This document shows, in pieces, positions 1 through 38,287 of a DNA stretch of 38,287 nt. Source of the DNA: Anaerolineae bacterium. Its GTDB lineage: Bacteria; Chloroflexota; Anaerolineae; Epilineales; Epilineaceae. Positions within the stretch are counted from its first letter, which is position 1; each line of letters begins with the position of its first letter. The DNA lies in contig JAJCYU010000209.1 of NCBI GenBank assembly GCA_029262755.1, positions 1-38,287 on the forward strand, in the 5' to 3' direction. The notes beneath the pieces are model-generated. The model did no database searches. It saw only the letters and a list, made by a program, of their open reading frames with translations, and was not told where the DNA came from. Both the position numbers and the translations under genes were made by a program.

Positions 1-1695
1 CGCGTTGTCGATCAGGTTGGACAGCGCGAGCAGGATGCGGCCACGATCGATGCGCACTTCTTGGACGACGGATTCGGCGCTGCGGGCCACGTCGACGGAA
101 GATCCCGACCCCACGATAACGAGATCCACGCCGCGCTCGTCCGCTTCGGGGCGGAACGGCGCGATCGCGGAGGCGAGCACGTCATCCAGATCGACCGGCT
201 CGCGGTCGAGCGATACGAGGCCGGCCTCGAGCCGCGAGAGATCGAGCAAGTGGGTCGTGATCCACTCCAGCCGCTCGAGCTGCGCGGCGCTTTCGACCAA
301 GAACTCCGCGCGCGCGGTCGGATCGTGCTCGGCGGGGCCCTGCAACAGCTCGTTGAAGTTGCGTAGCGCCGTGATCGGCGTACGCAGCTCGTGCGAGGCG
401 TCGGCGATAAACCGGCGGAGCGCGTCGCGTTCGTCCGCCAAGGTAGCGAAGCTCTCCTCCAGCGCGTCGGCCATCCGGTTGAACTGCCGCGAGAGACGTC
501 CGATCTCATCGGTGCCGCCGTCGGCCGCCCGTGCAGCGAGGTCGCCGTCCTCCATGCGTGCCGCGGTCTCGGCGAGCGCGCCGAGCGGCGCGCTCATGCC
601 GCGCGCCACGACGAAGCCGACGCCGGCCGCGAGCAGGGCCGCCACGACGGCCGCCATCGAGAACGCGTGCCGCGTGGCGGCGAGGGCCGCGGGGCGCAGG
701 TCCGGACCGTCGCTGATGCGCACCCGTCCGATCGGCGCCATGGGATCTCCGATGGGCGCTTCGACACGAGCCGTGGAGCGCTGCGCGAAGGTCCAGGCAC
801 CTCCGTCCGAGGCACCGACATGTAGGGCAATTCGTCCGGTTTGTGCCCCGTCGCTCGCGAGCGGCGCGGCGACCAGCGGGCCATCGGGAGCCGTTGCACC
901 ATGCAGGCCCGGTGCACCGTCGGGCAACGGTTGGGACTCCTCGTTCACGATGCGGCGCTGGAAGACCATGCGCGCGGTAGACGGAGCCTCGTCGTCGCCC
1001 TGACGCACCTCTTCCTGCACGAGGTCGATCGTCACCGCACCCGATGCAAGACCTTCATCGAAAATGGAAGACGAGGCCACCGCCCCCGCCGGCACCGCCG
1101 GCACGGACTCCTCGACACCACGACGATCGAAGTCCAGCCGCCCTCCCCAGGGTCCGGCCTCGCGCCGCATGAAGATCGTGAACGACTCGACCTGACTGCC
1201 ATCCGGTGCCGTGACATCGGGTATCTGCTCCGCGCTCCACAGCGCATCGAGCCGTGGATCGATACCCATCGCGCGGTGATGACCGTCCACGATCATCATG
1301 CGCATCATGCTGCTATCCGAGACATCGGCCTCGGTGGGAGCGCCGTGCAGGAACCGGTTCGTGGCACCGTCGAACACCATGACCGCCTGACCGCCCTGGC
1401 TCGAGCCGGAGTCACCGAGGGCCACGCCCTCCTCCGTCTCGATCACCACGCGCGCGTCCAGCAAGAAGGCGGCGCTGCGGCTGAGTTCCGCAAGCGCGTC
1501 CGCACGCGCACCGGAGGCCAACATGGGCATCGCCTGCATGGCGATCGCGTCCGCGTTGGCCTGCAACGTCGCGGCCTGGCGGCGCACAACCTCGTGCGCC
1601 ACCAGGACTTGTGCGACCAACCCCGCGGCAACGACACTCAGCAGCGCGAGCAACACGTAGCTGGTGACCAGCCGCACCCGGATCGACGTACGCAC
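1..1695 (-). CDS. Membrane sensor histidine kinase (TM - ~310-aa extracytoplasmic domain - TM - HAMP - HisKA - start of HATPase_c); 3' end outside window
   Basis: Manual translation from GTG at 1695 is open to position 1. It gives MRTSIRVRLVTSYVLLALLSVVAAGLVAQVLVA (TM1), FSMAAVVAALLAAGVGFVVARGMSAPLGALAETAARMEDGDL...DEIGRLSRQFNRMADAL (TM2 + HAMP), RRFIADASHELRTPIT (H-box, His codon 391-393), LLDLSRLEAG, and LALSNLIDNA (N-box at the window edge). It is missing from the ORF track, presumably because no stop codon falls in the window. The exact start codon is less certain. Confidence 0.95.
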   Translation of the reverse strand, partial: MRTSIRVRLVTSYVLLALLSVVAAGLVAQVLVAHEVVRRQAATLQANADAIAMQAMPMLASGARADALAELSRSAAFLLDARVVIETEEGVALGDSGSSQGGQAVMVFDGATNRFLHGAPTEADVSDSSMMRMMIVDGHHRAMGIDPRLDALWSAEQIPDVTAPDGSQVESFTIFMRREAGPWGGRLDFDRRGVEESVPAVPAGAVASSSIFDEGLASGAVTIDLVQEEVRQGDDEAPSTARMVFQRRIVNEESQPLPDGAPGLHGATAPDGPLVAAPLASDGAQTGRIALHVGASDGGAWTFAQRSTARVEAPIGDPMAPIGRVRISDGPDLRPAALAATRHAFSMAAVVAALLAAGVGFVVARGMSAPLGALAETAARMEDGDLAARAADGGTDEIGRLSRQFNRMADALEESFATLADERDALRRFIADASHELRTPITALRNFNELLQGPAEHDPTARAEFLVESAAQLERLEWITTHLLDLSRLEAGLVSLDREPVDLDDVLASAIAPFRPEADERGVDLVIVGSGSSVDVARSAESVVQEVRIDRGRILLALSNLIDNA

Positions 1696-1739
1696 GGCTC
1701 AGGCCCGCGCGCCGTCGAACACAAGGGAAATGAGGATGC

Positions 1740-3341
1740 TCAGAGCGAGCCTCCGCCGTCGATGCGGACGCCGTTGCTCGGCTGCGTTTCGCCCGAGCCC
1801 GTGTTGGGCCCCATACGGAACTTGAAGATCCGACCCTGCCCGTCGTCGCCGGGCGTAATCTCGATCTTGTGGGCGCCGCCGATTCCGGGTTGCCCATCGA
1901 TCTCGGAAGGATCCGAACCGAAGAACCCGCGCAGATGGTTGCCCAGGCCGCGCATATGCGCACCTGCGCCCGAACCATCCTCGTCGAAGCGCAACTCCAA
2001 GGTCCCGACCTCGACGCCCAACCATCCCGCGTCGCCGCCGTCCGGTCGCTCGCCGAGCGTGATGGAGATCGTGCGCGGCTCTTCGTCGCCGCTGCGCGCA
2101 ACCGTCAGGCTGACCGTCGCGCCCGGACCCACACCTTCCAGCAGCGCAATGAGCTCGTCCGCGCCCGCCACCACTTGGCCGTCGACGGAAAGGATGACGT
2201 CGTGGGCGTTCAGACCCGCCGCGTGCGCCGGTCCTTCCTCGTTGAGGCCATGGACGACCGCGCCCTGGAGCACACCATCCGTCGCAAATGCATCCAACCC
2301 GTCTAGGTCGTGCATCTCAAACATGGAGCCGCCGAAGGGCATACCCTCCGGGCCGCCAAGCGACTCGATCGAGATGGTTGCGCCCAGCTGCACGCCGAGG
2401 AATGCCTTAGCGTCGTCGTCCGGATGGCTTCCAAGCACCGCGCTTATAGTGCGGCTCTCGCCTTCGTTCTCGCCTGCAACGGTAAGCGTGACGGTCTCGC
2501 CCGGCGTGTGGGCGGCGATCGCGGCAGCGAGCTCGTCGGAGGATGCGACCTCCGCGCCGTCGATGGCGGTGATCACGTCACCCTCGGCTAAGCCGGCGGC
2601 CTCCGCCGCGCTGCCCTCGACGACGCCCGCAACGAACGCCGTCTCTTGGTGCATCATGCTCTCCACATCGAGCATGTGGGGCATGGTCATGCCCATACCC
2701 ATGCCAAAGCCGCCGCACGGCGCGAAGCTCAGCAAGCCGGCGGAGCCCTCTTCATCCAACGTGAACGTCAGATCGCGCGCCTCGTCACCATGGGTCACAC
2801 TGAGCGTGATCTCGGCGCCGTCGCCTGCTTCGGCGAGCCGCTCGTGCAGCTGCGCCATGTCCTCGATCGCCTCGCCGTCGATCGCGGTGATCACGTCACC
2901 GCGCGCGAGCCCGGCCTCGGCGGCCGGCCCCTCCGGATCGACACCCGCGACGAGCACGCCCGGTTCGTTGTCGAAGGCGTGCGTGAAGCTGAGCATGGAG
3001 GCGGATGGCATGGCCATCAGCGAGCCGCCACCGGGCCCCGTGTGCATGCGCATGGTCCGCTTGTGCATCGTGCCGTCGCCGTGCGATTCGACCCACACGT
3101 CTTCTGCGTCACCGTCGGTATCGGCCTCGTCACCGTTGTCTGTCTGTTGTTGGGCCGCCGCGCCCGTCGCCGGTGATGCGGCGTCCTGACGGGCCAGCGC
3201 GCCGGAGATCGCGTCTCCGAAGCGCAGCGCAAAGCCGTCGTTCGCGCTGGCGCCGCGGCTGAGCATCAGCACACCGGCGCCGAGGGCCAGTGTAGACACA
3301 AGGCCCGTGAGGGCTCCGAAGAAAAAAGTCTTGGTTCGCAT
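1740..3341 (-). CDS. Exported or membrane-tethered protein with three HtrA/DegP-type PDZ domains and no protease domain (533 aa)
   Basis: N-terminus is basic then hydrophobic (MRTKTFFFGALTGLVSTLALGAGVLMLSRGASA; ASA is a possible signal peptidase site). Three PDZ signatures: GVLVAGVDPEGPAAEAGLARGDVITAIDG, AFVAGVVEGSAAEAAGLAEGDVITAIDG, GAVVHGLNEEGPAHAAGLNAHDVILSVDG. Carboxylate-loop-like AFLGV and GWLGV are present. There is an AAGGAG RBS upstream. Confidence 0.92.
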   Translation of the reverse strand: MRTKTFFFGALTGLVSTLALGAGVLMLSRGASANDGFALRFGDAISGALARQDAASPATGAAAQQQTDNGDEADTDGDAEDVWVESHGDGTMHKRTMRMHTGPGGGSLMAMPSASMLSFTHAFDNEPGVLVAGVDPEGPAAEAGLARGDVITAIDGEAIEDMAQLHERLAEAGDGAEITLSVTHGDEARDLTFTLDEEGSAGLLSFAPCGGFGMGMGMTMPHMLDVESMMHQETAFVAGVVEGSAAEAAGLAEGDVITAIDGAEVASSDELAAAIAAHTPGETVTLTVAGENEGESRTISAVLGSHPDDDAKAFLGVQLGATISIESLGGPEGMPFGGSMFEMHDLDGLDAFATDGVLQGAVVHGLNEEGPAHAAGLNAHDVILSVDGQVVAGADELIALLEGVGPGATVSLTVARSGDEEPRTISITLGERPDGGDAGWLGVEVGTLELRFDEDGSGAGAHMRGLGNHLRGFFGSDPSEIDGQPGIGGAHKIEITPGDDGQGRIFKFRMGPNTGSGETQPSNGVRIDGGGSL

Positions 3342-3350
3342 CGATCTTCG

Positions 3351-3356
3351 CTCCTT
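3351..3356 (-). promoter_or_regulatory. Shine-Dalgarno site (AAGGAG) of the PDZ gene
   Basis: Minus strand reads cctcAAGGAGcgaagatcgATG, a 9-nt spacer to the ATG at 3341. Confidence 0.8.
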
Positions 3357-3440
3357 GAGGATTGAGCGGGGCAGTTCGTCGCTCGGGATGCCACGTTCTC
3401 ATGTCGCGAGGACGGTTCGCGATCCGTCGACGCAAGCAGG

Positions 3441-3449
3441 ACTCTATCA
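3441..3449 (-). promoter_or_regulatory. Candidate extended -10 promoter element (TG-A-TAGAGT) for the PDZ/kinase genes
   Basis: Minus strand TGATAGAGT matches TGnTAnnnT about 100 nt upstream of the PDZ start, downstream of the hairpin. No consensus -35 element. Motif match only. Confidence 0.35.
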
Positions 3450-3523
3450 GCGGCCGGTTGCTCGCCGGTGGAGAGAATGTTAGGGGGTCGCAACACGGCG
3501 CGCGATGTGGGGGGTGGAGAACG

Positions 3524-3567
3524 CCAGTACTCGGCCGCATTGAAGACTCAATGCGGCCGAGTACCGG
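3524..3567 (-). terminator. Long hairpin downstream of the giant gene; probable terminator or mRNA 3' stabiliser
   Basis: Perfect 17-bp inverted repeat GTACTCGGCCGCATTGA (3527-3543) / TCAATGCGGCCGAGTAC (3548-3564) with a 4-nt loop. It extends to 20 bp with a G-U pair on the minus-strand RNA and starts about 55 nt after the TAG at 3619-3621. No U-tract follows. Confidence 0.7.
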
Positions 3568-3618
3568 TACTTCGTCAAGCTTGCCCAGCTACCGCTGCGA
3601 AGCGCACAGCGGTTGGGA

Positions 3619-6600
3619 CTAGCGGCGCGGCCCCGGAGGCGGTGCGCCGCCCTGCCCGGGGCAGAGCGGGACACGCTGCGGAATGTACGGCGTGAAGATC
3701 GGCACACCTTCGAAGGCCTTGGACTCGTCGCCGGGCACGTCGGGCTCGCCGAGCGTGCCGCCGATGCGTTCCACGGCCACGGCGCCCAGGCCCACCAGGT
3801 TCCGCTGGAAGCGGCCCTGGTCGTCGAAGACGTCGTGTTCCCAGAAGGTTGCGCTGATGACCGCGCTGCCGAGGAAGCCCTGGCGGATAGCGCCCTGCGC
3901 GTTCAGGTCGATGTACTCGACCTGCTTCTCGTTGAGCTTCTGGCAGTAGTAATCCACAAGTCCGTTCTGGTCGTAGATATAGATCGCGTAGTCGGTGAAG
4001 CCCGGCTTCGGCACCAGGTTGGTGATCGCGAGCTCGCTGGTGATGCCGCGGTTGCCCTTGGCCAAGAGCGGGATGGCGATGACGGCCGAGCCGTCGGACA
4101 GACCACCCTTGCGCGAACCAATCTGCCAGTCGTAGGCCAGCTGCTCGGTCAACATGTTGTAGGCCACGGCTTCGCGGCGTTCTGTGCGAGCCGGGTCGCT
4201 CCACTTCTCGAGTATGACGATCGACTGAATGCGCGGTGGATCGACCAGCGGCGTACCACCGACCGTCCACTCCTGACTCTCGACGCGCGCACTGCCCACC
4301 CAGTTGCCCGGAATGCCCTCGATGACCGGCAGGAAGAAGACCTGCGTGCCGTGCGGACAGATCCAGTCGACCAGGGTGGTGATGATGTCGCCGGAGCGAT
4401 CCAGGAAGTAGACCTTTACCTTGGCGGCGTAGGTGCCGCTCAGGTTCTGGACCGCGATCGCGGTGTCCCAACCCTGGTACTCGGAGTAGGTCAGGGGCGC
4501 GTAGTTGATCTGCGAGCCGAGCGTGAAGAACTCATCCGCCGCCGGGATGTTCAACTCACCCGGGACGCCTCGGTAGCTGCTGAAGTGATTCGGGCCGAGT
4601 GTGTCGACCACCATCCCCAGCGGTTGGCTGCTGCGGATCCAGGCGCCACCGAGCCAGCCGGGGCCGATCACCGTGTTCGGGTCGAAGGAGACCGTCTCGC
4701 CCGGCGCCAAGCTGAGCACGTCGCCCAGGATCGGGCGCAAACAGTTGTCGATGCTGGTGAACCACAACTCCAACGAGGTGCAGCGGATGCCGGAATTGTG
4801 GATGTAGAGCGTGCTGTTGAGTTGCGCGACATCGGCGTAGACCAACGGCGCGTGATAGGTGTAGCCGCCGTCGACCGGGTTCTCGACCCCATGGGCGTCT
4901 GTCCCGATGCCGGTGTAGGCCGCGCTGACCGGCCGGTTCGGGTCCGTCGGATCGCCGCAGGTGCGGTTGACGCTCACGGCCAACGGCTGGCCGACGTGCT
5001 CACCGAAGTCGAGCTCGACCTGCTGCCCGACGCCGCCGAGCGGCCCGCGGAAGGTGCCGCCGTTGCTGTACGCCCGATCGAAGTCGAACCACCGTGCGTG
5101 ATTGCCCACGATCAGGTTGAAGAGCGACTCGCAGGCCAGCTGGTCGAAGGGCTTCTCGTTGCCATCCGGACCGGTCACAAGGTCCTGTGCGTTCATCGTG
5201 TAGACGATCGCGGATTGGCCACCCGGCGGCAACAGGTCGCTGGTGTAGGTCCAAGCGCTGCCCGGGCGCAATAGGCCCGTGCACTCGACCTTCAGCGGTC
5301 CCGCAGCCTGCGGCGGGCAAGCACCCGGCTCGCCCCAGATGACTAGGAATCCGGTGGTCGGCTCGGTGCCGACGTTCTGAATCTGGATCCAGGTCTCACA
5401 GTCGCCCGTTCCGAGCACCGGCAGCTGGAGGCGTGTGTCCGCCCCGCCGCAAGGCACGAAGAGGGTAACCGATGTCTCGGGCGCCGGCTCCACCGGCACA
5501 CAGGGCAGCGGTGTGAAGCCGGAGTTGACGGCTTCGGCCGTGGCCGTGGCGCCGTTCATCACCAGACCGCATTCGATCAGGTCTCCGTCGACCGTGTAGC
5601 TGAGGTTGACCGTCTCGCCCGGGCGCAGCGGCAGCTTCCCATCCGCGCCGCCTCGCAACGTGTCCGTGAAGACCACCATCGGCCACGGCTCGCGCGAGGT
5701 CTTGAGGGTGTCGGTGATGCGAATGCCTGTTAGGAAGGTGCTGCCGACATTGCTGACCTCGAGACAGAAGGTTACGTCGCGTCCGACCGGCACCTGCACC
5801 TGGCCGCCTCGGCCCGGGCACTCGCCGTTGACCGCAACCGTCTTCCGAATCTCCAGCCCGGCGCACTCGACTTGCGTGCTCTCGACCGTCTCGTTGTTGG
5901 AGAGGTCGGGGTCGAAGGTCGGTGTGCTCAAAGCCGGGAATTCGATGTTGTTCTCGCGCGTCTCGACGATCGCCCGGTTGTTGAGGACGCTTCCGCACTC
6001 GGCCGACTCGAGGACCATGACGCCGATCGTGACCGTGACGGCGTTGCCCGCATTCAGGCGGCCGCGCATCGTCGGGCCCATGCGCATCAGGCTCGGGTCG
6101 TTTCCGATCTGGACGGTGATCCGTCCGTCGTCGCGTACATCAACGAAGGCGTCCGGGTCACCCTGGACCTCGACCATGACCTGGGCTGGGTCGAGCGCAA
6201 CGCCCTCGTCGGGTAGCCAATCGACCAGGTAGACATCGGCCGCGTCCGCCATGCCGTCGTTGGTGACGACGACCTGGTAGGTGACCATGCCGCCCGGGCC
6301 GACCGGGTCGCATTCGAGGAAGCCGTCGCCGTCGTCCAGCACGTCGGTCTTGGTGACGCGCAGGTCGGCCTTGGCCTCGACGCGCGTGCACTCGGTGTCG
6401 AAGTTGTCCTTCACGCGGCCGTTGTCCGTGCGGCTGCCGATCTGAATGTCGTTGGCCGCCCAGAAGGGCCAGCCCGTCGCAATCGCGAAGGCCTGACAGG
6501 CGCTGCCCGCGCCGACGTCGCCGCGACCGTCCAGCAGGTAGCCTGGGTCGACATCGGCCACGAGGTAGAACTCGAAGACGTCGCCGGCCGCCAGCACACC

Positions 6601-9600
6601 CAGGTCCTCGAACATCACCATGTTGGTCATCGTGATTGCGTCGAGGCGGACGATCTGCGGCGTGTTTACGCCGTCGCCGGCCACCACGCTGCAACCGACC
6701 CTGTCATTCGGGTCCAGCGGCGCGCAATGGCTGAACTTGAAGCCGATGGGCAGTGTGTCCGTGATACGGACCTGGTCGGCGTCGGATGGCCCATTGGAGC
6801 CGAAGCGGACGCGATAGCGCTCGCGATCGCCGGCCATCACCGGGTCCGTCGTGTCCGTCTTGCTGATGAATACGCTGCTGCGGCGCACGATGGGGGTTGT
6901 CTCGAACTGCAGGTCATTTTCGGGACAGGGATCCTCGGTGCGGCTGGATACCTGCACGAAGAGCTCAAGGCTGATCATGGTGTCCGGCGGCGGCACGACA
7001 TCCGAGTCGATCTGCGCGACCAACAGGAAGCGCCACACATCCATGGCCGGCAACAACCCGGCCGGGTTGTCGGGCATCGTGCAGGTGAGCAGCTCCGGCG
7101 ACACCGGGTTCTCGACGCATACCGCGCCGATGGCGCCTGGCGCCTGACGGGTTTCGTAGCCCTCCGCGTCCACCGCGGCCAGACCGGCCGCTGCGGCGTT
7201 CGTCGTGGCGCCGCCCGCGCCGTCCAGCAGCACGGTCGTTACCGCGCCCGGCTCGATCCCGCCGCGCAGGCGCATACCCTCGGGCAGCTTCACCGTGACG
7301 CTCACACCGCGGGCGTCCGACTTGCCCGTGTTCGTGACCACGATGCCGTAGGTGACGATATCGCCCGCGATGGCCGGGTTCGGGCCGAGTGTGGCCATGC
7401 CCATGAACTCGCCCTCGGAGAGGACATCGAGCACCAGGTCGGCGCGGGTGTTGACGGTCGTCAGGTTGCTGACGTAGTTGTCGCCGTTGTCCAGGTCGAT
7501 GTGATCGCTGATGGCGTAGGCGTCGTTCTCGAGGATCGTGCCGTCACCCACGTCGGTGTTGATCGTCGACGTGATAGTCAGCGTTGCAACCTCGCCCGGC
7601 TGGCCGTCGCGCGGACTGCGCAGCAGGCCGATGCCGCAGGTGAGCTTGTCGATCGCGCTGCCGGACGTGCCGGTGTTGCAGCTGGTCGTCTCGGCACGCG
7701 GCGCGTCGAGGTGGTAGTCGGTGACCACGATGCCCGGGGGCAGGCGGTCGGTGAGCACCACGTTCTCCGCGTCGCTGGGGCCTTGGTTCACGACCACGAC
7801 CGTGTAGACCAACTCACCACCAGCCGTCACCTCGTCGATGATCGCGGTCATGCCGTTCGAGCAGCCGGTGTGGTTCTGACCCATAGCCGTCTTTGTGACC
7901 GCCAGGTCGGCGGCGTCGATGATCTGGTGCTCCACGTAAGCCTCGTTGTTCGACTGATCCGGATCTACGTCCAGGCTGGACACCGAGGCTACGTCGTTGA
8001 TGCTGGATGTCTGCTTGGCTGTCACGGCCAACTCGATCACCCAGCGCCCTGCGCTTGGGCCGAAGGGGCCGCCGAAGGTCTCGAGGTCGTCGTCCGAGAA
8101 CGGCGGCGAGCCGTCCGGCGTGTCCGGCAGCTCGCACGTTAGGGTCGCGCGCTCGACGATGTCCTCGATCAACGCGGCGCCCGGCGCACCGGCGCCGGCG
8201 TTCGGCACGGCCACGTCCAGCGCGCCGTCGTTCGGTGAGGTCACGCGGCAGACGGCCGTCGGGCGGTTGCCGTTGACGTCCGGATCGACCGCAACGATGT
8301 CGAAGAGCTCGCTGCTGACGATCTCGTCGGTCACCACCGTCCCGTGCGCGAAGCTCGGGCCGAGGTTGTCCACGATGATCGTGTAGGTGAGGATCTCGCC
8401 GGCGCGGACCCTGGCGTCCGGCTTGCCGAACTTGCGCACGCGCAGGTCGGCGACGGTGCGAATGTAGAGGTCCGCCGGGTCGCTGTTGTTGGCCAGGAAG
8501 CCGTCCGGCGTGTCGCTTGAGACGTGCGCGACGTTCGTGATGAGCGCGCCCGGCGCCACGTCCGGCGTTACGTCGAAGACCAGATCGAAGGTGTAGCGCT
8601 CGCCGTTGGCGAGTCGATTGTCCGGGGCCGGCAGCGGAACCTCACAGGTGATCAGGCTGCCCGCCTGGCTGCAGAAGTCATTCTGGTTGCGGAAGGCCAG
8701 GCCGGCCGGCACGGTGTCCGTGACAACCACGTTCAGCGCGTCGGAGGGACCATTGTTGAGCACGTCGATGCGGAAGCTGACTTCCTCGCCTGCCACCGGC
8801 GTCAGGTCGCTTGCGGTCTTCAGGATCGCCAGGTCGGCGTTCTGACCCACCCCGACGCTGGCATCCGCCGTGTTGTTGTCCGGACACGGATCCGCAGTAT
8901 CGCTGGACACCACGGCCGTGTTGTCGATCTGCGTCGTCGTCGCGTCCTCGTTGACCAGGGTGCGGATCAGGACCGTCACCGTCTGGCCGACGTCGACGGC
9001 GCCGAGCTCGCAGGTAACGAGGTTCGCGATGTCGACGCTGCAGCTGCCGACGCCGCCCACCACCTGGAAGCCAAGGTACGTCAGATCGGCGTCCAGCGTG
9101 TCGGAGATGACCACCGCCTGGGCGGTGCTCGGGCCGAGGTTGGTCACGCGTAGGGCGTACTCAAGCTGTTCGCCGGCCGTCACGGCGGTCGGCGTCGCGG
9201 TCTTGCTCAGCGCGAGATCCGCGGACGCGTCCACCAGGGTGATCGTGCTGGCGTAGTTCGCCGTGTTGTCGTCATCGAAGAGGTCGCTGGTGACGAAGAC
9301 GTCGTTCTCGAGCCGCGCGCCGTCCGGCACGCCCTCGGCAACCGACGCGGTCACGGTGAGGATGCGCTCGTCACCGACGGCCAACGTACCAAGGCCGCAC
9401 GTCAGCTTGTCGAGCGGGTTGCCCGGCGTGCCGGTGTCGCAGTCGCCGGCCGCCAGGCCGTCTCCGTCCACCACCGCGTAGTCTGTGACGACCACGCCCG
9501 GCGGCAGACGATCGACCAGCAGCACGTTCTCCGCCGTCGACGGGCCGCCGTTGACGACCGTCACAGTATAGAGCAGCGTCCTACCCGCGCTCACGCGGTC

Positions 9601-12600
9601 GGGCGTGATCGTATACAGCGGATCACAGCCTAGGTCGCGCACCTCGCCCGCCGACTCCTTGCTGACGCGCAGGTCGCTCACCTCGGTGACCTCATGCTGC
9701 GCAAATGCCTCGTTGTTGGCGAAGTTCTCGTCGTAGTCGTCGTCGCTGCTTACCGAGGCGACGTTGTTGATGCTCACGCCCTCGTCCGCTGTGACCACGA
9801 TCTCGATGATCCAACGGCCCTCGCCGTTCGGTGGGCCGAAGACCGGCAACTCGGTCAGCTCACAGCTGACCGTCGCGCGCTGGGAGATGTCGGTGATCAG
9901 CTCGGCGCCGACACCGCCGACCGCGTTAGCCGCGGTGACCGTCGTCGGGCTGCCGGAGGGTGCTTCGAGCACGCAGCTGGTAGAGCCCGCGAAGTCACCG
10001 GTGATATCCGGGTTGATGGAGACGATGTCGAATACACCGTCCGAGACGATCTCGTCAGTCACGACGACGCCGTGCGCGAAGCTCGGGCCGAGGTTGTCGA
10101 CGAGGATCGAATAGGTCAGCAGCTCGCCCGCGCGCACCGTGCCGTCCGGCTTCCCGAACTTCCGCACGCGCAGGTCGGCTGAGGTCTCGACAAAGGCACT
10201 TGCCACCGTCCGGTTGTTCCCGCTGTTCGGCGCACCCGGGTCGACCGTGTCGTCGGCCGTGGCCACAGACACCGTCGCCATATTCGTCAACCACGTCGGG
10301 TCGGGCACCGGGCCCACGCTCGGCGTAGCATCCGGATCGACCTCTACGGTCACGTCGAAGCTCGTCGATTGGCCGGCCGCGAGCGGCGGCAAGGTGCAGG
10401 TCAATGTGTCCTCCGGGCCTTCGACACAAGCATCGGTGTCGATCTCGAAGGTCACATCGGCCGGCAGGGTGTCGATCACGATCACGGGCGCGGTCGGATC
10501 GCTGTCCGACGGACCGAGGTTGGTGACCTCGAGCGTGTAGACCAGCTCGCGGCCCGCGATCGGTGTCACATCGCTCATGGTCTTGACGATCTCGAGATCG
10601 GCCAGCCGGAGCGCCGTGTGCGCGTTGACCGTGGTGTTGTCGGCCGTATCACAATCGCTCGTCGCGGCGTCCACGGTTGCTACGTTGTCCAGCACGAGCG
10701 CGTTCGCGCCGCCGGGGATGGCGTCGCTGTCAACCAGGGCGTCGATCTGGATCAAGGCGATCTCGCCTACGGCCAGCGCACCGAGGTCGCAGGCCACGTC
10801 GCCGTTGGCCAGAACCGTGCATGGTACGCCCACACCAAGCACCGTTGCCGCGTCGACCGTGACGCCTGCGGGGATATCGTCGGTCAACAGGACCTCCGTC
10901 GCCACACTCGGGCCGGTGTTGGTCACCGTCAGCGTGTAGCGGATGGCCTCGCCCGCGAGCACGCCATCGTCCGGCGTGTCGCTCTTGGAGACCACCAGGT
11001 CGGCGTTGGTGCCAACCACGGTGAGGTTGGAGTCGTAGTTGTTCGGGTTGAGCGGTTCGATGTTGTCGCTGATGGCGAAGGCATCGTTCTCGAGGATCGA
11101 GCCATCCGCCAGCGCCGGATCGACCACCGCGGTGATCGTCACGGTCTCCGTGCCGCCCACCGGGATCGAACCGAGGCCGCAGGTCAGCTTGTCGATGCCG
11201 CTGCCCGCCGTGCCCGTTTCGCAGCCACCGATGGTCGTCTCGTAGCCGGTGACCGTCACGCCGGCCGGCAGCCGGTCGATCAGGATCGCGTTCTCCGCCG
11301 TCGACGGTCCGAAGTTGGTGACCTGAATGGTGTAGGTCATACCGAGGCCGGCGGTAACCTGGTCGGTCACCGGTTCGATGAAGCATGCCTCGCCGACGAC
11401 CTCACCCACCGCCGTCTTCACGACCGCGATGTCGGAGGTGTCGAGGATCTCATGCTCGACGTAGGCCTCGTTGTTGGACGGGTCCGGATCGACGTCGAGG
11501 CTGCTCACGCTCGCCACGTCGTTGATGTCCTGCGTCTCGGGCGCCGTCACCACGATCTCGACCGTCCAGCGGCCATTGCTGCTGCCGGGATCGAAGGTGG
11601 CGAGTTGTGTATCGAGGCGACAGACGACCTCGGCGCGCTGGCTGAAGGTGCCGCTGGTCGGGTCGCAGCTCGCCGCTCCCCCAAAGTCCAGGCCGACATC
11701 GGCGTTGACGCTGACGATGTCGAAGACGCCATCCGAGACGATCTCGTCGGTCACGACCACGCTGTTGGCGAAGCTCGGACCGAGGTTGTCGACGATGATG
11801 GTGTAGGTAAGCAGTTCACCAGCGCGGACCGTCTCGTCCGGCTTGCCGAACTTGCGAACCCGCAGGTCGGCGATGGTCACCACACGGCCGAGCACCATGT
11901 CCATGCTGTTCTCGGCGTCCGGATCCGGCGTGGTGCTCGTCGCGAGCGCCGTATTCTTGACCAGCGTGCCAGGCGTGAGGTTCGGATCGACGTCGGCCAG
12001 GATGGTGAAGCTCTCCATCTGACCGGCGACCATCGTGCCGAATGTGCAGACCACCAAGTCAACGCCGCCCGGGCCGGCACCGGCCAAGATTTGGCAGGTC
12101 GGCGGTGTCGGGTCGGTGAGGACGGCCGTAATGCCCACGGGCAACGTGTCGGTGACCACCACGTTCTCCGCATCGCTCGGGCCGTCATTGGTGACGGAGA
12201 TCGTGTACTCGATCGTGCCGCCGGCGACCGGCTCGTTGGTGCTTGCCGTCTTATCGACCACCAGGTCGGCAACGGTGCCGATCTCGGTCGTCGCATCCGC
12301 CGTGTTGTCTGCAAGACACGGGTCCGTCGTGGCGCTGGTGACGCCGGCCACGTTGCTTATCGGCCCTGCCGGCGCGTCGGCGTCGACCTGACCGTTGATC
12401 ACGATCGTGACCACGGTGCCCGGCGCCAGATCACCCAACTCGCAGGTGATCGCGTCGGTCAGGCCCTCGGCACAGCTTCCAGCCGAACCAAAGACCTGCG
12501 CCGAGACAAAGGTGACGTCCGCGGGCAGGGTATCCGTGACGACCACGTCGCGCGCCAGCGACGGACCGGCGTTGGCCACCGTCAGCTGGTACTGGATCGC

Positions 12601-15600
12601 CTCACCCGCCGTGACGGCGGCCGGACCGGACTTGGTGATCGCCAGATCGGCGCGCGCCTTGGCCTGCGTGAGGTTGGAGACGTAGTTGTCGGCGTTGTCG
12701 TCGTCGAAGTTGTCGCTCAGGGCGAAGGCGTCGTTCTCGAGCCATCCGAGGTCCGGGTAGTCGAAGTCGACCAGCGCATTGACCGTCAGCGTCGCAGTAT
12801 CGCCTACATTCATGTCACCCAGGCCGCAGGTGAGCTTGTCGGCCGCGCTGCCCGGCGTGCCGGTGGCGCAGCGACCACGGTCCAAACTGTAGCCTACCAA
12901 GGTCAGACCATAGGGCAGCCGGTCGGTCAGCTGCACGTTTTCCGCGTCCGACGGGCCGGTGTTCGTGACCACGACGGTGTAGGTCAGCATGAGGCCGGGC
13001 GTCACCATGTCCGGCATCGGCAGCGGCGGTGCGCCACAGGCCTCCGGGCCGACCATACCAACGGCCGACTTGCTCACCTCGAGGTCGCTGACCTCGGTGA
13101 CCTCGTGCTGCGCCAACGCGGTGTTGTTGCTGTTGTCCGGATCGATGTCGCTGCTCGAGACGCTGGCGAGGTTGTTGATGTCCACGCCCTCATCGGCCGT
13201 GACCACGATCTCGACAATCCAGCGGCCGGATGTGGCCGGCGGGTCGAATACGGGCATGTCCTCGCCCAAGGCGCAGCGCACCGTGGCGCGCTGGTTGAGG
13301 TCGGTCTGCGGCGCGGGGGCGTTGAACAGGCCGTTGTTCGGCCCGTCGATCACGCAGGTCGGACCCGCGTAGTCACTGTTCACGTCAGGGTTGATCGAGA
13401 CGATATCGAAGACGCCGTCGCTGACGATCTCGTCCGTAATGGCCACGTTGTGCGCCCAACTCGGGCCGAGGTTGTCCACGATCAGCGTGTAGGTCAGCAG
13501 CTCGCCGGCGCGGACGCTGCCGTCCGGCTTGCCGAACTTCTCAATCCGCAGGTCGCTGACGCTCTCGACGAAGATGTCTGCGTCGTCGATGTTGTTGTCC
13601 GGGTTCGGATCCTCGGTTGCCAGCGGCACGGGAACCTCGGCCACGTTGACCGACGGGCCGAGCGGCGCGTTCTCGAGGACCGCGAAGGTGATCTCGAAGG
13701 TCGAGGACTCGCCTGCCGGCAGCTGACCGATCGTGCACGTCAGCTCGCCCGGCGCGGTCAGCGCACAGTCGTCGCTATCCACCAGGTACGCCAGCACCGC
13801 GGTGTCGAAGGTATCGACGACCACGATGTCGTCCAGGCTGCTGTTGTAATCCGATGGGCCGTCGTTCCAAACCGTGACCGAGAAGGTCACCTGCTCGCCG
13901 GCTACCGGCGTATTGTCCAGCACGGACTTCTCTGCTCGCAGGTCGGTGACGCGCTCGTACTCGACCGGCGCCAAGGCGCTCACGAAGGCTGCGTTGGAGC
14001 CCGCGGCCGCGGCCTCGTTCTCGCCGCTGATGGTGCCGTCCACGTCCCCGGGCGGGATGAGGTTCGGCGGCGCGAAGACCGTGAGCAGGACCTGGACACG
14101 CTCGCCGACCGGCATCGAGCCAAGCTGACACTCGACGATTGCGCTCGGGTTGCCCGGGTTGTCGATGACACAAGAGCCGCCGCTGCCCGCGGGCGAATCG
14201 AGCTGGCCGCGCAGGATCTGCCAGTCAGTGACCAGCAGGCCGGGGAAGGGGAGAATGTCGCCCACCCACACGTCCATGGCCACCGAGGGCCCATCGTTGA
14301 TCAGGAGGATCTCCACCGTCTGGGACTCGCCGGCCGCCAGCGCCGCGGGCTCGACCTCCTTCTCAATCGTGAGCACCGCCAAGCTCTCCACCGTCGACAG
14401 CGTCGAGGCGAAGTTGTTCGCGTTGTTGTCGTCGTACTCGTCCGAGGCCACGTGGACGTCGTTCTCCAGGATCGTGCCGTCCGGCAGGTCGGCGTCGATG
14501 TCCGCGGTGATGACGAAGGTCGCCGACTGGCCCGCGTCCAGCGTTCCGAGACCGCAGGTGAGCTGGTCGAAGGCGCTACCGGCCGTGCCGGTCTCGCAGC
14601 TCCCCAGACCCGCGTCGCCGCTCATGGCGGTGACGACGATGCCCGGCGGCAGCCGGTCGAGCACGGTGACGTTCTCGGCCGTCGACGGACCCAGGTTGGT
14701 CACCGACACGGTCCACTCGATGTCTTCGCCTGCAATCAGGCTGCCGCCGCTTTGGACCTTGTCGATCTCGAGGTCGGCGATGGTCGTCACGTCGTGCAGC
14801 ACCATCGCGCGGTTGTTGTCCTGATCCGGATCCTCGGCCTGGAGGCTGAGCACCGTGGCGGTGTTGTTGATCGACTGATCTTCGTCGGCGGTCACGACCA
14901 CCGTGAGGATGATCTGCTCGTAGACCGTGAGGTCGTCGACCGCGCAGGTCACGAGTACGTCGCCCGGACCGACACCGATGGCCGGGATGGCCAACGGTGC
15001 GCCGGCGGCGTCGAAGATACCGCCGTCGCACACGCCGCCCGTGTCGAATTCGACAATGTCGAAGACGTTGTCGCTGGACAGGATGTCCGTGATCAGGTTG
15101 CCGCGCGCCACGCTGGGCCCGAGGTTGTCGACCACGACCGTGTACGTCAGCAACTCGCCGGCGCGGACGTCCCCGTCCGGCTTGCCGTACTTCTTGATGC
15201 GCAGGTCGGCCAGCTGGGCCACAGCCACGGTCTCGTCGTCGCTGTTGAACAGCGCCGTGCCGTCAGCCAGCGTCCAACCGGTTTCCGCGGTGTTGGTGAT
15301 CGGGCCTTCGGCCGCCGCGTCCACCGCGACGACGATCTCGAAGGTGCCGCTCTCGCCCGGCAGGAGATCGCCGAGCGTGCAGGTCACCGGCGGACCGCCC
15401 GCGCAGGTGGCGGATGTGGCGTAGAGGTAGGTGAACTCGGCCGGCAGCGTGTCGGTCACGACGACCCCGTATGCGGTCGACGGGCCCGGGTTGGCCACCG
15501 TGATCTCGAAGGTGAGCGTGCCGCCCGCCACCGCGATCAGGTTGCCCTGCTCGTCGGTGCCCGCGGGCGTCTGGCTGCGCGAGACCGCCGTCTTGCTGAT

Positions 15601-18600
15601 GGTCACCGGTGCCTCGTAGGCGACGACCGTGCTTTCGGTGGTGTCGCTACCGGCGGCCACCGTCAGCGGTGAGTCGCCGAAGATCGTCAGGTTGTCGGTC
15701 AGCGTCAGCGGACCGGGCGCAGACGGGTCGACGAGGAAGCGCAGCGTCACGACGCGCGTCTCGCCGACGGGCATGTCGCCCAGGTCACAGCGGATGGCGT
15801 TGCCGAGCTCGACCGGGTGACACTCGGCCTCCGGACCGCCGTTGGTCGAGACGTCGACCAATTCCAGGTACTGGAAATCGCTGCCGTGGTTGTCCAGCAA
15901 CCGCACGTTGCGCGCGACGGACGGGCCGTCGTTGCGCGCCACGATGCGGTACTCGACGAACTCGCCGGCGACAACCGGATCCGGTGCGTCCTGCTTCTGC
16001 AGGAAGATATCCGACAGGGCCGCGGCCTCGACCTCGGCGGTGCCGAAGTTGTTGGCCAGGCTCGGGTCGAAGGTGTCGGCGGTGACCGAGGCACCGTTCT
16101 CGAGCTCCGTGCCCGCAGGCACGTCGGCATCGATCCAGGCCTCGAATCGGATCAGGCCCATGCCACCGGCGTTGATCGTGCCGAGGCCGCAGGTGATCAG
16201 GTTGTCCGGCGTCAGCTCGCAGCTGGCCAGGTGGAAGGGATCGTCCACCGTCGCGGTGAGCGAGGTCACGACCACGTTCATCTCGGGCGGCAACGCGTCC
16301 GTCACGATGACGTTCTCGGCCGCCGACGGACCCTGGTTGGTCACGGAGATCGCGTAGGTCACGATCTGCCCGCCGTCCGCCGGGTCACCGACCACGGCGG
16401 TGGTCGACAGCGCGCCGTCGACGCGCTTCTCGAGCGCGAGATCGGCGGTGCCGTCGATGTTCAGCGAGACGTCCACGAAGTTGTTGCTCGGGTCCGGATC
16501 CGTGCCGTCCGACAGGACCCGCGCCTCGTTGTTGAGCGAGATCTCGTCGGCCGCGATGGCCACCAGCTCGATCGTCCAGCGATCGAGCACGCCCAGCGCG
16601 TCCAAGCCGCAGCCGAACTCGAAGAGGAAGTTGCTGTTATTGACCGGCACCGCAGGCGGCACGGCAGGCGTGCAGACGCCGCCGAGGTCTGCCGTGACCG
16701 AGGTCACGGTGTAGGGACCGCTGGCCACCATCGTATCCGTCATCAGGACGTTGCGCGCCACGGAGGGTCCGAGGTTGTCCACGAAGACGGTGTAGGTGAT
16801 GGTGTCGCCGGCCTGCACCGAATCGTCCGGCTTGACGAACTTGAAGATGCGCAGGTCGTTGATGGCCTGGACCACGATCTCGATCATGTCCATGTTGTTG
16901 GAGGTGTCGAGGTCCGCGGTGTCGGAGCTTGTCTCGGCCACGTTCTTGAGGACCGTCTCGTCGGCCACGGCCGGGTCGACGTCCGCGTCGATCGTGATCG
17001 TCCGCATGTCGCCGGCGGCAATGTCGCCGATCGCGCAGACCAGTACGTCCTCGCCGTTCGGTCCCGGCGCGGCCAGCGAGCACAGCCCACCAGTCGAGTC
17101 GGTCACGTAGGTCACTGACACCGGCAGGGTGTCCGTCACCACGACGTTGATGGCGTCCGACGGGCCGAGGTTCGTGACCTTCAACGTGAAGCGCACGTCC
17201 CCGCCGGCCGTCGGCATGTTGTCTTCGACGGTCTTCTCGATCACCAGGTCGGCACCTGTGCCGAGCTCGGTGATGAAGGCGGTGCTGTTGTCGTCCAGGC
17301 ACGGATCCAGCGTCACGCTGCGCACGCCGGCCAGGTTGACCAGGTCGCCTGTGGCGTCCTCGTCAACTACTCCGCTGAGCACGATGGTGGCCACCTGGCC
17401 GGGCATCATGTTGCCCAGCTCGCAGGTCACCGCATCCGTCGGGCCCTCGTTGCAGGCGCCGCCCGCGCCGATCACCACGCTGCCCGTGAGCGTCACCGCC
17501 GCCGGCAGCGCGTCGGTCACCACGACCGTGTGCGCCATCGAAGGTCCGGTGTTCGTCACGACCAACGTGTACTGAATCGGGTCACCGGCCAGGACGCTGT
17601 CCGGGCCGACCTTGCTGATCGCCAGGTCCGCCCTGCCCTCGATCGAGGCCAGGTGGCTGTCCTGGTTGTTGAAGTTGTCGATGTCCAGCACATCGCTGGT
17701 GACGATCACGTCGTTCTCGAGGATCGCCTCGACACCCTGCGGTTCGCTGAGGGTCGGATCCGCCAGCGTCGTGATCGTGACCAGCCGCGTCTCACCGACG
17801 CCGACGTCGCCCAGGCCGCAGGTGAAGCGGTCCAAGGCGCTACCCGGCGTGCCGGTCGCGCAGCTTCCGCCATCCGCAGCGTAGTCGATCACGGTCAGGC
17901 CGACCGGCAAGCGGTCGATCACCTGGACGTTCTCGGCCACGCTCGGACCGGCGTTGTTGATGGTCAGCGTGTAGGTCATCAGCAGACCCGGCGTCACCGC
18001 GTCGTCCAGCTCGAGGATGGTGTCGAAGCAGTCTTCCGGGCCCACCTGGCCCAGCGCCGTCTTGACGATGGACAGGTCGGCCACCTCGGTGACCTCGTGC
18101 TGCGCGAGCGCGGTGTTGTTGGATGCATCCGGATCGTCGTCCGCGCTCTGCGTCGACGCGTAGTTGTTGATGTCCACGCCGTCGTCCGAGCGGACCACGA
18201 TCTCGACCACCCAGCGGCCCTGGCCGGAGCCGGGCTCGAAGAGCGGCAGGTCGCCGCCCAGCTCACAGCTGACCGTCGCACGCTGGCTGATGTCGAAGAC
18301 CGGCGCCGGAGCGCCCGCGCCGGCGGACGGCGGTGCGATGACCTCGCACGCCGGGGCCGGCGGGCCGAAGAAGCTGCCGTTGACGTCCGGGTTGATCGAG
18401 ACGATGTCGAAGACACCGTCCGACACGATCTCGTCCGTGACGAAGACGCTGTGGCCGAAGCTCGGGCCCAGGTTGTCCACGAAGAGCGTGTAGGTCAGGA
18501 GCTCGCCGGCGCGCACGCTGCCGTCCGGCTTGCCGAACTTCAGCACGCGCAGATCCGCCACGGACTCGATGAAGGTGTCCGCGTCGTCGACGTTGTTGGC

Positions 18601-21600
18601 GAGGTTCGGGTCGGTCGTGTCGGCCGGGACCGGCACCTCGGCGCTGTTGGCCACCTGGTTGCCCAGCGGGCTGTTGGCCAGGACGTCGAAGGTGATCTCG
18701 AAGCTGGTCGAATCGCCCACCTCAAGCTGACCGATCGAGCACTCGAGCACACCCGCCGCCGCGAGGGCGCAGGTGTCCGAGTCAACCGCGTAGCTCAGGA
18801 CCGCGATGTCGTAGGTGTCGGTGACCACGATGCCGTCGTCGCCGTTGTAGTCGCTCGGGCCAGCGTTGCTGACCGTGATCTGGTAGGTCACCTGCTCGCC
18901 GGCGACGGGCGTGTCGTCGAGGGCGATCTTGTCGATCGACAGGTCGGTGACGCGGTTGATTGTGGTCTGCGCGCTGCCGTTCACCAGCGGTGCGTTGCTG
19001 CCGTTGGCGCTCACCGCGTTCGTCACCAGGATGCTGCCGTCCACGTCGGCCGCCGGCACCGCGTCGGGCGCCACCGCGACCTCCAGCTGGATGCTGACGA
19101 ACTCACCCACCGGCATGTCGCCGAGCTGGCAACCGACCACGCCGAAGCCGCCGCTGTAGTCCTGGCAGACGCCGCCGCTGCCCGACGGAGTACCCGACAC
19201 GCCGCGCAGGATCTCATAGGACACCAGGCTCATGCCCGCCGGCAGGTTGTCATTGACGAAGACATCGTGGGCCACCGACGAGCCGTTGTTCGTCACGCTG
19301 ATCGCGTACTCGAGCCGCTCACCCGCGATCACCGGATCCGGCGCGTCGCTCTTGGTGATCTCGAGCTCCGCCACCGACGCAATCTCGGTGATCGTGGAGG
19401 CACAGTTGTTCGCGTTGTTGGCGTCGTACTCGTCGCTGAAGGCGCAGGCGTCGTTCTCGAGCAATGTGCCGTCGGGCAGGTTGTCGTCCAGGTCAGCGAC
19501 GATCGTGAAGCTCGCGCTCTCGCCGGCGGCCAGCGTGCCGAGGCCGCAGCTCAGGCGGTCGGCCGCGCTGCCCGGCGTGCCGGTCGAGCAACCCGCGAGG
19601 GTCGCGTCGCCCGTCACGTCGGTGACCGTGATGCCCGGCGGCAGCCGGTCGTAGACGATCACGTTCTCGGCCGTGCTCGGGCCGGTGTTCGTGACCGTCA
19701 CGGTCCACTCGATCGTCTCGCCGGCGATCAGCGTGCCGCCGCTCTGGACCTTGCTGAGCTCCAGGTCGGCCACGGTCGTCACGTCGTGCTCGACGATCGC
19801 GTCGTTGTTGCTCTGATCCGGGTCCTCGGCCTGACCGCTGCCGATGGACACCGTGTTGTTGATCGACTGGTCTTCCTCGGCGCGCACCACCAGCGTCAGC
19901 AGCTGCTGCTCGAGCACGTCGAGCTCGTCGATGGCGCAGGTGAAGACGAAGTCGCCCGGTCCGCCGGTCGTCACGCCCGGCGTGATCGCCGGCGTGATCC
20001 CGGCGTCGCAGACGCCGTTGTCGTCGATCGCTTGAATCGTGAAGACGTTGTCGCTGGAGATGATGTCCGTGATCAACACGTCCCGCGCCACGCTCGGGCC
20101 CAGGTTGTCGATGACCACCGTGTAGGTCAGGTTCTCGCCGGCGCGGACACTGCCGTCCGGCTTGCCGTACTTGCGGACCTTGAGGTCGGCGATCTGCGCG
20201 ACGGGCGTCGACTCGTCGTCCGCGGTGCCCAGCAGCGTGCCGTCGCCCAGCGTCCAGGCCGCGAAGGCCTCGTTGGCGATCGGGCCCTCCGCCGCGGCGT
20301 CCACCGCAACGACGATCTCGAAGCTGCGGCTCTCGCCCGGCTGCAGGTCGCCCAGGTCGCAGGTCACGTCCTGACCGGCCGCCGAGCAGCCGGCCGAGGT
20401 CGAGTAGAGGTAGGTGTAGGCCGCATCCAAGGTGTCGGTCACGACGACGCCGAAGGCGGTCGACGGTCCCGGGTTCTCGACGACGATCTCGTAAGAGAGC
20501 GTGCCGCCGGCCGTCGCGACGATCGTGCCGCCGTCGTCGTCGCCGCCCGGCGTCGTGCTGCGCGAGACGGCCGTCTTGGTGATCTCGACGGGCGCGTCAT
20601 GCTCCAGCGCCACGTCGACGCTGTCGCTGTTGTTGATGGCGCTCGGATCGGTCGTGCCGCTCACGACACTCGCCGCGTTCGTCAGCGGGTTATCGACCGA
20701 GGTCAGGTCGGCGTCGACCAGCGTGTCTACCACGACGCGGACCGTCTCGTCCACGTCCAGGTCGCCGACCGTACAGGTCAGGACGTTCGTGCCCAGCTCC
20801 GTTGCGCAGCTCGCGCCGGCCACCGGCAGGCTCGTGCCGTCCAGGATCTGCGTGCCGGTGACGCTCAGGCCGTCCGGCAGGTCGTCGATGACCACCACGT
20901 CGCGCGCGGTGGACGGGCCGGTGTTGCTGACCACGATGGTGTACTGCAGCGCCGTGCCGGCGGTCACCGTGGCGGGCTGGGCGGTCTTCATCAGGCTCAG
21001 GTCCGCCTCCGGCGTCGCGATGAGCTCGGCCACGCCGTAGTCGTTGCTGTTGTCCGGGTCGGCCGTGTCCGCGCGCACCGTGGCGCCGTTGGCCAGCCGC
21101 GTGCCGGCCGGCACGTCGGCGTCCACCCAAGCCTCGAAAGTCACGGTCACGATCTCGCCGGCGGCCATCGTGTCCAGACCGCAGGCCAGCTCGTTGGCCG
21201 GCGACAGGGCGCAGCTGCCCGCGCCGGTGATGGCGAGGCTCGGCGCGATGACGGTGATCTCGTCCGGGATGAGGTCCGCAATGACCACATTCTCCGACGC
21301 GCTCGGGCCCAGGTTCTCGACCGCGATCGTGTAGGTCACGATCTCGCCGCCGTCGCTCGGATCGCCCACGACGACCGTGTCGGAGAGCAGGCCGTTGACC
21401 CGCTTCTCCAGCTGCAGATCGGCCGAGGAATCGATCAGGATCGCGCGGTCGACACAGTTGTTGCCCGTGTTCGGATCCGTGCCGTCGCTCGTGATACAGG
21501 CCTCGTTGTTGAGCGTGATCTCGTCTTGCGCCTCGGCGATCAGGACGACCTCCCACTCGCCGTTGACCGCGAGCGCGTCGAGCGCGCAGTCGAAGCGGAA

Positions 21601-24600
21601 CTCGAAGTTCGGACCGCCCGCGGGCGTGCCGATGGCGCTCGGCGGCGTCGCCGTGCAGCTGCCGGCCGGCGCCCCGAGCACCGTCGACGTGATCGCGGAG
21701 ACCACGTAGGGGCCGTCCGCCAGCATCACGTCGCTGATGATGAGGTTGCGCGCCACGCTGGGCCCGAAGTTCTGGACGCGCACCGTGTAGGTCACGGTCT
21801 CGCCCGCGGAGGCCACGTTGTCGGGCTTCACGAACTTCTGGATGCGTAGGTCGTGCACGGCGCGAACGATGATCTCGGCCGCGTCCACGTTGTTGCCCTG
21901 GTTGCCGTCCGGCGTCTCGCTCTGGACCTCGGCGCTGTTGACCAGCGGCGTGCCCTCGGCGACCCCGGCGTCCACCGTGGCGTCGATCGTGAAGCTCTGC
22001 GACTGGCCCGGCGTGAAGTCGCCGAGATCACAGACCACCAGCGGCGGCGACGAGGCGTCGCACGCACCGCCAAGGCTGTCGGTGAGATAGGTCAGGCCGG
22101 CGGGCAGGGTGTCGGTGACGACCACGCCGATGGCGTCGGACGGACCGAGGTTGGTCACGTCGAGCGTGAAGCGCACCGTCTGGCCGGCGGTCGGCATATT
22201 ATCGTCGACCGACTTGTCGATGGCCAGGTCGGCGCCGGTGCCGATCTCGGTCACGACCTCGGCCACGTTGTTGGCTTGGCAGAAGTCGAGCGTGGCGTTG
22301 CTGTTAACACTCGCCTCGTTGTCAATCGTGCCGCTCGCGTCTGCGTCGACCACCGCGTTCACGACGATGGCGGCACCGTCGGTCGGGAGCATTGTGCCAA
22401 GATCGCAAGTCACGAGGGTCACGGTGGGCCCGCTTCCGAGCTCCGCGCAGGTCCCTGGATGATTGACCACATAGGCATTTAGAAGGGTGAGTTCAGCCGG
22501 CAGGCTATCGAATACCTTCACGTTGTGCGCCATGGACGGGCCGCGATTGAAGACTTGGATCAGGTATTGGATCGGATCGCCGGCCAAGACTGCGGCGGGT
22601 GCTTCCTTGATTAGCATCAGATCGGCCCGCCCATCGATGCTCACGATGGACGAGTCCACGTTGTCGCTGTTGTCGTCGTCGAAGACGTTGCTGGTCACCA
22701 ACGCGTCGTTCTCGATGACCGCCTCGATGCCCTGCGGCTCACTGATCCGCGGGTCGACCAGCGCCGTGATCGTGATCAGGCGGGTCTCGCCCGGCAGGAG
22801 CTCGCCCAGCGTGCAGACCATGCGGTCCACGGCGCTGCCCGGCGTGCCGGTGGAGCAGCTGCCGCCGTCCGCGGCGTAGTCGATCACCTGCAGACCGGCC
22901 GGCAGCCGGTCGCTGACCTGCGTGTTCTCCGCCGGCGAGGGGCCGGCGTTGTTGACGCTGAGCGTATAGGTGATCAGCAGGCCCGGCGTGACGGCATCCG
23001 GCACCTCGCTGATCGTGCCGATGCAGTCCTCGAAGCCGACCTGGCCCAGCGCCGTCTTGTCGATCGAGAGATCGGCCACCTCGGTGACCTCGTGCTGCGC
23101 GATCGCCTGGTTGTTCGAGGCGTCCGGATCGAGGTCGTTGCTGGTGACGCTGGCGATGTCGTTGATCGACGCGCCGTCCTCGCCCGTCACCACGATCTCG
23201 ATGACCCAGCGGCCCAGGCCGTTGCCCGGCTCGAAGCGCGGCAGGTCCTCGTTGAGCGTGCAGGTGACCGTCGCACGTTGGCTGAAGCTGCCCGGCGCCG
23301 GCGCGCAGGTCGGCGCGATGAAGCTGCCGTTGACGTCCGGGTTGATGCTGACGATCTCGAAGAGGCCGTCGGAGAGGATTTCGTCGGTCACCACGACGCC
23401 GTGGCCGAAGCTCGGGCCGAGGTTGTCGACGATGAGCGTGTAGGTCAGGTTCTCGCCGGCGCGCACCGTGCCGTCCGGCTTGCCGAACTTGAGCACGCGC
23501 AGGTCCGCGACGCTGTTGACGTCGAGGTCGGCGTCGTCGGCGTTGTTGGACAGATCCGGGTCCAGCGTGTCCGTCGGGGCGCCCACCAACGCGCTGTTGG
23601 CCGCCTGCAGCCCGAGCGGGCTGTCGGCGAGCACGTCGAAGATGATCTCGAAGGCGACCGAGTCACCTGCGCCCAGCTGGCCGATCGGGCATTCGAGCTC
23701 GCCGGCGCCGGAGACGACGCAGCTGCCGCTGTCCACCGCGTAGGCCAGCACGGCCGTATCGAAGGTGTCGGTGACGACGATACCGTTGTCGCCGTTGTAG
23801 TCGCTGGGGCCGTTGTTGGTGACCACGAGCTCGAAGGTGACCTGGCCGCCGGCCGTCGGCGCGGCGTCCTGCGCGGTCTTCGTGATGGAAAGGTCGGTGA
23901 CGCGGAAGACCGTCGTGTCCTCGCTCGTCGACACGAGGTCGGCATTGGAGGCCGCGGCGCCCGCGGTGTTCGTCAGCGTGACGTCGCCGTCCGCCTCGTC
24001 GCCCGGCACCGCACTGGGCAGCACCTGCAGCGACAGCGCGATCTCGACGACCTCGCCGACGGGCATGGCGCCCATCTGGCAGTCGACCGTGTTGCCGGCC
24101 GGCGCGTAGACGCAAGATCCGCCGCTACCGGCGGGCGTGCCGCCGACGCCGCGCGTGATGCCGCTGGAGAGCAGCGCCACGCCGGCGGGTAGCACGTCGG
24201 TGATGGCCACGTCCATGGCCACCGACGGGCCCGTGTTCGTCACGGTGATCGTGTAGTCGAGCAGCTCGCCGGCGTTGACCGGATCCGGCGCGTCGGCCTT
24301 GCTGATCTCCAGCGTCGCCGTCGAGGCGATCTCGGAGATCGTCGACGTGCAGTTGTCGACGTTGACCGGATCGAACTCGTCGCTGTAGGTGCAGGCGTCG
24401 TTCTCGAGCGTCGTGCCGTCCGGCAGGCCGTCGTCGAGATCCGCGACGATCGTGAAGGTGGCGCTTTCGCCGTCGGCCAGGGTGCCCAGGCCACAGGTCA
24501 GCTGATCCACCGCGCTGCCGGGCGTGCCGGTGGCACAGGAGGCGAGCGAGGCGTCGCCGGTCACGTCCGTGACCACGATGCCCGGCGGCAGCCGGTCGAA

Positions 24601-27600
24601 GACCGCCACGTTCTCGGCGGTCGAGGTGCCGTTGTTGGTCACGCCGATCGTCCATTCGATGGTGCCGCCAGCGATCAGGTCGCCGCCGCTCTGGACCTTG
24701 CTGATCTCCAGGTCGGCGACCGTGGTCACCTCGTGCTGCACCAGCGCCTGGTTGTTGCTCTGATCCAGATCCTCGGCCTGCTGGCTGATCACCGAGGCCG
24801 TGTTGTTGATCGACTGGTCCTCGTCGGCCGTCACGATGACGTCGAAGATCACCTGCTCGTAGACCGCCATGTCGTCGATCACGCAGGTGAAGGCGACGTT
24901 GCCCGGACCGACCGTCGCCGGCGTGGCCAGCGAGACGCTGCTGCACGCGCCGCCGGTGTCGATGTCTTCGATGGTGAACACGCCGTCGGAGCTGAGCACG
25001 TCCGTGACCAGGATGCTGCGCGCCACGCTCGGGCCCAGGTTGTCCACGACGATGGTGTAGCTCAGGTTCTCGCCGGCGCGCACGCTGCCGTCCGGCTTGC
25101 CGTACTTGGTGATGCGCAGGTCGGCGATCTGGGCCACGGCGACCGTCTCGTCGTCGCTAGCCGTGCCGCCGCTTCCGGTGCCCGCGGGCGTGGCGTCGGC
25201 GCTCTCCCACGTGACCTCGGCCGTGTTGTCGATCGGGCCCTCGGCCGCGTCGTCGACCTCGACGGTGATCTCGAAGCTGCGGGTCTCGCCGGGCAGCAGG
25301 TCGCCCAGGTCGCAGGTGACCAGCTGCGCCGCCTCGCTGCACGTGGCGGAGGTGGCGTAGAGGTAGCTGTAGGCCGCGTCCAAGGTGTCGCTGACCGCGA
25401 CGTTGAAGGCCGTCGACGGGCCCTCGTTGGTGACGCTCAGCTCGTAGGTCAACGTGCCGCCGGCGACCGCGATCAGGTTGCCGAACTCGTCGGTGCCTGC
25501 CGGGGTCTGGCTGCGGCTGACGGCCGTCTTGGTGAGAGCGACGGCGGACTCGTTGACGACGGCGGTGGTTTCGGTGGTGTCGCTCGCGAACAGGAAGCCG
25601 ACGCTCACCCCAGACCCTGCGGTGCTTACGGTGCCAATTTCGTCGTCCAGTACGAATCCGTCCGGCGTGTTCGGATCGACCGCAAAGCTCAGCGTGAGGA
25701 TGCGGGAACCTTCCACCTCGATCGAGCCGACATCGCAGAAGACGTTAAATGTCACATGATCGGCGTTGCAGTCCGCCTCCCCGCCTGTTAGCCCGAAGGA
25801 CTGAAGCGTCAGGTAGGGCCAGTCGTCGGGCCCGATCGTGTCGTGGATGACCACGTTCGGAGCCGGAGATGGACCCGTGTTGAAGATGACGATCTCATAG
25901 GTGACGATCTCGCCGGCCACCACGGGATCCGGCTCGTCGGTCTTCGTAAGCTCCAACTCCGCGATCGCGAAAGTCTCGACCTCCGCCACGCTGTAGTTGT
26001 TCGCGATGGTCGGGTCGAAGGTGTCGGCCGTGGCCAGCGCGCCGTTCTCCAACTCGGTGAAGTTCGGCACCTCGGCGTCGATCCACGCCGTGTACGTCAC
26101 CACGGCCGTGGCGCCCGCGTTCAGCGTGCCCAGGCCACAGGTCAGCTCGTTGGCCGGGGTGAGCGAGCAGCTCCCCGTGCCGGCCGGATCGCTGACGACG
26201 GCCGTGATGCCGGGCACGTCGACGTTGAGCTCCGGCGGGATCTGGTCGGTGAGGACCACGTTCTCCGCCTGCGAAGGACCGTTGTTGGTGGTCGTCAACG
26301 TGTAGGTGACGATGTCGCCGCCGTGGATGGGATTGCCCACCGTGGCCGTCGTGGCCACCAGGCCGTTCACGCGCTTGTCCAACGCGAGGTCGGCCGTGGC
26401 TTCGATGCGCAGGGCGCGGTCGACGCAGTTGTTGCCGATGTCGGCGTCCAGGCCGTCGGCCACGACGCAGGCCTGGTTGTTGAGCGAGATCGCGTCCTGG
26501 GCCGAGGCGACCACCACGATCTCCCAGCGCCCGAACTGATCGAGCGTGCCGAGGTCGCAGCGGAAGTTGAATTCGAAGTTCGGCCCGCCGGTCGGCGTGC
26601 CGATGGCGGACGGCGCCGCGGCGGCGCAGGCGCCCATGGGCGCGCCGCCGACCGTCGACGTGATCGCCTCGACCACGTAGGGACCGCTGGCGATCATCGT
26701 GTCCGTCACGATCAGGTTGCCGGCCGTGGAGGGGCCGAAGTTGTCCACGAGCACCGTGTAGGTGACCGTGTCGCCGGCGGATGCCTCGTTGTCGGGCTTG
26801 ACGAACTTCTGGATGCGCAGGTCATAGCCGGAGCCGACGATGACCTCGATGGCGTCCGTGTTGTTGTCCGTGTTCGGGTCCGGCGTCTCGGAGCCCACCG
26901 TCGCCGTGTTGGTGAGCGCCGTGCCGTCCGGCACGTCCGCGTCCACCGTCGCGTCGATCGTGAAGCTCGTCATGCCGCCCGGCGGCAGGTCGCCAAGGCT
27001 GCAGATCACCAGCGGCGGGCCGCTGGCGTCGCAGTCGCCGCCCGTGGAGTCGGTCAGATAGGTCACGCCAGAGGGCAGCGTGTCGGTCACGGTGACCGTC
27101 ATGGCCGCCGACGGACCGAGGTTCGTGACCTTGATCGTGTAGCGGACCGTCTCGCCGGCGGTGGGCATGTTGTTGTCCACCGTCTTCTCGATGCGCAGGT
27201 CGGCGCCCAGGGCCACCGCAGTATCGGCCGTGGCCGTGTCGTTGGTGTCACAGGGGTCCACGGTGTCGGTGGTCACGGTGGCGATGTTGCTCAGCGTGCC
27301 GCCGGTGGTCGCATCCACCTGGCCGCGCAGCGTGATGCGCACGACGTCGCCGGGCATCACGTTGCCCAGCTGGCAGACCACGGTGCCGGTAGTCGTCTCG
27401 GCGCAGGTGCCGCCGGCGCCGACGATGCTGCTGCCGGTGAAGCTCACGCCCGCCGGCAGCGTGTCGACCACCTCGACGTCCTCGGCCATCGACAGGCCGG
27501 TGTTGGTGACCGTCAGGCTGTACTCGATGCCCGTGCCCGCGAGCACGGTGGCCGGCGCGTCCTTGGCGATGGCCAGGTCCGCGCGCGGCTGCAGGGTGGA

Positions 27601-30600
27601 GATCTGCGAGGTGGCGTTGTTCGCATTGTTATCGTCGAAGGAGTCGCTGCTTACCGTGACGTCGTTCTCGAGCACGCCCTCACCCAGATCGGCGTCCGCC
27701 AGCGCGCTGATGGTGACCACCGCGCTCGCGCCGACGGCCAGCTCGCCCAGGCCGCAGGTGAAGCGGTCGAGCGCGCTGCCCGGCGTGCCGGTGGCGCAGC
27801 TGCCCTGGTCGGCCGTGTAGCCGAGCACCGTGATGCCGGCCGGCAGCCGGTCCACGAGCACGACGTTGTCGGCCGTGGATGGGCCGCTGTTCGTGGCCGT
27901 GAGCGTGTAGGTGATCAAGCCGCCGGGGGTCACGTCGCCGATGGAGGCGAAGACCGTGCCGGCGCAGTCGTTCGGACCCAGCTGGCCGATGCTTGTCTTG
28001 CTGACCGAGAGATCCGCCACGGCCGTGACCTCATGCTGCACGAAGGCCGTGTTGTTGCCGAAGTCCGGGTCCAGGTCGTCGCTGGAGACCCGCGCGTAGT
28101 CGTTGATGTCCATCGCCTCGGAGGCCGTGACGGCCACCAGGATGGTCCAGCTGCCCTCGCCGTTGGAGGGGTCGAAGACCGGCATGTCGTCCGCGCCGAG
28201 CGAGCAGACCACCTGCTGGCGCGTGGGCGAGATGACGATGACGCTGCAGCTTTCCGTCGTGTAGGTGTCGCCCACGTCCGCATCGGCCACGGCGGTGCTG
28301 AAAGGGCCGTCCGCCACGATGTCGTCCGTGACCACCACGCCGTGCGCGAAGCTCGGCCCCAGGTTGTCCACGATGAGCGTGTAGGTCAGCGTCTCGCCGG
28401 CGGCCACCTGGCCGTCCGGCTTTCCGAACTTGAGCACGCGCAGGTCGGCGTGGGCCTCCACGAAGGTGTCCGCGTCGTCGAAGTTGTTCGCGGTGTTGGG
28501 ATCGGTCGTGGCCGGCGGCTCCGGCACTGTGGCGCTGTTGGTCGTCAGGCCGAGCGGCGCGTCCTCGAGCACGCGGAAGGTGACCCGGAACGTCACGCTG
28601 CCGCCCGCCTGGAGTGTGCCGATGGTGCAGCTGAGCACGCCCGGTACGGTGACACTGCAAGAGTCCGTATCGGAGAGGAACTCCAACACGGCCGCATCGT
28701 AGACGTCGGTCAAGACGATCGCGCCGCTGCCGGGATCGACGTTGTAGTCCGAGGGACCGTCGTTGGAGACGGTGATCTCGAAGGTGACCTCGTCGCCCGC
28801 GATGATCGTGGGGTCGAGCGCGGTCTTCTCGACGCCGATGTCCGTGACTCGGGTGATCGTTTCGGTGTGCGAGTCCGTATCGCCGTCAGCGTTCGAGGCG
28901 GTCGCGATTACCGAGTTTCCGACCGTGGTGTCCCCGGAGATGACGGCGGGGGGCACCGCGTCCGGGCGCACGCGCACGTGCAACGTGATGTGCACCACTT
29001 CCCCGACCGGCATGGCCCCGAGCTGGCAGTTGACACCTAAGCCGCCGAGCGTGCAGGCGCCGCCCTGACCCGCCGTGGTAATGCCCACACCACGGGCGAT
29101 GCTCGTGCCCAGCAGCTCGTAGACGGCCGGCAGCGTGTCCTCGACCGTCACGTCGTACGCCACGGCACTGCCGAGGTTCTCGACGGTCAGCAGGTAGTCC
29201 ATCTCGTCGCCCGCGGCAACCGGGTTCACGCTCGGGCTCTTGGAGACACCGATCTCTGTGAACGAGTTCACGATCGAGATCGTGCTCGCCTGGTTGTTGC
29301 TGTTGTCCGGGTCGAAGGCGTCGGAGCCCGCCCAAGCGTCGTTCTCGAGCACGGTGTCGTCGGGCAGGTCGGAGGGGATGCTCGCGGTGAGGATCGCCGT
29401 CGCCGTCTCGCCCACGGCCAGCGTGCCGAGGCCGCAGCGGAAGAGGTCCGCCGGGTCGCCCGGCGTGCCCGTGTCGCACGAGGCGAGCGAGACGTCGCCG
29501 CCCACCGCCGTCAGCACGATGCCCGGCGGGAGGCGGTCGAAGAGGGTGGAGTTGGGCGCCGTGGAGTCGCCGATGTTCGTCACCGTCACCGTCCACTCGA
29601 CGGTGCCGCCGGCCATCAGGTCGCCGCCCGACTGCGTCTTCGTGATCGCGAGGTCCGCCTCGGCGTCCACCGACAGCACCGCCATCGCCTGGTTGTTGCT
29701 CACATCGGGGTCGGCCGCGTCGGAGGCGATCGTGGCCGTGTTGGAGATCTGCTGCGCCTCGTCGGCCGTCACGCCGATGGTGAAGACGAGCTGTTCGTTG
29801 GGCGCGATGCTCGTGATGTCACAGGTGATCGTCGCGTTGCCGGGGCCGGCCGCGGCCGGCGTGGCCGGCGTCGTGGCGGCGCAGACGCCCTCGGGGTCGA
29901 TGCCCGTGATGGTGAAGGCGCCGTCGGAGCTGATCACGTCCGTGATGATCACGCCCGTGGCCACGCTCGGGCCCCAGTTGTCGACGACGACCGTGTAGCT
30001 GATGGTCTCGCCCGCGGCAACGCTGCCGTTCAGGCCGTACTTCTTGACCGCCAGGTCCGCCACGGCGTCCAGGTTGACCGTCTCCAGGTCGGCGGCGGAG
30101 CCGCCGCTGCCCGTGCCCGCCGCGGTGGCGTCCAGGCTCTCCCACGTGACGGTCGCCGTGTTGTCGAGCGTGCCGCTCGCGGCCTCGTCCACCTCGACGG
30201 TGATCTCGAAGCTCAGGCTCTGGCCCGGCAGCAGGTCGCCCACGTCGCAGGTGACCAGCTGCGCCGCCTCGGTGCAGGTGGCCGAGGTGGCGTAGAGGTA
30301 GCTCAGGTCGGCGTCGAGCAGGTCGGTGACCTGGAGGTTGAAGGCCGTGGAGGGCCCGTCGTTGCTCACGTCGATGCGGTAGGTCAGGTCGCCGCCCGCC
30401 GTCGGCGTGGCGTCGAGGGCGGTCTTCGTGATGCCCACGTCGGCCAGGTGGTCGACGGTGGTGTCCTCGGTGATGTCGGTGAAGGGGCCGAGCGCTATGG
30501 GCGAATCAACATCGAGCGCAAGGACATCGTCCAGGATCGTACCGGCCGGCGTGCTCGGATCCAGCGCGAAGGTCAGGAAGATCGCACGGTTCTCGCCGAC

Positions 30601-33600
30601 CGACAGGTCGCCCAGATCGCATTGCACGCTGTAGGTCACCGGCTCCGCGAAGCATCCCGCGCCGGCGCCACCGGTAATCTCGGCAGCCAGTAGGGTCAAG
30701 AAGGGCCAATCGTCGGCGCCGACGATGTCAATCAGCCGCACGTTTCGCGCAGTCGAGGGCCCCGAGTTCGTCACATTGACGATGTAGGCAACGGTCTCCC
30801 CGGCCACCACGGGGTCGAGCGTGTCGACCTTGCTTATGGTCATCGTCGACAGCGCGGCCACCGTCGTCGGCTCATTCACGTTGTTGTTGCCGTTGTTCGG
30901 ATCGAAGGTGTCCGCGGTGGCCAGCGCGCCGTTCACGATCACGCTGCCGTCCGGCACGTCCGCATCCACGAGGGCCGTGATGGTCACGGTGCCGCTCGCG
31001 CCCACGGCCAGCGTCCCGACGCCGCAGGTGACCTGCTGGCGCCCGTCGCCGAAGGTCTCGACCGTGCAGCTGGGGCCCGCCACGCCGAGCACGTTCAGCT
31101 CCGGCGGCAGCAGGTCCATGAGCACGACATTCTCCGCCGTCGACGGCCCGCCGTTGGTCACGTCCACGGTGTAGGTCACCGTCTCGCCGGCCGTCACCGG
31201 GTCCGGGTCGTCGCTCTTGGTCACGACCAGGTCGGCCTCGGCCGTCACCTGGATCGCGCCCGCGGCGAAGTTGTTGCTCGTGTCGCCGTCGACGGCGTCG
31301 CTGAAGACTAAGGCCTCGTTGTTGAGCGAGATCGCCTCGTCGCCGGCCTCGGCCACCACCACGACCTCCCAGCGCTCGAAAGCCGCCAAAGAGGCGAGGC
31401 TGCAATCCACCTCGGCGCGATAGTTCGGGCCCACCGTGTCGGTGGCCAGGCCGGGCGCGGTGGTGCATGCGCCACCCTGGTTGTCCGTCACGGCCACCAG
31501 CTGGTAGAGGCCGTCGGAGACCATCACGTCGGTGATGCGCACATTGGCCGCGGCGGACGGCCCGAAGTTGTCGACGATGAGCGTGTAGGTCACCAGGTCG
31601 CCGGCCGCCACGGAACCGTCCGGCTTCACGAACTTCTGGATGCGCAGGTCCGCCGCGCCGTTCAACGCGGTGAGCAGCGTGTCCGAGTCGTTGGCCGCGT
31701 TCGGGTCGTCGACGGTCGGCGAGTCCACCTCGACGACGTTGGTCAGGAAGTCACCCGAGGCGTCCTCGGCCACGTTCACGGTGATCTCGATCACCACGCT
31801 CTCGTCCGGATCCAGCGCCAGCGGGCCGCATTCCACCACGCCCGTGCTGGGCTCGCTGCACACGGCGCCGGAGGCGAAGACGAAGGTGGTGCCCGCCGGC
31901 AGGGTGTCCGTCACCAAGGCATCGGAAACCGCGCTGGGGCCGTCGTTCGTCACGACGATCTCGTAGGTCAGGCTCTCGCCGGCCACCGCCGGATTCGGCT
32001 CGGCCGTCTTGCTCACGCCGAGGTCGGCGCTGGCCTGGACGGAGGTCGCCTCGCTCGCCGTGTTGTTCGTGTCATCGGTCTCGCCGCCGTCCGAGGAGAC
32101 GCCGGCCGTGTTGGTGAAGACGTCGGTGCCGGCCGGGGTGGCCGGATCGACGAAGGTGTCGAGCAGGATGGTGCGGGTGTCGCCCGCGTCCAAGGTGCCG
32201 AGCGAACAGCTCAGGAAGGAGGGCAGGGCGAAGCCGCAGCTCTCGGTTCCCGTGCCGCCGATCACGTTCACGCCCACGAAGCTCAGCGCAGCGGGCAGGG
32301 TGTCGGTCACCACCACGCCCGTGGCCGCGGAGGGCCCGGCGTTGCCCACCTGGATGACGTATTGCAGGGCCGCGCCGGCCGTGACCGGGTCCGGCGTGTC
32401 GCTCTTGGCGATCACCAGGTCCACCTCGGTCTGGACCGTCACACAGGCCTGCGCGAAGTGGTTCGTCGAATCGTCGTCGAAGGCGCCGCTGGAGGCCATC
32501 GCGTCGTTGCACAGCAGCGTGCCGGAGACGATGTCCGTGGCCACGGGGCCACTGATGGTGATGGCGCGGCTCTCGCCGTCCGCCAGAGTGCCGAGCTGAC
32601 AAGTAACCTTGCCGCCCGCGCCGAGCGTGCAGCTGCCGCTGGGCGAGGCCGAGGCGCCGGTGGGCGAGATGCCGGTGGGCATCTGGTCCATGACCACCAC
32701 GTCGGGCGCCGCGGAGGGGCCCGTGTTGGTGACCTGCAGCGTGTAGGTGATGGTGCCGCCGGCGATCTTGACGGGCTCGTCCGTGCTCTTGCTGAGCGCC
32801 AGATCGGCCGAGGCCGTGATCTCGCGCTCGGCCATGGCCATGTTGTTGGTCATGTCCGGGTCGTCGCCGTCGTGGTCGACGGTCGCGGAGTTGTTGAGGC
32901 TGATCGCCTCGTCCGCCACCGCGGTGACCTCGACGATCCACGTGCCGTCCTGGGCGGCGTTGTCCGGCGCCAGGAAGGGCAGCGTACAACTGATGCTCAG
33001 CTGGTTGCCCGCGGAGGGCACGTCCGGCGGGCTGGGCGGCGTGCAGGCCTCGCCCGTCTGGTTGCTCAGAACGTCCGCATCGATGCCGGTGACGCGGAAG
33101 GCGCCGCTGGCCACCATCAGGTCGTTCAGGAAGACGTCCGCGGCCGTGCTGGGGCCCAGGTTCTGCACCACGAGCGTGTAGGTGACGGTCTCGCCCGCCA
33201 CGATCTCGCCGTCCGGCTTGCCGAACTTGGTGATCTTGAGGTCCGCCGTGGCATCCAGGTTGGTGACGGTGGGCGGCGGGTCGTTGTTGGCCGGGTTCGG
33301 GTCGGGGATGCCGGAGAGGCTGCCGACGCCGACCGCGTTGCTGACGGAACCCGCCGCGTCGTCGTCAATCTCGACCACGATCTCGAAGCTCAGGCTGCCG
33401 CCCGCGGCGACGGCGAGCGGGCTGCAGATCACTTCGTCCGCGCCGCCCGGGCCGGTGCCCGCGCTCAGCACGCAACTGGGGTGCGTGGCGTAGAGGAAGG
33501 TCGCCTCGAGCGGCAGCACGTCCACCACCTCGGCGTCGGGCACGTCGGAGGGCCCGTTGTTGACGACGGTGACGGCATAGGTCAGCTCACCGCCCGGAAC

Positions 33601-36600
33601 GGCCGGGTTCGGGCTGCTGGTCTTGCTCACGCTCAGGTCCGCGCTGAGCACGACGGAGCCGGGCACGCTCACGGCATTGTCCCCGCCGGTCGGGTCCGGC
33701 GTCGGCGAGGAGACGCCGGCTGTGTTGACCAGCACGCCCGCGCCCGGGGCGACGCTCGAATCGACGATGCCGTTGACGAGCACGGTGAGGCTGCCGCCGG
33801 CGGCCAGCGTTCCGACGTTGCAGGTGACGGTGTTGGGCAGCTGCAACGCGCAGGTTCCGCTGCCGCCCAGGATGGTCGCGCCGGTATAGCTCACGCCGGA
33901 GGGCAGCGCGTCGGTGACGACCACGCTCGCGGCGTTGGAGGGGCCGGCATTGCCCACGACCAAGGTGTATTGCACGGCCTCGCCGGCCGTGGCCGGGTCG
34001 GGCGCGCCGCTCTTGCTGATGCTGAGGTCCGCCTCGGCGCCCACGTCCACGCAGGCCTGAGCGAAGCTGTCCGTGCCGTCGGTGTCGAAGGCGTCGGAGG
34101 TGGCCATCGCGTTGTTGCACAGCGAGGTGCCGTCGGGCACGGCTGCCGAGACGAGGCCGACGATGGTGACCGTCTCCACCGCGGCGTCCGCCAGGTCGCC
34201 CATCGCACAGGTGACCTTGCCGGAGCCCTCCACGATGCAACTGCCGCCGCCCGTGGCCGCGGCGCTGACCGGCGCGATGCCGGCCGGCAGCTGGTCCATG
34301 AGCACCACGGCGGGCGCCTCGCTTGGCCCGGTGTTGGTGACGGTCAGCGTGTATGTGACGAGCTCGCCCGCCGTCGGCGCGACAGGGTCGGCCGTCTTGC
34401 TCAGCGCGAGATCGGCCGAGGCCTGCAGGCTGCGCTCCACGACGGCGTCATTGTTGGAGCCGTCGGGATCCGGCGCGGAGCTGACGACCGTGGCCGTGTC
34501 GTTCAGGCTGATGGCCTCGTCGCTGGTCACGTCGAAGCTCATGATCCACGTGCCGTCGCCGGCCGCGTTGTCCACGGGCAGGCTGGGCAGCGTGCAGGTC
34601 ACGGCATAGGTCGGGCCCACACCGGTGGCCGGCGCCGGGCCACAGGTCGCGCCGGTCTGGTTGCCGGAGACGTCGGCGTTGATCGCGGAGAGGTCGAAGG
34701 TCCCGTTGGCCACGAGCACGTCGTTGACGAGCACGTTGGTGGCCTCGCCGGGGCCCAGGTTCTGCACGATCAGCGTGTAGCTCAGGGACTCGCCCGCCAA
34801 GATGCTCTCATCCGGCTTGGCGAACTTCGTGATGCGCAGATCCGCGCCCAGCGCGACGCTCGGCGAGATCAGCGTGTCGCTGTCGTTGCCGGCGCTGGGG
34901 TCGTCCACGCTGGGCGAGTCCACCTCGACCACGTTGGTCAGCGGCGCGCCGCCTGCGTCCGCGTCCACATCCACGATGATGTCGAAGGAGACCGAGCCGC
35001 CGGCCGGCACGGTCAGCGGGCCGCAGGAAACCACGCCCGCCGCCTCGGAGCAGCTGGGATCCGTCGCGAAGGAATAGCTCACCTCGGCCGGCAGGGTGTC
35101 GGTGACCAGGGCGTCGGTCACGTCGCTGGGGCCGTCGTTCGTGACGACGATGGAGTAGGTCAGCGGTTCGCCGGCCTGCGCGGGCGAAGGCGAGGCCGTC
35201 TTGCTCACGCCCAGGTCCGCCTCGGCCACGACCGCGACGGCCACGCCGGGAGCGACCGCGTTGTTCGCGGTGGATGGATCGGACGTGGCGGAGGACACGC
35301 TGGCCGTGTTGGTCAACGAGGAGCCCGGCGCCACGGAGGCGTCGACGAGGGTGTCGAAGACCACGCGCACCGTCTGGTCCAGCAGCAGCGTGCCCAGGTC
35401 ACACGTGACCAGGCCGCCGGGGCTGACGCTGCACGTGCCGCTGCCGCCGAGCACGGTGGCGCCGACGTAGTTCACGCCGGCGGGCAGCGGATCTTCGAGC
35501 AACACCGAGCGCGCGGCGCTGGCGCCGCCGTTGGTGATGGTGAGCGTGTACTGCAGCGGCTCGCCGGCCGTGACCGGATCCGGGCTGGCGCTCTTGCTGA
35601 TGGCCAGGTCGGCCTCGGTGGTCACGGGTGTGATGACCGAAGCGCGGTTGTTGGCGTTGTTCTCGTCGAGGGTGTCCGACAGGACCGTGACGTCGTTCTC
35701 GAGCACCGAGCCCTCGGGTAGATTCGGGTCCACCGTCGCCGTGTAGGTCACGACCGCGGTGGCGCCGGGCGCGAGCGCGCCGAGCCCGCATTGGAAGGGA
35801 TCGGCGCCGCTGCCTGCGGTGCCCGTGGTGCAACCGGCGGGACCGAAGCTCGTGATGGTCACGCCGGCGGGCACGCGGTCGATGACCGACACGTTGTCTG
35901 CGGTGATCACACCGGTGTTGGTCACATTGATGGTGTAGTCGATGCTGCCGCCCGCGGTGGCCGACGCGGCGTCCGCGCTCTTGCTCACCGCCAGGTCGGT
36001 CGTGGGCGGCGGCGCGGGGGGCGCGTTCGGGTCGAAGCCGACCTGGTGCTCCACCGTGCTCTGATTGTTGCCCGTGTTGGGGTCCGAGGCGTCGCTGGTC
36101 ACTGAGGCAACGTTGTTGATGCTGTTGGCCGCCGCGCTCACGTCCACCACGATCTCGACAAGCTGCTGTTGGCCGGGATCCAGGTCTGGCAGCACGCAGG
36201 TGAGCACCGTGGAGCCGCTGTATGCGCCGACGCCCGGCGTGCACACGGCGCCGGAGATGGCCGTGATCTCGTAGGCGCCGTCGGATATGAGGGTGTCGGT
36301 GACGATCACACCCATCGCGGTCCCGGAACCCAGGTTGTCGACCAGGATCGTGTAGGTGAGGGTCCCGCCCGGCTCGACGCGAACGTCCGGCTTGCCGACT
36401 TTGAGAATGCGCAGGTCCGCGGTGGGCCGCGCGAGCACGTTGGCCGAGGCCGAGTCGTTGCCGGCGTCGGGGTCGGTGGTCGTCGCCGAAACGGTGGCCA
36501 CGTTGCTCAGCAGGCCCGTCGCGTCCTCATCGACGGTGACGCCCACCTCGAAGCTCACGGTTTCGCCCGCGGGAATGGTGCCCAGGCTGCAGGGCGTGCC

Positions 36601-38286
36601 GCCGGCGCCGCAGCTGTCGGTGTCGTAGAGATAGGTCACGCCGGCCGGCAGTGTCTCGGCCACCGAGACGCCCGTGGCGTCGGAGGGGCCGAAGTTGGTC
36701 ACGTCAATCGTGTAGACGATCAGGCTGCCGGGCACGCCGGAGCCGGAGGCCGACTTCGCGATGCCCAGGTCGGCCGTGGCCGCCACGGTGACGTTGGTGG
36801 GGCCGTCGCTGTTGTTGGCGCCGGAGGGATCAGCCGTCGCCGCGCTGACGCTCGCCGAGTTCGAGAGAACGCTGCCGCCCGCCACGCCCTCGTCCACCAA
36901 GGCGTCGATCACGATGGTGGCGCTGCCGCCGGCCGGGATTCCGGGCAGCTGACAGGTGACCACCTGGGTCGGCGAGGCCGTGCAGCTGCCGACCGCGCCG
37001 GAGACCGCGGCGCCCGCGAAAGCCGTGCCCGCGGGCAGGGCGTCCGTCACGACGACGTCCTCGGCCGCGCTGGGGCCGGCGTTCGCGACGTCCAAGGTGT
37101 ACTGCACCACCTCGCCCGCCGTTACGACGGCCGGCGACGCGGACTTCGAGATCGACAGGTCCGCCGAACCCTCCACCTGCGTCTCGGCGAAGGCGATGCT
37201 GTTGGCGTTGTTCGGGTCGTGGCTGTCGCTGGCCGCCTCGGCCGAGTTGTTGAGCTGGGTGCCATCGGGCAGGTTGGGGTCAACGTCCGCGGTGATGATC
37301 ACCGTGCTCGTCGTGCCGCTGATGACGGTGCCCAGGTTGCAGTCGATCTGGATGGCGCCCGAGACCAGCGGGGTCTCCGAGCACGTGGCGCCCGTGATCG
37401 AGGCCACGGTCAGCCCGGCAGGCAGAATATCCTGCATCGTGCTGTTGTCGGCTGTCGAGGGGCCGTTGTTCGTCACGTCGATGGTGTAGACCACCTGGTC
37501 GCCGGCCGTGACCGGGTCCGGACTGTCCACCTTGGTGACCTCGAGATCAGAGGTGTCCACGATCTGGACGAAGACCTCGGCGTCGTTGTTGGAGAGGTCC
37601 GGGTCCGGCGTGCCGATGCAGGTATCGCTGACCGTCGTGACCGTCACCTTGTTTTGCAACGTCTGCGTCTCGTCGGCGCGCACCGTCACGCGCACGGTCC
37701 AGCGGCCGGTGCCCGCGCCGCTGCCGGACGGCTCCAGGGGGTCGGTCAGGTCGCAGGTGAATGTGCCGGTGCCGGAGACACAAGTGGCCGGGCGATCGCT
37801 GACCGGAGCGCCCTGGATTACAAGGCCGGGCGACCCAAAGATGTCGTCGGTGATGCGCACGCCGCGGGCGTACGACGGCCCGTTGTTGTCCACGGTGATG
37901 ATGTACTCGAACTCTTCGCCCGCGGCGACAGAGCCACCCGAGCCGGCGACCTTCATGATCATCAGGTCCGCGCGGTCCTTGACCAGGTCGCACTCGGTGT
38001 CCGTGTCGTCGGCGTCACCGACCATGGGGTTCATGATCGTGACGGTGTTGCAGATCTGCGCCTCGCCGCACTCGGTAGTGGCCACAAAGTCCGGCCCCAC
38101 GACGAATCCCATACGATAGATGTAGGTGCTCGAGGCCGGGATGTCGATGGTGCCGCAGGTGACGTCGACCATGCCGCTCACGGGCGCACCCGGCGTACAG
38201 GTGGCCGGCGGCGGCAGCGTGTCGGCGGCATAGATCACGTTGGCCGGCACCGTGTCGCTGATGACCACACCGGAGACGGCGAAGTC
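3619..38286 (-). CDS. Giant extracellular DUF11 (conserved repeat domain) protein, at least 11,555 aa; probable fibrillar surface protein or adhesin stalk; 5' end outside window
   Basis: Single uninterrupted frame. Upstream of the track's GTG (38268) the frame stays open to the edge (DFAVSGVVISDTVP...), which is the middle of a domain, so the real start and any signal peptide lie further right. Recurrent DUF11 signature (A/S)DLxxxK...xAGxxxxYTxxVxNxGPSxAxxVxxxDxLP...C...C.LG.L...NxAxV...DPxxxNN. Strong G/C third-position bias in this frame. Confidence 0.96.
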   Translation of the reverse strand, partial: DFAVSGVVISDTVPANVIYAADTLPPPATCTPGAPVSGMVDVTCGTIDIPASSTYIYRMGFVVGPDFVATTECGEAQICNTVTIMNPMVGDADDTDTECDLVKDRADLMIMKVAGSGGSVAAGEEFEYIITVDNNGPSYARGVRITDDIFGSPGLVIQGAPVSDRPATCVSGTGTFTCDLTDPLEPSGSGAGTGRWTVRVTVRADETQTLQNKVTVTTVSDTCIGTPDPDLSNNDAEVFVQIVDTSDLEVTKVDSPDPVTAGDQVVYTIDVTNNGPSTADNSTMQDILPAGLTVASITGATCSETPLVSGAIQIDCNLGTVISGTTSTVIITADVDPNLPDGTQLNNSAEAASDSHDPNNANSIAFAETQVEGSADLSISKSASPAVVTAGEVVQYTLDVANAGPSAAEDVVVTDALPAGTAFAGAAVSGAVGSCTASPTQVVTCQLPGIPAGGSATIVIDALVDEGVAGGSVLSNSASVSAATADPSGANNSDGPTNVTVAATADLGIAKSASGSGVPGSLIVYTIDVTNFGPSDATGVSVAETLPAGVTYLYDTDSCGAGGTPCSLGTIPAGETVSFEVGVTVDEDATGLLSNVATVSATTTDPDAGNDSASANVLARPTADLRILKVGKPDVRVEPGGTLTYTILVDNLGSGTAMGVIVTDTLISDGAYEITAISGAVCTPGVGAYSGSTVLTCVLPDLDPGQQQLVEIVVDVSAAANSINNVASVTSDASDPNTGNNQSTVEHQVGFDPNAPPAPPPTTDLAVSKSADAASATAGGSIDYTINVTNTGVITADNVSVIDRVPAGVTITSFGPAGCTTGTAGSGADPFQCGLGALAPGATAVVTYTATVDPNLPEGSVLENDVTVLSDTLDENNANNRASVITPVTTEADLAISKSASPDPVTAGEPLQYTLTITNGGASAARSVLLEDPLPAGVNYVGATVLGGSGTCSVSPGGLVTCDLGTLLLDQTVRVVFDTLVDASVAPGSSLTNTASVSSATSDPSTANNAVAPGVAVAVVAEADLGVSKTASPSPAQAGEPLTYSIVVTNDGPSDVTDALVTDTLPAEVSYSFATDPSCSEAAGVVSCGPLTVPAGGSVSFDIIVDVDADAGGAPLTNVVEVDSPSVDDPSAGNDSDTLISPSVALGADLRITKFAKPDESILAGESLSYTLIVQNLGPGEATNVLVNDVLVANGTFDLSAINADVSGNQTGATCGPAPATGVGPTYAVTCTLPSLPVDNAAGDGTWIMSFDVTSDEAISLNDTATVVSSAPDPDGSNNDAVVERSLQASADLALSKTADPVAPTAGELVTYTLTVTNTGPSEAPAVVLMDQLPAGIAPVSAAATGGGSCIVEGSGKVTCAMGDLADAAVETVTIVGLVSAAVPDGTSLCNNAMATSDAFDTDGTDSFAQACVDVGAEADLSISKSGAPDPATAGEAVQYTLVVGNAGPSNAASVVVTDALPSGVSYTGATILGGSGTCALQLPNTVTCNVGTLAAGGSLTVLVNGIVDSSVAPGAGVLVNTAGVSSPTPDPTGGDNAVSVPGSVVLSADLSVSKTSSPNPAVPGGELTYAVTVVNNGPSDVPDAEVVDVLPLEATFLYATHPSCVLSAGTGPGGADEVICSPLAVAAGGSLSFEIVVEIDDDAAGSVSNAVGVGSLSGIPDPNPANNDPPPTVTNLDATADLKITKFGKPDGEIVAGETVTYTLVVQNLGPSTAADVFLNDLMVASGAFRVTGIDADVLSNQTGEACTPPSPPDVPSAGNQLSISCTLPFLAPDNAAQDGTWIVEVTAVADEAISLNNSATVDHDGDDPDMTNNMAMAEREITASADLALSKSTDEPVKIAGGTITYTLQVTNTGPSAAPDVVVMDQMPTGISPTGASASPSGSCTLGAGGKVTCQLGTLADGESRAITISGPVATDIVSGTLLCNDAMASSGAFDDDSTNHFAQACVTVQTEVDLVIAKSDTPDPVTAGAALQYVIQVGNAGPSAATGVVVTDTLPAALSFVGVNVIGGTGTESCGFALPSFLSCSLGTLDAGDTRTILLDTFVDPATPAGTDVFTNTAGVSSDGGETDDTNNTASEATSVQASADLGVSKTAEPNPAVAGESLTYEIVVTNDGPSAVSDALVTDTLPAGTTFVFASGAVCSEPSTGVVECGPLALDPDESVVIEITVNVAEDASGDFLTNVVEVDSPTVDDPNAANDSDTLLTALNGAADLRIQKFVKPDGSVAAGDLVTYTLIVDNFGPSAAANVRITDVMVSDGLYQLVAVTDNQGGACTTAPGLATDTVGPNYRAEVDCSLASLAAFERWEVVVVAEAGDEAISLNNEALVFSDAVDGDTSNNFAAGAIQVTAEADLVVTKSDDPDPVTAGETVTYTVDVTNGGPSTAENVVLMDLLPPELNVLGVAGPSCTVETFGDGRQQVTCGVGTLAVGASGTVTITALVDADVPDGSVIVNGALATADTFDPNNGNNNVNEPTTVAALSTMTISKVDTLDPVVAGETVAYIVNVTNSGPSTARNVRLIDIVGADDWPFLTLLAAEITGGAGAGCFAEPVTYSVQCDLGDLSVGENRAIFLTFALDPSTPAGTILDDVLALDVDSPIALGPFTDITEDTTVDHLADVGITKTALDATPTAGGDLTYRIDVSNDGPSTAFNLQVTDLLDADLSYLYATSATCTEAAQLVTCDVGDLLPGQSLSFEITVEVDEAASGTLDNTATVTWESLDATAAGTGSGGSAADLETVNLDAVADLAVKKYGLNGSVAAGETISYTVVVDNWGPSVATGVIITDVISSDGAFTITGIDPEGVCAATTPATPAAAGPGNATITCDITSIAPNEQLVFTIGVTADEAQQISNTATIASDAADPDVSNNQAMAVLSVDAEADLAITKTQSGGDLMAGGTVEWTVTVTNIGDSTAPNSTLFDRLPPGIVLTAVGGDVSLASCDTGTPGDPADLFRCGLGTLAVGETATAILTASIPSDLPDDTVLENDAWAGSDAFDPDNSNNQASTISIVNSFTEIGVSKSPSVNPVAAGDEMDYLLTVENLGSAVAYDVTVEDTLPAVYELLGTSIARGVGITTAGQGGACTLGGLGVNCQLGAMPVGEVVHITLHVRVRPDAVPPAVISGDTTVGNSVIATASNADGDTDSHTETITRVTDIGVEKTALDPTIIAGDEVTFEITVSNDGPSDYNVDPGSGAIVLTDVYDAAVLEFLSDTDSCSVTVPGVLSCTIGTLQAGGSVTFRVTFRVLEDAPLGLTTNSATVPEPPATTDPNTANNFDDADTFVEAHADLRVLKFGKPDGQVAAGETLTYTLIVDNLGPSFAHGVVVTDDIVADGPFSTAVADADVGDTYTTESCSVIVISPTRQQVVCSLGADDMPVFDPSNGEGSWTILVAVTASEAMDINDYARVSSDDLDPDFGNNTAFVQHEVTAVADLSVSKTSIGQLGPNDCAGTVFASIGDVTPGGLITYTLTATNSGPSTADNVVLVDRLPAGITVLGYTADQGSCATGTPGSALDRFTCGLGELAVGASAVVTISALADADLGEGVLENDVTVSSDSFDDNNANNATSQISTLQPRADLAIAKDAPATVLAGTGIEYSLTVTNTGLSMAEDVEVVDTLPAGVSFTGSSIVGAGGTCAETTTGTVVCQLGNVMPGDVVRITLRGQVDATTGGTLSNIATVTTDTVDPCDTNDTATADTAVALGADLRIEKTVDNNMPTAGETVRYTIKVTNLGPSAAMTVTVTDTLPSGVTYLTDSTGGDCDASGPPLVICSLGDLPPGGMTSFTIDATVDADVPDGTALTNTATVGSETPDPNTDNNTDAIEVIVGSGYDLRIQKFVKPDNEASAGDTVTYTVLVDNFGPSTAGNLIVTDTMIASGPYVVEAITSTVGGAPMGACAAAAPSAIGTPTGGPNFEFNFRCDLGTLDQFGRWEIVVVASAQDAISLNNQACVVADGLDADIGNNCVDRALRIEATADLALDKRVNGLVATTATVGNPIHGGDIVTYTLTTTNNGPSQAENVVLTDQIPPELNVDVPGITAVVSDPAGTGSCSLTPANELTCGLGTLNAGATAVVTYTAWIDAEVPNFTELENGALATADTFDPTIANNYSVAEVETFAIAELELTKTDEPDPVVAGEIVTYEIVIFNTGPSPAPNVVIHDTIGPDDWPYLTLQSFGLTGGEADCNADHVTFNVFCDVGSIEVEGSRILTLSFAVDPNTPDGFVLDDEIGTVSTAGSGVSVGFLFASDTTETTAVVNESAVALTKTAVSRSQTPAGTDEFGNLIAVAGGTLTYELSVTNEGPSTAFNVAVSDTLDAAYSYLYATSATCSEAAQLVTCDLGDLLPGETRSFEITVEVDDAAEGPIDNTAEVTWESADATPAGTGSGGTASDDETVAVAQIADLRITKYGKPDGSVRAGENLSYTIVVDNLGPSVARSILVTDVLSSDGVFTIEDIDTGGACSSVSLATPATVGPGNVAFTCVIDDMAVYEQVIFDVIVTADEDQSINNTASVISQQAEDLDQSNNQALVQHEVTTVADLEISKVQSGGDLIAGGTIEWTIGVTNNGTSTAENVAVFDRLPPGIVVTDVTGDASLASCATGTPGSAVDQLTCGLGTLADGESATFTIVADLDDGLPDGTTLENDACTYSDEFDPVNVDNCTSTISEIASTATLEISKADAPDPVNAGELLDYTITVTNTGPSVAMDVAITDVLPAGVALLSSGITRGVGGTPAGSGGSCVYAPAGNTVDCQMGAMPVGEVVEIALSLQVLPSAVPGDEADGDVTLTNTAGAAASNADLVSTSEDTTVFRVTDLSITKTAQDAAPTAGGQVTFELVVTNNGPSDYNGDNGIVVTDTFDTAVLAYAVDSGSCVVSGAGELECPIGQLGAGDSVAFEIIFDVLADSPLGLQAANSALVGAPTDTLDPDLSNNADDADLDVNSVADLRVLKFGKPDGTVRAGENLTYTLIVDNLGPSFGHGVVVTDEILSDGLFEIVSINPDVNGSFIAPTCAPAPGSFSQRATVTCTLNEDLPRFEPGNGLGRWVIEIVVTGEDGASINDIASVTSNDLDPDASNNQAIAQHEVTEVADLSIDKTALGQVGFEDCIGTISEVPDAVTPGLLITYTLSVNNAGPSPAENTQVSDRLPAGLQVIDYAADGGSCSTGTPGSAVDRMVCTLGELLPGETRLITITALVDPRISEPQGIEAVIENDALVTSNVFDDDNSDNVDSSIVSIDGRADLMLIKEAPAAVLAGDPIQYLIQVFNRGPSMAHNVKVFDSLPAELTLLNAYVVNHPGTCAELGSGPTVTLVTCDLGTMLPTDGAAIVVNAVVDADASGTIDNEASVNSNATLDFCQANNVAEVVTEIGTGADLAIDKSVDDNMPTAGQTVRFTLDVTNLGPSDAIGVVVTDTLPAGLTYLTDSLGGACDASSPPLVVCDLGDFTPGQSQSFTIDATVDAGVAEGTPLVNSAEVQSETPDGNQGNNVDAAEIIVRAVHDLRIQKFVKPDNVASAGETVTYTVRVQNFGPSVARNLIISDVMLADGPYVVSAITSTVLGAPAGSCTATPPSAIGTPAGGPNFEFRFDCALDALAVNGEWEVVLIAEAQDEITLNNEACITSDGTDPNTGNNCVDRAILIDSSADLQLEKRVNGLLSDTVVVGDPSDGGEIVTYTIAVENLGPSASENVVIADLIPDEITVIAPSLAITGAGSCALSPANELACGLDTMAAGEIVTVTFEAWVDADVPAGTRLANGATVRADTADPDNSNDYGVAELIATPEADLSLMKTAQPATVTAGTALQYTIVVSNTGPSTARDVVVIDDLPDGLSVTGTQILDGTSLPVAGASCATELGTNVLTCTVGDLDVDETVRVVVDTLVDADLTSVDNPLTNAASVVSGTTDPSAINNSDSVDVALEHDAPVEITKTAVSRSTTPGGDDDGGTIVATAGGTLSYEIVVENPGPSTAFGVVVTDTLDAAYTYLYSTSAGCSAAGQDVTCDLGDLQPGESRSFEIVVAVDAAAEGPIANEAFAAWTLGDGTLLGTADDESTPVAQIADLKVRKYGKPDGSVRAGENLTYTVVIDNLGPSVARDVLITDIISSDNVFTIQAIDDNGVCDAGITPAITPGVTTGGPGDFVFTCAIDELDVLEQQLLTLVVRAEEDQSINNTVSIGSGQAEDPDQSNNDAIVEHDVTTVADLELSKVQSGGTLIAGETIEWTVTVTNTGPSTAENVIVYDRLPPGITVTDVTGDATLAGCSTGTPGSAADRLSCGLGTLAAGESASFTIVADLDDNLPDGTLLENDACAFSDEYDANNANNCASTITEIASVAELEITKSDAPDPVIAGERLEYAISVTNNGSSVAHDVFVNDNLPAGMSLVSYEILRGVSGTPSGSGGVCQDYSGGFGVVGCQLGDMPVGEFVSIQLEVAVAPDAVPAADVDGSILVTNAVSANGSNAPLVNGSAQTTINRVTDLSIDKIALDDTPVAGEQVTYQITVSNAGPSDYNGDDGIVVTDTYDIAVLSYAVDSDTCALAAAGVLECSIGQLEVGDSTSFEITFDVLANSPLGNQVANSAEVPVPADTTDPNLANNVDDADTFIESVADLRVLKFGKPDGSVRAGELLTYTLFVDNLGPSFGHSVFVTDEIVSDGVFDIVSINPDVNGSFFGPPAPACEVIAPPSAGAGAPAPVFDISQRATVSCELGGDLPLFEPGSGQGRWVVEIVVRSDDGVDINNYASTQSADDDPDASNNTALAQHEVTEVADLSIVKTALGQVGPEDCFDTILELDDAVTPGLLMTYTLTINNAGPSVAENVQVIDRLPVGLTVIDYAADGGSCATGTPGSALDRFTCGLGDVGVGETRLVTITTLADPTLSEPQGVEAILENDVIVTSDVLDIDNFNNQDSHLASIEGRADLAISKVGPDSVLAGDPIQYTLVVTNTGPSMAHTVVVTDALPAAVTLTGSVVIGAGGACNEGPTDAVTCELGNMMPGQVATIVLSGVVDEDATGDLVNLAGVRSVTLDPCLDDNSTAFITELGTGADLVIEKTVEDNMPTAGGDVRFTLKVTNLGPSDAINVVVTDTLPVSVTYVTDSTGGLCSLAAPGPNGEDVLVCAIGDIAAGDMRTITIDADVDPAVADETVLKNVAETSSDTADLDTSNNMDMIEIVVQAINDLRIFKFVKPDDSVQAGDTITYTVFVDNLGPSVARNVLMTDTMVASGPYTVTSVTADLGGVCTPAVPPAVPVNNSNFLFEFGCGLDALGVLDRWTIELVAIAADEISLNNEARVLSDGTDPDPSNNFVDVSLNIDGTADLALEKRVDGALSTTAVVGDPADGGQIVTYAISVTNQGPSAAENVIVTDALPPEMNVVVTSLTATVDDPFHLASCELTPDNLITCGLGTINAGGMGLIRFEAWIDADVPAGTELENGASVTADTFDPSLANNFGTAEVEAAALSDIFLQKQDAPDPVVAGEFVEYRIVARNDGPSVARNVRLLDNHGSDFQYLELVDVSTNGGPEAECHPVELGNAIRCDLGDMPVGETRVVTLRFLVDPSAPGPLTLTDNLTIFGDSPLTVAAGSDTTESTVVAYEAPVTISKTAVSRSQTPAGTDEQGNLIAVAGGTLTFEITVANPGPSTAYGVVVTDTLPAEFTYLYATSATCAGGPPVTCTLGDLLPGESGTFEIVVAVDAAAEGPITNTAETGWTLADGTALFNSDDETVAVAQLADLRIKKYGKPDGDVRAGELLTYTVVVDNLGPSVARGNLITDILSSDNVFDIVEFDTGGVCDGGIFDAAGAPLAIPAIGVGPGDVLVTCAVDDLTVYEQIILTVVVTADEDQSINNTATVLSLQAEDPDQDNNRAMVLHDVTTIADLEIDKVQSGGSLIAGEDIEWTVSVTNLGPSTAENVTVLDRLPPGIVVTAMSGDAGLGSCETGTAGSAFDQLTCGLGTLDAGQSATFVITADIDADLPDGTILENDVHVASDEYDDNNANNFASTLSTVESLAVLTIEKEVEPAALAAGESQTVEILLINDGPSVAMDVWVGDILPFPGLLVTDWQILRGQLDSPAGSGGSCVIDNPGNPSAIVECQLGSMPVGERVQVLLTVFAPPNLIPPGDVDGTISGENEAAAAGSNAAFVSALAPVEYERVTDLRAEKSVLDNTPVAGEQVTFSVTVWNDGPSDYNSSLDDIVVVDTFDTAVLAYLVDSDDCALTAPGELTCTIGQLPAGESSTFEITFAVLENAPLGPSVNVAEVPVPLATEDPNPDNNIDDADIFVESVSDLRIEKFGKPDGSVRAGELLTYTLIVDNLGPSWAHNVAITDEIVSDGVFDIVSINPDVNSDYAGPTCVIDGPNNGLFNAPAPQTDLNQRATVRCALGEDMPVFDPPATSGRWIVEIVVTADEGVDINNLASVSSSDIDPDNSNNTALAQHEVTEVSDLEVSKSAVGMVGPEACGAPPLPMPDMVTPGLMLTYTVVVTNTGPSDAENVQLTDRLPYGLTLVGYSLDRGRCATGTPGSAADKLTCGLGDMNVGDTATLTVNALVDFDYPDLGWLENDAFALSDNFDDDNADNYVSNLTQAKARADLAITKSGPAAVTAGEAIQYQLTVANAGPSLARDVVVTDTLPADVTFVSAQVFGSAGSCAEGLTDAITCELGDLAPGTVVTIVINGQVDADAPAGPISNVAGVTSATTDPCLADNTADATTEIGTVADLVVDKTASTNEPVAGGTIEYTISVTNDGPSDAENVVVTDTLPVGITAVLTDPTPPTCQILAGAGPGGVDLVVCTFGTMVAGQMESFTILADVDPNLTPGTLVKNTALATSTTPDPDAENSMDMVLGRVVTIADLRVRKFGKPDETVRAGELLTYTIIVDNLGPSFANSVVVTDEIVSDGVFDIVSVNADVGLDFGGAASCDPTSGTFSQRAEVVCRLDTQLATFDPGSSNGRWTVEIVVTAPETQDINDVASVSSLDVDPDPSNNEAYVEHEILDTSDIAVVKTAVGEVVGEACFIEPVTDQVTAGLGMTYTIQVTNFGPSTAENAILIDRLPAGVTVTGYETTIGGCETGTAGSGIDKLTCGLGSIPVGGTETVTITAVVDPALADGSILENDAFAISDNIEPLNPNNYDSNLTVVGTNADLVVSKSDTPDDGVLAGEAIRYTLTVTNTGPSVATEVLLTDDIPAGVTVDAATVLGVGVPCTVLANGDVACDLGALAVGEIALIQIDALVDSDAIPGGANALVLDNVATVDAATSDCDTADNTTVNAHTALRLADLEIVKTMSDVTPIAGRELVYTLEVTNLGPSDSDPTAPVIVIDTLPADVTFEIDTDACVEGPEDTLTCTLPPLAAGQSTSFDVTVEVDPDATPSVGPVPDPTWLTNMATVSVATADDTVDPGAPNSGNNRTVASAFVETSADLRVRKFGKPDGTVRAGELLTYSILVDNLGPSFAHGVVVTDEIVSDGVFDIVSINPDITGDFAGSTSCVLEAPSGSPTTVTAANAVGGVGAELITDISQRATVSCELTELPVFGPPNGEGRWIIEIVVTADEGVSINNVASVSSDDDYDENFANNEAFAQHEVTEVSDLRVSKESAGEVRDLGCDPLYTITPDRVSAGRTLLYTVTVVNGGPSTAENVLLVDRLPPGVVVTDYAVVDGDGLAAGDCDTGTPGNPLDKLTCGLGTLAVGDERILTVTASVAEGVPDGARLENDVFVTSDLFDDDNTANYASTITLVDASADLALSKTATPTAVTAGEQLEYALRVTNLGPSTAQAVVISDTLDADLTYLGFQVVGGVGSCSVDIANLVTCELGAVDVGQTVTVLIRTLVNEDATTTQIDNTAVVSSDTADPCPDNNTADASVGVGQNADLAILKTASDLTPVAGEEVSFRIDVLNNGPSDALNVVVTDTVPAGLAFRNQNDFCSQAGSLITCEVPLPAPDNRLANGERYTFDLVFDVTPDVAPGALITNVAHVSSDTPDGFLANNSDPADLYIRTVADLRVRKFGKPDARVRAGEILTYTIIVDNLGPSFAHGTVVTDEIVSSELFDIVAVDPDVNGNRPTAVCRVTSPNDGALDVAVPNAGAGAPGAALIEDIVERATLTCELPDTPDGSPPFSDDDLETFGGPFGPSAGRWVIELAVTAKQTSSINDVASVSSLDVDPDQSNNEAYVEHQIIDAADLAVTKTAMGQNHTGCSNGMTAIIDEVTAGGELVYTVVVVNQGPSDAENVVLTDRLPPGIVVTDYHLDAPRAETTSCNTGTSGSAIDKLTCGIGLLRSPRDGQPGEVATLTITSTINTDVGDGTILENDAYAISDHIDLDNGDNYVSNLTTVNTRADLVLDVLSEGEFMGMATLGPNPAIAGDIVTYGIVVTNTGKSDARGVSVTVKLPEGMRLRGGIEPGAVTTVLLDGAGGATTNAAAAGLAAVDAEGYETRQAPGAIGAVCVENPVSPELLTCTMPDNPAGLLPAMDVWRFLLVAQIDSDVVPPPDTMISLELFVQVSSRTEDPCPENDLQFETTPIVRRSSVFISKTDTTDPVMAGDRERYRVRFGSNGPSDADQVRITDTLPIGFKFSHCAPLDPNDRVGCSVVAGDGVNTPQIVRLDAITMTNMVMFEDLGVLAAGDVFEFYLVADVDPGYLLDGRGDVGAGSACQAFAIATGWPFWAANDIQIGSRTDNGRVKDNFDTECTRVEAKADLRVTKTDVLDDGDGFLECDPVGPGGMVTYQVVVTNDGMADAADVYLVDWLPDEGVALDPAQVMVEVQGDPDAFVDVRDDGRITVQIGNDPSLMRMGPTMRGRLNAGNAVTVTIGVMVLESAECGSVLNNRAIVETRENNIEFPALSTPTFDPDLSNNETVESTQVECAGLEIRKTVAVNGECPGRGGQVQVPVGRDVTFCLEVSNVGSTFLTGIRITDTLKTSREPWPMVVFTDTLRGGADGKLPLRPGETVNLSYTVDGDLIECGLVMNGATATAEAVNSGFTPLPCVPVEPAPETSVTLFVPCGGADTRLQLPVLGTGDCETWIQIQNVGTEPTTGFLVIWGEPGACPPQAAGPLKVECTGLLRPGSAWTYTSDLLPPGGQSAIVYTMNAQDLVTGPDGNEKPFDQLACESLFNLIVGNHARWFDFDRAYSNGGTFRGPLGGVGQQVELDFGEHVGQPLAVSVNRTCGDPTDPNRPVSAAYTGIGTDAHGVENPVDGGYTYHAPLVYADVAQLNSTLYIHNSGIRCTSLELWFTSIDNCLRPILGDVLSLAPGETVSFDPNTVIGPGWLGGAWIRSSQPLGMVVDTLGPNHFSSYRGVPGELNIPAADEFFTLGSQINYAPLTYSEYQGWDTAIAVQNLSGTYAAKVKVYFLDRSGDIITTLVDWICPHGTQVFFLPVIEGIPGNWVGSARVESQEWTVGGTPLVDPPRIQSIVILEKWSDPARTERREAVAYNMLTEQLAYDWQIGSRKGGLSDGSAVIAIPLLAKGNRGITSELAITNLVPKPGFTDYAIYIYDQNGLVDYYCQKLNEKQVEYIDLNAQGAIRQGFLGSAVISATFWEHDVFDDQGRFQRNLVGLGAVAVERIGGTLGEPDVPGDESKAFEGVPIFTPYIPQRVPLCPGQGGAPPPGPRR
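3622..5448 (-). other. Non-DUF11 C-terminal region (~610 aa) of four related beta-rich subdomains; candidate surface-anchoring or assembly module
   Basis: Four similar starts: LQLPVLGTGDCETWIQIQNVG, YHAPLVYADVAQLNSTLYIHNSG, NYAPLTYSEYQGWDTAIAVQNLS, IAIPLLAKGNRGITSELAITNLV. Similar late motifs: GGQSAIVY, GWLGGAWIRS, NWVGSARVES, GFLGSAVISA. Richer in aromatic and basic residues than the stalk. Confidence 0.7.
5449..37971 (-). repeat. Tandem array of ~78 complete DUF11-like Ig domains (~120-190 aa each): 19 A-B-C-D tetrads plus two terminal domains
   Basis: A-type domain starts (mostly xDLRxxK[FY][GV]KPD) located by hand at 37971, 36420, 34845, 33246, 31653, 30060, 28449, 26826, 25125, 23508, 21855, 20190, 18558, 16860, 15210, 13557, 11871, 10179 and 8451. 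Exactly three other domains lie between successive A starts. Terminal domains start at 6369 and 5862. Confidence 0.88.
11872..31653 (-). repeat. Four copies of a 12-domain (three-tetrad) super-repeat, 4.8-5.0 kb each
   Basis: DLRIxKFVKPD recurs at 31653, 26826, 21855 and 16860 (unit lengths 4827, 4971, 4995, 4989 nt). Each is followed by a KYG-type tetrad (with KxQSGGxLxAGxxxEW and GPSDYN domains), then a KFGKPD...GPS[FW][AG]H tetrad. Confidence 0.88.
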
Positions 38287-38287
38287 G

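Follow-up and report, generated by a model that had tools for sequence, protein, structure and literature searches.

A giant gene in the DNA analyzed here, from an uncultured Chloroflexota bacterium of filamentous type, most likely makes a cell-surface fiber of about 0.3 micrometers, built from 79 bead-like domains of a single polypeptide. Export, fiber length, polarity, tail anchoring, and adhesive function are what we infer for this protein. Taken as a whole, it is fairly probable that the product is a Sec-exported, extracellular, single-polypeptide fiber of biofilm Chloroflexota, with its C-terminal tail as the cell-proximal end. The window, which is the whole stretch of DNA analyzed (38,287 nt), is the entire contig C209, and the open 5' edge of the reading frame is therefore the contig end.

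An uninterrupted frame of at least 11,555 codons

The gene lies on the minus strand and was delimited by frame analysis:

3619..38286, minus strand: giant open reading frame (ORF), 11,555 codons followed by a stop (3619-3621); 5' end cut at the contig end, 38287

Over the 34.7 kb of the ORF, the giant frame has one stop (3619-3621), and the other five frames have 22 to 518. Mononucleotide shuffles (n = 100) gave a mean of 247 stops, and the longest open stretch was 469 codons. GC by codon position was 64/49/92%, which is a typical coding signature. These data support a genuine and unbroken coding frame for a protein of Ig-like beads on a string, and they confirm the intact frame of at least 11,555 codons, 5'-open and with a single terminal stop, that had been proposed in a first-pass annotation of this DNA. 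The visible part of the protein is 1.18 MDa, with a pI of 4.05. Neither a sigma-70-like promoter nor an intrinsic terminator was found in 1600-3800.

The N-terminal extension was sought on other contigs. The 21-, 31-, and 55-mers of the contig's last 200 nt were absent from the remainder of the 428-contig set, no Logan contig of run X1 ran past the window end, and an N-terminal region like that of C44, the closest paralogue, was on no other contig of the 84%-complete metagenome-assembled genome (MAG). Five 3'-open DUF11 fragments (C236, C296, C62, C239, and C101) were considered as the missing N-terminal part and could not be assigned, being only ∼35 to 38% identical.

The stalk consists of 79 DUF11 domains in nested repeats

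Nearly all of the visible protein is an array of Ig-like domains, identified with Pfam, NCBIfam, and an HMM made from repeats of the protein itself:

5512..38280, minus strand: 79 tandem DUF11/TIGR01451 Ig-like domains (aa 3-10925)
7462..31650, minus strand: super-repeat core spanning domains 18-75, in which a 12-domain unit of ∼4.95 kb recurs about five times (70 to 76% nucleotide identity)

When the protein was searched in three pieces, Pfam DUF11 gave 37 + 35 + 4 = 76 significant stretches, and the own-repeat HMM returned exactly 79 domains (i-E, 3.6e-10 to 5e-44). The protein belongs to the DUF11/TIGR01451 family, with PF01345 scores of 2040, 1870, and 135 bits (cut-off, 24.6) and TIGR01451 scores of 241 and 119 bits (cut-off, 24). 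Domains have a median length of 126 aa, and the gaps between them have a median of 7 residues (exactly 7 in 47 of 78). The estimate of ∼79 domains joined almost without linkers was thus borne out by the own-repeat count and the median spacer. The isopeptide-forming family TIGR04226 scored 71.9 and 41.7 bits over whole pieces (cut-off, 30), with no single stretch above the cut-off; the repeat consensus carries a conserved 'DLxxxK ... NN' pattern.

The array also has a hierarchy that the first-pass annotation overlooked, in that the 12-domain units are themselves composed of 4-domain units. The stalk would have grown by tandem duplication, initially of 4-domain and later of 12-domain blocks. Because duplication would have proceeded in such blocks, neighboring domains stay dissimilar (∼31% identity). 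Equivalent repeats, 12 domains apart, have a mean amino acid identity of 49% and a maximum of 78%.

Can selection on the protein be read from these repeats? The first-pass annotation had described equivalent repeats as synonymously diverged yet conserved in protein sequence, using as its example the peptide SRSQTPAGTDE, which a sequence search located twice:

25486..25518, minus strand: SRSQTPAGTDE, first copy
15550..15582, minus strand: SRSQTPAGTDE, second copy, with 4 synonymous differences from the first in 33 nt

This pair is as described, but it is atypical given the mean identity of 49%. Across equivalent repeats, aligned identical residues used another codon in 682 of 2,270 cases (30%), and the pooled Nei-Gojobori dN/dS was 0.59, with dS lowered because GC3 is 92%. 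Purifying selection between repeats is therefore moderate and weaker than had been stated. Residues G16, N27, G29, S31, and D40 and two Cys are each kept in ≥90% of repeats, where column identity averages 23%, and 62 of the 79 domains have exactly two Cys. The retention of the fold-defining residues throughout the 79 repeats is a better functional argument than dN/dS.

To relate the array to known folds, a 4-domain block was modeled:

18091..19776, minus strand: 4-domain unit, domains 47-50; modeled as four consecutive beta-sandwiches (pLDDT 88.1, pTM 0.65)

The best Foldseek matches of the model were PrgB Ig-like domains (8beg; E 2e-25), integrin alpha chains, a mastigoneme, and antigen I/II, so that the predicted block most resembles the legs of adhesins and integrins. 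When the 79-domain profile was searched against PDB sequences, three matched at E ≤ 0.01, and the sole non-integrin among them was GhpA (9flp; E 2.2e-13). For a complex of three two-domain units, the prediction returned no answer (score 0.00, mark 0.42).

Like the grappling-hook fibers formed by GhpA and GhlA (described below), the protein has a stalk that a single monomer would span, with 79 domains and a median spacer of 7 aa. Because the 49 DUF11 domains of GhlA span ∼180 nm (3.7 nm per domain), 79 domains would reach ∼290 nm, which makes the proposed length of more than 300 nm reasonable. The disulfide-stabilized DUF11 beads, placed head to tail, would form a stiff acidic stalk of ∼0.3 micrometers.

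Support for the copy number

An intact ORF alone does not prove the number of repeats, because in-frame misjoins at homologous words keep the frame open. The longest exact internal repeat was 31 to 34 nt, no nucleotide repeat reached 35 nt, and the best long self-matches in the array were 70 to 76% identical. On these figures repeat collapse in the giant gene appears unlikely, in agreement with the initial view that an assembly artifact is disfavored. A search for sequencing runs that contain this DNA listed a single one, X1, and no RNA run. X1 comes from a biofilm metagenome, probably the source sample itself, and so is not independent. Logan contigs of this run covered 30 of 30 bins over 18288-38287 at about 5 to 8×, and the eight pieces listed were 1.1 to 3.6 kb long with 0 to 1 mismatches. 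The order of the super-repeats over long distances depends on a single short-read assembly of low depth (∼7×); no Logan contig on the stretch exceeded 3.6 kb, and 48 of 72 fit only in part. One Logan contig, with 59 letters on its short side, joined 23131 to 18288, and no similarity inside the window was found that would explain this joint. Four other Logan joints, with sides of only 20 to 22 letters, were disregarded.

These data bear on whether the gene is as long as it appears. The sequence could be real coding DNA in a contig that joins blocks of one or more shorter paralogous genes (∼5,000 codons, C44-like), where joining at homologous short words would keep both frame and domain phase and inflate the copy number. 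The low depth is in keeping with this, as are the fragmented MAG (428 contigs; N50, 15.7 kb), the in-frame words of 31 to 39 nt shared at super-repeat offsets, the partly matching Logan contigs, and the odd joint. In addition, all other tail-bearing frames found were ≤5,489 aa, and the other DUF11 proteins found in the range of 5,500 to 17,500 aa were all ≤7,647 aa. However, with no exact repeat of ≥35 nt there is no graph ambiguity at k ≥ 35, each super-repeat copy is unique (24 to 30% nucleotide divergence) and covered by contigs with 0 to 1 mismatches, and depth was even over the 20 kb examined. Paralogue C44 is only 49% identical in protein sequence and so is not the source of the blocks, and the odd joint neither preserves the frame nor fits the repeat period. 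We consider an artifact of size highly improbable.

A conserved C-terminal tail defines a family of secreted proteins

Behind the stalk, the protein ends in a domain that was overlooked in the first-pass annotation:

3622..5511, minus strand: C-terminal tail domain, aa 10926-11555, 630 residues; all-beta multi-sandwich with 12 Cys
4558..4893, minus strand: tail sub-domain, tail residues 207-318; TM1070/ASRT-type beta-sandwich fold, by structural alignment

The tail had no match in Pfam (E ≤ 0.1), NCBIfam (E ≤ 0.01), or PDB sequences (E ≤ 1), and a Foldseek search of its model against the PDB gave whole-model TM scores of only ∼0.1. VIA-align returned only single, generic beta-sandwich matches (Z 6 to 12.7) and barely covered residues 1-206 and 442-630. 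Sub-domain 207-318 aligned with 1nc7_A (Z 12.7, rmsd 2.0, 100 aligned) and with 2ii7_A (Z 8.8, rmsd 3.2, 97 aligned), and an ESM Atlas search with the tail led to unnamed clusters, with DUF5719 and ASRT as leads. By these fold matches the tail carries sandwiches like those of carbohydrate-binding modules (CBM) and of ASRT/TM1070; single-sandwich matches of this kind show no function.

The tail recurs widely within the order. The source genome has 21 matches at E ≤ 1e-30 (about 20 secreted paralogues). All 34 other genomes sampled from the order also had the tail, compared with 0 of 6 drawn from other families of the class; tail-family matches numbered 2 to 30 per genome, with 764 representatives at E ≤ 1e-3. 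The relatives are labeled Ardenticatenales, Caldilineae, or Anaerolineae, and family members bear source names that are either 'hypothetical' or derived from other domains. An alignment of 76 tail sequences showed 46 to 68% identity to the query and 88 invariant columns. Members share a domain of ∼600 aa with 10 invariant Cys and the motifs GPLKVECTG, YSEYQGWD, and FWEHDVFD, located at or near the C terminus behind varied N-terminal parts (NHL, CHRD, DUF7948, or DUF11). The 630-residue tail is the module common to a whole secreted-protein family of the order. Relative to paralogue C44, dN/dS was 0.32 for the tail and 0.60 for the stalk, and on this measure the tail is the most constrained part of the giant protein.

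Signal peptides of the basic-hydrophobic-AxA type, judged by eye, were present in 9 of 9 inspected paralogues (including C44, C205, C384, C403, C275, C259, and C284). These signal peptides, together with the 2 conserved Cys per domain and the 12 in the tail, are the evidence that we count for export. The minimal family members consist of a signal peptide and the tail, with or without a P-domain, and some proteins carry three tandem tail copies. Such minimal proteins are at least as consistent with a domain that functions by itself as with one that only anchors, and 630 residues far exceed known sorting or anchoring tags. Paralogue C237, a DUF11 protein of 5,629 aa, has a dockerin at the tail's position (E 1.6e-4); a Pfam search found no dockerin (PF00404) in the giant protein.

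Neighboring genes and known routes of export

Two genes lie downstream of the giant gene:

1740..3341, minus strand: gene for a 533-aa protein with three PDZ domains and, at its N terminus, a hydrophobic segment; 277 nt past the giant's stop
1..1695, minus strand: gene for a HAMP/HisKA sensor kinase, truncated at the contig start

We considered both as partners of the giant protein and rejected them, as no homologue of either was found by tblastn (E ≤ 1e-10) at 84 loci, of which 73 were tail-family loci from other genomes and the remaining 11 were stretches of the source genome. A second copy of the PDZ or kinase gene was likewise absent from the source genome at E ≤ 1e-20.

Known export and anchor classes were then compared with the protein and its locus. 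The RTX repeats of the type I secretion (T1SS) adhesins SiiE, LapA, and MpIBP are absent, with no GGxGxD in 11,555 residues and no HemolysinCabind match. The sole sortase-like LPx[TSA]G motif is at residue 5820, in mid-protein, and the last 100 residues hold no such signal. As for type IX secretion (T9SS), the tail matched 0 Pfam or NCBIfam families, sorting domains included, and the neighbors encode the PDZ protein and the kinase, with no PorP/PorE-like gene among them.

Possible orientation and placement of the proposed fiber

In the reading that we favor, the tail would form the cell-proximal end and dock non-covalently to the multilayered envelope via its CBM-like sub-domains. The missing N-terminal part would comprise a signal peptide and a variable distal binding head, as in GhpA and GhlA, and the head could serve in adhesion, cell-cell contact, or the capture of prey or particles. 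The first-pass annotation had placed the functional tip at the N terminus, which is plausible by analogy with GhpA and from the architecture of the paralogues; the conserved 630-aa tail could itself be the functional end.

Could the fiber instead point the other way? The N terminus would then be held in the membrane by an uncleaved signal anchor, with the variable N-terminal domains near the cell and the tail as a distal, carbohydrate-binding adhesive head. The CBM-like and ASRT/TM1070-like sandwiches within the tail would suit such a head, as would the tail's standing as the most conserved part and the proteins that are little more than a signal peptide and a tail; three tandem copies would be odd for an anchor. 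GhlA is reported to have a 19-residue N-terminal hydrophobic stretch predicted to be transmembrane and no signal peptide. In contrast, the paralogue N termini resemble, by eye, cleavable signal peptides with AxA-type sites, and the N terminus is distal in GhpA, the structurally solved analogue. A shared terminal module in families of surface proteins usually serves in sorting or anchoring, and the dockerin of C237 occupies the same C-terminal place. On balance, we regard the reversed orientation as possible but somewhat doubtful.

The protein might also form no appendage and belong to an outer proteinaceous layer or sheath, or be released into the biofilm matrix, with the tail acting in lattice formation or in the cross-linking of polysaccharides. 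That the sample is a biofilm would agree with this, as would the strongly acidic character of the protein (pI 4.05), the many tail-family copies per genome, and the failure to find a covalent anchor (no RTX motif, and the only LPxTG-like match at 5820); the outermost layer of Litorilinea is reported to enclose all cells of a filament. Nevertheless, a rod of 79 Ig-like domains has the architecture of a stalk or adhesin and is unlike known lattice proteins, and the sole Chloroflexota DUF11 giant examined experimentally is reported to form discrete polar fibers. A role outside an appendage is therefore improbable, and we retain the fiber with a cell-proximal tail as the preferred reading.

Comparison with known giant surface proteins

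Megadalton or near-megadalton polypeptides in which tandem beta-sandwich repeats extend a binding region include Ebh of Staphylococcus aureus, SiiE of Salmonella, MpIBP of Marinomonas, and LapA. Their repeats are of the FIVAR/GA and BIg types, and they are exported and anchored by a T1SS with RTX repeats and a C-terminal signal or by a C-terminal membrane anchor. The giant protein differs from these in its repeat family, in having no GGxGxD, and in having its LPxTG-like match only at residue 5820. Giant metagenomic ORFs of Omnitrophota and other bacteria, implicated in attachment, encode up to 85,804 aa, with many transmembrane regions and SecA-like domains (10.1101/2023.11.21.568195). Compared with those giants, as described there, the present protein is far smaller, with a simple DUF11 architecture and a different domain content.

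GhpA of Aureispira sp. CCB-QB1 (PDB 9flp) has 5,898 aa, and one monomer is reported to span the whole 240-nm fiber. Its stem is formed by 52 Ig-like repeats that carry intramolecular disulfides, its N-terminal part is the distal binding head that forms the hook (residues 26-1402), and its C terminus is the cell-proximal sorting/anchoring end (10.1101/2024.01.29.577165). It shares the giant Ig-repeat stem and is the only non-integrin PDB sequence matched by our domain profile, although just one GhpA domain matches DUF11 well. GhpA comes from a diderm of the Bacteroidota, is a heptamer, and has its own C-terminal T9SS sorting domain and adjacent PorP/PorE-like basal body genes, whereas none of these genes or sorting signals occurs at the giant's locus.

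Among proteins studied by experiment, the nearest relative is GhlA (WP_141610714.1) of Litorilinea aerophila (Chloroflexota, Caldilineae), with 6,596 aa and 49 DUF11 domains. It is reported to form 180-nm, hook-tipped, polar fibers that were identified by mass spectrometry and a 6.4-Å cryoEM map and that assemble as trimers (10.1101/2025.08.19.671072; PMC13319060). The likeness, on that description, extends to the phylum, to a single giant polypeptide made almost wholly of consecutive DUF11 beads on a string, to a fiber length that scales with domain number, and to an organism regarded as monoderm and hence with no T9SS or outer-membrane basal body. The N-terminal hydrophobic segment of GhlA would put the N terminus proximal in this nearest Chloroflexota example. 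Compared with GhlA as described, the giant protein is longer by a factor of at least 1.75 (≥11,555 versus 6,596 aa; 79 versus 49 domains). The tail was found in 0 of 2,759 candidate proteins of 5,500 to 17,500 aa, and for this reason GhlA probably has no tail.

As filamentous bacteria, Chloroflexota are abundant in biofilms, sludge, and sediments; their envelope and surface structures are poorly understood, and only recently was a DUF11 giant tied to a visible appendage, through GhlA. We tentatively raise the idea that the tail is a previously unrecognized, order-specific surface-display system of monoderm Chloroflexota, with the giant protein, the longest DUF11 fiber seen, as its extreme cargo. 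If so, a disulfide-rich CBM/ASRT-like tail would attach 2 to 30 different secreted proteins per genome to the unusual multilayered envelope, a task that falls elsewhere to the T9SS C-terminal domain, SLH domains, or dockerins; one polypeptide of at least 1.2 MDa would reach at least ∼0.3 micrometers, and recent block amplification would adjust how far the appendage reaches. An unannotated C-terminal domain that unites a large family including such fibers is a concrete target for studying how proteins attach to the surface of these organisms and for defining a Pfam-type family. The giant gene itself is a record-length example of the GhlA/GhpA kind of fiber and no new kind; it shows the building principle of GhlA extended, in an uncultured relative, to at least 79 domains and 1.2 MDa.

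The giant frame is unbroken, and its local sequence is confirmed

The window takes in the whole of contig C209, which belongs to a fragmented MAG (428 contigs, 5.06 Mb, N50 15.7 kb, GC 66.8%) with a completeness of 84% and a contamination of 0.7%. On its minus strand, a frame of 11,555 codons is open across 3619..38286, with the stop codon at 3619-3621 and the 5' side leaving the contig. The remaining five frames carry 22 to 518 stops over the same 34.7 kb, and 100 shuffles of this DNA gave a mean of 247 stops and open stretches of at most 469 codons. The giant open reading frame (ORF) described as intact in the first-pass annotation is therefore real. The visible part of its product has a mass of 1.18 MDa and a pI of 4.05. 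GC at codon positions 1, 2 and 3 is 64, 49 and 92%. Long ORFs, the largest of 1,829 codons, also run antisense on the plus strand (window 3613-38286; e.g., 10369-15672), in the frame with only 22 stops; they are a consequence of the 92% GC3 and not second genes.

Could the length of the array be an artefact of assembly? The longest exact internal repeat is 31 to 34 nt and no near-identical stretch exceeds 39 nt, which argues against repeat collapse. Of the sampled words, 97% were found in one public run, X1, which is a metagenome of a biofilm and probably the source sample. Its assembled (Logan) contigs covered 18288-38287 in 30 of 30 bins at a depth of 4 to 13, mostly 5 to 8; the eight pieces listed measured 1.1 to 3.6 kb, none longer, with 0 or 1 mismatches. 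No Logan contig of this run crossed the window end, and 48 of 72 fitted only in part. One contained a joint, 23131 -> 18288, leading 4,844 nt back, out of frame, with a short side of 59 letters; no similarity within the window was found that would explain it, and it may reflect a variant, or clipping where the examined stretch begins. The local sequence of the giant gene is thus confirmed, and the long-range order of the repeats depends on one low-depth assembly. Mis-joins in frame at homologous words would leave the ORF open; that they have inflated the copy number we regard as very improbable.

The stalk is an array of 79 DUF11 domains with a super-repeat organisation

Three pieces of the protein scored 2040, 1870 and 135 bits against Pfam DUF11 (PF01345), with 76 significant stretches in total. 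The related families DUF7507, DUF7619, DUF7927 and CARDB overlap these stretches, and TIGR01451 was the NCBIfam match. An HMM built iteratively from the giant's own repeats gave exactly 79 domains, the number in the first-pass annotation. Domains are 100 to 173 residues long (median, 126), 47 of the 78 spacers have exactly 7 residues, and mean column identity over all copies is 23%. At least 90% of copies retain each of G16, N27, G29, S31, D40 and two cysteines, and 62 of 79 domains have exactly two Cys. A 4-domain block was modelled as four consecutive beta-sandwiches (pLDDT 88.1). In the 79-domain consensus (alignments A2 and A3), domains recurrently open with "ADLxIxK" and close with "DPxxxNN"; these motifs and the summed TIGR04226 scores hint that the junctions may hold intramolecular isopeptide bonds or Ca2+ sites.

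Identity between adjacent domains averages 31% (maximum, 45%), rising to 41% at a distance of four domains and 49% at twelve (maximum, 78%). The best DNA self-matches span 1 to 2.3 kb at 70 to 76% identity, with offsets of 4,935-5,001 and 9,888-9,951 nt. The core therefore consists of about five 12-domain units, each built from 4-domain units, an organisation absent from the first-pass annotation:

Window 7462-31650, minus strand: super-repeat core, domains 18-75 (basis: domain identity by distance and DNA self-matches)

Tandem-domain proteins tend to avoid similar neighbours, and the low neighbour identity of the giant agrees with this. Dissimilar neighbours with similar domains at block distance are what block duplication produces.

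Purifying selection between repeats had been proposed, with the peptide SRSQTPAGTDE as an example. Its copies at 25518-25486 and 15582-15550 do carry four synonymous differences at the positions named, but this is the best case and not the rule. For 32 domain pairs twelve apart (at least 50% identity), pS was 0.41 and pN 0.28, and 682 of 2,270 identical aligned residues used another codon; dN/dS was 0.59, an upper-leaning estimate because dS is compressed by the 92% GC3. The signal is present but moderate, not strong. The unbroken frame and the fold-defining residues kept in every repeat are the stronger case for a working gene.

The C-terminal tail defines an unannotated family

The most conserved part of the giant is its end:

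Window 3622-5511, minus strand: tail, the last 630 residues, non-repeat

The tail had no match in Pfam, NCBIfam or PDB sequences. The source genome holds 21 matches at E <= 1e-30. A scan that took one genome from each species gave 121 candidate stretches; 111 of them encoded a relative, and 73 loci were kept. Records for 70 of these are titled Ardenticatenales, Caldilineae, Anaerolineae/Anaerolineales or Ca. Epilinea brevis. The rest come from an unclassified "bacterium UCB3" and from one bin with the label Gammaproteobacteria. The latter, the sole non-Chloroflexota label among the 73 loci, is a tail-family gene of 52% identity on a 142-kb contig (L020; CAVZRD010000004.1) of an "uncultured Gammaproteobacteria" bin that is probably mislabelled. 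Among 40 relatives, all 34 same-order genomes carry the tail, with 2 to 30 matches per genome, and none of the 6 from other families of the class does. A search of 1.84 billion representatives, run without a filter, returned 764 matches at E <= 1e-3, of which 329 reached E <= 1e-30. All relatives are named "hypothetical protein" or after other domains, and we consider this unannotated family the most useful by-product of the analysis. In four proteins from that search (P0001, P0002, P0011 and P0014; ~1,900-2,050 aa), the ~600-aa tail domain occurs three times in tandem.

A 76-member alignment has 88 invariant columns, 10 of them Cys. AlphaFold gave a confident all-beta model (pLDDT 85.5, pTM 0.89), for which Foldseek found no global fold match (TM ~0.1). 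By VIA-align, residues 207-318 resemble TM1070 (1nc7; Z 12.7, rmsd 2.0 over 100 aligned positions) and also the sensory-rhodopsin transducer of Anabaena (2ii7; Z 8.8), and residues ~331-450 resemble carbohydrate-binding-module, FlgD or GOLD-like sandwiches (Z 6 to 7.7). The protein atlas offered DUF5719 and ASRT, as leads only.

Paralogues and neighbouring genes

Signal-peptide-like N-termini were seen, by eye, in 9 of 9 paralogues inspected. This N-terminus is followed by an NHL propeller, CHRD, DUF7948, 0 to 24 DUF11 domains or nothing, and then the tail; one subclass has a proprotein-convertase P-domain after it. The paralogue closest to the giant is C44 (4,834 aa, complete), which shares 49% identity with giant residues 7587-11542 and is colinear with them; this gives the giant the look of a C44-type protein with an amplified stalk. 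Between the two, dN/dS was 0.32 over 619 codons of the tail, and over 1,629 aligned codons of the stalk it was 0.60. A second giant of the source genome, 5,629 aa long, has a dockerin at its end in place of the tail, and its first 1,500 residues gave no Pfam match:

C237:19459-36345, minus strand: DUF11 giant (L078), 30 domains

Immediately upstream of it is another DUF11 ORF, of 1,951 aa and open at its 5' end (C237:36917-42769, minus strand). Tail-family genes often occur as adjacent same-strand pairs, as on source-genome contigs C108 (2-3502, 3445-18084) and C205 (2-3274, 3558-10229) and at loci L004, L006, L008, L019, L027, L028, L036, L042, L045 and L051. This arrangement suggests that entire genes were duplicated in tandem locally.

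Downstream of the giant, a gene at 1740-3341 (minus strand) encodes an N-terminal hydrophobic segment and three PDZ domains. HtrA/S41-type NCBIfam matches fell far below cut-offs and covered the PDZ parts only, and no protease domain was found in this product. Neither the PDZ nor the kinase neighbour is conserved as a partner of the giant.

A proposed surface fibre and known systems

No tail was found in 2,759 candidate proteins of 5,500 to 17,500 aa; the longest other tail-bearing frames have 5,489, 5,246 and 5,155 aa. In the same size range, 55 of 461 scored candidates were DUF11 rich at E <= 1e-20, with a maximum of 7,647 aa. Within the limits of word-based searches, no DUF11 protein longer than the giant was found. 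Other kinds of bacterial protein reach far greater sizes, up to 85,804 aa (bioRxiv 10.1101/2023.11.21.568195). Giant genes have been noted as frequent in Anaerolineae, and DUF11 proteins are one recognised class of "huge proteins."

GhlA of Litorilinea aerophila (6,596 aa, 49 DUF11 domains) forms polar, hook-tipped fibres of ~180 nm; it was identified by 26 peptides, a three-stranded bundle was fitted into a 6.4 A map, and its N-terminus is reported as a hydrophobic segment without a signal peptide (bioRxiv 10.1101/2025.08.19.671072; PMC13319060). GhpA of Aureispira (5,898 aa, 52 Ig-like repeats) forms 240 nm heptameric hooks, with the hook distal at the N-terminus, a T9SS sorting domain at the C-terminus and PorP/PorE-like genes adjoining (bioRxiv 10.1101/2024.01.29.577165).

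We lean toward the giant being a Sec-exported surface fibre of ~0.3 micrometres, the length given by 79 domains at 3.7 nm each (GhlA calibration). The tail would dock the fibre at the cell-proximal end, and the missing N-terminus would be its distal head. This polarity is favoured by the shared C-terminus and variable N-terminus of the family, by the dockerin at the same place in a paralogue and by the polarity of GhpA. The GhlA report and the tail-only family members favour the same fibre in reverse, an orientation that we consider unlikely. The giant lacks the T9SS domain that GhpA has, and it lacks RTX repeats and an LPXTG signal. GhpA is the sole non-integrin PDB sequence matched by the giant's domain profile (E 2.2e-13), and the stalk principle is common to the giant, GhlA and GhpA. 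The giant gene, well described at first pass, is an unusually long example of an already known kind of fibre protein.

Follow-up and report, generated by a model that had tools for sequence, protein, structure and literature searches.

The locus described here raises the question of why the domains of a giant bacterial protein should follow one another in a strict order of four types, A-B-C-D: is the tetrad a unit of structure, or does its regularity record how the chain has grown? Giant DUF11/CLIPPER proteins are presented, in the accessible parts of two reports, as a recognised and barely studied class of huge bacterial proteins (PMC11573180, PMC12617251), and one of them has recently been described as building grappling-hook filaments in a member of the Chloroflexota (PMC13319060).

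Results

The giant frame and its boundaries

The window analyzed, that is, the whole stretch of 38,287 nucleotides, is an entire contig (C209) from a metagenome bin of an uncultured Anaerolineae bacterium, and it encodes most of a giant DUF11 protein. The open frame (3619..38286, minus strand) runs through 11,555 codons without interruption to its stop codon (3619-3621, minus strand); since the frame is 5′-open, the N-terminus of the protein lies beyond the contig end. Scanned in three pieces, the frame gave 29 + 28 + 18 = 75 stretches matching PF01345 (DUF11) in Pfam, the pieces scoring 1687, 1490, and 858 bits (cut-off 24.6; E = 0 or 6.5e-264). TIGR01451, for which two of the pieces were scanned, accounted for 28 + 17 stretches, TIGR04226 matched the frame too, and 79 domain envelopes were delineated with an HMM derived from the protein's own sequence. 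Upstream of T01, the first of the numbered tetrads, lies a partial D-like DUF11 domain of class 'd' (37981..38283, minus strand, residues 2-102), and the array therefore runs off the contig at the 5′ side. A search of the genome for an overlapping contig end of at least 15 bp found none. Three contigs considered as the missing 5′ part (C239, C62, and C101) were rejected, being 3′-open fragments of relatives that do not abut the giant frame. Because the N-terminus is missing, the secretion and orientation of the giant protein rest on its paralogues, of which those with an intact N-terminus begin with signal-peptide-like segments.

Four-slot periodicity of the array

A sequence-only reading of this DNA had proposed a strict four-domain periodicity over 19 consecutive tetrads in the span 6370-37971, which corresponds to residues 106-10639 and to exactly 76 domains. 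When each domain i was compared with domain i+k, the mean identity stayed at 0.296-0.31 for all lags not divisible by 4, rose to 0.378-0.402 at lags 4, 8, 16, 20, 28, 32, and 40, and was highest at 12, 24, and 36 (0.488, 0.45, and 0.41, respectively). Mean identity within a slot was 0.436 for A, 0.429 for B, 0.349 for C, and 0.391 for D, as against 0.289-0.32 across slots, and 75 of the 76 domains had their nearest relative in their own slot, the sole exception being T19D. The clustering by slot that had been anticipated for a domain tree was indeed found: slots A and B are each monophyletic, with all of their 19 domains in a single clade (SH-aLRT 91 and 98, respectively), the D clade comprises the 19 D domains plus T19C, and slot C is paraphyletic. 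Only 4 changes are needed to place the slot labels on this tree, a value reached in 0 of 200 shuffles (39-46 changes in the first 10). The array thus has the marks of a DUF11 super-repeat, namely an autocorrelation peak at the unit size, slot clades, and concordant internal trees, as seen in the mutual agreement of the A, B, and D subtrees.

All 18 A-to-A intervals within the window span 4 domains, bearing out, for the window, the earlier statement that no tetrad gains or loses a domain. The strict A-B-C-D order likewise stood, as seen from both the lags and the tree, but the count of 19 did not: since T19C and T19D are degenerate caps, the array consists of 18 complete tetrads, T01-T18 (8455..37974, minus strand, residues 105-9944), each of 517-576 residues, followed by a terminal A-B pair, formerly counted as T19A and T19B (7447..8454, minus strand, residues 9945-10280). 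The terminal arrangement 'AB + cap' recurs in relatives. Among the 14 motifs that had been named as slot signatures, 13 occur only or almost only in the slot to which they were assigned, in 5-15 of its 19 domains, with the exception of [YF]..[DT].C, which occurs in 1 domain only.

A twelve-domain block and checks of the assembly

Lag peaks, DNA repeats, and the tetrad tree all point to a 12-domain higher-order repeat extending over T05-T16 (11875..31656, minus strand), in which three tetrad subtypes (beta-gamma-alpha) are present in four copies of ~4.95 kb each. The starred clades of the tetrad tree unite T5/8/11/14, T6/9/12/15, and T7/10/13/16, the last together with T17 and T18, and the DNA repeat families are spaced at 1.58-1.73 kb and 4.94-4.99 kb, with an identity of at most 86% (over 152 nt). 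In pairwise comparisons of the DNA, the longest run of exact identity reached 34 bp for domains of the same slot (median 12, n = 684 pairs) and 22 bp for domains of different slots (median 11, n = 2166 pairs). Values of pS are 0.38-0.50 for the closest tetrad pairs versus 0.45-0.48 for the oldest, near a plateau under strong GC bias; because the synonymous differences are saturated in this way, dN/dS (0.46-0.82, and 0.46-1.06 over 15 tetrad pairs) was dropped as a measure of constraint.

These DNA comparisons also bear on the idea that the regularity is an artefact of assembly, arising where repeats were misjoined or collapsed during the assembly of a metagenome bin, which we regard as extremely improbable. 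The bin is divided into 428 contigs, and the likely source run has a depth of only ~5-11x, with its own independent contigs not exceeding 3.6 kb, all of which would favor such errors; against them speak the 34.7-kb frame without a stop codon, the occurrence of the same architecture in other genomes, and the low similarity of the repeats, which are too diverged to collapse because exact matches do not exceed 34 bp and identity does not exceed 86% over 152 nt. Independent Logan contigs showed 0 differences from the window in all 30 bins, a confirmation that comes in pieces of at most 3.6 kb, so that the long-range order of the tetrads rests on the original assembly. Read joints were set aside as chance matches, their sides being just 20-36 letters long and lying between repeated motifs.

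Occurrence of the module in relatives and other DUF11 arrays

The A-B-C-D module is present in paralogues and in other genera, in 0 to 7 copies. In-phase arrays are found in C44 (4 tetrads + ABC), L001 (7 tetrads), L002 (5), L003 (5), L004 (4), and L009 (at least 3), and these long arrays, together with C209 itself, contain 0 out-of-phase exceptions, whereas short relatives read 'ABCD AB cap' or 'AB cap'. As for the expectation that homologues change length only in multiples of four domains, the long arrays follow it, varying by whole tetrads, and the short forms depart from it: among 95 A-to-A intervals in 88 distinct domain strings of relatives, 20 are not 4 (5 domains in 6 cases, 6 in 10, 1 in 3, and 10 in 1), and all of these belong to short forms. 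The tetrads group by protein lineage in the tetrad tree: each lineage expanded its array independently. Periods of 2, 3, 5, 7, 9, or 10 domains are seen in other DUF11 giants, and some have none; in 7 of 63 of them, the median is exceeded by 0.10 or more at a lag other than 1 (lags 2, 3, 7, and 10). A four-type DUF11 super-repeat was not found in the accessible portions of the literature on DUF11 giants, Chloroflexota adhesins, and bacterial Ig-like super-repeats.

Could the four types be kept simply so that neighbors differ, dissimilarity limiting misfolding or strand swapping during export and the number four being meaningless? Identity at lags 1-3 is ~30% here, as against a lag-1 identity of 0.38-0.44 in the uniform DUF11 arrays of the same genome (C237, C236, C296, and C57), and selection against aggregation is discussed as favoring multi-domain duplications by Bjorklund, Ekman, and Elofsson in the accessible part of their 2006 paper (PMC1553488). 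This explanation nevertheless seems to us rather improbable: it leaves unaccounted for the paired cysteines of slots B and C described below, and neighbor diversity is not required for the DUF11 fold, because long arrays with neighbors 0.38-0.64 identical exist in the same genome and in other bacteria.

Candidate bond-forming residues, junctions, and the tetrad model

Of the 76 domains, 66 have a Lys/Asp/Asn triad of the form K-D-N, 8 have K-D-D, 1 has K-E-N, and only T19C lacks the triad. The triad of T10D (K8, D42, and N100) resembles in its spacing Lys715/Asp748/Asn806 of the solved CLIPPER domain 9IFR, in which, as reported, a Lys-Asp-Asn(Asp) triad leads to an intramolecular isopeptide bond (PMC12617251). 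With a core Cys pair present in 76 of 76 domains, the residue patterns suggest that both isopeptide and disulfide bonds form in the stalk domains. Further cysteines occur in slots B and C. They are present in 9 of 47 tetrads, which fall into two tetrad clades, and wherever one of the two slots has its extra cysteine the other has it too. In tetrad T10 the candidate inter-domain pair consists of residue 5088, in an A-B loop insertion of T10B (23023..23025, minus strand), and residue 5336, in the F-G loop of T10C (22279..22281, minus strand); judging from the order of the strands in the model, both of these loops would face the B-C junction. All 19 of the B-to-C junctions have a spacing of 34 residues and the D-to-A spacing is the most variable (34-41), the median length of all four junction types being 34-35.5 residues. 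Co-occurrence of the B and C cysteines and the fixed B-to-C spacing hint at some selection on the junctions, and the B-to-C junction may be a fixed interface that is disulfide-stapled in some tetrads.

Tetrad T10 (21859..23511, minus strand, residues 4926-5476), modeled with AF2 in its native order from a 47-row in-phase alignment, gave an all-beta structure with a pLDDT of 95.1 and a pTM of 0.73. The best Foldseek matches of this model are Ig-like leg or stalk domains, in integrin alpha chains and PrgB (E down to 8.5e-25), consistent with its predicted fold being the Ig-like beta sandwich of DUF11/CLIPPER domains. Foldseek against the PDB returned generic multi-Ig matches alone (TMq ≤0.39), which are uninformative on the geometry of a rod, and a PDB sequence profile search with the tetrad returned weak integrin-alpha matches (best E 3.7e-06); 9IFR was not among the matches listed for the model or for the profile search.

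These results bear directly on the proposal that the tetrad is a selected structural repeat, in which every junction has its own interface, the chain makes a four-domain turn or zig-zag or associates with other chains in register, and the loss of a single domain breaks the fiber. Several of the observations fit it: the module is conserved across genera with all long arrays in phase, the extra cysteines of B and C are paired and their loops would meet at one junction, the B-to-C spacing is invariant as the D-to-A spacing varies most, the predicted T10 structure is a confident one, and GhlA, a Chloroflexota DUF11 giant, is described as probably forming a three-stranded filament (PMC13319060). 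However, intervals of 1, 5, 6, or 10 domains occur in relatives, just 6 slot-specific residues were found across 47 tetrads (A 5, D 1, B 0, and C 0), other DUF11 giants have very different periods or none, the four junctions are nearly equal in length, and the available description of GhlA is that of a string of beads with tilted, possibly flexible domains. On balance, we consider a selected structural tetrad unlikely. The sequence-only reading, which had taken the tetrad as the structural unit, is upheld as regards a unit of evolution, through the slot clades, the occurrence in paralogues and other genera, and the whole-tetrad differences; helical, zig-zag, or inter-chain packing stays a proposal.

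The C-terminal caps and the 633-residue module

The terminal A-B pair is followed by four degenerate DUF11-like cap domains (5521..7446, minus strand, residues 10281-10922), which include the former T19C and T19D, have HMM scores of 11.8-45 bits, and fall into classes c, c, b, and d; T19C and T19D both lie on long branches with weak 'c' scores. The protein ends with a conserved module of 633 residues (3622..5520, minus strand), compact and all-beta, that has counterparts with 50-68% identity in 15 or more paralogues of the same genome. Its relatives come almost only from Chloroflexota (Anaerolineae, Ardenticatenales, Caldilineae, and Ca. Epilinea), 1 of 74 loci being labelled Gammaproteobacteria and a few just 'bacterium', and it also ends proteins with other passenger domains, being common to many secreted proteins. 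Searches with the module gave 0 families in Pfam (E up to 10), 0 matches in a PDB sequence search, no NCBIfam family, unnamed clusters and one DUF5719 lead only in the ESM Atlas, and Foldseek matches with TMq ≤0.15. Module residues 210-323, in a model with a mean pLDDT of only 75, superpose on TM1070 (1nc7) with a Z of 12.2 and an rmsd of 2.4 over 103 aligned residues, and on ASRT (2ii7) with a Z of 8.8; the other sub-domains gave generic sandwich matches alone (Z 5-7). The module probably anchors the protein on the wall or envelope by binding glycan.

Discussion

The explanation that we prefer, with a probability of about 0.7, is that the protein is a secreted surface stalk grown by block duplication of A-B-C-D modules, with the phase kept by recombination between same-slot copies. 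The giant protein would be a secreted cell-surface fiber, of which the window encodes the C-terminal part of at least 11,555 residues: a stalk of at least 79 DUF11/CLIPPER Ig-like domains, leading through the terminal A-B pair and the four caps to the 633-residue beta-sandwich module. The A-B-C-D module is presumed to be old, predating the divergence of several genera. The stalk grew as complete modules were copied in tandem, and in this gene three-module blocks (12 domains, ~4.95 kb) were copied as well. Recombination would be limited to same-slot copies, which alone are similar enough, so that gain or loss involves a whole number of modules and the strict phase persists; since then, the copies would have become too diverged to recombine much. 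Strict phase is expected from block duplication and same-slot recombination without structural selection, and, given the other spacings in short relatives and the other periods in DUF11 giants, block duplication with in-register recombination would explain the strictness.

Two aspects of the array are left over by recombination alone, which explains neither the persistence of four types across genera at ~30% mutual identity nor the common phase in which arrays begin and end.

On the preferred explanation, the gene offers a very clean record of stalk growth by 4- and 12-domain copying, which took place independently in several lineages, and it supplies defined fragments for asking whether domain order affects the geometry of a rod and whether isopeptide and inter-domain disulfide bonds stiffen it. 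When ~3.7 nm per domain, scaled from the GhlA filament, is applied to the giant protein, the stalk would form a stiff rod some 290 nm long or longer, and its length may be tuned in quanta of ~15 nm (four domains of ~3.7 nm). The C-terminal module may serve Anaerolineae-type Chloroflexota in general as a surface anchor. Should the periodicity prove purely historical, the gene would be hardly more than a neat instance of a known rule.

A bolder proposal, which we hold to be distinctly improbable, is that the A-B-C-D tetrad and the 12-domain block are the structural period of a covalently locked fiber, with a fixed tilt and twist at every junction, a B-C disulfide in one subtype, and chains in register in the manner of the GhlA filament, and that they determine the pitch of a rope that exceeds 290 nm in length and stands on a new glycan-binding anchor. 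If true, such a covalently locked periodic fiber would be a bacterial counterpart of titin-like molecular rulers. Titin has super-repeats of 7 and 11 domains, and in titin and nebulin the super-repeat unit matches the structural period of the fiber or of a partner; we know of no partner of the giant protein with a matching structural period.

The giant protein is worth comparing with the known systems to which its parts are related. It shares with the CLIPPER domain 9IFR, as far as the latter is described in the accessible text (PMC12617251), the Pfam family, the spacing of the triad, and the predicted Ig-like beta sandwich. However, in contrast to the CLIPPER fibrillar adhesins, it comprises no fewer than 79 copies in a chain longer than 11,555 residues, a copy number exceeding that of any of 63 listed DUF11 proteins of 5,506-7,876 residues, and, unlike 9IFR, its domains comprise four old subtypes in order, a 12-domain higher-order repeat, and a Cys pair per domain; set against those adhesins, its C-terminal module is also distinguished by having no Pfam or NCBIfam match. 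No mention of such a domain periodicity was found in the accessible text of PMC12617251. GhlA of Litorilinea aerophila (WP_141610714.1), compared here by description only, is likewise a giant uninterrupted DUF11 string from the Chloroflexota; it is reported as a grappling-hook-like protein of 6,596 aa with 49 DUF11 domains, forming a filament of ~180 nm, probably three-stranded, in which the domains are arranged as beads on a string (PMC13319060; bioRxiv 10.1101/2025.08.19.671072). Whereas a hydrophobic anchor at the N-terminus and a hooked tip are reported for GhlA, the conserved element of the giant protein is C-terminal, its N-terminus being missing.

The C-terminal module may resemble the ASRAH superfamily (ASRT/TM1070 beta sandwich), for which sugar binding is predicted and of which secreted versions are fused to amidases in Roseiflexus and Chloroflexus, according to the accessible part of the original description (PMC2739507), in the superposition of one predicted sandwich, its extracellular location, and its occurrence in Chloroflexota; it differs in showing no match at the sequence level, a strong match for one sub-domain only, and no adjacent amidase. 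Finally, duplication in units of several domains is a known rule, the seven-domain unit of nebulin being an example, and the giant protein agrees with such super-repeat proteins, as characterized in the accessible part of the same 2006 paper (PMC1553488), in its autocorrelation peaks at the unit size and in mid-array growth by copying of several domains. It departs from the nebulin type in being bacterial, in having no exons, and in having a nested unit (4 within 12), and its four-domain unit, unlike that of nebulin-type proteins, is common to many paralogues and genera, in which it was amplified independently.

Four-domain periodicity of the giant protein

The window takes in all of contig C209, in a bin of 428 contigs (5.06 Mb, 67% G+C), and its minus strand carries a giant stop-free frame running from 38286 down to 3619 (11,555 codons, 5′ end open). 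The frame contains 75 DUF11 stretches by Pfam, with NCBIfam matches to TIGR01451 and the RrgB-type isopeptide domain TIGR04226, and a profile made from the protein itself delimits 79 contiguous domain envelopes, of which 74 are strong (residues 105–10280), one at the start is partial and four near the end are weak; a non-DUF11 tail of 633 residues follows the last envelope. Misassembly of the frame is unlikely because the repeats are so diverged; Logan contigs from an independent assembly (biofilm metagenome) cover 30 of 30 bins of 8455–28452 with 0 differences, at a depth of ~5–11× and in individual pieces of at most 3.6 kb. Genes for a three-PDZ protein (1740–3341) and a HAMP-HisKA kinase cut by the contig end (1–1695) follow downstream on that strand; no link was found between either and the giant gene.

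The sequence-only reading had described a strict periodicity of four domain slots, A to D, over 19 consecutive tetrads (T01–T19) in a span corresponding to residues 106–10639 and holding 76 domains. This periodicity is real, and the statistics for it are overwhelming. Pairs of domains have a mean identity of 0.38–0.40 at lags that are multiples of four and 0.30 at all others, reaching 0.49 at lag 12 (the strongest autocorrelation peak), 0.45 at lag 24 and 0.41 at lag 36; the closest relative is a same-slot domain for 75 of 76 domains, and 13 of the 14 signature motifs assigned to slots are restricted, or nearly so, to the slot named. The expected clustering by slot holds for most of a maximum-likelihood tree of 78 domains, in which the 19 A domains (SH-aLRT 91) and the 19 B domains (SH-aLRT 98) each form one clade and the D domains a single clade that also takes in T19C, but the C domains form only a paraphyletic grade; the tree needs 4 slot-label changes, against ~39–46 after shuffling. 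The count of 19 stands for 18 tetrads but not cleanly for the last; with slot profiles the domain order comes out as d-(ABCD)x18-AB-c-c-b-d. T19C is without the Lys/Asp/Asn triad, and both T19C and T19D have long tree branches and weak profile scores; a terminal AB plus degenerate cap also adjoins the C-terminal module in relatives. At its visible start the array has an incomplete D domain, and it therefore runs on past the contig end.

Domain fold and junctions between slots

DUF11 has been named CLIPPER since 2025 (PMC12617251). The triad, which forms an intramolecular isopeptide bond in the solved structure 9IFR, reads K-D-N in 66 of the 76 domains, K-D-D in 8 and K-E-N in 1, is missing from 1, and has the same spacing as in 9IFR; a core Cys pair is present in every domain. 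Modelled by AF2 on an alignment of 47 in-phase tetrads, tetrad T10 is all beta (pLDDT 95.1, pTM 0.73), with Ig-like leg and stalk domains as its Foldseek neighbours, and the pTM reached for an elongated four-domain chain suggests that the junction angles may be defined.

There is evidence that the junctions are not equivalent. Of 47 tetrads, 9 have an odd Cys count in both their B and their C domain and 38 in neither; none has it in just one of the two. The paired extra Cys belong to T7, T10, T13, T16, T17 and T18 and, elsewhere, to the clade of relatives' loci L005/L007/L015, and T19 has the same pattern; in T10 the pair lies within 22279–23025 (minus strand), at places equivalent to those in T7, T13 and T16–T19. 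The B-side Cys sits in an A–B loop insertion after strand A and the C-side Cys in the F–G loop preceding the last strand. Going by the order of strands in the model, the two loops would face the B–C junction, making the pair a candidate inter-domain disulfide across it. Apart from these pairs, the sole odd-Cys case again involves adjacent domains, namely T01A with 3 Cys and the preceding partial domain with 5 in its visible part (37600–38286, minus strand). Counted between the triad Asn of a domain and the Lys of its successor, the B-to-C spacing is 34 residues at all 19 junctions and the A-to-B spacing 34–35 at 17 of 19, with C-to-D at 30–38 and D-to-A at 34–41; the seam between tetrads is thus the loosest junction.

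Origin of the strict phase

Several lines of evidence point to history as the chief reason for the strict phase. The within-slot subtrees agree with one another, the signature of block duplication, and the tetrad tree together with DNA repeats reveals a higher-order repeat of twelve domains (three tetrads, ~4.95 kb), present in four copies over T5–T16 (11875–31656, minus strand). The starred clades of the tetrad-level tree are T5/8/11/14, T6/9/12/15 and T7/10/13/16, with T17 and T18 joining the last, and the DNA repeat families are spaced at 4.94–4.99 kb. Within tetrad T11 (20194–21858, minus strand), T11C stands apart from T5C, T8C and T14C and groups with generic C domains, which suggests a same-slot replacement, one C domain having taken the place of another, or gene conversion. 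The copies are old, being at most 86% identical over 152 nt with synonymous differences near saturation. The longest exact DNA run is 34 bp between same-slot and 22 bp between cross-slot domains (medians, 12 and 11), so short that homologous exchange has long been ruled out between domains out of phase and has become rare between those in phase.

Other giants point the same way. In a set of 63 further DUF11 proteins of 5,506–7,876 residues, many have no period, and several have equally clear periods of different sizes, among them 7 (P0121, P0181), 3 (P0123), 5/10 (P0154) and 10 (P0171); in the same genome, the 5,629-codon paralogue on C237 repeats with period 2, and C236, C296 and C57 show no period. 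These differing periods indicate that multi-domain units of varied size are common in giant DUF11 proteins, and growth of domain arrays by several domains at once is a documented rule (PMC1553488).

The tetrad is older than this gene. A 4,834-residue paralogue on C44 reads DcDcc-(ABCD)x4-ABC-cap with the same slot profiles, and period-4 arrays recur in other genera of the family (7 tetrads at locus L001, 5 each at L002 and L003, 4 at L004 and at least 3 at L009); P0123, a metagenomic giant without the C-terminal module, has five period-4 units. Shorter relatives read ABCD-AB-cap, ABCD-ABC-cap or AB-cap alone. In the tetrad tree, copies cluster by protein lineage, and the arrays have therefore expanded independently at least four times, by whole tetrads each time. 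The expectation that homologues change length only in fours applies to the long arrays (C209, C44, L001–L004, L009) without exception. The 109 frames compared, which include many orthologues and hence are not independent, give 88 distinct domain strings; across these the A-to-A interval is 4 in 75 of 95 cases, the others being 5 (n = 6), 6 (n = 10), 1 (n = 3) and 10 (n = 1). All of these others fall in short forms, for example ABCd-x-dAB and DAAB, so that the module is not inviolable.

The proposal of the tetrad as the structural unit is half right: the tetrad is the evolutionary unit, itself contained in the twelve-domain one, but the partial and irregular modules of relatives speak against a hard structural requirement. 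Residues specific to one slot (≥80% within it, rare in others; 47 tetrads) number six, five of them in A. It is possible that the tetrad is also a unit of three-dimensional packing.

C-terminal module and comparison with known proteins

The conserved C-terminal module (633 residues; 3622–5520, minus strand) has no match among Pfam families or PDB sequences. Its identity to the C-terminal ends of other frames in the same genome, at least 15 of them, and of every long relative fetched is 50–68%. In the species-genome collection its relatives, often many copies per genome, come nearly all from MAGs labelled Anaerolineae, Ardenticatenales, Caldilineae, Chloroflexi or Ca. Epilinea brevis, and in the protein database it lies at the end of proteins whose passengers are subtilase, lamin-tail, peroxidase, VWA or SBBP domains. 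Its model is compact and all-beta (pLDDT 75, pTM 0.82), and one sub-domain superposes, at that pLDDT, on TM1070 (Z 12.2) and ASRT (Z 8.8), members of a superfamily for which sugar binding has been predicted and which has secreted versions in Chloroflexi (PMC2739507). The module is probably a general surface anchor. Within this genome the surface-protein family sharing it is large (C44, C108, C205, C384, C142 and others), with stalks of a few up to at least 79 domains, and frames with DUF11 lie on at least 20 contigs.

Paralogues with intact N-termini start with signal-peptide-like segments, and from these and the C-terminal module results the likeliest layout is a signal peptide, a variable head, a DUF11 stalk, a cap and a wall or glycan anchor. 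GhlA, the grappling-hook filament protein of Litorilinea aerophila, has 49 domains and measures ~180 nm (PMC13319060); on that scale, 79 domains would span ~290 nm. The giant protein is unusually large and orderly, a new variant of a kind of protein already known.

Follow-up and report, generated by a model that had tools for sequence, protein, structure and literature searches.

A giant open reading frame built from DUF11/CLIPPER domains

The window (the whole stretch of DNA that was analysed, 38,287 nucleotides) is an entire contig from an uncultured Chloroflexota bacterium related to Anaerolineae. The open reading frame list and translation place a giant ORF on its minus strand (positions 3619-38286; 11,555 codons plus a stop codon), whose N-terminus is missing because the frame runs off the contig end. 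The chain is longer than 11,555 residues, and we estimate its mass at ~1.2 MDa. Segmentation with our own HMMs resolved at least 79 DUF11/CLIPPER Ig-like domains followed by a C-terminal module. Submitted as three overlapping pieces, the protein gave 29 + 28 + 18 = 75 stretches that match DUF11 (Pfam accession PF01345) above the gathering score (E = 0), and TIGR01451 matched 12 stretches within one copy of the super-repeat described below.

On the N-terminal side, the array opens with a partial domain and four four-domain units, the tetrads W1-W4 (31654-38280, minus strand; domains 0-16, aa 3-2211). These tetrads follow an A-B-C-D pattern but belong to none of the classes X, Y and Z that make up the next stretch: their domains find their best matches at lag 4 or 8 inside the block (e.g., d8-d16 at 0.65) and score merely 53-118 bits with the class models. 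The stretch that follows (11872-31653, minus strand; aa 2212-8805) consists of domains 17-64, that is, 48 = 4 x 12 domains.

Next come the tetrads T5 and T6, together with the first two domains (A and B) of T7 (7399-11871, minus strand; domains 65-74). The initial annotation read this region as three more Z tetrads, which holds for positions A and B in T5-T7 (aa 8806-10296 and beyond), where the domains are Z-like (130-215 bits with the ZA/ZB models vs 234-271 for true Z domains), and fails for positions C and D, where they are generic or divergent. These trailing tetrads are the closest relatives of the tetrads in a paralogue on another contig (C44), whose domains match TA7 at 0.71-0.78 and TD6 at 0.58-0.71. 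Four divergent DUF11-like domains then follow (5518-7398, minus strand; domains 75-78, aa 10297-10923), with weak seed-model matches (11-46 bits) and Pfam matches to DUF11, DUF7507 and DUF7927. The chain ends in a module of ~640 aa (3622-5550, minus strand) that is common to ~26 ORFs of the genome. Among relatives that carry it, nearly all of the 80 retained loci are labelled Anaerolineae, Ardenticatenales or Caldilineae, and we consider the module to be lineage-specific and beta-rich.

A twelve-domain super-repeat nested on a four-domain unit

The 48 central domains form four successive X-Y-Z copies, all on the minus strand. Copy 1 (26827-31653; aa 2212-3820) comprises tetrads X1 (30061-31653), Y1 (28450-30060) and Z1 (26827-28449), and copy 2 (21856-26826; aa 3821-5477) comprises X2 (25126-26826), Y2 (23509-25125) and Z2 (21856-23508). 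Copy 3 (16861-21855; aa 5478-7142) is divided into X3 (20191-21855), Y3 (18559-20190) and Z3 (16861-18558), and copy 4 (11872-16860; aa 7143-8805) into X4 (15211-16860), Y4 (13558-15210) and Z4 (11872-13557). The X tetrads start at aa 2212, 3821, 5478 and 7143, which gives periods of 1609, 1657 and 1665 aa, as the initial annotation had claimed (1609-1665 aa). All of the class motifs that it listed recur in our class alignments: KFVKPD and, in XD, YLY[AS]TSAxC with a Trp for X; KYG, K[VT]QSGG..EW, RG..G.GG.C and GPSDYN for Y; and KFGKPD..GPS[FW][AG]H, a third Cys in the ZB loop and D[PF]C in ZC for Z.

The super-repeat had been said to fall if a domain i were no closer to i+12 than to i+4 or i+8, and it survives this comparison. 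Mean identity at lags 12, 24 and 36 is 0.577, 0.542 and 0.499, respectively, compared with 0.38-0.39 at lags 4, 8, 16 and 20 and 0.30-0.34 at the remaining lags. Identity at lag 12 exceeds that at lag 4 in 35 of 36 domains (Wilcoxon p = 9e-11) and that at lag 8 in 34 of 36 (Wilcoxon p = 3e-7), and for 45 of the 48 domains the most similar domain anywhere in the protein is separated by a multiple of 12 positions (exceptions: ZA1, XC3 and ZB4). Residue autocorrelation shows the peaks predicted at ~135, ~545 and ~1650 aa at 137, 549 and 1655 aa. The three highest smoothed peaks lie at 1655, 3319 and 4969 aa, and those at 549, 1107, 137 and 279 aa are among the top 14.

Trees built for each of the four tetrad positions place the 12 classes each in a clade of its own, except for XC3 (d43, aa 5761-5897). 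There, a generic C-type domain that the XC model does not recognize, and whose best match is d7 at 0.46, stands in place of XC. The lag identities, best matches and class trees thus bear out both the four X-Y-Z copies and the proposed three-level (1/4/12) hierarchy.

The four copies could in principle have been created by mis-joining metagenome contigs of different strains or paralogues, an account that we regard as highly improbable. It would fit a fragmented genome (a metagenome bin of 428 contigs with 84% completeness), a gene that runs past its contig end and a low read depth (~6-10). Against it, nucleotide identity between copies is no more than 61-70% (highest for the copy 2-3 pair, 0.695), which makes them too unlike to confuse an assembler, and the frame stays open across 34.7 kb. 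A class-model search also located the X and Y classes in no other part of the genome. A separate assembly of run X1, probably the source sample, moreover tiles the stretch with zero mismatches: one contig spans the junction of copies 1 and 2 and several tetrad junctions are likewise crossed, while the copy 2/3 and 3/4 junctions are not among the eight pieces listed, beside which there are 530 further ones.

Multi-domain periods in other DUF11 proteins

Orthologue searches across 16 genomes of the family returned best matches of 38-42%, and further searches returned best matches of 38%, 37% and 32%; none of them found an orthologue that carries X or Y tetrads. Multi-domain periods as such are present in 80 of 212 other long DUF11 proteins surveyed. 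These periods range from 2 to 24 domains without a preferred value, and nested periods occur in only two of the 212 proteins, both 1/2/4. The initial annotation knew of no such description for DUF11 proteins, and none of a multi-domain super-repeat was found in the literature searched. Domain repeats as a rule expand several domains at a time, according to the available text of Bjorklund et al. (2006; PMC1553488). The super-repeat pattern is thus not unusual in kind, and, to judge by the survey, DUF11/CLIPPER proteins commonly have multi-domain periods that have gone undescribed, which is useful for the annotation of giant proteins and for choosing fragments for structural work.

The copies are old and have mosaic histories

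Four-fold third positions at identical residues differ by 0.41-0.50 between copies vs 0.43-0.48 at unrelated lags, while the non-synonymous difference is 0.31-0.36 vs 0.46-0.53. The super-repeat copies are therefore old: synonymous sites have reached background and position-specific amino-acid similarity has been kept. Because synonymous sites are saturated, the Nei-Gojobori dN/dS of 0.57-0.71 between copies is unreliable.

Several features fit a tree-like history, in that copies 2-4 share insertions in XB and XD and copies 2 and 3 share an extra Cys pair in XA and YB. Copy 1 branches first in 7 of the 12 class clades. Other positions disagree about the order of events. The quartet 12|34 is recovered in 500/500 bootstraps at XD and 484/500 at ZD, and the quartet 14|23 in 494/500 at ZB and 445/500 at XA. 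As the twelve positions lack one common tree, a clean series of whole-block duplications is too simple, and conversion or staggered crossovers must be added to it. Mosaic histories of this sort would fit repeated unequal recombination.

Predicted fold and role of the array

An AF2 model of YB2 (pLDDT 96, nine strands) has the CnaA-like Ig beta-sandwich of the DUF11/CLIPPER family. In Foldseek searches, it matched the CLIPPER domain 9ifr (E 1.6e-7, TM 0.67/0.72) and integrin alpha Ig-like domains (TM 0.76-0.82). The accessible part of the 9IFR report gives Lys715/Asp748/Asn806 as the isopeptide triad (PMC12617251), and the K/D/N spacing in the array resembles the spacing given there. Lys is present in 74/74 domains, Asp in 73/74 and Asn in 66/74 (the other eight have Asp). 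The triad is thus seen at the sequence level, and the isopeptide bond itself is predicted. Both residues of a Cys pair are present in 74/74 domains.

Taken together, the CLIPPER triad positions and the invariant Cys pair make a mechanically robust stalk of at least ~290 nm the most likely role of the array, and the protein probably serves a very long surface fibre as its stalk. Its surface location is suggested by family resemblance. The N-terminus lies beyond the contig end, sequence comparison of the C-terminal 643 aa with Pfam, NCBIfam and PDB gave no match, and the ORF yielded no known signal for export or anchoring.

Origin of the nested pattern

We consider the best explanation, and a probable one, to be that a fibre stalk grew by nested tandem duplication, with no periodic function required. 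Block duplication had been offered as the plainer reading of the locus, and the lag identities, best matches, class clades and quartets support it well. From the sequence patterns we infer the following pathway. An ancestral four-domain unit A-B-C-D would have multiplied and diverged into the tetrad types W, X, Y, Z and T; a 12-domain X-Y-Z block would then have been copied whole to give four copies mid-array; and later unequal recombination or gene conversion between copies would have produced the mosaic histories. Recombination probably acted on the first ~90 nt of each A domain, a stretch that is 76-80% identical in nucleotides across tetrads and would explain why units come in multiples of four domains. 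Duplication of this kind would mainly lengthen the stalk, and it would keep neighbouring beads dissimilar.

That dissimilarity could itself be what maintains the pattern, if selection against misfolding required neighbours to differ and let only large heterogeneous block duplications survive. Neighbouring domains are 0.32 identical with the nearest close relative 12 domains off, and the available text of Bjorklund et al. (PMC1553488) raises the possibility that selection against aggregation favours multi-domain duplication. Many of the surveyed DUF11 giants nevertheless have neighbour identities of 0.5-0.8 (e.g., P0105 at 0.80 and P0098 at 0.78), which argues that the family has no strict need for dissimilar neighbours. 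We thus hold this constraint to be doubtful, if conceivable; it is also compatible with nested duplication and does not provide an alternative origin.

The repeat could alternatively be a functional ruler or periodic scaffold, in which a 12-domain unit of ~44 nm presents a repeated set of twelve distinct surfaces that fix where partner proteins sit or how the parallel chains of a multi-stranded filament are aligned, in register or staggered. In formal terms this is the titin pattern, with domain i closest to i+12, and position-specific residues persist despite saturated synonymous sites. Conservation is also unequal by position (0.59-0.77 for YB vs 0.31-0.44 for XC), and YB is 133 aa long, without an indel, in all four copies; functional specialisation by position would fit this unevenness too. 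Related giant DUF11/Ig-like proteins assemble into filaments of three or seven parallel strands, for which register is important, as far as the accessible descriptions go. On the other side, a ruler here has no known partner, lattice or periodic density, our searches yielded no orthologue that shows the period to be conserved, XC3 has been swapped for a generic domain, copy lengths vary (1609-1665 aa) and the mosaic histories indicate ongoing shuffling. The scattered periods of other DUF11 giants likewise fit chance units better than a set length. We therefore think a ruler unlikely; a periodic function, if found, would make this the first molecular ruler of such a type in bacteria.

A period of ~50 nm had been proposed for such a ruler. 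The accessible part of the report on GhlA of Litorilinea aerophila gives 6,596 aa, 49 DUF11 domains and a length of 180 nm (bioRxiv 10.1101/2025.08.19.671072), and by this arithmetic the physical 12-domain period is probably nearer 44 nm. In a more specific and rather improbable version, the four units would be the axial code of a GhlA/GhpA-type multi-stranded filament with a repeat of ~44 nm in a fibre of >290 nm, the twelve bead surfaces setting chain register or docking accessory proteins at fixed intervals. Such a code, if true, would be a bacterial counterpart of the titin ruler. Between nested duplication and a ruler, the sequence evidence favours the former: the 1/4/12 pattern is most likely the legacy of old block duplications and not a demonstrated ruler.

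Comparison with known systems

The super-repeats of the titin A-band and of nebulin are eukaryotic muscle rulers, and those of titin match the thick-filament repeat. The giant ORF resembles these proteins in its Ig-like beads, in the greatest similarity at a fixed domain distance (its domains i are closest to i+n, above shorter lags), in its nested levels of repetition and in growth by duplication of multi-domain blocks. It differs in being bacterial, in using a single domain family (DUF11/CLIPPER) and in building its period of 12 from tetrads, whereas the nebulin unit is given as seven domains in the text available to us (PMC1553488). It also has no known partner filament with a matching period, and no orthologues were found that would show a conserved one.

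Closer in kind are GhpA of Aureispira (5,898 aa, PDB 9flp) and GhlA, the latter from the same phylum as the host studied here. These giant DUF11 or Ig-like proteins of Aureispira and Litorilinea form filaments of 180-240 nm, according to the accessible descriptions. Like the giant ORF, they are giant single chains of Ig-like/DUF11 beads, and theirs span the whole surface filament. A profile of the array domains matches one GhpA domain (E 1.2e-12), and its at least 79 domains agree with the ~50 or more beads that mark such chains. An N-terminal hook region is a further mark of these proteins, as is an N-terminal hydrophobic anchor for GhlA, and the accessible descriptions do not describe a super-repeat. 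GhpA has a type IX secretion sorting domain, whereas none is present among the Pfam or NCBIfam matches of the giant ORF, which has another C-terminal module and is nearly twice their length.

As far as the available text on CLIPPER (PF01345) fibrillar adhesins goes (PMC12617251, 9IFR), the array shares with them the Pfam family, the CnaA-like Ig fold, the tandem stalk and the conserved Lys/Asp/Asn triad positions. Unlike these adhesins, it adds the invariant Cys pair, has a domain number far above the typical one and carries no demonstrable signal peptide, adhesion domain or known sorting domain in the part of the chain that the contig covers.

The repeats analysed by Bjorklund, Ekman and Elofsson (2006; PMC1553488) have domain-similarity autocorrelation that peaks at the unit size and duplications mid-array, in the sections available. 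The giant ORF shows the same behaviour, with peaks at 4 and 12 domains (549 and 1655 aa). That study covered 24 proteomes, mostly eukaryotic, and its available text does not describe nested 4-then-12 units in one bacterial protein. The array thus offers a clean natural case of bead-chain extension, in which twelve distinguishable, probably cross-linked bead types occur four times each, and it indicates that bacteria can build surface fibres of great length by nested block duplication, as happened in the giant proteins of muscle. The protein is a striking bacterial example of an already known type of repeat growth.

A twelve-domain super-repeat in a giant DUF11 protein

The contig comes from a 5.06-Mb metagenome-assembled genome (428 contigs, 84% complete) and encodes a giant minus-strand ORF that runs from 38286 down to 3619 and spans 11,555 codons. 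No start codon occurs within the contig, and the N-terminus of the protein is therefore missing. Pfam searches of the protein in three pieces assign DUF11 (PF01345) to 29, 28 and 18 stretches, along with the related families DUF7507, DUF7619 and DUF7927, and a profile built from 56 of the protein's own domains identifies 79 domains (d0–d78), each opening with an ADLxIxK-type motif. The initial annotation described three classes of four-domain tetrads (X, Y and Z, with positions A to D) that cycle four times across 11872–31653, a stretch that corresponds to amino acids 2212–8805 and to exactly domains 17–64.

Pairwise alignment of all 79 domains, with means for each lag (domain i compared with domain i+n) taken within domains 17–64, gives mean identities of 0.577, 0.542 and 0.499 at lags 12, 24 and 36, respectively. 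Values are 0.38–0.39 at lags 4, 8, 16 and 20 and 0.30–0.34 at every remaining lag. The proposal that a domain is nearer to its counterpart twelve domains on than to those four or eight domains on is confirmed: of the 36 domains compared, 35 have a higher identity at lag 12 than at lag 4, and 34 a higher one than at lag 8. The best whole-protein match lies at a multiple of 12 for 45 of the 48 domains, the exceptions being XC3 (the XC domain of copy 3), ZA1 (best match d69) and ZB4 (best match d66), where d69 and d66 are Z-like domains of the trailing tetrads. The predicted autocorrelation peaks are also present: 1655, 3319 and 4969 aa are the top three in the smoothed profile, and 549, 1107, 137 and 279 aa fall within the top 14. 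In class alignments the motifs named for X, Y and Z recur in all or nearly all copies, and separate trees for the A, B, C and D positions recover each of the 12 classes as its own clade, XC3 aside.

The X-Y-Z super-repeat is thus borne out in detail, with two corrections. XC3 (amino acids 5761–5897) is not an XC-type domain but one of generic C type, most similar to d7 (0.46). The three tetrads on the C-terminal side of the super-repeat (T5–T7), previously assigned to class Z, are Z-like in their A and B domains but not in their C and D domains.

An assembly artefact is an unlikely source of the four-copy arrangement: the copies share just 61–70% nucleotide identity, the reading frame is open along the whole length, and contigs from a separate assembly of sequencing run X1 lie on the stretch with zero mismatches. 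One of these contigs (25073–28657) crosses the junction between copies 1 and 2, and further X1 contigs cross several tetrad junctions. Because X1 probably represents the source sample, its contigs amount to an independent assembly rather than independent data. The copy 2/3 and 3/4 junctions are not covered among the 8 X1 pieces listed (there are 530 further X1 pieces). Part of the stretch is present in two sequencing-run entries, both from one study of which a third run is also listed. Run X2 holds only 151–176-base pieces, too short for a comparison of copy number, and none of the sequencing runs listed is an RNA run holding the stretch.

Downstream of the giant ORF, also on the minus strand, lie a gene for a 533-aa protein with three PDZ domains (1740–3341), in which no protease domain was detected, and a HAMP/HisKA sensor histidine kinase gene that is cut by the contig end (1–1695). 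Five other contigs of the genome end within DUF11 ORFs open at the C-terminal end and were considered as carriers of the missing N-terminus. Domains of the three that were compared (C62, C239 and C101) match the first tetrads here at only 0.37–0.45, so no contig could be paired with the missing N-terminus.

Age and history of the copies

At four-fold codons for identical residues, the third-position difference is 0.411 at lag 12, 0.433 at lag 24 and 0.500 at lag 36, compared with 0.43–0.48 at lags 1–8 and 0.557 predicted from base composition alone. Synonymous divergence between copies has thus reached, or nearly reached, the background level. The non-synonymous difference is 0.31–0.36 between copies, 0.46 at lags 4 and 8, and 0.52–0.53 at lags 1–3. 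Set against the synonymous background, the low non-synonymous difference between copies indicates that purifying selection has maintained position-specific residues ever since the duplication. Nei-Gojobori dN/dS values of 0.57–0.71 were set aside as unreliable due to saturation of synonymous sites.

Domain trees place copy 1 as the first branch of the class clade in 7 of 12 cases and often unite copies 2 and 3 as sisters. In agreement with this branching, XB and XD carry insertions behind the first strand in copies 2–4 only, and XA and YB have an additional pair of Cys in copies 2 and 3 only. No single tree is common to all twelve positions. At XD and ZD, the quartet that pairs copies 1 and 2 against 3 and 4 is supported in 500 and 484 of 500 bootstraps, respectively; at ZB, XA and YD, the quartet that pairs 1 and 4 against 2 and 3 is supported in 494, 445 and 421. 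Within XD2 (25126–25539, minus strand) the N-terminal insertion is like that of copies 3 and 4 and the C-terminal third is like copy 1. This domain resembles a recombination junction located inside a domain. The lack of a shared tree and the mixed composition of XD2 show that the array did not grow by one clean series of duplications but was reshaped by unequal crossovers or gene conversion.

The first ~90 nt of each A domain are 76–80% identical between tetrads gene-wide, as well as in paralogues on other contigs, compared with 61–70% for the rest of the copies (examples at 8360–8452, 18467–18558, 23417–23509, 25034–25138 and 33155–33251). A-domain starts are thus a plausible substrate and hotspot for unequal recombination, which would favour units in multiples of four domains. 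The suggestion that the super-repeat records block duplications is well supported, and we refine it to an old, mosaic, recombination-driven growth of a stalk with predicted cross-links.

Predicted cross-links within the domains

An AF2 model of YB2 (the Y-tetrad B domain of copy 2), built with a 74-domain alignment, has nine strands and a pLDDT of 96. Foldseek relates this model to integrin alpha Ig-like domains (TM 0.76–0.82) and to 9ifr (E 1.6e-7), a solved CLIPPER structure from the fibrillar adhesin of a Gram-negative bacterium. DUF11 has been renamed CLIPPER, and the isopeptide triad of 9IFR is Lys715/Asp748/Asn806 (Protein Sci. 2025, PMC12617251). Across the 74 aligned domains of the giant protein, the corresponding columns are K in all 74, D in 73 and N in 66 (D in the other 8), and a Cys pair is invariant (74/74). 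Judging from these columns, every bead probably contains one predicted isopeptide bond and one predicted disulfide.

ZB and ZC contain three Cys each in all four copies (for example, 22234–23076, minus strand), the odd residue belonging to the loop GQVGPEDC of ZB and to the D[PF]C motif of ZC. As the two domains are adjacent and each has an unpaired Cys, the sequence suggests a candidate disulfide between domains or between chains. A disulfide between nearby Ig-like domains is described for GhpA in a preprint (bioRxiv 10.1101/2024.01.29.577165), and one domain of GhpA is matched by a profile of the domains studied here at E 1.2e-12. A whole super-repeat copy has no PDB match by sequence.

A shared C-terminal module and the paralogues

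The giant protein ends in a ~640-aa module (3622–5550, minus strand) without a Pfam, NCBIfam or PDB sequence match. About 26 ORFs of the genome, ranging from <700 to >11,555 aa, have this module as their very last part, and it is present in 37 of 41 related genomes. By record title, nearly all carriers among the 80 loci kept are Anaerolineae, Ardenticatenales, Caldilineae or Candidatus Epilinea, with one titled Gammaproteobacteria and a few only "bacterium". An AF2 model (pTM 0.84) consists of packed beta-sandwiches with no global structural match in Foldseek (TM ≤0.14), and residues 220–331 are similar to TM1070 (Z 12.6) and to the Anabaena sensory rhodopsin transducer (Z 8.8). The module may be a putative anchor or adhesive tip.

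A 4,834-aa paralogue on contig C44 has a C-terminal module 69% identical to that of the giant protein and four to five tetrads whose closest counterparts are the trailing T tetrads (0.71–0.78 for TA7, 0.58–0.71 for TD6). The X and Y classes are, within the genome, confined to the giant gene. These observations point to an ancestral design of T-type tetrads plus module, of which the fourfold X-Y-Z array is an expansion specific to the giant gene. Contigs C237, C236, C296 and C57 encode DUF11 giants with monotone repeats.

Comparison with giant filament proteins

[quoted passage not shown] As described there, each giant DUF11 or Ig-like chain spans the entire surface filament. By our arithmetic from these GhlA figures, each bead measures ~3.7 nm, which would place 79 beads at an estimated ~290 nm, a tetrad at ~15 nm and the 12-domain unit at ~44 nm.

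The initial annotation had proposed that such a unit could act as a molecular ruler that sets a spacing for partners. Conservation is uneven by position (0.59–0.77 for YB versus 0.31–0.44 for XC) and related fibres are multi-stranded, both of which are in keeping with a ruler. Purifying selection is expected of any folded domain and is thus no proof of function for the period. A homo-trimer prediction for the YA2-YB2 pair (three chains, 18-row alignment) yielded two scores of 0.00 (mark 0.42), an outcome that counts neither for nor against binding. The data neither support nor exclude a ruler, which we regard as improbable.

Super-repeats in other DUF11 proteins

No orthologue was found in a six-frame search of 16 other genomes of the family (best 38–42%), among proteins of 2,901–5,000 aa (best 38%) or 5,499–17,499 aa (best 37%, with nothing returned above about 7,900 aa), or in metagenome contigs (5 loci, all 32%). 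We applied the same lag analysis to 215 long DUF11 proteins from protein searches (longest 7,928 aa), a sample that consists of returns of word-sharing searches and is not random. A multi-domain period is present in 80 of the 212 with at least 16 domains. These periods are 2 (19 proteins), 3 (12), 4 (12, the present protein excluded), 5 (6), 6 (5), 7 (10), 8 (4), 9 (1), 10 (3), 13 (2), 15 (5) and 24 (1). Nested periods occur in only two surveyed proteins (P0152 and P0156, each 1/2/4). Strong individual cases include period 5 in P0172 (0.77 versus a base of 0.55), period 7 in P0121 from Enemella evansiae (7,034 aa; 0.63 versus 0.42), period 10 in P0211 and period 15 in four Bacteroidota proteins (P0190, P0196, P0183 and P0187).

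Our literature searches, supplements excluded, turned up no account of super-repeats for DUF11 proteins or for bacterial adhesins. Domain repeats usually grow by several domains at once in the middle of an array, according to a study that used the same autocorrelation method and gives the seven-domain unit of nebulin as an example (Bjorklund et al. 2006, PMC1553488). The twelve-domain super-repeat is an unusually elaborate new example of this already known kind of repeat architecture.
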